From the NCBI GenBank assembly GCA_024762875.1, contig JANTGR010000001.1:1-43337 (forward strand): a stretch of DNA of 43,337 nt. Direction: 5' to 3'. Shown here piece by piece: positions 1-43,337 of the stretch (positions are counted from its first letter, which is position 1; every line of letters starts with the position of its first letter). Both the position numbers and the translations under genes were made by a program. Source of the DNA: Sulfurospirillum sp. GTDB lineage: Bacteria; Campylobacterota; Campylobacteria; Campylobacterales; QNZT01. Under the pieces are notes generated by a model. It ran no database searches and was not told where the DNA came from. It worked only from the letters and a program-made list of their open reading frames with translations.

Positions 1-681
1 TTGATTAAAATGGACAAGTATGTTGATTTGATCATTCCGCGGGGCGGGGAAGGGTTGATCCGTTATGTATCAGAAAATGCAACAGTCTCTGTTGTCAAAC
101 ATGACAAAGGTCTGTGTCATGTCTATATCGATAAAGATGCTGACATTGATAAAGCACTGCCTATCATGATAAATGCCAAATGCCGTCGTGTCGGTATCTG
201 CAATGCCATGGAGACTCTCTTGGTGGATAAAGCGATTGCGACTACGCTGCTTCCAAAAATTGAGGCTGCTTTTGAAAAAGAAGAGACAGAGCTTCGTGGA
301 AGTGCCCAGGTAAAAGAAGTGATTGATATCGAAGCAGCAGAGGAAGAAGACTTTGATACAGAATATCTCGACAATATTCTTTCTATCCATGTTGTAGATG
401 GTGTGGAAGAGGCGATTTCACATATCCAGCGCTATGGTTCTGGACACTCTGAAGCAATTGTGACAGAAAATTATACCTGCGGTGAACTCTTTATGAACAG
501 TATCGATGCGGCATGTGTCTATATCAATGCTTCGACACAGTTTACTGACGGCGGTGAATTTGGTTTTGGTGCAGAAGTGGGTATCAGTACCAACAAACTC
601 CATTCCAGAGGACCGATGGGTATCAATGATCTGACGACCTACAAATACAAGATTTACGGTAATGGACAAGTGCGTTCTTGA
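1..681 (+). CDS. proA: Gamma-glutamyl phosphate reductase, 5'-truncated by window edge
   Basis: Motifs VDLIIPRGGEGL, catalytic CNAMETLL, SGHSEAI, FGFGAEVGIST..LHSRGPMG. Confidence 0.97.
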   Translation: MIKMDKYVDLIIPRGGEGLIRYVSENATVSVVKHDKGLCHVYIDKDADIDKALPIMINAKCRRVGICNAMETLLVDKAIATTLLPKIEAAFEKEETELRGSAQVKEVIDIEAAEEEDFDTEYLDNILSIHVVDGVEEAISHIQRYGSGHSEAIVTENYTCGELFMNSIDAACVYINASTQFTDGGEFGFGAEVGISTNKLHSRGPMGINDLTTYKYKIYGNGQVRS

Positions 682-1265
682 ATATTTTAGAGATCAAAAA
701 TCTAACTTTTGGTTATAAACAGAACCAACTATTGTATGATGATTTTTCACTCTCACTGAAAAAGGGTGAAATTATCTCGATCGTAGGTGAAAGCGGCAGT
801 GGAAAAAGTACACTGTTTGAACTCATCACGGGAGAGCAAATGCCTCTTTTGGGGACGATAGAGAAGTCGCAGATTGCGCAGATCTTTCAAGATCCATACA
901 GCTCTTTTCATCCCTCATTTACAGTACGTGGACAGATAGAAGAAGTAGCTGATACTGCAGATCTGGGGAGTTATCTGAAGAAATTGGATTTAAACCCCTC
1001 ATTGCTGGATAAAAAACCGCATGAACTCAGTGGGGGACAGCTGCAACGCTGTTCTATTTTGCGGGCACTGCTGATGAAACCGGATATTATCCTGGCAGAT
1101 GAACCGACATCGGCACTGGATAACGTTGTGCAGCTTGATGTGATGAAACTATTGGTTGGATTGCTGGATAATGTAGGTATACTGCTTATCACCCATGATG
1201 AAGATCTGGCTGGATGGGCGAGTGACAAAATTGTTAAAATTGGAAACCATCAAGCCATAAATTAA
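678..1265 (+). CDS. ABC transporter ATP-binding protein (short, no adjacent permease)
   Basis: Walker A GESGSGKS, Q-loop IFQDP, signature LSGGQ, Walker B ILADE, H-loop ITHD; TTG start overlaps proA stop. Confidence 0.9.
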   Translation: MNILEIKNLTFGYKQNQLLYDDFSLSLKKGEIISIVGESGSGKSTLFELITGEQMPLLGTIEKSQIAQIFQDPYSSFHPSFTVRGQIEEVADTADLGSYLKKLDLNPSLLDKKPHELSGGQLQRCSILRALLMKPDIILADEPTSALDNVVQLDVMKLLVGLLDNVGILLITHDEDLAGWASDKIVKIGNHQAIN

Positions 1266-1336
1266 ATCTATTGCGAGTTCTGAACAGCCGTTTTACGGCG
1301 CATCCTTAGTGAATAAGTGTATTTGTTCAGAACATT

Positions 1337-2599
1337 CTACTCTTTAAGACGTTTGATTTTGGCACCCAGTTGCTGAAGTTTTTTCTCCAAAGATACATAT
1401 CCACGATCCAAGTGATAGATACGGTGAACTCTTGTTGTCCCGTTGGCAACCAGCGCTGCCAGAACGAGGGCTGAAGAAGCTCTTAGATCTGTTGCCATGA
1501 CATCAGCTCCATTGAGAGAGTGATTGCCCTCAACTGTAGCGATATTGTTGTTCAGTTGAATCACTGCGCCCATACGGGTAAGTTCACTGACATGCATAAA
1601 ACGGTTTTCAAAAAGCCGCTCTTCGATGATAGAAGTACCATCTGCCTGCAGTGCTAAAGCCATAAATTGTGCCTGCATATCTGTTGGAAATCCAGGATAT
1701 TCTGTCGTTGCGATATTGGCATGTAAGATTTTTGCTGAAGGTTTGATGGTGATGCTCTCTTCATGCAGATCAAAATCAAATCCCATCTCTTGGAGTTTGA
1801 GAATAGTGGAAATCAGATGTGAGTGATTTACTTTATTGAGCGTGATTTGAGAGTTGGTAATTGCCCCGGCACATAGATAGGTACCCGCTTCAATACGATC
1901 TGGAATAACCGTAATCTCGGGAATATTGAGTAGTGTTCTGTCACGTCCATGGATGATGAGTTCATCACTGCCTATCCCTTTGATAAGCACACCATGGTCA
2001 TTGAGGATTTCACAAAGTTGCACCACTTCCGGCTCTTTTGCGGCATTGATTATTTTTGTTTCGCCTTTTGCCAGTGCTGCTGCCATGATGATATTTTCAC
2101 TGCCTGTGACAGTGATTTTATCAAAAATAATCGTGGTGCCTTTTAAGCCATCGGGTGCACTTGCGACAACATATCCCTGTTTTATTTCGATATGTGCACC
2201 CATCTGCTCCAATGCTTTAAGATGTAAATCAATGGGTCGCTGTCCGATTGCACATCCCCCCGGCAGTGATACTTCACAATGCCCAAAACGTGTAAGTAAT
2301 GGTCCCAGTGTCAAGATAGAAGCGCGCATTTTACGGACTATGTCATATTTTGCTTCGGTGTTATGCACGGTGGATGCATCTACCGTTGCACAATCATCTT
2401 GATAGGTATACGTAGCACCCAGATTTTCCAATAGGGAGAGCATTGTTTTGATATCAAAAACAGGAGGTAAATTACAGATCTTAACTTCATTTTGGCATAA
2501 AATAGTCAGTGCAAGAATAGGCAAAGCTGCATTTTTCGCCCCTGCAATATCAACCGTTCCTGAAAGTTTGTTTCCGCCTTCTATCTCTAAATAATCCAT
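1337..2599 (-). CDS. murA: UDP-N-acetylglucosamine 1-carboxyvinyltransferase
   Basis: [23 protein letters not shown] (catalytic Cys), [17 protein letters not shown]. Confidence 0.98.
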
Positions 2600-2767
2600 G
2601 ATGTTCCTTAGCTAAGTTAGGTAGATTATAGCTAGAAAAAGATTTAAAGAAGGTATAAAAATTGAAGTTATCATGATAGAAGAAATAAAAGAAGTAAAGT
2701 TAAAAATAATACTGGCTGTTTGAAAGTTAAGGGCGGTTTATCTGCCCGCAAGCCCTACGCTGAGTAG

Positions 2768-2796
2768 TGATTTAAGAGGCTTTGCCTCTAAAATCA
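2768..2796. terminator. Stem-loop just downstream of tRNA-Leu, probable terminator
   Basis: TGATTTAAGAGGC-TTT-GCCTCTAAAATCA, 13-bp stem with one mismatch. Confidence 0.6.
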
Positions 2797-2803
2797 ATTA
2801 AGA

Positions 2804-2890
2804 TGGTACCGAGGGCCGGACTCGAACCGGCACGGTATTGCTACCATCGGATTTTGAATCCGACGCGTCTACCAGTTTCACCACCCCGGC
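2804..2890 (-). tRNA. tRNA-Leu (anticodon CAA)
   Basis: Reverse complement GCCGGGGTGGTGAAACTGGTAGACGCGTCGGATTCAAAATCCGATGGTAGCAATACCGTGCCGGTTCGAGTCCGGCCCTCGGTACCA: 87 nt, long variable arm, GGTTCGA T-loop, encoded CCA. Confidence 0.97.
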
Positions 2891-2894
2891 ATTT

Positions 2895-2930
2895 TAAAGC
2901 TGAGGCGATATTATATCGCACAAAGCTTTA
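2895..2930 (-). promoter_or_regulatory. tRNA-Leu sigma70 -10 box embedded in a hairpin downstream of hup
   Basis: Minus-strand TATAAT at 2910-2915 inside the dyad GCGATAT-T-ATATCGC, with outer arms TAAAGCT/AGCTTTA. Confidence 0.55.
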
Positions 2931-2937
2931 ATGAATA

Positions 2938-3216
2938 TTATTTTCCAGCTACAGCTTCTTTAAGTTGTTTACCAACTTTGAATTTTACAGCAGTAGTTGC
3001 AGGAACTTCAACAACTTTTGTTGTACCTGGAACTCTAGCAGTTCTTGCAGCTCTTTCAGAAGTTGAGAATGTTCCAAACCCGATAAAACTAACGCTTTTT
3101 TTAGCAACTAATGCTTCTTCGATAGTTGCAAGTACTGCATCTACTACGCTTGAAGTATCTTTTTTAGACAAACCTGTTTTTGAAGCTACTGCATCAATAA
3201 ATTCTGCTTTTTTCAT
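2938..3216 (-). CDS. hup: DNA-binding protein HU (92 aa)
   Basis: MKKAEFIDAVA...FIGFGTFS..ERAARTARVPGT...VKFKVGKQLK; true ATG at 3216 with GGAG RBS, ORF track start is over-extended. Confidence 0.96.
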   Translation of the reverse strand: MKKAEFIDAVASKTGLSKKDTSSVVDAVLATIEEALVAKKSVSFIGFGTFSTSERAARTARVPGTTKVVEVPATTAVKFKVGKQLKEAVAGK

Positions 3217-3335
3217 AATTGAAAATCTCCTCTTTTTTTGTGTACTCTTGTGTAAGAAGTAAAAATAATACACAATTTTTCTTAAAATTAAAACAATTTT
3301 GCATTTATTGTCAAAAAATAGTGCAAAAAGAGCCA

Positions 3336-3349
3336 AAATAGCCGATATT
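3336..3349 (+). promoter_or_regulatory. Probable sigma28 (FliA) -10 element upstream of flgL
   Basis: GCCGATAT at 3341-3348; -35 TAAA not canonical; same 14-mer AAATAGCCGATATT at 24910-24923. Confidence 0.55.
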
Positions 3350-3377
3350 GTTTGTAGAAATTCCTTTATAAGGAGAA

Positions 3378-5252
3378 ATGATGCGTGTATTGCAGAGTGG
3401 GATTTATAACAATTTTTTACAAGATCAGGCAAGCGCCAAAGAAAAAATAGATTCTTTGACAAGTCAGATATCATCAGGAAAGAAGATTCAAAACGCTTAT
3501 GAAGATAGTTCTGTCTATATTGATACCTTGAGACTGGATAGTGAAATCAACTCTTTTCAGGGCATCCAAAATCGTACAGAGAAATCAAAAGTCATTACTG
3601 ACTCCAGTGATACAGCGATGAATGATATGGATGTGACACTGATTGATTTTAAGACCAAACTGATTCAGGCAGCCAATGGCACGATGAATGAAGATAATTT
3701 AAGAAGCAGTGCCCAAGAATTGAAACAGATGAAAGAGCACCTGATGACACTGGCAAACAGTTCAATTAATGGTGAGTATCTTTTTTCAGGAACAGCAGTC
3801 AATGTAAAACCTATCGATGAGCTGGGCCATTATCATGGTAATGATAAACCACTAATGACGCAGATATCCGAGAGTGCTACAGCGCCTTACAGTGTAGATG
3901 GAAAATCTCTTTTTATGACTTTTGATGAAAATATCAAAAAATCAGTCAGTACCAATGTCCATCTGCAAAATCAAACAACAGCTGATACAATAAAAAGTGA
4001 TGATACCGTTTATGATTTGCTGGGCAATCATGCTGATGGATACTTTTATCTTGCAGGTGTAAAACATGATGGAGAAGCTTTTAAGTCTAAAATAGCATTG
4101 CCTGAAACGGACAAAATGACAGATCTCTTAGGCAAAATAGAAGATGCCTATGGAGCGGGAACTGTTGTTGCTTCATTGAGTGATGATGGCACTATCATGA
4201 TAGATGACCTGCAGTCTGGAAACAGTAAACTTGATTTTCAAATGACAGCTTCCAATGTTGACAACAATGACTTAAGTGCGATAGCTTCAGGTGATAAAAT
4301 AGCTTTTACCACAACAACAGAGGCAGTTGATGATCGTGCTTCATTTAACAAAAAAGGAAATATTTTAACAGGCAATGTCCCGCTTTTGGCAGATGACGGG
4401 TTTGCTGCCAAAAGTACAAAATTGCGTGATATCGCAGCGCAATCTCTTGATGGAAAACAGTTTTCGATGGATATCACCACTGTCAATGGCACAAATAAAA
4501 CGATACAATTGGATCTCTCTGCTCAATCCTCTTTTACAGTTGACGGCTATAGTTATCATATCTTCAATGCTGATGATACTGCACCGGTCAATACAGATGC
4601 TGATACTATGACACTGGGACAGTTGGATAATGTTATCGCGATGGTGATGTCTGAGACACTGCCGGCTAGTGATGACAAAGCAGGATTTGACACAGCTGTA
4701 AAGGATGCAAAAAATTTGGTTGATGTGGGAATCAACAGCAATGGCGAAATACAGATAGAGGATAAAAGTGGTTTCAATAATGCTATAGCATTTTCACTCT
4801 ATGATCAGGATACCAATGACTACAGCGTCAGCAGCGGTTCACTCTCTTTTATGGGAAACAGTGCTGTTGTGGTCGAGAATCCAAAGATAGATTTTTTTAA
4901 AGATCTGGATACGATTATCGAAGCAGTTGAAGGCAGTATAACCGGTATCAATGCCTCAGGAGTCAATCCCAAAAATCCGGGATTGCAAAGTGCGCTTGCC
5001 AGAATTGACACTTTAAGTAATCATATCTCAAAGATGCACACAAAAATTGGTGCTATGTCAAACAACCTGCAAGCTGCCAATGAAAGAGCCAGTACACTGG
5101 AGTTGAATGTCACAGCCTTGAAATCCAAAGTGGCAGACGTAGATGTCGCTGAAGCAGTGGTACAGTATCAGCAGGTTTCACTAAACTATCAGGCCATGAT
5201 GTCAACAATAGCAAAGGTCAATTCGCTAACTCTTTTAAATTATTTGAAATAA
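3378..5252 (+). CDS. flgL: Flagellar hook-associated protein 3 (hook-filament junction)
   Basis: Flagellin-like N-terminus (QISSGKKIQNAYEDS, LANSSINGEYLFSG) and C-terminus (DVDVAEA...YQAMMSTIAKVNSLTLLNYL); flgL-ftsK order as in Campylobacter. Confidence 0.93.
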   Translation: MMRVLQSGIYNNFLQDQASAKEKIDSLTSQISSGKKIQNAYEDSSVYIDTLRLDSEINSFQGIQNRTEKSKVITDSSDTAMNDMDVTLIDFKTKLIQAANGTMNEDNLRSSAQELKQMKEHLMTLANSSINGEYLFSGTAVNVKPIDELGHYHGNDKPLMTQISESATAPYSVDGKSLFMTFDENIKKSVSTNVHLQNQTTADTIKSDDTVYDLLGNHADGYFYLAGVKHDGEAFKSKIALPETDKMTDLLGKIEDAYGAGTVVASLSDDGTIMIDDLQSGNSKLDFQMTASNVDNNDLSAIASGDKIAFTTTTEAVDDRASFNKKGNILTGNVPLLADDGFAAKSTKLRDIAAQSLDGKQFSMDITTVNGTNKTIQLDLSAQSSFTVDGYSYHIFNADDTAPVNTDADTMTLGQLDNVIAMVMSETLPASDDKAGFDTAVKDAKNLVDVGINSNGEIQIEDKSGFNNAIAFSLYDQDTNDYSVSSGSLSFMGNSAVVVENPKIDFFKDLDTIIEAVEGSITGINASGVNPKNPGLQSALARIDTLSNHISKMHTKIGAMSNNLQAANERASTLELNVTALKSKVADVDVAEAVVQYQQVSLNYQAMMSTIAKVNSLTLLNYLK

Positions 5253-5303
5253 ATTTACCTATCTTTAGATATAATTTTTAACATATCATCTAAAGGTTAT
5301 ATT

Positions 5304-7625
5304 ATTTTAAGAGAGTTATTATTTATTTTTGCTGTATTTGTACTGCTTTTTTTGGGGATTTCTACGGTCTTTCCAGATGCACCTATGGTGGGAGCGCTGG
5401 GAACGGCATTTGGGCACTTCAATAGAAACTATTTTGGGCTCATAGGCTTTTTGTATCCATTTTTATTGATTTTTCCTGCTTATTTGATTTATAAAGATAA
5501 TCGCTTGAGTCATGAACTTTCAAAGTTTATGCTGCTTGGACTCTTGATGTTTTTTTCTTTACTGCTGTTTCAGGCAAAATTATTTGATCCTCCGTTTCAG
5601 GGCTCTATCGGCTATGGTACGGTGAGTTTTTTGGATGATTTTATAGGCAATATCGGGATATGGCTTTTTATCATCTCTACACTCTTTCTCTCTGTCACGC
5701 TGATGCTGAATGCTACGATCGAAGATATATCAACATCGATTGTATTAAAGGAGTATTTTGGCGCCTTAAAAGCAAAAGTAAATGCTTTTTTGTTTCCTCA
5801 GGAACAGGATTACATTGATGTTGAGAGTGAAGACTATTATCATGATAAAGATGAAAACCGTTTTGATAAAAACCGCCTGCCAAAAAGTATTCCGATGCAG
5901 GAGATTCCAGATGAAAACCTGGATGATGAAGCTTTGGGGCTGGAGACCATCTCTGATATTTCATCACTATTGCATACAAAAGAGCAGCCAGCACAAAAGC
6001 AGTCTAAACGCGTAGTACCGCTTCCTTTTGAAGAAGATGATGCCAAGCCGCTGGAATTGTTGCAGCAAGAGAGTGCATCACTGCAGAAAGACGTTGTCAA
6101 TCATAGACCCCAAAAACAAACACCAGTGAAGAAAAAACCAACAACCATTGTCAAAGAACTGGAAGAGAATAAAGCACTGCTGCAAAAGCAGATTGATACC
6201 GGTAAAACCAAAAAACCAAAAAATTTTAAATTACCGTATCTTGATTTTTTAAAGTCTGTACCTAAAAGAAAGACACATCATATCGATGAAAGTGAAATCG
6301 ATCAAAAGATTATAGATTTACTGGATAAACTCAAACAGTTTAAAATTGAAGGCGATGTTGTTCGGACGTATTCCGGTCCTGTTGTGACCACTTTTGAATT
6401 CAGACCGGCAGCACATATCAAAGTCTCCAAAATTTTAACCCTGCAAGATGATCTGGCGATGGCCCTAAAAGCTGAAACGATACGTATTCAAGCACCAATC
6501 CCGGGAAAAGATGTAGTGGGGATTGAGATTCCCAACAAAGAGAGTGAAACGATTTATCTTAAGGAGATTTTAGACAGTAAACTGTTTAAAAGTGCTTCTT
6601 CTCCACTGACTTTGGCAGTGGGCAAAGATATCGTGGGCAATCCTTTTATCACCGATTTGAAAAAATTGCCGCATTTACTGATTGCCGGTACAACAGGTTC
6701 AGGTAAGTCAGTAGGGGTAAATGCTATGTTGGTTTCATTGCTCTATCGCAATTCTCCAGATCAATTGAAGTTATTGATGATTGATCCAAAGATGCTGGAA
6801 TTTTCAATTTATAATGATATACCCCATCTTTTAACACCTGTTATCACACAGCCAAAACAAGCGATTGTAGCATTGGCAAATATGGTTGTTGAGATGGAAA
6901 AACGCTATAAATTGATGAGTAAAACAAAGACCAAAAATATTGAAAACTACAATGAAAAAGCGAAAAAAGAGGGTAGGGAAGAATTCCCTTATATCGTAAT
7001 CATTATCGATGAGCTGGCAGATTTGATGATGACGAGTGGCAAAGATGTAGAATTTTATATCGCACGTCTTGCCCAAATGGCACGGGCAAGCGGTATCCAT
7101 CTCATCGTCGCCACACAAAGACCTTCTGTTGATGTTGTGACCGGGCTGATTAAAGCAAATCTTCCCAGCCGTATCTCTTTTAAAGTCGGTCAGAAAATAG
7201 ACTCTAAAATCATTTTGGATGCACAGGGTGCAGAATCACTCTTGGGTCGAGGTGATATGCTTTTTACACCTCCTGGAACCTCAAGTATCATCAGGCTGCA
7301 TGCACCGTTTGTGACAGAAGAAGAGATTGAATCAATTGTTGAATTTTTGAAAGTACAAAGAGAAGTTGTGTATGATCCTTCTTTTTTAAGTGAAGTGAAT
7401 CCTGACGGATCTGTTGTGAGCACGACCAATGGTGGAAATGGAGATTTTGATGAACTTTTTGAAGAAGCTAAAAATGTAGTGTTGACAGATAAAAAAACTT
7501 CTATATCCTATTTGCAAAGGCGATTACAAATAGGATATAACCGTTCTGCAACCATTGTAGAACAGTTGGAAATGGCCGGTGTTCTTTCTGCTCCAAATGC
7601 AAAAGGACAAAGAGAGATACTGTAA
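5304..7625 (+). CDS. ftsK: DNA translocase FtsK (start probably ATT at 5304; first TTG at 5352)
   Basis: N-terminal TM helices, PHLLIAGTTGSGKS Walker A, IIIDELADLMM, ATQRPSVDV, gamma domain SISYLQRRLQIGYNR. Confidence 0.95.
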   Translation: MLRELLFIFAVFVLLFLGISTVFPDAPMVGALGTAFGHFNRNYFGLIGFLYPFLLIFPAYLIYKDNRLSHELSKFMLLGLLMFFSLLLFQAKLFDPPFQGSIGYGTVSFLDDFIGNIGIWLFIISTLFLSVTLMLNATIEDISTSIVLKEYFGALKAKVNAFLFPQEQDYIDVESEDYYHDKDENRFDKNRLPKSIPMQEIPDENLDDEALGLETISDISSLLHTKEQPAQKQSKRVVPLPFEEDDAKPLELLQQESASLQKDVVNHRPQKQTPVKKKPTTIVKELEENKALLQKQIDTGKTKKPKNFKLPYLDFLKSVPKRKTHHIDESEIDQKIIDLLDKLKQFKIEGDVVRTYSGPVVTTFEFRPAAHIKVSKILTLQDDLAMALKAETIRIQAPIPGKDVVGIEIPNKESETIYLKEILDSKLFKSASSPLTLAVGKDIVGNPFITDLKKLPHLLIAGTTGSGKSVGVNAMLVSLLYRNSPDQLKLLMIDPKMLEFSIYNDIPHLLTPVITQPKQAIVALANMVVEMEKRYKLMSKTKTKNIENYNEKAKKEGREEFPYIVIIIDELADLMMTSGKDVEFYIARLAQMARASGIHLIVATQRPSVDVVTGLIKANLPSRISFKVGQKIDSKIILDAQGAESLLGRGDMLFTPPGTSSIIRLHAPFVTEEEIESIVEFLKVQREVVYDPSFLSEVNPDGSVVSTTNGGNGDFDELFEEAKNVVLTDKKTSISYLQRRLQIGYNRSATIVEQLEMAGVLSAPNAKGQREIL

Positions 7626-7630
7626 CGATA

Positions 7631-7667
7631 TGAAACATTGTTATTTTTTAAGTGTTACATATAGTAA
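7631..7667. promoter_or_regulatory. Putative transcription-factor site upstream of acnB
   Basis: TGAAACA-N15-TGTTACA dyad; 30/37 ungapped identity to 11397-11433 upstream of icd. Confidence 0.6.
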
Positions 7668-7730
7668 CTTTTAAACTATCATGATAGCATTATAAAGTAA
7701 AATTAAACGATAAACTTATAGGAGAATTTA

Positions 7731-10301
7731 ATGGCATTAATTGAAGAATATAAACAACATACAAATGAGAGAGCTGCGCTGGGTGTACCGCCCTTGGCAT
7801 TAACATCTGCACAAACAGCAGAATTGGTAGAATTGCTGAAAGCTGACAAGATTGAAGAGTCTGACTATCTTTTGGATTTGTTGAAAAATCATGTTCCTGC
7901 CGGCGTGGATGATGCAGCATATGTCAAAGCAGCATTTTTAAATGCCATTGTGCAGGCAGATGCAACGTGTCATGTTATAGACAAAGTAGATGCAATCAAA
8001 ATTTTGGGGAAAATGTTAGGGGGGTTTAATGTTGGACCTTTGGTAGAAGCCTTAAAAAGTGAACATGTAGAGGTAGCACAGGCTGCTGCTGACGAATTGA
8101 AAAATACTATTTTGGTATATGACTCTTTTAACCAGGTGAAAGATTTGATGGATGAAGGTAATGCTTTTGCCAAAGAAGTGGTAGAATCCTGGGCTAATGG
8201 AGAATGGTTTACGAACAAACCGGCGCTGGAAGAAGCAATCACCGTCACTGTCTATAAGATTCCTGGTGAAACCAATACAGATGATTTATCACCGGCATCT
8301 GAAGCATTTACACGAGCAGATATTCCACTGCATGCCAACTCATTTTTGCAGTCAAGAATGGAAAAACCATTGGAGACAATGGCACAATTGAAAGAAAAAG
8401 GGCATCCTTTAGCGTATGTGGGTGATGTTGTAGGAACAGGAAGTTCCAGAAAATCAGGAATCAACTCTGTACAATGGCATATGGGTCATGATATCCCGGG
8501 TATTCCTGGGAAACGAACAGGCGGTGTCGTTATCGGTGATATTATCGCGCCTATCTTTTTCAATACAGCAGAAGATTCGGGCTGTCTTCCTATTCAGGCA
8601 CCAGTAGCAGAGCTTGAAACAGGAGATGTTATCACTATCAAACCTTATGCAGGTGTCATTGAAAAAAATGGGACGGTTGTTTCAGAATTTTCACTAGAAC
8701 CAAATACCTTGCCTGATGAGATGAGAGCAGGGGGAAGAATACCACTCATCATCGGTAAAGGTTTGACTGCAAAAGCACGACAAGCGCTGGGAATGGATGC
8801 TGGCGATATATTCATGACGCCGGCACAACCTGCTGATAATGGCAAAGGATTTACATTAGCACAAAAAATGGTTGGTAAAGCCTGTGGTATGGAAGGCGTT
8901 AAACCGGGTGTTTATTGTGAACCGGTGGCTACCACTGTGGGGAGTCAGGATACGACTGGTCCTATGACAAGAGATGAGATCAAAGAGCTGGCTGCATTGA
9001 ATTTTGGAGCTGATTTTGTATTGCAGTCATTTTGTCATACCGCGGCTTATCCAAAACCTGCAGATATAGACTTGCAGCACACACTGCCTAAATTTTGGAC
9101 AGAAAGAAAAGGTTTTATTCTGCGACCGGGTGACGGTGTCATCCACTCATGGCTCAATAGAATGTGTCTCCCTGATACTGTAGGAACAGGCGGGGATTCT
9201 CACACCAGATTTCCAATCGGTATCTCTTTTCCTGCGGGATCAGGGCTGGTAGCATTTGCTGGTGTTACTGGAATGATGCCGTTAACGATGCCAGAATCAG
9301 TATTGGTACGATTCAAAGGTGAAATGCAGCCAGGTATTACACTGCGTGATATGGTCAATGCAATTCCGCATCAGGCAATCAAAGATGGTCTATTGACCGT
9401 TGAGAAAAAAGGAAAGAAAAATATCTTTGCAGGCCGTGTTCTTGAAATCGAAGGCTTAGAAGATTTAAAATGTGAGCAAGCCTTTGAATTGACAGATGCT
9501 TCTGCAGAACGTTCTGCTGCTGCCTGTACGGTAAAACTGAATAAAGAGCCGATTGCTGAGTATCTTGAGTCCAATATTGTGCTGATTGAAGAGTTGATTG
9601 CACAAGGATATGAAGATGCAGCAACATTGCAGCGACGTGCTGACAAGATGAAAGAATGGTTGGAAAATCCAGTATTGATGGAAGCTGACAGTGATGCAGA
9701 ATATGCAGCAGTCATTGAAATTGATATGAATGAAATCAAAGAACCAATTCTTGCTTGTCCAAATGACCCAGATGATGTGAAAACATTGACAGAAATTCAT
9801 GAAGCAGGATTAAGAACTGAAATAGATGAAGTATTTGTTGGTTCCTGTATGACCAATATCGGTCTTTTCCGTGCATTGGGTGAAGTGCTCAGAGGAGAAG
9901 GTCCGGTACCTGCCAAATTATGGGTATGTCCTCCAACAAAAATGGATGAGAAAACACTGCAAGAAGAGGGATACTATGCTGTATTTGGCACCGCTGGGGC
10001 AAGAACGGAGATTCCGGGATGTTCACTCTGTATGGGGAACCAGGCATCAGTTGGTCAAGGTGCATGGGTATTTTCAACTTCTACCAGAAACTTTGACAAT
10101 AGACTTGGAAAAGATTCACAAGTTTATCTAGGTTCTGCAGAACTGGCTGCTGTTGTAGCACTAAAAGGTAAATTACCAACAGCCGCAGAATATATGGAAA
10201 TCGTACCAAATAAGATCAAACCAGAAATGACTGATGAAGTGTATCGATATCTGAACTTCAATAAAGTCTCAAAAGACAATTTGGTTGCAATGGTTGAATA
10301 A
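7731..10301 (+). CDS. acnB: Aconitate hydratase B
   Basis: AcnB N-terminal HEAT-like domain, [43 protein letters not shown]. Confidence 0.98.
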
Positions 10302-10303
10302 GC

Positions 10304-10334
10304 AAAGAGAGCAAGTAATACTTGCTCTCTTTTT
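10304..10334 (+). terminator. Intrinsic terminator of acnB
   Basis: AAAGAGAGCAAGTA-A-TACTTGCTCTCTTT then T run. Confidence 0.85.
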
Positions 10335-10349
10335 ATCAAAATGTATATT

Positions 10350-10408
10350 GAGGTCTCTGATAAATATAATTACAAACGACTGCGTAAACATATTTATTCA
10401 GAGACCTC
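10350..10408. mobile_element. 59-bp MITE-like element
   Basis: Terminal inverted repeats GAGGTCTCTGA(A)TAAATAT (18/19 nt, one indel), flanked by direct repeat TATT at 10346-10349 and 10409-10412. Confidence 0.55.
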
Positions 10409-10436
10409 TATTCCAAATGGATAGGAGAGTCTTATC

Positions 10437-11384
10437 ATGATAAAAAAGATTCTTCGTATCCTGCTGTCTGTTGTTCTCTTTATTTTTGTTTTGGCTTCAG
10501 GCTTGTATCTCTATACAAAAGCATATCTTCAAGAACAGATTCAAACTCCTCAGCTGCTTTTTATTCCACAAGGCTCTACTAAAAATGCGCTTGCAAAACT
10601 CAAAAAAGATGGTATTGATTTGTACTGGTTTGATTTTTATCTATTAAAACTGTATGGATATCCACAAGCTGGCTGGATTAATCTAGGGGATGAAAATCTG
10701 ACACGGGAACTATTTTTTGAGAAATTGACCCATGCGAAAGCTGCCTTGCAGAAGGTAACGCTTATACCGGGTGAAACAAATGTCATTTTCATGCAGAATG
10801 TGTCACAGCAACTTGATTTAAACTTTTCCAAACTGATGCAGGTTTATACACAATGTGCGCCTTATGATGATGGCGTGATACTAGCAGATACCTACCATGT
10901 GCCGTATGGTATAGATGAAGAAGCATTGGTGCATTATCTTGTAGATGTATCATTATCAAAACAGAGCCGGATTGCTGCAAAATATAACAGTCAGTTTGAT
11001 CGCAAGCAGTGGTTTACCAAAACAGTCACTATAGCTTCTATCATTCAAAAAGAAGCAGCAAATCAAAAAGAGATGCCCATTGTATCAGCTGTCATCCACA
11101 ACCGTTTGAAAAAAGGAATGAAACTGCAGATGGATGGTGCTTTAAACTATGGGAAATATTCGCATATTAAAGTCACTGCCAAGAGAATAAGAGAAGACAA
11201 TTCATCTTATAATACATATAAATTTGCAGGCTTGCCTCCCTCTCCCCTGTGTGCTGTCAGTGAAGCAGCTATACAGGCAGCATTAAAACCTGCAAGCGTC
11301 AATTTCCTTTATTTTGTGAAAGGTAAAAAGGGTACACATATATTTACAAAAACTTATAAAGAACATTTGAAACATATCAAATAA
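10437..11384 (+). CDS. mltG: Endolytic transglycosylase MltG (YceG family)
   Basis: N-terminal TM anchor, IASIIQKEA (catalytic Glu), VIHNRLKKGMKLQMD, YNTYKFAGLPPSP. Confidence 0.94.
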   Translation: MIKKILRILLSVVLFIFVLASGLYLYTKAYLQEQIQTPQLLFIPQGSTKNALAKLKKDGIDLYWFDFYLLKLYGYPQAGWINLGDENLTRELFFEKLTHAKAALQKVTLIPGETNVIFMQNVSQQLDLNFSKLMQVYTQCAPYDDGVILADTYHVPYGIDEEALVHYLVDVSLSKQSRIAAKYNSQFDRKQWFTKTVTIASIIQKEAANQKEMPIVSAVIHNRLKKGMKLQMDGALNYGKYSHIKVTAKRIREDNSSYNTYKFAGLPPSPLCAVSEAAIQAALKPASVNFLYFVKGKKGTHIFTKTYKEHLKHIK

Positions 11385-11396
11385 TATGTGTAGAAT

Positions 11397-11433
11397 TGAA
11401 ACATCATTATTTTTTAGATGTTACAATTTGTAA
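11397..11433. promoter_or_regulatory. Putative transcription-factor site upstream of icd
   Basis: Second copy of the acnB upstream motif; extended -10 TGATATAAT downstream at 11471-11479. Confidence 0.6.
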
Positions 11434-11517
11434 TCTATTGAAGCTTCTAATCTCATATAAACAGTTCTGTTGATATAATCTTGACTTAAATATTAATCTA
11501 AAATCAAGGAATACTAT

Positions 11518-13704
11518 ATGGCAACATTACCAAAGATAATCTGGTCTAAAATTGATGAAGCTCCGGCTTTGGCAACTTATTCACTTTTACCTATTGTTAA
11601 TGCTTTTACAAAAGAAGCGGGCGTAGAAGTAGTGACAAGCGATATATCACTAGCGGGTAGAGTTCTTGCAAGCCAAGGACTGGGAGAAAATGCATTGGCA
11701 CAACTGGGAGAACTGGTTTTAAAACCTGAAGCAAATATTATCAAACTGCCAAATATTTCAGCTTCAATTGGTCAGTTAAAAGAGTGTATTGCTGAGCTTC
11801 AAAGTCAAGGATTTGATATTCCTGATTTTCCTGAAAATCCTTCTACTCCTGAGGAAGAGGCGATTCGTGCAACATATAATCCATGTTTAGGTTCTGCGGT
11901 CAATCCGGTACTGAGAGAAGGAAACTCGGATAGAAGAGCTGCATCCGCTGTAAAAGGATATGCGCAGAAGCATCCTCATAGACTCAAACCATTTTCTGAA
12001 AACTCAAAAGCATATGTCGCGCATATGGAAGGTGACGGAGATTTTTATGGTAATGAAAAAGCTGTTACAATGGATAAAGCGCAAAAAGTGACCATTGCGT
12101 TAAACGGTAAAGAACTTGCAACGATAGATGCACTGGATAAAGAGATATTAGACGGTACGTTTATGTCAGCAAAGAAATTAAGAGCTTTTATCCAAAAAAC
12201 GATAGATGATGCAAAAGCCAATGATGTTTTATGGTCAATTCACCTGAAAGCAACCATGATGAAAATATCTGATCCAATTATGTTTGGTCATGCTTTGGAA
12301 GTATTTTTTGCAGATGTATTTGAAAAATATGCAGATCTGTTTAAAGCACTGGGTGTCAATGCAAGACTAGGTATCTCTGATATAGAGAAAAAAATTGCCG
12401 GTCATGCAAAAGAAGCAGAAATTCTGGCTGCATTTAAAGCTGTTGTTGATGCTGACAGCCCAAAAATCGCTATGGTGGATTCTGACAAAGGTCAAACAAA
12501 CTTCAATGCATCCAATGATGTTATCATTGATGCTTCTATGCCTGTTGTGGTAAGAGAAGGCGGTAAACAGTGGGATAGAAATGGAGATGCCGTTGAGTGT
12601 GTAGCTGTCATCCCTGACAGTACTTACGCAATGTTTCACCAGGAAATGGTAGCTGATTGTGTGAACAATGGTCAATTTGATGTTAGTACCATGGGTAATG
12701 TAGCCAATGTTGGTTTGATGGCACAAAAAGCGGAAGAGTATGGTTCTCATCCAACAACATTTGAAATGGCAGAAGATGGTAAAGTGACTGTGACTGCAGA
12801 AGATGGTACTGAACTGATGGCATTTGATGTTGAAAAAGGTGATATCTGGAGAATGAGCAGAGCCAAAGATATTCCTATCAAAGACTGGGTCAGATTGGCA
12901 GTCGAGAGAGCTAAACTGACAGGAAATCCTGCAATATTCTGGCTGGATGAAAACAGAGCACATGATGCACAGATGATCAAGAAAGTCAATACTTATCTCA
13001 ATGATTATGATACCACAGGTCTTGATATCAAAATCATGGATATTGCTGCTGCAACAAGATTTACCAATGAACGGGTAAGAGCAGGTAAAGATACGATTTC
13101 TGTAACCGGAAATGTTTTAAGAGATCACCTTACAGATATGTATCCTATTTTAGAGCTGGGTACATCAGCTAAAATGCTCTCTATTGTACCATTGCTTGCC
13201 GGTGGCGGGTTATTTGAGACAGGTGCAGGTGGTTCTGCTCCTAAACATGTTGATCAATTTTTAGCAGAAGGTCACCTCAGATGGGATAGTCTTGGTGAGT
13301 TTTTGGCATTGGCTGAATCACTCAGAATGATTTATCAACAAAGTGAAGATTCTAAAGTAGGTGCATTGACTGAAGCATTGGATAAAGCAAACCAGGGCTA
13401 TCTTGACAATGATAAAGCACCGTCAAGAAAAGCCGGTGAACCTGACAACAAAGCGTCTCACTACTATGTAGCACTCTACTGGGCAGAAGCGCTGGAGATA
13501 CAAACAGCTGATACTGCACTTGCTGAAAAGTTTGCACCTGTTGCAGACGCTTTGAGAAAAAATGAAGAGAAAATAATCGCTGAATTACTTGAGGCAGAGG
13601 GAAAAGCACAGGATATCGGAGGCTATTATCATCCAAACGATGAAAAAGCTGAAGCTGCTATGAGACCATCGGCTACTTTAAACAATATTATCAACGCAAT
13701 ATAA
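11518..13704 (+). CDS. icd: Monomeric NADP-dependent isocitrate dehydrogenase
   Basis: DEAPALATYSLLP, GSAVNPVLREGNSDRRA, LKATMMKISDP, LFETGAGGSAPKHV. Confidence 0.98.
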   Translation: MATLPKIIWSKIDEAPALATYSLLPIVNAFTKEAGVEVVTSDISLAGRVLASQGLGENALAQLGELVLKPEANIIKLPNISASIGQLKECIAELQSQGFDIPDFPENPSTPEEEAIRATYNPCLGSAVNPVLREGNSDRRAASAVKGYAQKHPHRLKPFSENSKAYVAHMEGDGDFYGNEKAVTMDKAQKVTIALNGKELATIDALDKEILDGTFMSAKKLRAFIQKTIDDAKANDVLWSIHLKATMMKISDPIMFGHALEVFFADVFEKYADLFKALGVNARLGISDIEKKIAGHAKEAEILAAFKAVVDADSPKIAMVDSDKGQTNFNASNDVIIDASMPVVVREGGKQWDRNGDAVECVAVIPDSTYAMFHQEMVADCVNNGQFDVSTMGNVANVGLMAQKAEEYGSHPTTFEMAEDGKVTVTAEDGTELMAFDVEKGDIWRMSRAKDIPIKDWVRLAVERAKLTGNPAIFWLDENRAHDAQMIKKVNTYLNDYDTTGLDIKIMDIAAATRFTNERVRAGKDTISVTGNVLRDHLTDMYPILELGTSAKMLSIVPLLAGGGLFETGAGGSAPKHVDQFLAEGHLRWDSLGEFLALAESLRMIYQQSEDSKVGALTEALDKANQGYLDNDKAPSRKAGEPDNKASHYYVALYWAEALEIQTADTALAEKFAPVADALRKNEEKIIAELLEAEGKAQDIGGYYHPNDEKAEAAMRPSATLNNIINAI

Positions 13705-13710
13705 ATTATA

Positions 13711-13738
13711 TTTGAGAGAGATGTCTGTCTCTCTCAAA
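13711..13738. terminator. Stem-loop between icd and mdh (terminator or mRNA-stabilising hairpin)
   Basis: TTTGAGAGAGA-N6-TCTCTCTCAAA; no U tract after the stem. Confidence 0.5.
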
Positions 13739-13805
13739 AATCTATAATTGTCTGATTTTGCTAAATCATGTAATTATAGGTTTTACCAAAAACTAAAGGA
13801 GTATC

Positions 13806-14756
13806 ATGAAAGGATCTAGAGTTGGAATTGTAGGTGCAGGGAATGTTGGGGCAACAGTTGCCTATTCACTTGCAATGAGAGGTGTGTGTCATGAAATCAT
13901 CTTGAGAGATAACAAAATAGAACGTGCTAAAGGGATGGCTTTGGATATGAGTCAGGCAGCCAATGCTGCCAGAATGCACACAGTTGTCTCCGTAGCAGAA
14001 GATATGAGTCAGTTGACTGATTGTGATGTGATTGTGATTACAGCTGGTAGCCCGAGATTACCTGGAATGAGCCGTGATGATCTTTTGATGATTAATGCAA
14101 AGATCATGAAAGAAGTTGTGTTGGATATCAAAAAATATTCTCCCAATGCGATATTGATTCCTGTCTCTAATCCTTTAGACGCAATGGTCTATACAGCGAT
14201 CAAAGAGACTGGTTGGGACCGATCCAGAGTGATTGGAATGGCTGGTATTTTGGACAGTGCCAGAATGGCACATTTTATCTATGAAAAAGTAGGCTATGGT
14301 GCAGGGCAGATTCGTGCATCCGTGATGGGTGGACATGGTGATGACATGGTACCTCTTCCACGCTTTTCTACTATTGCCGGTGTCCCTTTGACAGATCTTT
14401 TATCTGAGGATGAGATAGAAGAGATCGTGGACAAAACAAGGCATGGTGGAGCTGAAATTGTTAAATATCTTCAAACGGGTTCTGCTTATTATGCTCCAGC
14501 CAAAGCAGCATCTATTATGGTAGAAGCAATTTTAAAAGATACCAAACAGATCTTTCCTTGTGCTGTCATGCTTGATGGTGAATATGGATATAGTGATGTT
14601 GTTTCAGGTGTCCCTGTCGCATTAGGTGCAAATGGTGTTGAAAAAATAATTGAAATTTCACTCAACGAGAAACAGGAAAAACAGTTTGCCAGAAGTTGTA
14701 CATCTGTGCAATCCTTAATTGATACATTGAATAAAAATAATTTTTTTGGAGCATAA
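13806..14756 (+). CDS. mdh: Malate dehydrogenase (LDH-like)
   Basis: [32 protein letters not shown]; TCA context. Confidence 0.96.
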
Positions 14757-14760
14757 TCAT

Positions 14761-16152
14761 ATGGAATACAGAATAGAAAAAGATACCATGGGAGAGATGC
14801 AAGTACCAAAAGATGCTTACTGGGCTGCTCAAACACAAAGAAGTATCGAAAATTTTAAAATTGGTACAGAGACAATGCCTTATGAGATTACAAGAGCATT
14901 TTCTTATCTTAAAAAGGCAGTAGCCCTTGTCAACAAAGACTTGGGAAAGCTGGATGCCAAAAAGGCTGAGGCTATTGCACAGGCTGCGGATGATATGCTT
15001 GAAGGGAAACTGGATGGAAACTATCCTTTGGTTGTTTGGCAGACTGGTTCAGGTACACAGTCAAATATGAACAACAATGAAGTGCTGGCTAATCGGGCTA
15101 CTGAGATATTGGGTGGTGATTTTAGGAGTGAAAAATTGATTCATCCTAATGATGATGTCAATAAATCACAAAGTTCCAATGATACCTATCCGACAGCTTT
15201 GCATGTTGCTTCAATTATCGCTGTGGAAGAGCAATTGCTTCCAGCAATACAAAAGCTGCAAAAAACTTTGGAAGCAAAAGCTGAGGCATTTGCAGATATC
15301 GTGAAAATAGGACGAACACACTTGCAGGATGCTACACCGTTGACACTGGGTCAAGAGATCAGCGGATGGGCTGAAATGCTTAAAAAATCACATAAAATGG
15401 TTACTGATTCGTTGGATGCCGTGCGAGAGTTGGCACTGGGTGGTACGGCTGTTGGAACAGGACTTAACGCACATCCCCAGTTGGGAGAAAAAGTAGCTGA
15501 AAAGTTGAGTGAATTAACCGGGCATGATTTTATCACAGCACCCAATAAATTTCATGCATTGACTTCTCATGATGCTTTGGTTTTTACACATGGGGCATTA
15601 AAGGCACTGGCTGCTGATATGATGAAAATAGCCAATGATGTCAGATGGCTGGCTTCTGGACCTCGTTCAGGTATCGGTGAGATTAATATCCCGGCAAATG
15701 AACCGGGAAGTTCTATCATGCCTGGGAAAGTCAACCCTACACAGAGTGAAGCGGTAACAATGGTCGCCTGCCAGGTGATGGGTAATGATACAACGATTGG
15801 TATAGCCGCGAGCCAGGGTAATTTTGAACTCAATGTTTTCAAGCCGGTGATTGCTTATAATTTTTTACAATCAGTCAGGTTGTTAGCTGACAGCATTGTC
15901 TCATTTAATGACAATGCGGCAGTTGGTATAGAACCGAATCTTGATAAAATAGAGACCTTTGTACAAAACTCTTTGATGCTGGTAACTGCGCTTAACCCTT
16001 ACATAGGTTATGAAAATGCGGCTAAGATCGCAAAAACAGCACATGCTAATGGCACAACACTGAAAGAAGAAGCGGTAAATTTAGGATTGTTGACAGCTGA
16101 AGAATTTGATCAATATGTCAAACCTGAGGAGATGATAGCCCCTAAGGCATAA
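14761..16152 (+). CDS. fumC: Class II fumarate hydratase
   Basis: [39 protein letters not shown]; ATG at 14761 follows GGAG. Confidence 0.97.
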
Positions 16153-16261
16153 CTATCATGATAGAAAAACTTGCGTGAAAGTCGTCACTTGAGTTGTAAT
16201 AAATGTAAAAGAAGATTGGCTTCTTTGAAAGAAAACCATTAAATTAAAAAAAGGAGATTAA

Positions 16262-17434
16262 ATGAATATTCATGAATATCAGGCAAAACAGATATTTCAA
16301 AAGTATGGTGTACCAACCCCTCGCGGGATTGTAGCCAATACACCAGATCAAGCAGTAGCAAATGCGGGTGAGCTGGGTGGAAATATTTGGGTTGTAAAAG
16401 CACAGATTCATGCCGGTGGACGTGGACTGGGTGGGGGTGTAAAACTTGCCAAAACCAAAGAAGAAGTGCGAGAACTTGCATCAGAAATATTGGGGATGAC
16501 ACTGGTCACACATCAAACAGGCCCCGAAGGTAAACTGGTTCAAAAAGTGTATATTGAAGAGGGTGCTGATATCAGGGACGAGCTTTATCTTGGTGTTGTA
16601 CTCGATCGTGCCAAAGAGATGCCTGTTATTATGGCATCAACCGAAGGTGGAATGGAGATTGAAAAGGTTGCTGAAGAGTCTCCTGAAAAAATTATCAAAG
16701 TTGCAGTAGACCCAACAATTGGATTTCAAGGTTTTCATGGCCGTGAATTGGTGTTTGGTTTAGGGATTACTGACAAGGCAGAGCAAAGTAAATTTATCAA
16801 GTTTGCAAAAGCCCTGTACCGTGTATATATGGAAAATGATGCTGAAATGATAGAAATCAATCCATTGATTAAAACAGGCAGTGGCGATTTTCTTGCACTA
16901 GATGGCAAAATGGGTTTTGATGATTCTGCACTTGGACGTCATCCTGATATTGAAGATATGAGAGATATCTCTGAAGAAGATCCTGATGAGAGAGAAGCAA
17001 GCCAATATGGTCTTTCATATATTGCACTGGATGGTGAAATCGGTTGTATGGTAAATGGTGCCGGTCTTGCGATGGGTACTATGGATACGATCAATTATAT
17101 GGGTGGTACACCGGCTAACTTTTTGGATGTTGGTGGATCGGCCAATGCTGAAACAGTAGCAAAAGGTTTTGAAATCATTTTGAAAAATCCAAATGTCAAA
17201 GCAATTTTTGTTAATATTTTTGGTGGTATTGTACGCTGTGATCGTATCGCAAATGGTATCTTGGAAGCAACTAAAATGGTTGATGTGAATGTCCCTGTCG
17301 TTGTGAGATTGGATGGTACCAATGCTCCAGAAGCAGCAGAGATATTAAAAAACGCAAATATAGACAATGTAATAGCAGCAACTGATTTAGGTGATGGTGC
17401 TAAAAAAGCTGTTGAAGCAGCGAAAGGAGCATAA
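16262..17434 (+). CDS. sucC: Succinyl-CoA synthetase beta subunit
   Basis: [38 protein letters not shown]. Confidence 0.98.
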
Positions 17435-17435
17435 A

Positions 17436-18305
17436 TTGAGTATATTAGTCAATAAAGATACAAAAGTAATTGTTCAAGGTTTTACAGGTAGTGAAGGTAC
17501 ATTTCATGCTGAGCAATGTTTGGATTATGGTACACAGATTGTAGGTGGTGTGACGCCTAACAAAGGTGGACAGACTCATCTTGGTAAGCCGGTGTTCAAC
17601 ACAGTTCAGGAAGCGATAGATGCAACTGGTGCAACAGTGAGTATGGTTTTTGTTCCTCCTGCATTTGTGGGCGATGCTGTGATGGAAGCTGCAGACGCTG
17701 GAATCGAGCTGGCTGTGATTATCACAGAAGGAGCCCCTGTGAGAGATATGCAGGCGGCCAAAGCATATGCTGTTAAACACGGTATGAAAACAATTGGACC
17801 AAATTGTCCTGGTATTATCACAGCTGATGAATGCAAAATAGGTATTATGCCGGGTATGATTTTCAAAAAAGGCAATGTTGGACTGATCTCCAAGTCGGGT
17901 ACTTTGACGTATGAGGGCGCCAATCAGGTCGTAAAAGAAGGATATGGTATATCAACTGCTGTTGGAATTGGTGGTGATCCTATTATTGGATTGAGTTATA
18001 AACAACTCTTGCCAATGTTTGAAGCTGATCCTGAAACTGAAGCAATTGTTATGATTGGTGAAATTGGCGGTGATCTTGAAATACAGGCTGCCAAACTGAT
18101 CAAAGAGCAAATTACCAAACCGGTGGTTGCTTTTATAGCAGGGCAAACAGCTCCGGCAGGAAAAAGAATGGGACATGCAGGAGCTATTATATCTGGTAGT
18201 GCTGGTACTGCAAAAGAGAAAATGGATGCACTTGAAGCTGCAGGCGTTAAAGTTGTAGTGAGCCCGGCAGAAATAGGTAAAGCTGTTTCTGAAGTGTTAA
18301 AATAG
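17436..18305 (+). CDS. sucD: Succinyl-CoA synthetase alpha subunit (TTG start)
   Basis: [32 protein letters not shown] phospho-His; AAGGAG precedes TTG at 17436. Confidence 0.97.
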
Positions 18306-18344
18306 TAAAATATAAATAGTAAACAATAAATTTAAGGAGAATAA

Positions 18345-18692
18345 ATGGGAACTTTCGAAACGGTTAATCCTGGAAATCAGCCAGTATGGGTTAATACAAA
18401 TAATTGCAAAGCATGTGATATATGTGTAGCAGTCTGCCCGGCAGGTGTGCTTAGTATGGTATATGATGACACATCTACATTGGGTGCGATGATCTCAATA
18501 GACCATCCGGAGAGTTGTATCGGATGCAATGACTGTGAATTGAACTGTCCGGATTTTGCGATCTATGTAGCTGATAGAAAAGAATTAAAAGAAGCGGGAC
18601 TTGGTTTTGCCAAGTTGACAGAAGAAGCCAAAGAGAGACAGGCTGCCATACTTGCAAATAACTATATGTCACTCAATCAAGGAGATAAATAA
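18345..18692 (+). CDS. oorD: 2-oxoglutarate:ferredoxin oxidoreductase delta subunit (2x[4Fe-4S])
   Basis: CKACDICVAVCP and CIGCNDCELNCP; operon context. Confidence 0.93.
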   Translation: MGTFETVNPGNQPVWVNTNNCKACDICVAVCPAGVLSMVYDDTSTLGAMISIDHPESCIGCNDCELNCPDFAIYVADRKELKEAGLGFAKLTEEAKERQAAILANNYMSLNQGDK

Positions 18693-19843
18693 TGGAAACA
18701 AGAGAGATTATTTCAACAGGTAATGACTTGGCTGCAATTGCAGCAGTTGATGCTGGTTGTATGTTTTTTGGGGGATATCCTATTACCCCATCGAGTGAAG
18801 TCATGCATACTATTTCTGATTTACTACCAAAAGTAGGTGGTGCAGCGATTCAGATGGAAGATGAAATTGCCGGTGTTGCTGCAGCAGCAGGTGCGGGTAT
18901 GTCTGGTGTGAGAGCATTGACTGCAACTTCAGGTCCCGGTGTCTCACTAAAAGCAGAAAACTTAGGTTTGGCACAAATGGCAGAGGTGCCTATGGTACTG
19001 GTAAATGTTATGAGGGGTGGCCCTTCAACCGGTCTTCCAACACGTGTATCCCAAGGGGATATTAGACAGGCAAGAAATCCTTCACACGGTGATTACCGAT
19101 CCATTACGCTTTGTGCTGGAAACCTGGCTGAATGTTATACTGAAACAGTACGTGCTTTTAATTTGGCAGATAGATTTATGCAGCCGGTTTTTGTTTTACT
19201 CGATGAAACTATCGGACATATGCATGGCAAAGCTGTTATCCCTACTGCTGAAGAGGTTAAAGCTGGAATTGTACCACGTAAAAAATTTGAGGGTAAACCA
19301 GAAGATTATAGACCATATGATGTAGGTGCTGATGAAGCAGCTGTACTTAATCCAATGTTTGAAGGATATCGATATCATTTCACAGGTCTGCATCATGATG
19401 GCAGAGGTTTCCCAACTGAAGAGATCGAAACATGTAGAAAACTGATTCAGAGACTTGAAGATAAAGTCATGAAGCATACAGACGAGTTGGAACTGAATGA
19501 AGAATTTATGTTAGATGATATGACAGGTGAAGAGGGTGAAGTACTGATTATTGCTTATGGATCAGTTTCTTTGGCTGCAAAAGAAGCAATCAGGCATTTA
19601 AGAAAAGAGGGTATCAAAGCAGGATTGTTCCGACCAATAACATTATGGCCAAGTCCAGCTGACAATATCAAAAAATATACAGATATGATTAAAAATGTTC
19701 TCTGTGTTGAGCTGAATATCAGACAATATACAGAAGAGATAGAAAGAGTTTCCGGAAGATTGGATTTGGAAGGGTTGTATAAAGTGAATGGGCGAGCTAT
19801 CTCCCCACATGAAATTGTAACAAAAATAAAAGAGGTATTCTAA
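18692..19843 (+). CDS. oorA: 2-oxoglutarate:ferredoxin oxidoreductase alpha subunit
   Basis: GYPITPSSE, QMEDE, TATSGPG, RGGPSTGLPT. Confidence 0.95.
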   Translation: METREIISTGNDLAAIAAVDAGCMFFGGYPITPSSEVMHTISDLLPKVGGAAIQMEDEIAGVAAAAGAGMSGVRALTATSGPGVSLKAENLGLAQMAEVPMVLVNVMRGGPSTGLPTRVSQGDIRQARNPSHGDYRSITLCAGNLAECYTETVRAFNLADRFMQPVFVLLDETIGHMHGKAVIPTAEEVKAGIVPRKKFEGKPEDYRPYDVGADEAAVLNPMFEGYRYHFTGLHHDGRGFPTEEIETCRKLIQRLEDKVMKHTDELELNEEFMLDDMTGEEGEVLIIAYGSVSLAAKEAIRHLRKEGIKAGLFRPITLWPSPADNIKKYTDMIKNVLCVELNIRQYTEEIERVSGRLDLEGLYKVNGRAISPHEIVTKIKEVF

Positions 19844-19844
19844 G

Positions 19845-20702
19845 ATGGCATTTAACTATGATAAATATTTAAGAATTGACAAGATGCCAACACTGTGGTG
19901 TTGGGGATGTGGTGATGGGGTTATCCTCAAAGCTTTTATACGTGCAGTTGAAAAACTGGGATGGAATCAGGACGATGTATGTGTTGTTTCCGGTATTGGA
20001 TGTTCTGGTAGATTTTCATCTTACGTTGATTTTAATACAGTACATACAACACATGGACGTACTGTTGCTTTTGCAACAGGTATCAAACTTGCCAATCCTG
20101 ATAAACATGTTGTTTGTGTGGGTGGTGATGGTGATGCATTGGCAATTGGTGGTAACCATACCATTCATGGATGTAGAAGAAATATTGATATGACGTTTCT
20201 TGTAATCAATAACTTTATTTACGGTTTGACAAATTCTCAAACTTCACCTACTACGCCAAAAGGGATGTGGACTGTTTCTCAAAAAGCGGGTAATATTGAT
20301 CCTACTTTTGATGCCTGTGATTTAGCGATTGCTGCGGGTGCATCATTTGTTGCAAGAGAGAGTATGCTTGATCCTAAAAAACTGGAAAAAGTTTTGGTCA
20401 AAGCGATGGAACACAGAGGATTCTCATTTGTAGATGTGTTGTCAAATTGTCACATTAACCTGGGACGTAAAAATAAAATGGTATCTGCAATGGAAAATCT
20501 TGAGTGGATAGACAGCATTACCGTGAGTAAAAAGAAATATGATACTTTATCTCCTGAAGAGCAGTTAAATCTCTTTCCTACAGGTATATTAAAAGATGAT
20601 AAAGAGGCAGATGAGTACTGTGATATGTACGAAGAGATCAAAAAAGTACAACAGGGTCAAAGAGCAAAAATCACACAAGATGATTTTGAGAAAAAAATAT
20701 AA
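19845..20702 (+). CDS. oorB: 2-oxoglutarate:ferredoxin oxidoreductase beta subunit
   Basis: PTLWCWGCGDG, SGIGCS, TPP motif GDGD...NN. Confidence 0.95.
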   Translation: MAFNYDKYLRIDKMPTLWCWGCGDGVILKAFIRAVEKLGWNQDDVCVVSGIGCSGRFSSYVDFNTVHTTHGRTVAFATGIKLANPDKHVVCVGGDGDALAIGGNHTIHGCRRNIDMTFLVINNFIYGLTNSQTSPTTPKGMWTVSQKAGNIDPTFDACDLAIAAGASFVARESMLDPKKLEKVLVKAMEHRGFSFVDVLSNCHINLGRKNKMVSAMENLEWIDSITVSKKKYDTLSPEEQLNLFPTGILKDDKEADEYCDMYEEIKKVQQGQRAKITQDDFEKKI

Positions 20703-20711
20703 GGAGACATA

Positions 20712-21275
20712 ATGGCAAGAACAATAATGAGATTTACAGGTGTTGGTGGACAAGGTGTTCTTCTTGCTGGTGAGATTTTTGCTGCAGCTAAAATCAAAAC
20801 TGGTGGTTATGGGCTCAAAACCGCAACGTATACGTCACAAGTGCGTGGCGGGCCTACTGTTGTTGATATCACATTAGATGATGATGAAATATTTTATCCT
20901 TATGCAAATGACGGTGAAGTAAACTTCATGTTATCAGTAGCAGATGTGAGTTATCAATCATTTAAAAATGGTGTTCAGGAAGGTGGAATCATTGTCATTG
21001 ATCCAAATCTTGTGCATCCTTCAGCTGAAGATAGACAAAAATGGAAAATCTATGAGATTCCAATCATTGAGGTTGCTAAGAAAGAGGTTGGAAATGTTAT
21101 TACACAATCTGTTGTAGCGTTGGCAATTGCCAATACCATGATGAATGCCATTGAGAAAGATGCATTAATTGAGACAATGCTTTCAAAAGTTCCACCAAAA
21201 GTACATGAAGCAAACAAACTTGCCTATGAACTTGGTGAAAAATATGCACTGCAAGCACTAGAAAAAGCTGCTTAA
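20712..21275 (+). CDS. oorC: 2-oxoglutarate:ferredoxin oxidoreductase gamma subunit
   Basis: RFTGVGGQGV, YTSQVRGGPT. Confidence 0.95.
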   Translation: MARTIMRFTGVGGQGVLLAGEIFAAAKIKTGGYGLKTATYTSQVRGGPTVVDITLDDDEIFYPYANDGEVNFMLSVADVSYQSFKNGVQEGGIIVIDPNLVHPSAEDRQKWKIYEIPIIEVAKKEVGNVITQSVVALAIANTMMNAIEKDALIETMLSKVPPKVHEANKLAYELGEKYALQALEKAA

Positions 21276-21284
21276 TTTTCTTTC

Positions 21285-21316
21285 ATAGAAGTTTGAGAAT
21301 AGTCTCAAACTTCTAT
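21285..21316. terminator. Bidirectional terminator between oorC and the convergent gene
   Basis: ATAGAAGTTTGAGA-ATAG-TCTCAAACTTCTAT, perfect 14-bp stem. Confidence 0.8.
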
Positions 21317-21822
21317 TTATTTCCCCACCCATGCATTTTTTGTGCCCCTAGTATCTGATAATTTTCAAAAGTATTTTCTATAGGATTGGTAGCGACATAG
21401 TTATGCGCAATGAGTTTCTCTTCCAATTCACTTATGTTTTCATCCTGTTCAATGATAAAAAACACTTTACCTGCATTTTTACTGACAGGATATAATTTTT
21501 TAAAAAAGAGTGGCTCTTCTTCAATCTCTTTGAGAGGAAGATGTATAAAAATAAAATCATAGACTCTTGCTTGGCGATTATATCTTTTTTTATGAAAATC
21601 AAAGTGTTCAGAAGCGTAGGGTGTTGTCTGATTGATATATTGGCAATAGTCTAAATTGGGTATGAGCAAATCATAATTGTAGCCCATCTGCTGTGATAAA
21701 TTATAAAGTGAAGCGCATAATCCCTGGCATGATGATGTTAAATGAAAGATATCCAGGATAGGATAATTTCGAGGTATGATGGTTAGAAGATCATCTATCT
21801 CTTCTTGCTTGATTGTTTGCAT
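21313..21822 (-). CDS. Hypothetical protein, possibly degenerate methyltransferase-like fold
   Basis: 169-aa ORF from ATG at 21822 with AAAGGT RBS; YDFIFIHL and FFKKLYPVSKNAGKVFFI segments; C-terminus KMHGWGNK. Confidence 0.75.
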   Translation of the reverse strand: MQTIKQEEIDDLLTIIPRNYPILDIFHLTSSCQGLCASLYNLSQQMGYNYDLLIPNLDYCQYINQTTPYASEHFDFHKKRYNRQARVYDFIFIHLPLKEIEEEPLFFKKLYPVSKNAGKVFFIIEQDENISELEEKLIAHNYVATNPIENTFENYQILGAQKMHGWGNK

Positions 21823-21841
21823 AGTGTTACCTTTTTTTTTA

Positions 21842-21857
21842 ATCACCGTACGGTGAT
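21842..21857. promoter_or_regulatory. Perfect 16-bp palindrome in divergent promoter region
   Basis: ATCACCGTACGGTGAT; -10 boxes at 21861-21866 (minus) and 21898-21903 (plus, TGn-extended). Confidence 0.5.
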
Positions 21858-21925
21858 AACATTATAGTGATAAAACTTGAATTTCACAATTATTTGTTAT
21901 AATCAGTAAAATTAAGGAGCTGAAT

Positions 21926-23290
21926 GTGTTTAATTTTATCAAAAAGATCGAACTTCCTTTTAAAATACCTACACCTTCAAAGAAAATAAGAGTAGCTGTT
22001 ACAGGGCTGAGCCGCAGTGGTAAAACAGTATTTTTAACATCATTGATCAATCAGCTTCTGGCCAATGATAAATTGCATTATCTCAATGAAAAACTGCAGC
22101 GCCCTTTTGTGGCAAAACTGTTGCCGCCTGATTCACATTATGCGCGGTTTGATTATTTTTCAAAGCTCAGAGAATTCAGAAAAAAAAATCCAACCTGGCC
22201 TAAAGCGACAAAACAAGTCAGTAAAACAACACTGCAATTAGAGTTTAAAAGTGATTATGCCTTTTTTGACAATCAAATCATTGAAATTGAATTGATAGAT
22301 TATCCGGGTGAATGGCTATTGGATCTTTCTATGCTTGAGTTGGATTTTGAAAGTTGGTCCAAAGAGATAATGACTATGGCAAAAGAACCTAAACGGGTAA
22401 AATATGCACATGAATGGCTTATCATGATAGAAGATTTAGCATTGTATGAAGCCTCTGATGCCAGTGGTGATGAGGCACTGTTTGATCTTTATTGTGAGTA
22501 TTTAAAAGATTTGCATTATAATCATTTTTCTTTTGTACAGCCTGGTCGTTTTCTGGAACCTGGAGATATGGATGGTGATCCCTTGCTGCATTTTTGTCCG
22601 CTTCCTTTGCACATTCCTAGAGAAGAGGTTGACCCAAACTCTTTTTATGCCCGTTTTGAAAAGCGTTACAATGGCTATCTTGAAGCCGTAGTCAAGCGCT
22701 TGTATGTAGAACATTTTAAATACTTTGATACACAAATCGTACTGGTTGATCTGGTGAAAACTTTACAGTACGGGTATAACAGTTTTTTGGATATGCATCT
22801 CTCATTCAAACATATTTTAAAAAGTTTTACCTATGGACATAACAGTTTTGTGAGTAAATGGTTTGGTGTCAAAATTGACCACGTTATTTTTGCAGCGACC
22901 AAAGCGGACTATATACCTCCTCCGCAGCATAATAGTTATAAACATCTCCTTGAAGAGATGATCGGGGATTTGAAAAATGAGCTTAATGTCCAGCATACCG
23001 ATACAGAAGTGACTATATTTGCAGCTGTTAAATGTACCGAGTATGTAAAAGCACTCTATCAGGGTGAAGAGTTGGAATGTGTGAGAGGTATTGTAGAGGG
23101 AGAAGAGAAACCTTCTACCCATTTTCCCGGTAAACTGCCGCAGCATTATAGTGATGAGACTTTTTGGAAAGATAGCAAATTTGATTTTCCACCATTTAAA
23201 CCCATTGTATTTCCGGCGCGTGATGTGGAAGCAGTACCACATATCAGGATGGACAGGGTTATTTATAGTATATTAAAGGATAGAGTATGA
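21926..23290 (+). CDS. ycjX: YcjX family Ras-like GTP-binding protein
   Basis: VAVTGLSRSGKTVF, DYPGEWLLDL, VQPGRFL, FAATKAD, PHIRMD. Confidence 0.93.
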   Translation: MFNFIKKIELPFKIPTPSKKIRVAVTGLSRSGKTVFLTSLINQLLANDKLHYLNEKLQRPFVAKLLPPDSHYARFDYFSKLREFRKKNPTWPKATKQVSKTTLQLEFKSDYAFFDNQIIEIELIDYPGEWLLDLSMLELDFESWSKEIMTMAKEPKRVKYAHEWLIMIEDLALYEASDASGDEALFDLYCEYLKDLHYNHFSFVQPGRFLEPGDMDGDPLLHFCPLPLHIPREEVDPNSFYARFEKRYNGYLEAVVKRLYVEHFKYFDTQIVLVDLVKTLQYGYNSFLDMHLSFKHILKSFTYGHNSFVSKWFGVKIDHVIFAATKADYIPPPQHNSYKHLLEEMIGDLKNELNVQHTDTEVTIFAAVKCTEYVKALYQGEELECVRGIVEGEEKPSTHFPGKLPQHYSDETFWKDSKFDFPPFKPIVFPARDVEAVPHIRMDRVIYSILKDRV

Positions 23291-24297
23291 AAAAAACCCC
23301 TGGTCGTATCTTGGATGAGAAAGAAAAAAAAGTTCAAAAAGAAGCGTTGGCTCCAGGCAGGATAGACGATGAAAGTGTGATTTATGAAGATATAGAATCG
23401 ATGGAACAGGAACGGATCACGGCTATCAAAGGGATAGGAACTTTTGCCAAAAAGAGCATGTTGGTACTGGGACTGCTTTTTTCTATCATGATAATTGGCA
23501 CAATATATGATGCCACAATGAGTGCATCCTCCATGCTTCAAAATACACCTTTTGTTGGTATCATCTATCTGGTACTGCTTTTTTCGTTGATTGGAATCAT
23601 AGGGATTTCTATCATCAAACAGTTTTTGGGATATAGAAAGATCAGGCGCATAGATATGTTACAACAAAGAGGCGAAACACTGTTGAAATCACCGGATAAA
23701 GAGGTACTGGTCTATGCCAAGGAAGTGCTCAAACCCTATCTTGATCATGATAATCCAGATATTGTCCAAAAAGCTATTTTACTGAATGATGAAATAGAGA
23801 CACTGATGTATGATGAAGTTTTGGAACGAATTGATGAAAAACTACTGCAGCCTCTGGATAAGTTGGCGCGTGAAAGTATCGTGAAATATGCCAATCAGAC
23901 TGCACTGTCAACGGCAATTTCTCCCGTTGCACTTATTGATGCTGTATTGATACTTTCACGTGCGCATGTGATGGTACATGATATCGCTAAAATATATGGA
24001 TATCGTCCTAATTTATTAGGGGAGATTTCCTTGTTTAAAAAAGTTTTTGTGACATTGGCATTTGCTTCTGTCACAGATATTCTGGCCAATCATTCTCATG
24101 ATATTTTAGGGACATCGCTTATCTCCAAACTCTCTGTCCATGGTGCACAGGGAGTGGCAAACGGGATCTTGATTGCCCGTGTGGGAATAGGGACAATCAA
24201 ATCATGCAGACCATTGCATTATGAAGATAAAAACGAAGGGTTTTTAAAAAGTTTGACCAAAGTTATTTCTCAGGCTATGTTTACTAAAAATAGATGA
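23287..24297 (+). CDS. ycjF: YcjF family (DUF697) membrane protein
   Basis: Two N-terminal TM helices, TAISPVALID, IAKIYG, AQGVANGILIARVG...CRP; overlaps ycjX stop. Confidence 0.88.
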   Translation: MKKTPGRILDEKEKKVQKEALAPGRIDDESVIYEDIESMEQERITAIKGIGTFAKKSMLVLGLLFSIMIIGTIYDATMSASSMLQNTPFVGIIYLVLLFSLIGIIGISIIKQFLGYRKIRRIDMLQQRGETLLKSPDKEVLVYAKEVLKPYLDHDNPDIVQKAILLNDEIETLMYDEVLERIDEKLLQPLDKLARESIVKYANQTALSTAISPVALIDAVLILSRAHVMVHDIAKIYGYRPNLLGEISLFKKVFVTLAFASVTDILANHSHDILGTSLISKLSVHGAQGVANGILIARVGIGTIKSCRPLHYEDKNEGFLKSLTKVISQAMFTKNR

Positions 24298-24382
24298 TTA
24301 TTATAATTAAAACTTATCTATCTTTAATCTTTTTTTTATTTAATATGGATATAATAAGGTATATATATTATAAGGAGTTTTT

Positions 24383-24778
24383 ATGAAAAAAATTGTTGTG
24401 TCATTGGTACTTTTGGGTTCTACTATTTTTGCAGATTACACCAAAGAAGACAGAATAGCAGATATGCAGGCTATGGAAAAGGGTATGGCTGATATCCAGA
24501 AAGGTTTTTTATATAACAGTAATGATTTGATTCAAAAAGGTGTTGCGACAGTACGAAACCATGCGTTAACACTGCAGCCTCCTAGAATCGGTGAACAATT
24601 TTCTCCAGATCAGCAATATGCATTTATGTTTGCCAGAAAACAGCAAAGAAAGATTGACTCTCATGCAGCCAAAGTAGGTATCAAGTTTGCCAAGGGTGAC
24701 AAATATCAGGCAATGCAAGAGTATACTAAAATCCTAAAACAGTGTACCGCCTGCCACATCAAACTCAGAAAGTGGTAA
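24383..24778 (+). CDS. Periplasmic monoheme class II (c'-like, four-helix) cytochrome c
   Basis: Sec signal peptide, helical sequence, single C-terminal CTACH motif. Confidence 0.8.
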   Translation: MKKIVVSLVLLGSTIFADYTKEDRIADMQAMEKGMADIQKGFLYNSNDLIQKGVATVRNHALTLQPPRIGEQFSPDQQYAFMFARKQQRKIDSHAAKVGIKFAKGDKYQAMQEYTKILKQCTACHIKLRKW

Positions 24779-24786
24779 TCAATCTA

Positions 24787-24812
24787 CAGGAGAGAATATT
24801 TTTTCTCTCCTG
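24787..24812 (+). terminator. Stem-loop after cytochrome c gene
   Basis: CAGGAGAGAA-N6-TTCTCTCCTG. Confidence 0.65.
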
Positions 24813-24895
24813 GAAGGTACTCTGATATAAATAATTAAATTTTCTACATAAAAAATTCTACTTGTTAATTATTCATTCCTTTTTCCCAATAAATG

Positions 24896-24922
24896 TAAAA
24901 TTATTTATCAAATAGCCGATAT
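24896..24922 (+). promoter_or_regulatory. Sigma28 (FliA) promoter
   Basis: TAAA (24896-24899)-N15-GCCGATAT (24915-24922), canonical spacing. Confidence 0.75.
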
Positions 24923-24954
24923 TTAGGTTATATAAAAATTACAAAGGGAATGTT

Positions 24955-26529
24955 GTGGCAATTGGGGATATCAATACAATCGAAGCAGGCACAAGCAAAG
25001 ATTCACACTTTAAATCAACACAAGAGAGCAAAAAGCTTAAAAAATTAAATAAAATATTGGTAATCAGTAAAAATAGTTCTGATATTTATATGGTGAAAAA
25101 ATATCTGCCAAAAAGTGACGGATATAAGATTCATGAAGCTTCAACAGCCAGTGCGGCACTTAAAGTGATGCATTATCTCAATTTGGATTTAATCATTGTG
25201 GATGATAAACTGGATGATATTGACGGGTATGAGATGATTGAGAAATTAAATCATATGGATATTGTAAAAGATATACCTAAGATATTGCTTTTAACACAAG
25301 ATTACAAAACCGAGAAAAAAGAGAGTTTTGTCTGTGCCAATCTTGATTATGTGAAAAAACCGCTGGATAAAGTGATCTTTAGAATCAGGGTCAAACATTT
25401 GATTGAAAATTCCAAACAGGGTTATGCCAAAAAAAGTTATTTCAAGCAATTGTCAGTCAAAAAGATAGAAGAAGCACAGGAATATCTCACAATTTATCAA
25501 GATATATTTGAATATGGTGAAGATATCATGTGCCTATATGACAGTCAGTGTGGAGAAATTGTTGAATCCAATCAAAAATTTGAAAAGTTTTTTTTAAATT
25601 TGACATTATTTAATCGTATCATTTCTAATCCGAGATTAGCAAGAAAATTTGTTCCAGTGATGGAAGAAGCCAATTATTTGAACTATTATGCACCAGAAGA
25701 GTGGATGCAAACGTTGATTGCAAGTTGTGATTTCAACTATTTGGTCAAACTGCAAAGAGATTATAAAGAGTATAGCTTTAATATCGCAGTCAAAAAGTTA
25801 GTGCTGTTGAATCGGGATGTTTATTTGATAAAATTATCCAATATATATGATTATCTACCTAAAAAGAGTCATAAAAAGGTAGATTCAAGCTTGGTACTGA
25901 AAGAAAAAAACCTGGCATCATTTAAAGATGATTTTATTGCATTAAGAGATAACTTGAGATTACAAAATATTGAAAATCCCACTATTGAAAAAAACTTATA
26001 TCAACTCAGCACCAAGCTTTCTATACTGTGTGATGATGTCTCGATTGTGCAGGATTTTAAAAAAGAGAAGCAGGTCAATCTTTTTTTCACCATCGCTCAA
26101 TTGTTAAAAGAAAAATTTGTAAACAAACATATTTATCTCAATAATTACAAAGTAGATACCCTATTTGATGAAAATAGTGAAGAAATTATCGTTTCTTTAG
26201 ATGTTAATCTTATTCTGGAGACGATTGAAGGCATTTTAAATAATTATTACAGCGGTGTATTTTCTGATGAAAGCAGAGCCAAGAGAGTGGATATCTCTGT
26301 CGTTAAAAATGAGACAGAACTGGCACTGGAACTAAAAATAGAAGAAGAGAGAGCAACAAATCACTCTTTAACGCAAAGAATATTTTCAAAAAGCAGTGAA
26401 AATGATTTGGGAGAGAGGGATGAGACTTTACCAAAAAGAATCAAACAGTCTCTAACACAACTGAAGGCCACAATCAATAAATATGATGAAAATGGGGTGC
26501 AGATTTTCAAAATTGTAATCCCATTGTAA
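24955..26529 (+). CDS. Atypical receiver + PAS-like + degenerate histidine-kinase-like protein
   Basis: REC: DLIIVD..DGYE..DIP..LLT..DYVKKP; PAS-like IVESNQKFEKFF; C-terminal ILNN...RIFS...GVQIFKIVIPL without G boxes; GTG start after AAAGGGA. Confidence 0.75.
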   Translation: MAIGDINTIEAGTSKDSHFKSTQESKKLKKLNKILVISKNSSDIYMVKKYLPKSDGYKIHEASTASAALKVMHYLNLDLIIVDDKLDDIDGYEMIEKLNHMDIVKDIPKILLLTQDYKTEKKESFVCANLDYVKKPLDKVIFRIRVKHLIENSKQGYAKKSYFKQLSVKKIEEAQEYLTIYQDIFEYGEDIMCLYDSQCGEIVESNQKFEKFFLNLTLFNRIISNPRLARKFVPVMEEANYLNYYAPEEWMQTLIASCDFNYLVKLQRDYKEYSFNIAVKKLVLLNRDVYLIKLSNIYDYLPKKSHKKVDSSLVLKEKNLASFKDDFIALRDNLRLQNIENPTIEKNLYQLSTKLSILCDDVSIVQDFKKEKQVNLFFTIAQLLKEKFVNKHIYLNNYKVDTLFDENSEEIIVSLDVNLILETIEGILNNYYSGVFSDESRAKRVDISVVKNETELALELKIEEERATNHSLTQRIFSKSSENDLGERDETLPKRIKQSLTQLKATINKYDENGVQIFKIVIPL

Positions 26530-26621
26530 ATTTTACTATACATTTCATAGGTATATTATAAAAAATTTCATATAATGCCTTCATTGTTTAGGATTTTTAA
26601 CTTTGAAGGCGATCTACCTCT

Positions 26622-28604
26622 ATGAAAACTTTTAATATCAGATATAGAAGTATAGAAAAATTAAAAGATTTTCTAGAAAATAACCGCCTGCATCATCAGC
26701 CTAATTTACTGGTTCAAATATTTACTGCGTATCAATCTCCCACGAAAGTTTTACCGATTATCGAAGCATTGCAAACAGCTTTACCCCATGCTGTGATTAT
26801 AGGATGCAGTACAGATGGTGAGATCATAGAGGGAAAATTATTAACGGGCAATACAGTCATTTCAATCACAGAATTTGAAAAAAGCAGGGTGGAGCTTTGC
26901 TATTTTGAAGAGAATAAAGATGCCTTTGAAAAGGGGCAGAAATTAGCAAAGAGAGTGGTCAAAAAAGATACAAAAGCAGTGATTTTGCTAGCTGCATTTG
27001 ATGCACTGAATGCCCAGGAACTTCTTGATGGGCTTTATCATGACAGGCCAAATCCGCAATTGGTTATCAGCGGTGCTTTGGCCGGTGATAATGGCAAATT
27101 CAAAAGCAGTTTTGTTTTTGCCGGTACGCAAGTCTCATCTTCAGGTATTGCGGCAGTGGGGATCAGTGGTGAGAGCTTGCAGGCAACTAATTACTATAGT
27201 CATGACTGGGATCCTGTATCGAGAGAGTTCAAAGTCGATGAAGTGATAGGTAATCATGTCATGCGTATTGATGGTAAACCTGCTAAAACACTTTATAATA
27301 ACTACATCGGTTCATATAGTGAACATAAACTGCCTTATTATTCGCTGCAGTTTCCATTTGTAACGAAGCGGGCAGGGCGGGTGATTTCAAAATTGGCTAT
27401 TGACGATCCTGATGATGGTTCTTTGGTATTTACATCCAACCTTAAAAAGGGTGAAATCCTGCAAATCGCTTTTGCCAATATTGATAAAATTGACGCCAAT
27501 ATAGAGAAGAGTTGTGATTTTATCACGCATCAGCCAGTGGAGACCCTATTTATCTATGCTTCCAGTGCCAGAAGACGTTTTTTAGAACATTTTTGTCATA
27601 AAGAGATAGAAACATTGAAGAAAATAGCCACAACCAGTGGTTTTTTTGGTTATAGCGAATTTTTTGCCAATAGTGGACAGTGTAATTTACTAAGCCAGAG
27701 TATGTCTATACTGATTTTGTCTGAAAATACCAAGATAGAGGCTATCACTACAAAAACGCTGCATGCAAAAGAGACAAACTCTCTTGATTATAAGACGATG
27801 CAGGTGTTGAGCAATATCGCGCAGGTCTCTTCTTCTGAATTGCAGGAGTTGAATAAAAAGCTGGAACAGCGGGTACGGGAGGGCATACGCAATAACCGTA
27901 AAAAAGACTCTATCATGATACACAATAGCAAATTGGCACAACTGGGAGAGATGATGGGTCTGATCGCCCATCAGTGGCGACAGCCGCTCTCTGCCATTTC
28001 CGCTACGGCAACAGGGATGCAGGTCAAGTTTGAACTCGATTCATGGACACCTGAATATGTCGAATCATCACTCTCCAATATTGAAGAATATGTACTGCAT
28101 TTATCGAAAACAATTGACGATTTTACCAATTTTTTCAAACCTACCAAGAAAAAAGAATCCATTCAAGTACGTGAAATTATCAAAAAAGCACTTTTTATCA
28201 TGTCACCGCTTCTTACCAAAGACAATATTTTGGTCATTAAAAAATACCACTCACAAAACAGTATCCTCACTTATCCAAATGAAGTGGTGCAAGTGGTATT
28301 GAACCTGATCAAAAATGCTGATAATGCTTTGAAAAAAAGAGCCATTGCCACACCGGAAATATACATCAATGAATATGAAAAAGAGGGTAAAAATATCATT
28401 GAAATTTCTGACAATGCCGGAGGGATTGATACAAAAATTATTGATAAAATATTTGAACCTTACTTTTCTACAAAAAATAGTGACAATTCGATGGGACTGG
28501 GACTTTATATGTCAAAATTCATTATTGAAGAGAGCTGTGGTGGCCGTCTTGATGTCGAAAATAGTGAGAGTGGCGCAAAATTTACTATCATGATAAAGAG
28601 TTAA
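26622..28604 (+). CDS. Cytoplasmic FIST-domain sensor histidine kinase
   Basis: FIST (IIGCSTDGEI, GALAGD), FIST_C (SARR, GFFGYSE), H-box IAHQWRQPL, N-box NLIKNA, DNAGG, IFEPYFSTK, GLGLY. Confidence 0.9.
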   Translation: MKTFNIRYRSIEKLKDFLENNRLHHQPNLLVQIFTAYQSPTKVLPIIEALQTALPHAVIIGCSTDGEIIEGKLLTGNTVISITEFEKSRVELCYFEENKDAFEKGQKLAKRVVKKDTKAVILLAAFDALNAQELLDGLYHDRPNPQLVISGALAGDNGKFKSSFVFAGTQVSSSGIAAVGISGESLQATNYYSHDWDPVSREFKVDEVIGNHVMRIDGKPAKTLYNNYIGSYSEHKLPYYSLQFPFVTKRAGRVISKLAIDDPDDGSLVFTSNLKKGEILQIAFANIDKIDANIEKSCDFITHQPVETLFIYASSARRRFLEHFCHKEIETLKKIATTSGFFGYSEFFANSGQCNLLSQSMSILILSENTKIEAITTKTLHAKETNSLDYKTMQVLSNIAQVSSSELQELNKKLEQRVREGIRNNRKKDSIMIHNSKLAQLGEMMGLIAHQWRQPLSAISATATGMQVKFELDSWTPEYVESSLSNIEEYVLHLSKTIDDFTNFFKPTKKKESIQVREIIKKALFIMSPLLTKDNILVIKKYHSQNSILTYPNEVVQVVLNLIKNADNALKKRAIATPEIYINEYEKEGKNIIEISDNAGGIDTKIIDKIFEPYFSTKNSDNSMGLGLYMSKFIIEESCGGRLDVENSESGAKFTIMIKS

Positions 28605-28664
28605 CTTTGCATTAATGAAGTAGCGTTATAGTATGATTTTAAAAAATTAATTTAAGGATAAAGA

Positions 28665-29474
28665 ATGAAAAAATATTTATTGGGTGGTGCTGTTGCACTC
28701 TCTTTACTGGCAACAACTGTATCAGCAAAAACATATGCAACGGTCAATGGTGATAAAATAGAAGATGGTGATATCGCAGCAATATTGTCTGTGGTTCCTG
28801 GTGCACGACTTGATACTTTAAAAAAAGATCAACAAAAAAAGGTGATTGAGCAGGCAGTTGAAAAGCATCTTTTAGCACAACAGGCGATGAAATCTGGAAT
28901 TGAAAAAGAAAAAATTTATCAAACTACTTTAGAAAAAATGAAAAAAGATTTGGCACTTGAAATTTGGATGAAAAAACAGTTTGACGCACAAAAAGTGACG
29001 GATGCTGAAATGAAAGATTTTTACAAGAAAAATGCAAAAATGTTCAAACAGCCGGATATGGCAAAAGCAAAACATATACTGGTAAAAACAGAGGCAGAAG
29101 CCAAAAAAATCATTGCCGAGTTGAACAAGGCGAAAGATGTTAAGAAAACATTTATTAAATTAGCTGCTGCAAAATCAACAGGCCCTTCAGGTCCAAATGG
29201 TGGTGAACTGGGTTGGTTTGATCGTTCAAAGATGGTAAAACCTTTTGCCGATGCAGCATTTGCACTGAAAAAGGGAACTTTTACAAAAAAACCGGTTAAA
29301 ACACAATTTGGTTATCATGTAATTTATGTTGAAGATAAGAAAAAAGCGCAAAATGTTCCTTTTGCAAAAGCAAAGAAAAATATCGAACAATCACTGAAAG
29401 TACAAAAATTTCAAGCACATATGAAAGAAGTTTCTAAAGGGTTAAAAGCAAAAGCCGATATTAGTTATAAATAA
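28665..29474 (+). CDS. Periplasmic parvulin-type peptidyl-prolyl isomerase (Peb4/Cbf2-like)
   Basis: Signal peptide, [22 protein letters not shown]; upstream of fba as in Campylobacter. Confidence 0.92.
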
Positions 29475-29492
29475 TATTTAAGGATTTTCCAA

Positions 29493-30572
29493 ATGAGCAA
29501 AAGAGTATTAGATCATCTATCTGCCGGTGTGATTACCGGTGATGATATGCAGAAGCTTTTTGAGATAGCAAAAGAAGAAGAATTTGCTATCCCTGCAGTC
29601 AATGTTGTAGGCACCGATTCTGTCAATGCTGTGATGGAAGCGGCAAAAGTTGCCAATTCACCTGTTATTATCCAGTTTTCAAATGGAGGGGCAGCATTTT
29701 ATGCTGGAAAAGGTTTGAGCAATGAAGATGAAAAAGCAGCCATTTTGGGTGCTATTTCAGGAGCCAAACATGTGCATACTTTGGCAGAGGCTTATGGTGT
29801 GCCTGTGATATTGCATACAGATCATGCTGCTAAAAAACTCTTGCCGTGGATTGATGGTTTACTCGAAGCGAGTGAAGTGCATTTTAAAGAGACAGGAAAA
29901 CCGCTTTTTAGCTCACATATGTTAGATCTGAGTGAAGAGAGTTTGGAAGAGAATCTCAGTATTTGTGAAAGTTATCTGAAGCGGATGAGTAAAATTGGCA
30001 TGACGCTGGAAATTGAGCTTGGTATCACCGGTGGAGAAGAAGATGGTGTAGATAACTCAGACATTGACAACTCTCTTCTTTATACGCAGCCTGAGGAAGT
30101 GTGTGAAGCTTATGAAAGGCTTTCTGCTATCAGTGATAAATTTACTATTGCTGCTTCTTTTGGGAATGTACATGGTGTGTATAAGCCAGGCAATGTATCA
30201 CTGCAGCCAAAGATACTGGACAATTCACAAAAGTATATTGCACAAAAGCATGCACTGGCTGATAAACCTGTTAATTTTGTTTTTCATGGTGGAAGCGGTT
30301 CGGATGAAAGAGATATCAAGGAAGCGATCTCTTATGGTGTGATCAAGATGAATATCGATACAGATACGCAATGGGCATTTTGGGATGGTGTCCGTGTGTA
30401 TGAGATGAAAAACCGTGATTATCTGCAGGGACAGATTGGTAACTCTGAAGGAGATGATAAACCTAACAAGGGATATTATGATCCAAGAAAGTGGCTAAGA
30501 GAAGGTGAAAAATCTGTTGTAGCCCGTCTGCAGCAGGCATACTTTGATTTAAACTGTATTGATCGCAACTAA
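29493..30572 (+). CDS. fbaA: Class II fructose-bisphosphate aldolase
   Basis: HTDH, FSSHMLDLS, GGEEDG, FGNVHG, FHGGSGS, YDPRKW. Confidence 0.98.
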   Translation: MSKRVLDHLSAGVITGDDMQKLFEIAKEEEFAIPAVNVVGTDSVNAVMEAAKVANSPVIIQFSNGGAAFYAGKGLSNEDEKAAILGAISGAKHVHTLAEAYGVPVILHTDHAAKKLLPWIDGLLEASEVHFKETGKPLFSSHMLDLSEESLEENLSICESYLKRMSKIGMTLEIELGITGGEEDGVDNSDIDNSLLYTQPEEVCEAYERLSAISDKFTIAASFGNVHGVYKPGNVSLQPKILDNSQKYIAQKHALADKPVNFVFHGGSGSDERDIKEAISYGVIKMNIDTDTQWAFWDGVRVYEMKNRDYLQGQIGNSEGDDKPNKGYYDPRKWLREGEKSVVARLQQAYFDLNCIDRN

Positions 30573-31413
30573 TCCTTCTCCTGTTGAGAAGATCTACTAT
30601 AACAACAGGCACTATTTTGTCAAGAGAGATGACTTGCTGGATGAGCATTTCTCAGGCAATAAAGCTAGAAAATTCTACTACTACCTCCAGCATGATTTTC
30701 CACATATTTCAAACATAGTATCCCATGGGTCAGCCCAGTCAAATGCGATGTATTCACTCTCGGTTTTAGCAAAATTAAGAGGATGGAAATTTGACTATTA
30801 TGTTGATCATATCGCTAGTTATTTGCAAGAGAATCCCCATGGAAATTTTTTGGCAGCGTGTCAAAATGGTATGCATTTGCACACAGAAACTATGCCGGCG
30901 TATTATCATGATAATACGCTTTTTATCCCTGAAGGAGGCAGACAGAGGGAGTCTGAAGAAGGCATAAAAAGGCTGGCAGCTGAAATCAATGATCACTACC
31001 GTGGAAAATTGATTGATATATTTTTACCCTCAGGTACCGGTACGACTGCCTTGTATCTGCAAAAACATACTGACTTTAAAGTCTATACTACGCCCTGTGT
31101 GGGTGATGGGGCATATCTTTCCCAGCAGTTTTTCGAGCTTGAAAAAGATCGCGCAAAACATCCTCTGATCCTTAATACAGAAAAAAAATACCATTTTGGC
31201 AAACTTTATAGAGAATTTTTTGAAATTTGGATAAAATTAAAACAAGAGACAGGAATTGCGTTTGATTTGTTATATGATCCAAAAGGATGGTTAACACTTT
31301 TGACACATCAGTCTATATTTCAAAACGATATTCTCTATATCCATCAGGGCGGACTGCTTGGGAATGAGAGTATGTTAAAAAGGTATGGTAGAAAATTTCA
31401 TGAAAATTATTGA
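30559..31413 (+). CDS. ACC deaminase / D-cysteine desulfhydrase family PLP enzyme
   Basis: VKRDD, SGNKARK (PLP Lys), GSAQSN, IPEGG, SGTGTT, IHQGG. Confidence 0.85.
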   Translation: MIATNPSPVEKIYYNNRHYFVKRDDLLDEHFSGNKARKFYYYLQHDFPHISNIVSHGSAQSNAMYSLSVLAKLRGWKFDYYVDHIASYLQENPHGNFLAACQNGMHLHTETMPAYYHDNTLFIPEGGRQRESEEGIKRLAAEINDHYRGKLIDIFLPSGTGTTALYLQKHTDFKVYTTPCVGDGAYLSQQFFELEKDRAKHPLILNTEKKYHFGKLYREFFEIWIKLKQETGIAFDLLYDPKGWLTLLTHQSIFQNDILYIHQGGLLGNESMLKRYGRKFHENY

Positions 31414-32692
31414 AAGTAGCAGTAGTGATTTTAAAAATGCGTTTGAAACACTTTTAGCGCGCGGAAAGATGGATATGGCAAATGTCAGCGGCATTGTCGA
31501 AACAATCATTGAAGAGATCCAAAATGAAGGCAATGAAGCTTTAAAAAGGCATATAGACAAATTTGATCACTGGCAAGTTGTAGATGATGATGATTTAAAA
31601 ATCGACACCGTTTCCATGAAAAAAGCATATGAAAATATCGATGAAAAACTCAAAAATGCTTTACATGCAGCGTATGAGAGGATTAAATCCTATCATGAAA
31701 AACAGATGCCGAAATCCTGGCTTGATTTTGAAAAAAATGGTAATGTTTTAGGACAAAAAGTAACAGCGGTTGATAGAGCAGGTCTTTATATCCCTGGTGG
31801 AAAAGCTGCCTATCCCAGCTCTCTTTTAATGAATGCTATACCAGCGATTGTCGCAGGAGTAGAAGAGATTGTGGTCTGTACACCGACACCAGATAATCAG
31901 ATCAATGAACTACTGCTTGCTGCAATGCATCTGTGCGGCATCAAAGAAGCCTATAAAGTAGGTGGAGCAAGTGCCATTGCCGCTATGGCATATGGAACAG
32001 AAACTATCCAAAAAGTGGATGTGATTACGGGGCCTGGCAATATCTTTGTTGCTACAGCCAAAAAAATGGTTTTTGGCGAAGTGAACATTGATATGATTGC
32101 AGGACCTAGTGAAATTGGTATCATAGCGGATCACCGGGCAAATGCAAAATATCTGGCAATTGATCTTTTAAGCCAGGCTGAACATGATGAGATGGCAAGT
32201 TCTATCATGATAACAACATCCAAAGAGAGTGCTGTGAAAACGAAAGATGAAGTGTATCACTATCTAAAAACGCTTGATCGTGAAAAAATAGCCAGAGAAT
32301 CGATTGAGAAGCGCGGGGCTATTATCGTAGTCAAAGATTTAGAGGAAGCAGTTGACTTGATGAATGAGATTGCACCTGAACATTTGGAACTGATGGTAGA
32401 AAATCCCTTTGATCTACTGCCTAAGATCAAACATGCCGGCGCTATTTTTATGGGCTCTTTTACACCTGAACCAATTGGTGACTATATGGCAGGTCCCAAT
32501 CATACCCTGCCAACAGGCGGTACAGCAAAGTTTTACTCACCCCTGAATGTGGAAAACTTTCTGAAAAAATCTTCGATCATTGCTATGAGTGAAAAAGGCA
32601 TCGACGAAATAGGGGATGCTTGTGCGCTGCTGGCAAAAACAGAAGGGCTTGATGCACATGAAAAATCGGTACAGATAAGACTGGATCGATAA
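31400..32692 (+). CDS. hisD: Histidinol dehydrogenase
   Basis: GLYIPGG, DMIAGPSE, SQAEH, APEHL, GPNHTLPT. Confidence 0.98.
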   Translation: MKIIESSSSDFKNAFETLLARGKMDMANVSGIVETIIEEIQNEGNEALKRHIDKFDHWQVVDDDDLKIDTVSMKKAYENIDEKLKNALHAAYERIKSYHEKQMPKSWLDFEKNGNVLGQKVTAVDRAGLYIPGGKAAYPSSLLMNAIPAIVAGVEEIVVCTPTPDNQINELLLAAMHLCGIKEAYKVGGASAIAAMAYGTETIQKVDVITGPGNIFVATAKKMVFGEVNIDMIAGPSEIGIIADHRANAKYLAIDLLSQAEHDEMASSIMITTSKESAVKTKDEVYHYLKTLDREKIARESIEKRGAIIVVKDLEEAVDLMNEIAPEHLELMVENPFDLLPKIKHAGAIFMGSFTPEPIGDYMAGPNHTLPTGGTAKFYSPLNVENFLKKSSIIAMSEKGIDEIGDACALLAKTEGLDAHEKSVQIRLDR

Positions 32693-32693
32693 G

Positions 32694-33284
32694 ATGGCAA
32701 AAAATACCAGAGATATCTTACTTGATTATACATTTGATGAAATACACAAATATGGTTATTTTCAGGCAAGTACTTCTGATATTTTGAAAAAATGCCATAT
32801 TCCCAAAGGCTCGATGTATCACTATTTCAGCTCCAAGCATGATTTGACACTCTGTGTGATCAATGAACGTGTAAAACCCAAAACAGTAAAAAATTATAAA
32901 ATTGTAGTGAAAGATAGTTATTTTGAATCATTAATTGCTTTTTTGGAAAAGATTGATTTTTCAAAAAAAGCATTTTATTATGGATGTGTCATGCATAAAT
33001 TAATCGTAGAAACGGCACAACATGATAAGGAATTTAAAAGTGCACTGTATGCGATATATGAGATGGTAAATGAGCATTTCAAAACTATTCTGGACGCAGC
33101 TGTCCAAGAGGGTGAAATCAAAAAGTGTGATACCAAAGAGAAAGCAAATTTTATCCTGACAGCACTTTTGGGTGCAATCTCCTTAAAAAATGATGCTGCT
33201 TTGGCTGCGCTTGTCAAAGAGTTGAGGGTGCTCAAACCGCTGAAAAAGCAGACCAGACATACTAAACAGCAGACACTGTTTTAA
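32694..33284 (+). CDS. TetR/AcrR family transcriptional regulator
   Basis: N-terminal HTH ..GY..STSDI...KGSMYHYFSSKHDL; GC motif in ligand domain. Confidence 0.9.
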   Translation: MAKNTRDILLDYTFDEIHKYGYFQASTSDILKKCHIPKGSMYHYFSSKHDLTLCVINERVKPKTVKNYKIVVKDSYFESLIAFLEKIDFSKKAFYYGCVMHKLIVETAQHDKEFKSALYAIYEMVNEHFKTILDAAVQEGEIKKCDTKEKANFILTALLGAISLKNDAALAALVKELRVLKPLKKQTRHTKQQTLF

Positions 33285-33300
33285 AGGTGCTTACTTTATC

Positions 33301-34524
33301 ATGATAAAAAAATTACTATGGGTGGGTTTTGCAACTTTTTTATTCATCGCCTGTGGCGGGGATAACAGGCACGCAGCTCCTTCATCCCTGCATTTTGATG
33401 TTGAGAGTACAAAGGTCTGTACACAGGCTGGAAAAAACAGATTTGTCTATGATGTATTTAAAGACAGTTACTATTGGGCTGATGAAGTAACTGATGATAT
33501 AAACTTATCTGCTTATGATGATGAAAACTCTTTGATTGATGCTATCAAAAACAGTAAAGACAGATTTTCTTTTGTTTTGGATTTGAAAGATTATGAGTCG
33601 GTATTTGAGAGTGGTGAAAATAAAGGGTTTGGCTTTTTGGCCAGGATGGTACCAGAAGGTGATAAATATATATTTAATGTTATGTTCGTTTACCCTGGTT
33701 CACCTGCTTTTAACGCCGGTGTCATTCGTTCTGATAAAGTACTGTCAGATGAATTAGTAGCTGATAACAACGGCACGGCTACACGCACCTTTCACCTGGA
33801 AAACAGTGCCGGTGTTAAAAGAGATGTTAATATCACAGAAGCTGCTTATGCTATCAATAATATTGCCAATGTCAGCATACTGGATGTTGATCAAAAAAAA
33901 GTGGGCTATTTTGTATTTCAGTCATTTGTTGGAGGTTATACCCTGACACAGCTTGATAATCTGTTTAGAAAATTTAAAACTGCCCAAATCAGTGATTTGA
34001 TCTTGGATCTTCGTTATAATGGCGGAGGTGAGTTAAACGTTGCTGCTCATTTGGGTACTTTGATAGGTGGGGAAAATGTGCAAAAGCATATTTTTCAAAA
34101 CCACCGTTTCAACCCAAAATATGCCCAATATGATTTTAGTACGTATTTTGAGAGTGATATCTCCCAAAGTTTAAATTTGAAACGTGTTTTTATCATCACT
34201 ACACAAGAGAGTGCCAGTGCCAGTGAATCACTTATCAATGCCTTGCGTGCCAGTGATAACCACATGGAAGTGATTACCATTGGAGAGCATACTTTTGGCA
34301 AGCCTTATGGTATGTACACATTGTCATACTGTGATAAAGTTCTCTTCCCGATTCATATCAGTAATGAAAACAGTGATGGCGTAGGGCATTATGTAGATGG
34401 TTTGGCTCCAACTTGTCAAGCCAGGGACAATATCACAGTCAATTTTGCAGATCTGCGGGAAGACAGCCTGGCAGAAGCACTCTATTATATAGAACATCAT
34501 AGATGTTCAAAAGGTTCTGAATGA
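33301..34524 (+). CDS. S41 family peptidase lipoprotein
   Basis: Lipobox FIAC, PDZ-like YPGSPA, LILDLRYNGGG, catalytic SASASE and TFGK. Confidence 0.88.
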   Translation: MIKKLLWVGFATFLFIACGGDNRHAAPSSLHFDVESTKVCTQAGKNRFVYDVFKDSYYWADEVTDDINLSAYDDENSLIDAIKNSKDRFSFVLDLKDYESVFESGENKGFGFLARMVPEGDKYIFNVMFVYPGSPAFNAGVIRSDKVLSDELVADNNGTATRTFHLENSAGVKRDVNITEAAYAINNIANVSILDVDQKKVGYFVFQSFVGGYTLTQLDNLFRKFKTAQISDLILDLRYNGGGELNVAAHLGTLIGGENVQKHIFQNHRFNPKYAQYDFSTYFESDISQSLNLKRVFIITTQESASASESLINALRASDNHMEVITIGEHTFGKPYGMYTLSYCDKVLFPIHISNENSDGVGHYVDGLAPTCQARDNITVNFADLREDSLAEALYYIEHHRCSKGSE

Positions 34525-35927
34525 AACATATACTGATTGTCGCGCATGGAAAAACTGCCAAAGTATTTTTAAGCCGTGTCCTGCACTCTGATTTAAATAA
34601 GAAGAAATATTCTGTAGTCTATTATGATGAACAGACACTACCGGATGAAAAATCCGAGCAGTTTCTTTTTTATAAGTTTGATCCTACTTCCAGGGTCAAG
34701 CTCAACTCATTATTGCAAACACATGACTATTATCAGGCTATGATAGTACTCTCAAGTAAAAGTGATACACTGGCTACCTATGACAATATCAGATCAGTTG
34801 ATCCAGATATGCAGATCGTACTGTTGGATATGTGGGATTTAAGTTTTAATGATCCCAATCTGACGATTGTAAATTCAAAAGATGTTGTTTCCAATATCTT
34901 GAGTAATTATTTACCTGATATCCCTTTGGCTGCACAAAATCTAGGTTTAGGCACAGGCGAAATCATGGAGTTCAAAATCCCTTTTGGCAGTCCTTTTACT
35001 TATAGACATATCGCTAACATTGAGCAAAAGAGATGGAAAATTGTCGCAATTTTCAGAGAACACAAGTTAATTGTACCAACTCCAAAGTCTATACTTAAAC
35101 CAAATGATTCTATTTTGACTGTAGGCAACCCAAATGTTTTAAAAAGTGTTTATAAGAGTATCAACAGGGAGTTTGGACAATTTCCAATCCCTTTTGGCGA
35201 AAATATTTACTGCTATATTGATATGCAGAGTATGGATAGTGATGCCATAGAAAAATTGTGCAATGATGCCATGTTGCTACACTCTACGCTCAACAGTAAA
35301 CATTTGATTTTTAGAATCGTAAACCCCATTTATTCGAAAATACTCAATAAACTGAAAAGTTATGATACCCCGAGTATGTTTGTTGAGATGGATTTTTATG
35401 AACACAAGATTGAAACACTGATACATAGTGATATGGAGCATTTTCAAGTAGGTGTTGTTGTGACCAATCAAGCATTTTTCAGTCAACATTTAACGCTTTT
35501 ACATGATATCAAAGTACCTGTTTTAAAAATAGGAAGCGGTAGCTTTTTTAATATCAAAGAGTCAGTTGTTATCAGTAGTGAAAGTGAAAAAATTGAAACT
35601 ATTTCCTCGATTATCTTTGATGTCTCTTCCCAGTTTAAACTGGATATCTCTATTTTGGAATTTGAGGGTGATGATCATGATGAGAGCCTCAAAGTGATAG
35701 AACATTTTGAAAATCTCTCCAAATTGTTTCAGGAAAAAGTAAAAGTAGTGAAAACAAGAAGAAACCCGATAAGAGAGTTGGGCAGCAGGCAAAATTTCTT
35801 ACAATTCCTGCCTTTTGATGCCAATATACAGGAAAAAAGTATCTTCTCTTTCTTTACGAAAAACATCAATAGACTTTATTTTCAATTCTCGGATAATTAC
35901 CAGATTTTTCTGCCCTCAGAAGATTAG
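34521..35927 (+). CDS. COG3400 family protein (TrkA-C/RCK domain)
   Basis: FDPTS, NLGLGTGEIME..IPFGSPFTYRHI, GQFP.PFG; sits before aroB as in Campylobacter. Confidence 0.82.
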   Translation: MKHILIVAHGKTAKVFLSRVLHSDLNKKKYSVVYYDEQTLPDEKSEQFLFYKFDPTSRVKLNSLLQTHDYYQAMIVLSSKSDTLATYDNIRSVDPDMQIVLLDMWDLSFNDPNLTIVNSKDVVSNILSNYLPDIPLAAQNLGLGTGEIMEFKIPFGSPFTYRHIANIEQKRWKIVAIFREHKLIVPTPKSILKPNDSILTVGNPNVLKSVYKSINREFGQFPIPFGENIYCYIDMQSMDSDAIEKLCNDAMLLHSTLNSKHLIFRIVNPIYSKILNKLKSYDTPSMFVEMDFYEHKIETLIHSDMEHFQVGVVVTNQAFFSQHLTLLHDIKVPVLKIGSGSFFNIKESVVISSESEKIETISSIIFDVSSQFKLDISILEFEGDDHDESLKVIEHFENLSKLFQEKVKVVKTRRNPIRELGSRQNFLQFLPFDANIQEKSIFSFFTKNINRLYFQFSDNYQIFLPSED

Positions 35928-35992
35928 ATACCGGCACGCTTCTAAAGCATTTTATGGATATAATATTGCTTATTTCGCGTTAAGGATGGAAG

Positions 35993-37054
35993 ATGAAAGT
36001 TGCAATCAATTTTAACCAAAAAACAAGCCATGATTATACCGTTTATATCAATGAACTCTCATCGCTTAAATTTGATACAAAAGTGGCAATTATCACCAAT
36101 CCTAAAGTAGCCGGTCTGCATCTAAAAAGATTGCTTTCACTTTTGGAAGCCAAAGAAGTGTATATCATCACAGTAGCTGATGGAGAGTCTTTTAAAAATC
36201 AAAAAAGTGTTGATTTTATTCTTGAAAATTTATTTAATCACAGATTGGACAGAAAGTCTCTTTTGATTGCTTTTGGCGGAGGTGTCATCGGTGATATGAC
36301 CGGTTTTGTTGCATCCATATTTCAACGGGGGATTGATTTTGTCCAAATTCCTACCACACTGCTATCCCAGGTTGATGCGAGTGTCGGAGGAAAAACAGGC
36401 ATCAACAATGCCTATGGTAAAAACCTGATTGGCGCCTTCCATCAGCCAAAAGCAGTTTATATTGAAAGTAGTTTTTTAGAGACATTGCCACAGCGCGAAT
36501 TTGGCGCGGGTATAGCCGAGATTGTGAAGATGGCAGTCACTTTTGACAAAACATTTTTTTCCTGGTTGGAAAAGAGTGATTTACATGTCAAGGCTCATCT
36601 GGCAGAAGCCATCAAAAAAAGTCTTGAAACCAAAGCCTGGGTTGTTTCACAGGATGAAAAAGAGCAGGGACTGCGTGCGGTGTTAAACTATGGTCATACT
36701 TTTGCACACGTGATAGAAAATGAAACAGGCTACAGCCGATATCTCCATGGTGAAGCTGTTTCCATAGGCATGCATATGGCCAACATGCTTGCTTTAAGTT
36801 TAGGTTATTTTACCAAAGAAGAAGTCAAAAGAGTAGAAGCACTCCTGCATCAGTATCACTTGCCTACACGCTACCATATCCGTGATGTTGAAAAGTTTTA
36901 TGAAGGATTTTTCCTGGATAAAAAAACCTATAATGCCACGATAAAATTTATCTTGCCACAAGGATTGGGAAACTTTATCATGATAGAGGATGTCGCAAAA
37001 AAAACGGTTTTAGATGTATTAAGCCGTTGTGGTGAAGATGGAGAAGTTGCGTGA
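35993..37054 (+). CDS. aroB: 3-dehydroquinate synthase
   Basis: [34 protein letters not shown]. Confidence 0.98.
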
Positions 37055-38682
37055 AAAGTTTTTTCTATCTCGGATACTTATTGTTTGCTCTCTCACTTTT
37101 TGGTGCTGATGAAAACCAAAGTACGCAGCCTTCAGAAGAGACGATAGCAAAAAACATCAAATTGATTCAGCAAAAACGCGACGAGGTAAAACAGTTGACA
37201 GACAGTTTAGAGAGTATTGATAACCAACTCAAAAAAAATGTTATGTACGCAAAATACAATAATCATCAAACATATCTGGCGATTGAAAAGCATCTTAATA
37301 AGCTCAAAGCAGAAATAAAAAAAGAAAAAAGTCTGCGTCACAAAAAAAATGTTGCAGAGCTTACTATACAGTATAAATCTTTGGAAAACCAGCTTGATTT
37401 ACTGGGGGATTTTAAAGATGCCCCTTTTTTAGAATTGACCAAACCGGATGATATACCCAAATCACCGGAGATCACATCTCCATTTGATATATTTAGTGGA
37501 TTTACCTATGTAAAACTGCTGAAAAATGCCAAAGAGGAGTATGCCAAAAAATTAAAATCATTATCTAGTCTGATTCATGCTTTGGAAGATAAGGAACGCA
37601 CGCTGCATGCTTTACAGAAAATATTTAAACCTGAGTATGAAAAAGAGAAGATGCAATTGCTGCAAAGCCAGCTCGCAGATGTGATTACGACGTATGATCT
37701 AGCCTCTACTACCAATAAAATCTATCAACAGAAACTGGATGATTCTATCATTCAAACAACAAACAGTATCAAGGAACAGATGAAAAAGCTCTTTAATATT
37801 GCGATTATCATTCTTGTTATTCTGCTCTTTTCATTTATATTGAAATACTTTGCAAAAAGAACCATCAGTGACAATGAGCGTTATTATATGGCGCATAAGA
37901 TTATCAATTTTTCCAATCTCATTTTAATCGCGCTGGTATTGCTTTTTTCCTTTTTAGAAAATGCCACGTATCTCATCACCGTACTGGGTTTTGCCTCTGC
38001 CGGTATCGCCATTGCGATGAAAGATCTTTTTATGAGTTCACTGGGATGGCTGGTAATTGTATTTGGCGGAAGTTTTCATGTCGGGGATCGGGTCAAAGTG
38101 TATAAAGGGGCACACTCTTATGTCGGTGATATTGTGGATATCTCTTTTCTTCGTATGACCATTTTGGAAGATATTACCTTGACAACTTATACTGAAAACA
38201 GAAGAGCCGGGCGCATTATCTTTATTCCAAATAACTATATTTTTACTGAATTACTTGCCAATTATACACATGGGAAAATCAAGACAGTCTGGGATGGTAT
38301 TGATATCATGATAACCTTTGATTCCAACCATAAAAAAGCAACACACATTGTCAGAGAAATCGTGAAAAAATATTCAAAAGGTTATACAGATATATCCCGA
38401 AAACAACTCAATTCTCTCAGAAATCAATACAGTTTGAAAAATATCAATGTTGAGCCACGTATCTATACATTTATCGAAAAATCAGGTATCCGGGTCAGTT
38501 GCTGGTATATGACAAATTCCTATGCAACATTGACTCTTCGTTCCAATATCTCTGCCAATATACTGGATGAGATCAATACAGAACCTGATATCAAGATAGC
38601 CTACGATACACAGATACTCAATCTCAAAAGAGATGCAACCATCGTATTGCCAAAGGAAGAAGATGAAGAAAGTATTTCTTAA
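37051..38682 (+). CDS. MscS family mechanosensitive channel with N-terminal coiled-coil extension
   Basis: Signal-like N-terminus, coiled coil, TM helices, [24 protein letters not shown]. Confidence 0.9.
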
Positions 38683-39904
38683 AACTTTTGGCTGCAGGAC
38701 CAATATTTATGATTCTGCTGTAATGATACAGAATTTGAAAGATTTTGAGATCGTGGACTCTGAAGCGGAAGCGGATATCGTAGTGGTCAATTCCTGTACC
38801 GTAACAAACAGTGCAGACAGTAGTGCACGAAGTTATATCAATGGATTGAATCGGCAGAATAAAAAAGTAATTTTAGCCGGTTGTGGCGCTATCAGTAAAG
38901 GAGAATCTCTCTATCATGATAATAAAATATTTGGATATTTTGGACACTCTGAAAAGAAAAATATCAATGCACTGCTTTTAAAAGAGAAACGTTTTGCCGC
39001 AATAGGCGATCTGCAAAGTGTAGATGAGAATATTGTTGAAGATTTTTCCAGTAAAACCAAAGCCTTTATCAAGATACAGGAAGGCTGTGATTTTCGCTGT
39101 TCTTACTGCATCATCCCTTTTGTACGGGGAGATGCAAGAAGCCAGGATGAAGCAAAAATTCTCTCTCAAATCACTAATCTTGCGGCCAATGGTTTTGGGG
39201 AATTTGTCCTAACGGGGACCAATCTGGGGAGTTATGGTAAAGATAAAAACAGCTCTATTGCGACTTTATTAAAAAAAATATCGTTGATTCCCGGTGTCAA
39301 GCGTATTCGACTGGGTTCACTGGAACCGGTTCAAATTGATGATGCTTTTAAAGAATTGTTAACAGAACCATGGCTGGAAAAGCATCTGCATATTGCTCTG
39401 CAGCATACCAGTGAAGCGATGCTGCGTATCATGCGACGACGGAGCTTTTTGAAAGATGATAGAGTACTTTTTGAGATGATTGCCCAGAAGGGCTTTTCAT
39501 TGGGGACTGATTTTATCGTCGGGCATCCGGGTGAAAGTGCAGCATTGTGGGAGGAGGCACTGGAAAATTTCAAGACCTTTCCTATCACCCATTTACATGG
39601 ATTTACCTATAGTAAACGTGATGGTACACATGCTGCCACACTGAAAGACAATATCAATAAAAGTGTGGCAAAAGAGCGTTTGAAAATTTTAGAAAGTATT
39701 GTGCAGGAAAATAATTTTCTTTTTAGATCAAAACAGCAGTCGCCTTTATTGGTGTTGGTAGAAGAGAATAAAAATGGCTATCAGAGCGGATATGACCAAT
39801 TTTACAATAAAGTCCATATTAAAAGTGATTTACAGCTAGAAAAAGAGTGGGTCAATATCGAGGATTACAGTGTGCAGGAGGATGCAAACTATGCTTCGCT
39901 TTAA
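38663..39904 (+). CDS. mtaB: tRNA t6A37 methylthiotransferase
   Basis: TFGC, NSCTVT, radical SAM CDFRCSYC; ATG at 38663 after AAGGA. Confidence 0.92.
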   Translation: MKKVFLKTFGCRTNIYDSAVMIQNLKDFEIVDSEAEADIVVVNSCTVTNSADSSARSYINGLNRQNKKVILAGCGAISKGESLYHDNKIFGYFGHSEKKNINALLLKEKRFAAIGDLQSVDENIVEDFSSKTKAFIKIQEGCDFRCSYCIIPFVRGDARSQDEAKILSQITNLAANGFGEFVLTGTNLGSYGKDKNSSIATLLKKISLIPGVKRIRLGSLEPVQIDDAFKELLTEPWLEKHLHIALQHTSEAMLRIMRRRSFLKDDRVLFEMIAQKGFSLGTDFIVGHPGESAALWEEALENFKTFPITHLHGFTYSKRDGTHAATLKDNINKSVAKERLKILESIVQENNFLFRSKQQSPLLVLVEENKNGYQSGYDQFYNKVHIKSDLQLEKEWVNIEDYSVQEDANYASL

Positions 39905-41543
39905 TGCAAAAAAGCATATTCCTCTGCTGACATTTATACTGCTGATCGCACTTTCTGCTATTGTTTATCTGAGAGAGAATATATTGGCTATTGATCTGCC
40001 TACTTATCAGCATTTTTTAGAGGAAAATCTTTTTAAATCTGCTAAAATTGTTGATCGAAATGTCATATTAAAAACCGATGAGGGAACATATTCGATCATT
40101 ATAGACGGTGTTGATTTGGAAAAACTGTTGGACAAAGTGCCAGTCAGTATCGAAGAGAAAAACAGTTACAGTGAAGAGATATTTTTCTTTTTACTTTTTT
40201 TTGCACTGGCACTGCTTTTGCTTTTTTTTGGTAAAAAAGAGAAAGAAGAGTCTGCAGAACCCCCTAAACAAAATGCCCTGGCTCCGCATGAAAATGCATT
40301 TTATAAAAAAATGCAAGCCAAGACTTCAGCTGTAACCTTTAAAGATGTTGCCGGCATTGAAGATGTGAAGGAAGAGTTGGCTGAAGTAGTAGATTTTTTA
40401 AAAAACCCTCAAAAATATCAGGAGTTTGGCATTACTCTGCCTCGGGGTGTGTTGCTGGTGGGCCCGCCCGGGGTGGGAAAAACATTGATAGCAAAAGCAG
40501 TAGCCGGTGAAGCCAAAGTACCATTTTTCTATCAAAGCGGTGCTTCTTTTGTCCAAATCTATGTTGGAATGGGTGCCAAAAGGGTGCGTGATCTTTTTGC
40601 CACTGCCAAAAATATGGCACCTTCGATTGTCTTTATCGATGAAATTGATGCCGTTGGGCGTGTTCGGGGTGGTATGAGTCATAATGATGAGCGTGATGCC
40701 ACCCTCAATCAACTTTTAACAGAGATGGATGGATTTGAAGACAATAGCAATGTAGTTGTGATTGCTGCAACCAATCAAATCGATGTGCTGGATGAAGCTT
40801 TGTTGCGTTCTGGGCGTTTTGACAGGCGTGTCTTTATTTCACTGCCTAATATCGAAGAGCGAAAAGAGATACTCAAAGTACATCTTAAAGGCAAATCTCA
40901 CAATATCAAATATCTGGATATTGCAAAGATGTCAGTTGGCTTTTCAGGGGCGGCTTTGGCCACTTTTGTCAATGAAGCAGCTATTCATGCTTTGAGGCGA
41001 AAAGCAGATAAAATTTCCAAAAAAGATTTTCTGGATGTCAAAGATAAAGTACTGCTTGGAAAAAGGAAAGTACTTTCTTATTCTAACGAAGAGAAGAAAA
41101 TTCAGGCAACTTACCAGGCAGCCAAAGCACTCTGTGCCTATTGGTATGAGATTGATTTTGACCGAGTCAGTATCATTGGCAGTGCATTTAAAGATGTAGA
41201 AAGAGAAATTGAATCACGTTCACAAATGTTATCCAAAATCAAACTCTATCTTTCTGGCATGATTGCAACCAATATCTTTTATGAAGAGACATTTACCAAT
41301 GCCAGTGAAGATGTGACAAAAGCAAAAATAGTTGCGTCTGAGATGGTTGAGCGTTATGCTATGGGTGAAGGTATATTGGCTTCGGGTATGGAAAGTGCCA
41401 ATATCCTGGATGAAGCAATCGAAGATGTAGAAGCTTTTTTATTTAAAATGAAAGATGCGGTGAAAGCGGTTGAGACAGTATTGCTAGAGAAAGAAAGTAT
41501 GACTAAAGAAGAATTAAAAAGTGTGGTAGATGCTTTTCTTTAG
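39891..41543 (+). CDS. FtsH-like membrane AAA+ ATPase lacking the HEXXH protease motif
   Basis: Two TM helices, [23 protein letters not shown]; YQAAK at the HEXXH position; ATG at 39891 with GGAGG RBS. Confidence 0.88.
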
Positions 41544-42054
41544 CGGTTTTTGTTTACATGGAGAAGCTGTACTGTTTGAAGATTTTTTATGCAAAAGTGA
41601 TTTTTGTGTCAGCGGCTTTAGTTTGGGAGCCATTGAAGCATTTGAATATACTGTCAACTCCACTAGGCGCATTGACAGACTACAGCTTTTTTCACCTGCA
41701 TTTTTTCATGCAGCAGAAAATACATACAAAAGAATGCAGTTGCTTTATTTTAAAAAAGATCAAGCACAGTATGTAAAAAATTTTTTAAAAAATGCAGCAT
41801 ATCCCAGTCAGAAAGATTTAAGCAGATTTTATCATGATGACAGTGTAGATAATCTAGGTAAGTTACTCAATTTTCACTGGTCAAAAGAGAAACTGCAAAC
41901 ACTGCTGGATAGGGGTGTTATGATTGATGTTTATCTGGGAGAAGAAGATAAAATTATTGATGCCAAGAAAGCAAAAATATTTTTTAAAGAATTTGCGACA
42001 GTGTATACGCTTAAAAATGCAGGACATATATTACAAAAGGATAAAAATGGATAA
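41530..42054 (+). CDS. bioV: Pimeloyl-ACP methyl ester esterase BioV-like alpha/beta hydrolase
   Basis: FFSGFCL, nucleophile GFSLG, LFSPAFF, D and H (GEEDKII, AGHIL). Confidence 0.78.
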   Translation: MLFFSGFCLHGEAVLFEDFLCKSDFCVSGFSLGAIEAFEYTVNSTRRIDRLQLFSPAFFHAAENTYKRMQLLYFKKDQAQYVKNFLKNAAYPSQKDLSRFYHDDSVDNLGKLLNFHWSKEKLQTLLDRGVMIDVYLGEEDKIIDAKKAKIFFKEFATVYTLKNAGHILQKDKNG

Positions 42055-42574
42055 AATTAAGATAGGTATAGTCACAGCTTCAGATAGGGCAAGTCAGGGA
42101 ATTTATGAAGATATATCAGGTATGGCAATCATTGAAACCATGAAGGCTTATCTGGAAAATGATTTTGAAGAAATATATCGTTGTATTCCGGATGAGCAGG
42201 ATCTCATTGAAAAAACTCTGATTGAACTCGAAAAGATGGGTTGTGCCCTGATCGTAACAACAGGTGGAACAGGGCCTTCACTGCGTGATGTCACACCGGA
42301 AGCGACGGAAAATGTTTGCCAGAAAATGCTGCCTGGTTTTGGAGAGTTGATGCGGCAGGTCAGTTTACAGTATGTACCGACTGCCATTTTATCACGTCAA
42401 AGTGCCGGAATCAGAAACAAAAGCCTTATCATCAATCTTCCTGGTAAACCAAAATCAATCCGAGAGTGTCTGGATGCTGTTTTCCCGGCTGTGCCATACT
42501 GTATCGATTTGATAGAAGGACCTTTCATGGTTTGTGATGAAAAAGTGATCAAAGCGTTTAGACCGAAAAAATAA
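42047..42574 (+). CDS. mog: Molybdopterin adenylyltransferase
   Basis: TASDRAS, TTGGTG...RDVTPEAT, NLPGKP; ATG at 42047 after AAGGA. Confidence 0.96.
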   Translation: MDKIKIGIVTASDRASQGIYEDISGMAIIETMKAYLENDFEEIYRCIPDEQDLIEKTLIELEKMGCALIVTTGGTGPSLRDVTPEATENVCQKMLPGFGELMRQVSLQYVPTAILSRQSAGIRNKSLIINLPGKPKSIRECLDAVFPAVPYCIDLIEGPFMVCDEKVIKAFRPKK

Positions 42575-42642
42575 AGGGCACATCAACTTATTTTTAGTAA
42601 AGAAGACTATAATAGATAGTACACATTTTATAAGGAGTTATT

Positions 42643-43089
42643 ATGGGTTTTATGGATTTTTTCAAAGATGCCGGTAAAAAATTACTGGGTAAAGGTGATG
42701 ACAATGAAGTCGTCAAAAAAGAGATCGAAGCACATCAGGATACGATGCCGATAGACAATCTGGATGTCGCGGTAGAAGGTGATACTGTGACCATCAAAGG
42801 TAATGCCAAAAATGCTGAAGATCGTGCAAAAGCAGCATTGATCGCCGGTAATATAGAAGGTATTTCAAAAGTCAATGTTGAAGATGTTTCCCTCGAAGAT
42901 GACAGTGCGGAAATTCATGATATCTATTATGAGATTCAAAAAGGTGATACACTCTGGAGAGTCGCTGACATATACTACAAAGACGGTTCACGTTATCCTG
43001 AAATTGTAGCAGCTAACAAAGAAGTCATCAAAGATGCGGATTTGATATATCCGGGACAAATGATTCGTATTCCTAACTTTACAGCATAA
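42643..43089 (+). CDS. BON-LysM protein (Kbp/YgaU-like)
   Basis: MGFMDFFKDAGKKL, BON domain with GNIEGI, LysM KGDTLW...IYPGQMIRIP. Confidence 0.9.
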   Translation: MGFMDFFKDAGKKLLGKGDDNEVVKKEIEAHQDTMPIDNLDVAVEGDTVTIKGNAKNAEDRAKAALIAGNIEGISKVNVEDVSLEDDSAEIHDIYYEIQKGDTLWRVADIYYKDGSRYPEIVAANKEVIKDADLIYPGQMIRIPNFTA

Positions 43090-43107
43090 GGTAAGCGAGT
43101 CTATTTT

Positions 43108-43133
43108 CCAGCGCTAATTTTCTTTAGCGCTGG
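43108..43133. terminator. Bidirectional terminator between BON-LysM gene and valS
   Basis: CCAGCGCTAA-N6-TTAGCGCTGG between convergent genes. Confidence 0.8.
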
Positions 43134-43139
43134 TTGCTA

Positions 43140-43337
43140 TCATGATAGACTTTTTAATTCACTCTCTACTTTTTCCAGTTTGACTTTGGCATTGTCAAGT
43201 TGTGCCCTGTTCTTGGAGAGTACATCTGCCGGTGCATTGGCGACAAATTTTTCATTGCTTAGCATACCGTTTAATTTGCCCAACTCTTTTTCCAGTTTTA
43301 TTTTTTGTGCATTGAGCCTGTCAATGATGGGCTGGAT
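43140..43337 (-). CDS. valS: Valyl-tRNA synthetase C-terminal coiled coil, 5'-truncated by window edge (not in ORF track)
   Basis: Hand translation IQPIIDRLNAQKIKLEKELGKLNGMLSNEKFVANAPADVLSKNRAQLDNAKVKLEKVESELKSLS*; L.NE.FVANAP is the ValS tail motif. Confidence 0.93.
   Translation of the reverse strand: MQPIIDRLNAQKIKLEKELGKLNGMLSNEKFVANAPADVLSKNRAQLDNAKVKLEKVESELKSLS

Follow-up and report, generated by a model that had tools for sequence, protein, structure and literature searches.

A CATG-centred palindromic word iterated genome-wide in one genus of sulfur-oxidising Campylobacterales

The word in the window

The window, the whole 43,337-nucleotide stretch of DNA analysed, includes genes for a flagellin-like protein, ftsK, acnB, fumC, sucC, malate dehydrogenase and a FIST/histidine-kinase protein. 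Within and between these and other ORFs lie 18 exact copies of the 10-base word TATCATGATA and 11 one-mismatch variants (Table 1). In 100 dinucleotide-preserving shuffles the mean number of exact copies is 0.10 and the largest count is 1, so that no shuffle reaches 18. With one mismatch or fewer, 29 matches are found against 3.03 expected. The starts of the exact copies are identical to those of the initial annotation, as is the extension of 16 of the 18 to the 12-base form YTATCATGATAR. Its estimate of a roughly 100-fold enrichment recognised a real excess and was too low, the shuffles giving about 180-fold. The GC content of 36% on which it was based is slightly low, since the window ranges from 0.35 to 0.41 per 4 kb and the genome stands at 0.391. 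All five variants that it listed are present, and six others are missing from its list.

Table 1. Exact copies of TATCATGATA and one-mismatch variants in the window (G001 and G002 are genomes of the same genus)
Class	Sequence	Position	Context	Relatives and remarks
Exact	cTATCATGATAa	162..171	5'-open ORF 1-681, frame I-M-I	Aligned position conserved in G001 and G002
Exact	tTATCATGATAg	2669..2678	Intergenic, ORF 1337-2599(-) (EPSP-synthase fold) / ORF 2938-3474(-)	G001 aligned, not conserved; G002 not aligned
Exact		4193..4202	Flagellin-like gene 3378-5252(+), frame I-M-I, variable middle of protein	Conserved in G001 and G002
Exact		5838..5847	ftsK 5352-7625(+), frame Y-H-D, linker region	Conserved in G001 and G002 though flanks differ
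Exact		7677..7686	Intergenic, ftsK (end 7625) / acnB (start 7731)	Conserved in G001 and G002
Exact		10433..10442	Central ATG (10437) is first start codon of YceG-family ORF 10437-11384(+)	Conserved in G002
Exact		16154..16163	Begins 2 bases past fumC stop (16152), upstream of sucC (16262)	Conserved in G001 and G002
Exact		22420..22429	ORF 21926-23290(+), frame I-M-I	Not conserved in G002: aligned 10 bases differ at 5
Exact		23484..23493	ORF 23287-24297(+), frame I-M-I	
Exact		27911..27920	FIST/histidine-kinase gene 26622-28604(+), frame I-M-I	3' flank C, not 12-base form
Exact		28586..28595	Close to 3' end of FIST/histidine-kinase gene 26622-28604(+), frame I-M-I	
Exact		30904..30913	ORF 30559-31413(+), frame Y-H-D	
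Exact		32203..32212	ORF 31385-32692(+), frame I-M-I	
Exact		33297..33306	Central ATG (33301) is first start codon of ORF 33301-34524(+); 13 bases past previous ORF's stop (33284)	
Exact		36976..36985	ORF 35993-37054(+), frame I-M-I	
Exact		38304..38313	ORF 37051-38682(+), frame I-M-I	5' flank A, not 12-base form
Exact		38912..38921	ORF 38633-39904(+), frame Y-H-D	
Exact		43138..43147	Intergenic, 3' of ORF 42643-43089(+)	
Variant	TATCATGGTA	3831..3840		
Variant	TATAATGATA	6810..6819		Newly listed
Variant	TATCATGAAA	13802..13811	ATG (13806) is first start codon of malate-dehydrogenase ORF 13806-14756	
Variant	GATCATGATA	23743..23752		Newly listed
Variant	TCTCATGATA	24094..24103		Newly listed
Variant	TATCAAGATA	25495..25504		Newly listed
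Variant	TATCATGACA	27036..27045		Commonest variant class in genome, 190 copies
Variant	TATCATGAAA	31691..31700		
Variant	TATCAAGATA	38589..38598		Newly listed
Variant	TATCAAGATA	39067..39076		Newly listed
Variant	TATCATGATG	41830..41839		

Abundance, placement and conservation of the word

The genome assembly (213 contigs, 89% complete) contains 1028 copies of TATCATGATA in 2,279,523 bases, or 0.45 per kb, and the word is found on every one of the 40 largest contigs listed. The initial annotation had allowed that the excess might be confined to the window or follow from codon usage and shorter k-mers. It is genome-wide and survives both kinds of null model: Markov models of orders 1 to 5, with the motif masked, predict 5-25 copies; against the 767 copies seen in ORFs, synonymous-codon shuffling within genes leaves 128-188 (20 runs) and codon-order shuffling 5-15 (10 runs). 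The exact copies also outnumber all one-mismatch variants of the genome taken together (701).

The 767 copies within ORFs lie on either coding strand and occupy two reading frames, the stop-containing frame being used in none of them. The tripeptide I-M-I is spelled ATCATGATA in 492 of its 544 occurrences and Y-H-D is spelled TATCATGAT in 353 of 402, and the two tripeptides exceed the amino-acid expectation 4.6-fold and 11-fold, respectively. The word acts at the level of DNA, codons and peptides being shaped by it, and it is not a product of codon usage. It is densest in convergent spacers (2.19 per kb), followed by tandem (1.29) and divergent (1.09) spacers and by coding sequence (0.37). Across quartiles of aligned windows ranked by conservation, its density drops from 1.02 per kb in the least conserved to 0.23 per kb in the most conserved (Spearman -0.35, p = 5e-8), and several of the longest motif-free stretches correspond to rpoBC, the ATP synthase operon and the ribosomal-protein operon. 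The copies are limited by protein constraint and gather where proteins are least conserved.

The spacing of the copies is near random (coefficient of variation 1.06 versus 1.00 +/- 0.03), with 15 gaps longer than 8 kb against about 9 expected. At short range, 40 copies are spaced 13-50 bases apart against about 23 expected. About one third of the 44 pairs less than 60 bases apart are intergenic, and about half of these are placed between convergent genes, where two copies form a perfect hairpin.

The word is kept in place between species, and the conservation is confined to the word. Three genomes of the genus (G000, G001 and G002) were compared. In the aligned blocks of G000 and G002, whose identity is 74.6%, G000 has the identical sequence at 59 of the 118 G002 sites that align, compared with 7.7% of all aligned 10-mers. 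The identity of the flanks is close to background (0.52-0.91, typically about 0.7) except at positions -1 and +10, where it reaches 0.86 and 0.83. The partners of non-conserved sites differ at 4-5 bases in 26 of 59 cases, compared with 23% of the background windows that have at least one difference. These sites mostly carry substitutions; among the 30 commonest variant strings listed, 5 contain gaps.

Taxonomic distribution and the resident methyltransferase

A survey of related Campylobacterota, proposed in the initial annotation, shows that hyper-abundance of the word is limited to the genus of the window, which belongs to the sulfur-oxidising Campylobacterales. All three genomes of the genus carry it (1028, 1236 and 1549 copies), whereas each of the 398 other genomes of the order has at most 166 copies, and 80 loci from related MAGs hold one copy in all, 79 being without it. 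A second CATG-centred word, TTACATGTAA, is abundant in another family of Campylobacterales, with 28 genomes having at least 200 copies and 13 at least 900. The outer bases are TAT...ATA in the genus of the window and TTA...TAA in the sister lineage. A literature search found no paper naming YTATCATGATAR or TTACATGTAA as a genome-wide word.

The window contains no trans-acting factor, as the initial annotation had noted. An orphan D12-class methyltransferase (77-100% identity) is encoded at another place in each of the three genomes of the genus. Aligned over its full length, it shares 59% identity with the gene adjoining the IceA1/IceA2 genes in H. pylori-type genomes. The gene beside IceA1/IceA2 is given as hpyIM, a CATG m6A methyltransferase, in PMC13340068 and in the methylome table of PMC3936762. 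The centre of the word is the predicted site of this resident enzyme, of the CATG (M.HpyI/NlaIII) family. Of the 13 genomes that have 900 or more copies of TTACATGTAA, 12 carry a homologue of 45-54% identity.

Among the 29 family genomes that lie outside the genus and lack the word, 13 have the methyltransferase (one of them, G016, a 35%-identical D12 type), and so do H. pylori-type genomes without the word; the enzyme is therefore insufficient for the word. Nor is it strictly necessary by this query, because 9 of the 28 genomes with at least 200 copies of TTACATGTAA gave no match. The methyltransferase cannot be the whole system. A search for a C5 methyltransferase in G000 (genome 89% complete) gave no match.

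The competence genes found do not discriminate between genomes: ComEC is present in 5 of 5 genomes tested and a secretin in all 32 genomes of the family, and relatives that lack the word have both just as often. VirB4-type secretion systems were found in none of the 32 family genomes.

Candidate explanations and known systems

The word YTATCATGATAR is very probably a real, DNA-level and genus-specific word of the HIP type. The core proposal of the initial annotation, an undescribed HIP-like system possibly tied to a CATG/TCATGA methyltransferase, gains support from the genus-wide word, its imposition at the DNA level, its positional conservation and the resident methyltransferase. On the mechanism we are more tentative, and the sequence comparisons suggest that the word may be an uptake or recombination tag for self DNA. 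A sequence-specific cellular process would have introduced it through point substitutions along the entire chromosome of a single genus, at all places where proteins and signals permit, and the same process would then guard it against decay. The word, probably methylated at the CATG adenine, would be bound by a putative dimeric protein of a DNA-uptake or recombination pathway. Word-bearing fragments from the same genus would be preferentially taken up or recombined, and word-bearing alleles would displace word-less ones (molecular drive), making the word a self-DNA tag. The outer bases would be set by the putative reader and not by the methyltransferase.

A selected protein-binding array, or biased repair, would likewise be expected to give conserved positions and a scarcity of copies in conserved genes. 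The first of these, an array of sites for an abundant dimeric nucleoid or chromosome-organising protein with each site under selection, is unlikely. A dimer would fit a perfect palindrome of 10-12 bases, the sites are kept in place with conservation limited to the word, and a role of HIP1 in nucleoid structure has been argued on similar evidence (PMC5861425). On the other hand, the spacing is near random and the coverage uneven, the density tracks protein constraint four-fold and not chromosome position, and no candidate protein was found. Moreover, the known organising sites (matS, SlmA and Noc) number tens, not a thousand.

The second, in which a functionless word is left behind by biased mismatch correction or gene conversion that is coupled to CATG methylation (very-short-patch-like), is improbable to the same degree. 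Such a process would turn near-matches into the word and mend decayed copies; it agrees with the surplus of exact copies over one-mismatch variants, with the frequent 4-5 differences at non-conserved partners, as predicted for a directional force, with the methyltransferase site at the centre of the word and with an accumulation inverse to constraint. However, G000 yielded no C5 methyltransferase, m6A at CATG is not known to create a mismatch, and many genomes that carry the same methyltransferase family have no word of this kind. Recognition of 10-12 bases would, even so, depend on a specific reader. In addition, Xu et al., who read HIP1 as a nucleoid-structure word, held that its inter-species conservation argues against replenishment by biased repair (PMC5861425).

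A signal of gene expression, with the central ATG as start codon, TGA-TAR stopping translation twice on either strand and pairs of copies terminating transcription in both directions, is very unlikely. It would account for the ORFs that start at a motif ATG (81; in the window at 10437, 33301 and, in a variant, 13806) or end at a motif TGA (40), counts that are approximate because genes were placed with a crude longest-ORF caller, and for the dense convergent spacers with their hairpin-forming pairs. Yet three quarters of the copies lie in ORFs, in two frames and on either strand, and starts are called merely as the first start codon of each ORF. A DNA-level force alone would predict the start and stop excess, because an existing ATG or TGA already gives 3 of the 10 bases. 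These uses look like secondary co-option, as is the case for paired uptake sequences in Neisseria and Haemophilus. Finally, an artefact of composition, codon usage or shorter k-mers, or a remnant of mobile repeats (MITE/REP), is ruled out by the null models, the near-random flanks outside Y(-1)/R(+1), the mere 1165 repeated bases of the genome (at least 300 bases, at least 90% identity) and the sharing of the word by three genomes, the close maximal-order Markov expectation (998 versus 1028) being circular, since the motif itself makes up 1028 of the 1311 ATCATGAT copies and 1028 of the 2120 TCATGA copies.

The possible self-DNA tag resembles the DNA-uptake words of Neisseria and Haemophilus in a density inverse to protein conservation, high in convergent spacers, and in its close hairpin pairs. 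None of the known uptake sequences is a palindrome, whereas YTATCATGATAR is palindromic, which counts against this reading. The word also resembles HIP1 of cyanobacteria, a genome-wide iterated word that was long unexplained. The correlation with a T4SS reported for HIP1 (PMC13756078) is without counterpart here, as no VirB4-type system turned up in the family genomes searched. Within the same order, C. jejuni is reported to import solely RAATTY-methylated DNA (PMC10046745), and methylation of HIP1 is reported to raise transformation more than 100-fold (bioRxiv 10.1101/2024.09.10.611283).

Abundance of the word and its imprint on coding sequence

The window contains 18 exact copies of TATCATGATA, a CATG-centred palindrome of 10 bases, starting at exactly the positions reported in the initial annotation, whereas dinucleotide-preserving shuffles give a mean of 0.10 and at most 1. 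The claimed extension to a 12-mer, with a pyrimidine before and a purine after the word, is present in 16 of the 18. The five one-mismatch variants named there also exist, in a list that was short by six: 29 matches occur at up to one mismatch, for 3.03 expected. The excess reaches beyond the window. The whole assembly of this genome (G000; 2,279,523 bases in 213 contigs, the largest of 124 kb, 39.1% GC, 89% complete), whose contig C1 opens with the window, has 1028 copies (0.45 per kb). None of the 40 largest contigs listed is free of them, and the top of the list of commonest 10-mers consists of TATCATGATA and of 10-mers that overlap it.

The annotation had proposed a count against Markov and codon-shuffled null models, and the excess survives both. 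Markov models of orders 1-5 with the word masked predict 5 to 25 copies in G000, which corresponds to an over-representation of about 40-200-fold. The maximal-order model expects 998 copies against the 1028 observed, a circular test because TATCATGATA itself makes up 1028 of the 1311 copies of ATCATGAT and of the 2120 copies of TCATGA. Single-mismatch variants total 701 in G000, fewer than the exact copies, and the strictest positions among them are the inner ones. After masking of TATCATGATA, no second iterated palindrome was found in G000 at Markov orders 1-5.

A crude longest-ORF caller, which returned 2170 ORFs covering 91% of G000, places 767 copies within ORFs, in two frames, 161 in intergenic DNA and 100 at ORF boundaries. 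When synonymous codons are shuffled gene by gene, the ORFs keep 128-188 copies (20 runs), and when codon order is shuffled they keep 5-15 (10 runs), versus the 767 observed. The tripeptide I-M-I is spelled ATCATGATA in 492 of 544 cases, despite genomic shares of the Ile codons of 45% for ATC and 24% for ATA, and Y-H-D is spelled TATCATGAT in 353 of 402. Both tripeptides exceed the expectation from amino-acid composition (4.6-fold for I-M-I and 11-fold for Y-H-D). The codon shuffles, together with the spelling and the excess of the two tripeptides, therefore indicate that TATCATGATA is imposed on the DNA; it acts at the DNA level and changes both codon choice and protein sequence. By the same crude caller, the third frame (YTA TCA TGA TAR), which holds stop codons, is never used inside ORFs, 40 ORFs end at the TGA of the word and 81 start at its central ATG. 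For the annotation of these genomes, the word accounts for the over-represented I-M-I and Y-H-D tripeptides and for many start and stop contexts.

The base preceding the word is C in 542 and T in 345 of 1027 copies in G000, and the base following it is G in 541 and A in 358. Outside these two positions the base frequencies are near background; thus the unit is the 12-mer YTATCATGATAR, with no longer repeat around it. A repeat element of the REP or MITE type was rejected on the same flanks, which share no longer body.

Other words of G000 also deviate from expectation. Once the palindrome is masked, the strongest excess among non-palindromic words falls on overlapping ones that together spell AGCCTTAGTGA / TCACTAAGGCT (66-88 copies for 12-28 expected) and may represent a different dispersed element. 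GTCGAC (32 copies versus 134 expected), GGGCCC (14 versus 44) and GTATAC (178 versus 462) are strongly under-represented, the pattern expected from restriction avoidance.

Conservation between species and protein constraint

The three species of the genus are about 75% identical in DNA. Sites of the window that could be aligned are kept, with differing flanks, in 5 of 6 cases for G001 and 6 of 7 for G002, the other two genomes of the genus; the G001 comparison covers only about 17 kb. A 320-kb sample of the 2.5-Mb genome G002 gave 175,726 bases aligned to G000, at 74.6% identity. In this sample, 59 of the 118 G002 sites are identical in G000, versus 7.7% of all aligned 10-mers, and in the reverse direction 59 of the 85 G000 sites are identical in G002. 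The identity of the flanks around conserved sites is that of the background (0.52-0.91, typically about 0.7; 0.86 and 0.83 for the immediate flanks). The 59 non-conserved partner sites are skewed to 4-5 differences (26 of 59, versus 23% of the background windows with at least one difference), and these are mostly substitutions, gaps being fewer. New copies of TATCATGATA therefore arise via several directed substitutions and not by insertion.

The density of the word varies inversely with the conservation of the surrounding DNA. In aligned 600-base windows it drops from 1.02 to 0.23 per kb between the quartiles of lowest and highest conservation (Spearman -0.35, p = 5e-8). Among the longest stretches of G000 without a copy, those examined span rpoBC, IF-2, cbb3 oxidase, an AcrB-type pump and the operons of ATP synthase and of ribosomal proteins; the word is also absent from a type III CRISPR-Cas contig and from a nif-like cluster. 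Foreign islands were rejected as a general account of these stretches, which are mostly conserved housekeeping operons, and protein constraint explains most of those examined. The coding copies of the window lie in poorly conserved parts of proteins: of five tested, two can be aligned in a single outgroup locus each, and for the other three none of the 80 outgroup loci offers an alignable counterpart.

Density of TATCATGATA by region type; these densities, like the start and stop counts, rest on a simple ORF caller
Region	Copies per kb
Convergent spacers	2.19
Tandem spacers	1.29
Divergent spacers	1.09
ORFs	0.37

At short range the copies of G000 are spaced nearly at random (CV 1.06 versus 1.00 +/- 0.03), except that neighbours closer than 50 bases are too frequent (40 versus about 23 expected). 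Of the 44 pairs less than 60 bases apart, about a third fall in intergenic DNA, and about half of the intergenic pairs are flanked by convergent genes. Any two copies of the palindrome pair into a perfect hairpin. Repeated sequence accounts for just 1165 bases of G000, too few to gauge depletion in insertion sequences.

A scan of viral contigs for pairs of copies spaced 3-30 bases yielded 38 loci, and it turned up no phage of the window's genus. The copy-rich loci were rejected as such phages: they are either a satellite array (L194, L206) or repetitive coding sequence (L192, L196), none of it similar to G000. The satellite array, in IMGVR_UViG_3300005573_000082, has a tandem unit of roughly 171 bases with TATCATGATA in nearly every unit listed and a near-copy 16 bases upstream of it; it holds 32 copies in 16 kb, in sequence unrelated to G000.

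Carrier genomes, the methyltransferase and the sister word

The isocitrate dehydrogenase of the window has its best matches in Sulfurovum, Sulfurimonas and related MAGs, at no more than 87% amino-acid identity, and the organism therefore belongs to the Campylobacterales. The 80 related loci drawn from these matches hold one copy of TATCATGATA altogether. The survey of related genomes that the annotation had suggested was extended to 401 genomes of the order. The word is hyper-abundant in all three genomes of the window's genus (1028, 1236 and 1549 copies); the runners-up have 166 (G062, of another family), 93, 73 and 51, and the rest at most 45. Within the window's family (f1), 29 sampled relatives sit outside the genus, and the onset of the word is narrow, in one genus.

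The single-contig genome G062 (family f23, genus g39; loci L156-L157) has a weak version of the word. A 40-kb sample of it contains 5 copies of TATCATGATA and 13 of ATCATGAT, and its methyltransferase is 61% identical to that of the window's genus. The other five sampled genomes of its genus have 12-28 copies.

A correlation of the word with gene content, also suggested in the annotation, gave no genus factor: none of PF01555, C5 methyltransferase, N6_Mtase, VirB4, secretin and ComEC separates carriers from non-carriers. Single-query searches found neither PF01555 nor a C5 methyltransferase in G000 (89% complete), and VirB4, sought for a type IV secretion system (T4SS), in 0 of the 32 genomes of f1. 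A Type I-like N6_Mtase occurs in carriers and non-carriers alike. Machinery for DNA import is present (ComEC in 5 of 5 genomes tested, secretin in 32 of 32 of f1), equally in relatives without the word, and is permissive only.

G000 encodes one D12-class adenine methyltransferase (333 residues, contig C98), whose neighbours include a SelO-like gene but no endonuclease. Its orthologues in G001 and G002 are 77-78% identical, and the neighbourhood in G002 is as in G000. Direct naming of the enzyme returned just a sub-threshold RsmD match in NCBIfam, no match among PDB sequences and only generic names in the homologue search; a methylome paper that mentions TCATGA proved irrelevant. A full-length homologue of 59% identity, in single-contig genomes of 1.5-1.7 Mb of the order, adjoins genes with the Pfam names 'ICEA' or 'Helicobacter pylori IceA2' and also stands beside a hexapeptide acetyltransferase. 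We take hp1208 and hpyIM of H. pylori to be the same gene. According to the accessible text of PMC13340068, hpyIM, a homologue of the NlaIII methylase, adjoins iceA and is termed 'CATG-specific' in the title of a reference; M.HpyAI, encoded by hp1208, is described in the accessible text of PMC3936762 as m6A-methylating CATG at 99.7% of sites. The iceA-hpyIM neighbourhood and the 59% identity point to the enzyme of the genus being very probably a methyltransferase of CATG, the centre of TATCATGATA.

The tie to a CATG/TCATGA methyltransferase that the annotation had envisaged stands in part. The predicted CATG enzyme is found in all three carriers, whereas its family also occurs without the word: it is present in 16 of the 32 genomes of f1, 13 of which lack TATCATGATA. 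Across the order, matches occur in 156 of the 401 genomes; many in family f12 are just 34-37% identical and are probably other D12 enzymes. The methyltransferase is not the whole story of TATCATGATA.

Two related loci (L069 and L025, of genomes G403 and G404) are rich in a sister word, TTACATGTAA, of which these genomes hold 1175 and 913 copies. Like TATCATGATA, it is a 10-base palindrome of the form T-WW-CATG-WW-A; only the dinucleotides flanking CATG differ (TA/TA versus AT/AT). The carriers differ as well, TTACATGTAA being carried by families f23 and f16 and TATCATGATA by a genus in f1. Genomes with at least 200 copies of TTACATGTAA number 28 of 401 and belong to four genera of f23 and two of f16; 13 genomes have 900-1500 copies. 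Within f23, the genomes of g30 range from 49 to 1496 copies and those of g39 from 5 to 21. Many f23 genomes (genera g30, g64, g71 and g91) have 913-1496 copies, some f16 genomes 145-589 and the window's genus 1-2. The sister word is also found in closed (single-contig) genomes.

A homologue of the methyltransferase, 45-54% identical, is carried by 12 of the 13 richest TTACATGTAA genomes. Matches occur in 19 of the 28 carriers versus 134 of the 370 other genomes, the remaining 9 carriers giving no match with this query; related genomes are not independent, and the link between TTACATGTAA and the methyltransferase is therefore an association and not a test. The homologue in G404 itself holds two copies of TTACATGTAA, the word of its own lineage.

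Two further candidate dialects were rejected as local tandem repeats: GATCGATC (30 copies in locus L012, period 300 bases), with just 87 copies genome-wide, and GTTGCAAC (16 copies in locus L011, period 525 bases). CGACGTCG is dispersed within locus L078.

Features observed beside the word, with locus (L) or contig (C) coordinates; G000 is the genome of the window
Feature	Location	Observation	Reading
Tandem array, Sulfurovaceae MAG chromosome, upstream of icd	L012:41-8739	exact period about 300 bases, 30 units	presumably a giant repetitive gene
Tandem array, Sulfurovaceae MAG chromosome, upstream of icd	L011:451-8326	exact period 525 bases, 16 units	presumably a giant repetitive gene
Copy of TATCATGATA inside the methyltransferase gene	L091:2133-2142 (G000:C98)	one copy, frame Y-H-D	
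AcrB/AcrD/AcrF-type transporter as two abutting ORFs	G000:C4:16417-19721 (L150:4329-7633)	543 + 557 residues, covering profile positions 2-504 and 526-1016	a gene that is split or frameshifted, or else a two-piece form
Type III CRISPR-Cas-like contig with two RAMP-family proteins	G000:C80 (whole 8.9-kb contig; L215)	0 copies of TATCATGATA versus about 4 expected	may be recently acquired DNA

The force on the word and its likeness to known systems

A directional, maintaining force is shown to act at the DNA level on a palindrome of 10-12 bases; it is lineage-specific, protein constraint works against it, and at its centre lies a probable methylation site. The HIP-like system proposed in the initial annotation is borne out in that TATCATGATA is genome-wide, acts at the DNA level, is kept between species and behaves like HIP1 and the uptake sequences. 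The dialects found are TATCATGATA in the window's genus, a weak form of it in a single genome from a different family, and TTACATGTAA in f23 and f16.

By analogy, the favoured candidate for the force is the preferential uptake or recombination of own-kind DNA carrying the (methylated) word, and a dimeric reader protein would set its outer bases. The accessible texts on HIP1 report that the word, when methylated, increases transformation of a cyanobacterium more than 100-fold (bioRxiv 10.1101/2024.09.10.611283) and that it has lately been proposed as an uptake signal (PMC13756078). It is tentatively proposed, as a possibility somewhat below an even chance, that sulfur-oxidising Campylobacterales carry a family of CATG-centred, methylation-linked self-tags of 10-12 bases, each dialect being read in its methylated form by a fast-evolving dimeric uptake or recombination receptor, so that each lineage preferentially exchanges DNA with its own kind. 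Against an uptake tag, known uptake sequences are not palindromes, and the search for a T4SS gave 0 of 32 genomes.

Two rival explanations are disfavoured. The word could be a binding-site array for a nucleoid protein, a reading given for HIP1 in the accessible part of PMC5861425, and the conservation and constraint data fit such an array about as well. They also fit about as well a product of biased repair linked to methylation; what disfavours both is mainly that the copies follow constraint and are not evenly distributed. For biased repair, moreover, we know of no m6A-linked mismatch process. Sites of chromosome organisation such as matS, SlmA and Noc number tens within a chromosome domain, and this type was rejected on the 1028 copies spread over the contigs. 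A polar word of the Chi/KOPS type was rejected, since the palindrome is the same on both strands and polarity is impossible.

If true, the family of self-tags would be the first uptake-sequence-like system in Campylobacterota. The HIP1 phenomenon would then have a second, independent instance, in which two natural variants of specificity can be compared. The function of HIP1 has reportedly been without agreement for about 30 years, and to our knowledge the phenomenon has been studied in one phylum only. A second, unrelated case, with another sequence and another predicted class of methyltransferase (m6A at CATG), makes the question comparative. Owing to the narrow onset and the sister dialect, genes that co-occur with the word or differ between dialects can be sought directly. 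If TATCATGATA tags self DNA for uptake or recombination, it would draw the barriers to gene flow between abundant sulfur oxidisers of vents and sediments, and would offer a simple route to higher transformation efficiency where genetic tools are lacking.

Literature searches outside subscription journals and supplementary files found no report naming TATCATGATA or TTACATGTAA as a genome-wide word and none on iterated palindromes or uptake sequences in Campylobacterota. Among the best-ranked matches, mentions of TATCATGATA, TACATGTA or TTACATGTAA were unrelated uses, as judged by titles; the top-ranked papers of a separate search included no competence report for these genera.

The uptake sequences of Neisseriaceae (DUS) and Pasteurellaceae (USS) resemble TATCATGATA in several features. 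Like them, the word occurs at about 0.5-0.7 copies per kb in lineage-specific dialects, is limited to tolerated frames and less-conserved parts of proteins, is enriched downstream of genes, forms hairpins as close pairs and has more exact than one-mismatch copies. On the other hand, DUS and USS are asymmetric, and their reader, a pilin or an unknown receptor, acts on the unmethylated sequence, whereas TATCATGATA is a perfect palindrome for which no receptor was found here.

In C. jejuni, of the same order as the carriers, only RAATTY-methylated DNA is imported and m6A set by an orphan methyltransferase (CtsM) decides the import, according to the accessible text of PMC10046745, which gives a precedent for methylation-read self DNA. 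RAATTY is a degenerate site of 6 bases, common by chance, and that text does not report its iteration, whereas TATCATGATA has 10-12 bases and is amplified about 100-fold. The enzymes also differ, that of the TATCATGATA genus being assigned by homology to the M.HpyI/NlaIII family and that of C. jejuni being CtsM.

HIP1 (GCGATCGC) exceeds expectation 15-300-fold (PMC5861425) and contains the sites of two DNA methyltransferases (PMC4390886), as given in the accessible parts of these sources. Like HIP1, TATCATGATA is a palindrome in many-fold excess throughout the genome, occurs both inside genes and between them without being explained by peptide or codon use, and is kept between related genomes beyond background. 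Its centre is, as predicted from homology, the site of an orphan DNA methyltransferase. The two differ in length (10-12 versus 8 bases) and in composition, TATCATGATA being AT-rich with a CATG/m6A centre and HIP1 having GATC and CGATCG. TATCATGATA is restricted to one genus, whereas HIP1 occurs in most of a phylum. HIP1 is distributed periodically, with periods of 10-90 kb; the spacing of TATCATGATA, gauged at short range in the 213 contigs, is near random. No T4SS was found in f1 (0 of 32). The word of the Campylobacterales is an analogue of the cyanobacterial HIP1 and not a member of it, as both sequence and phylum differ.
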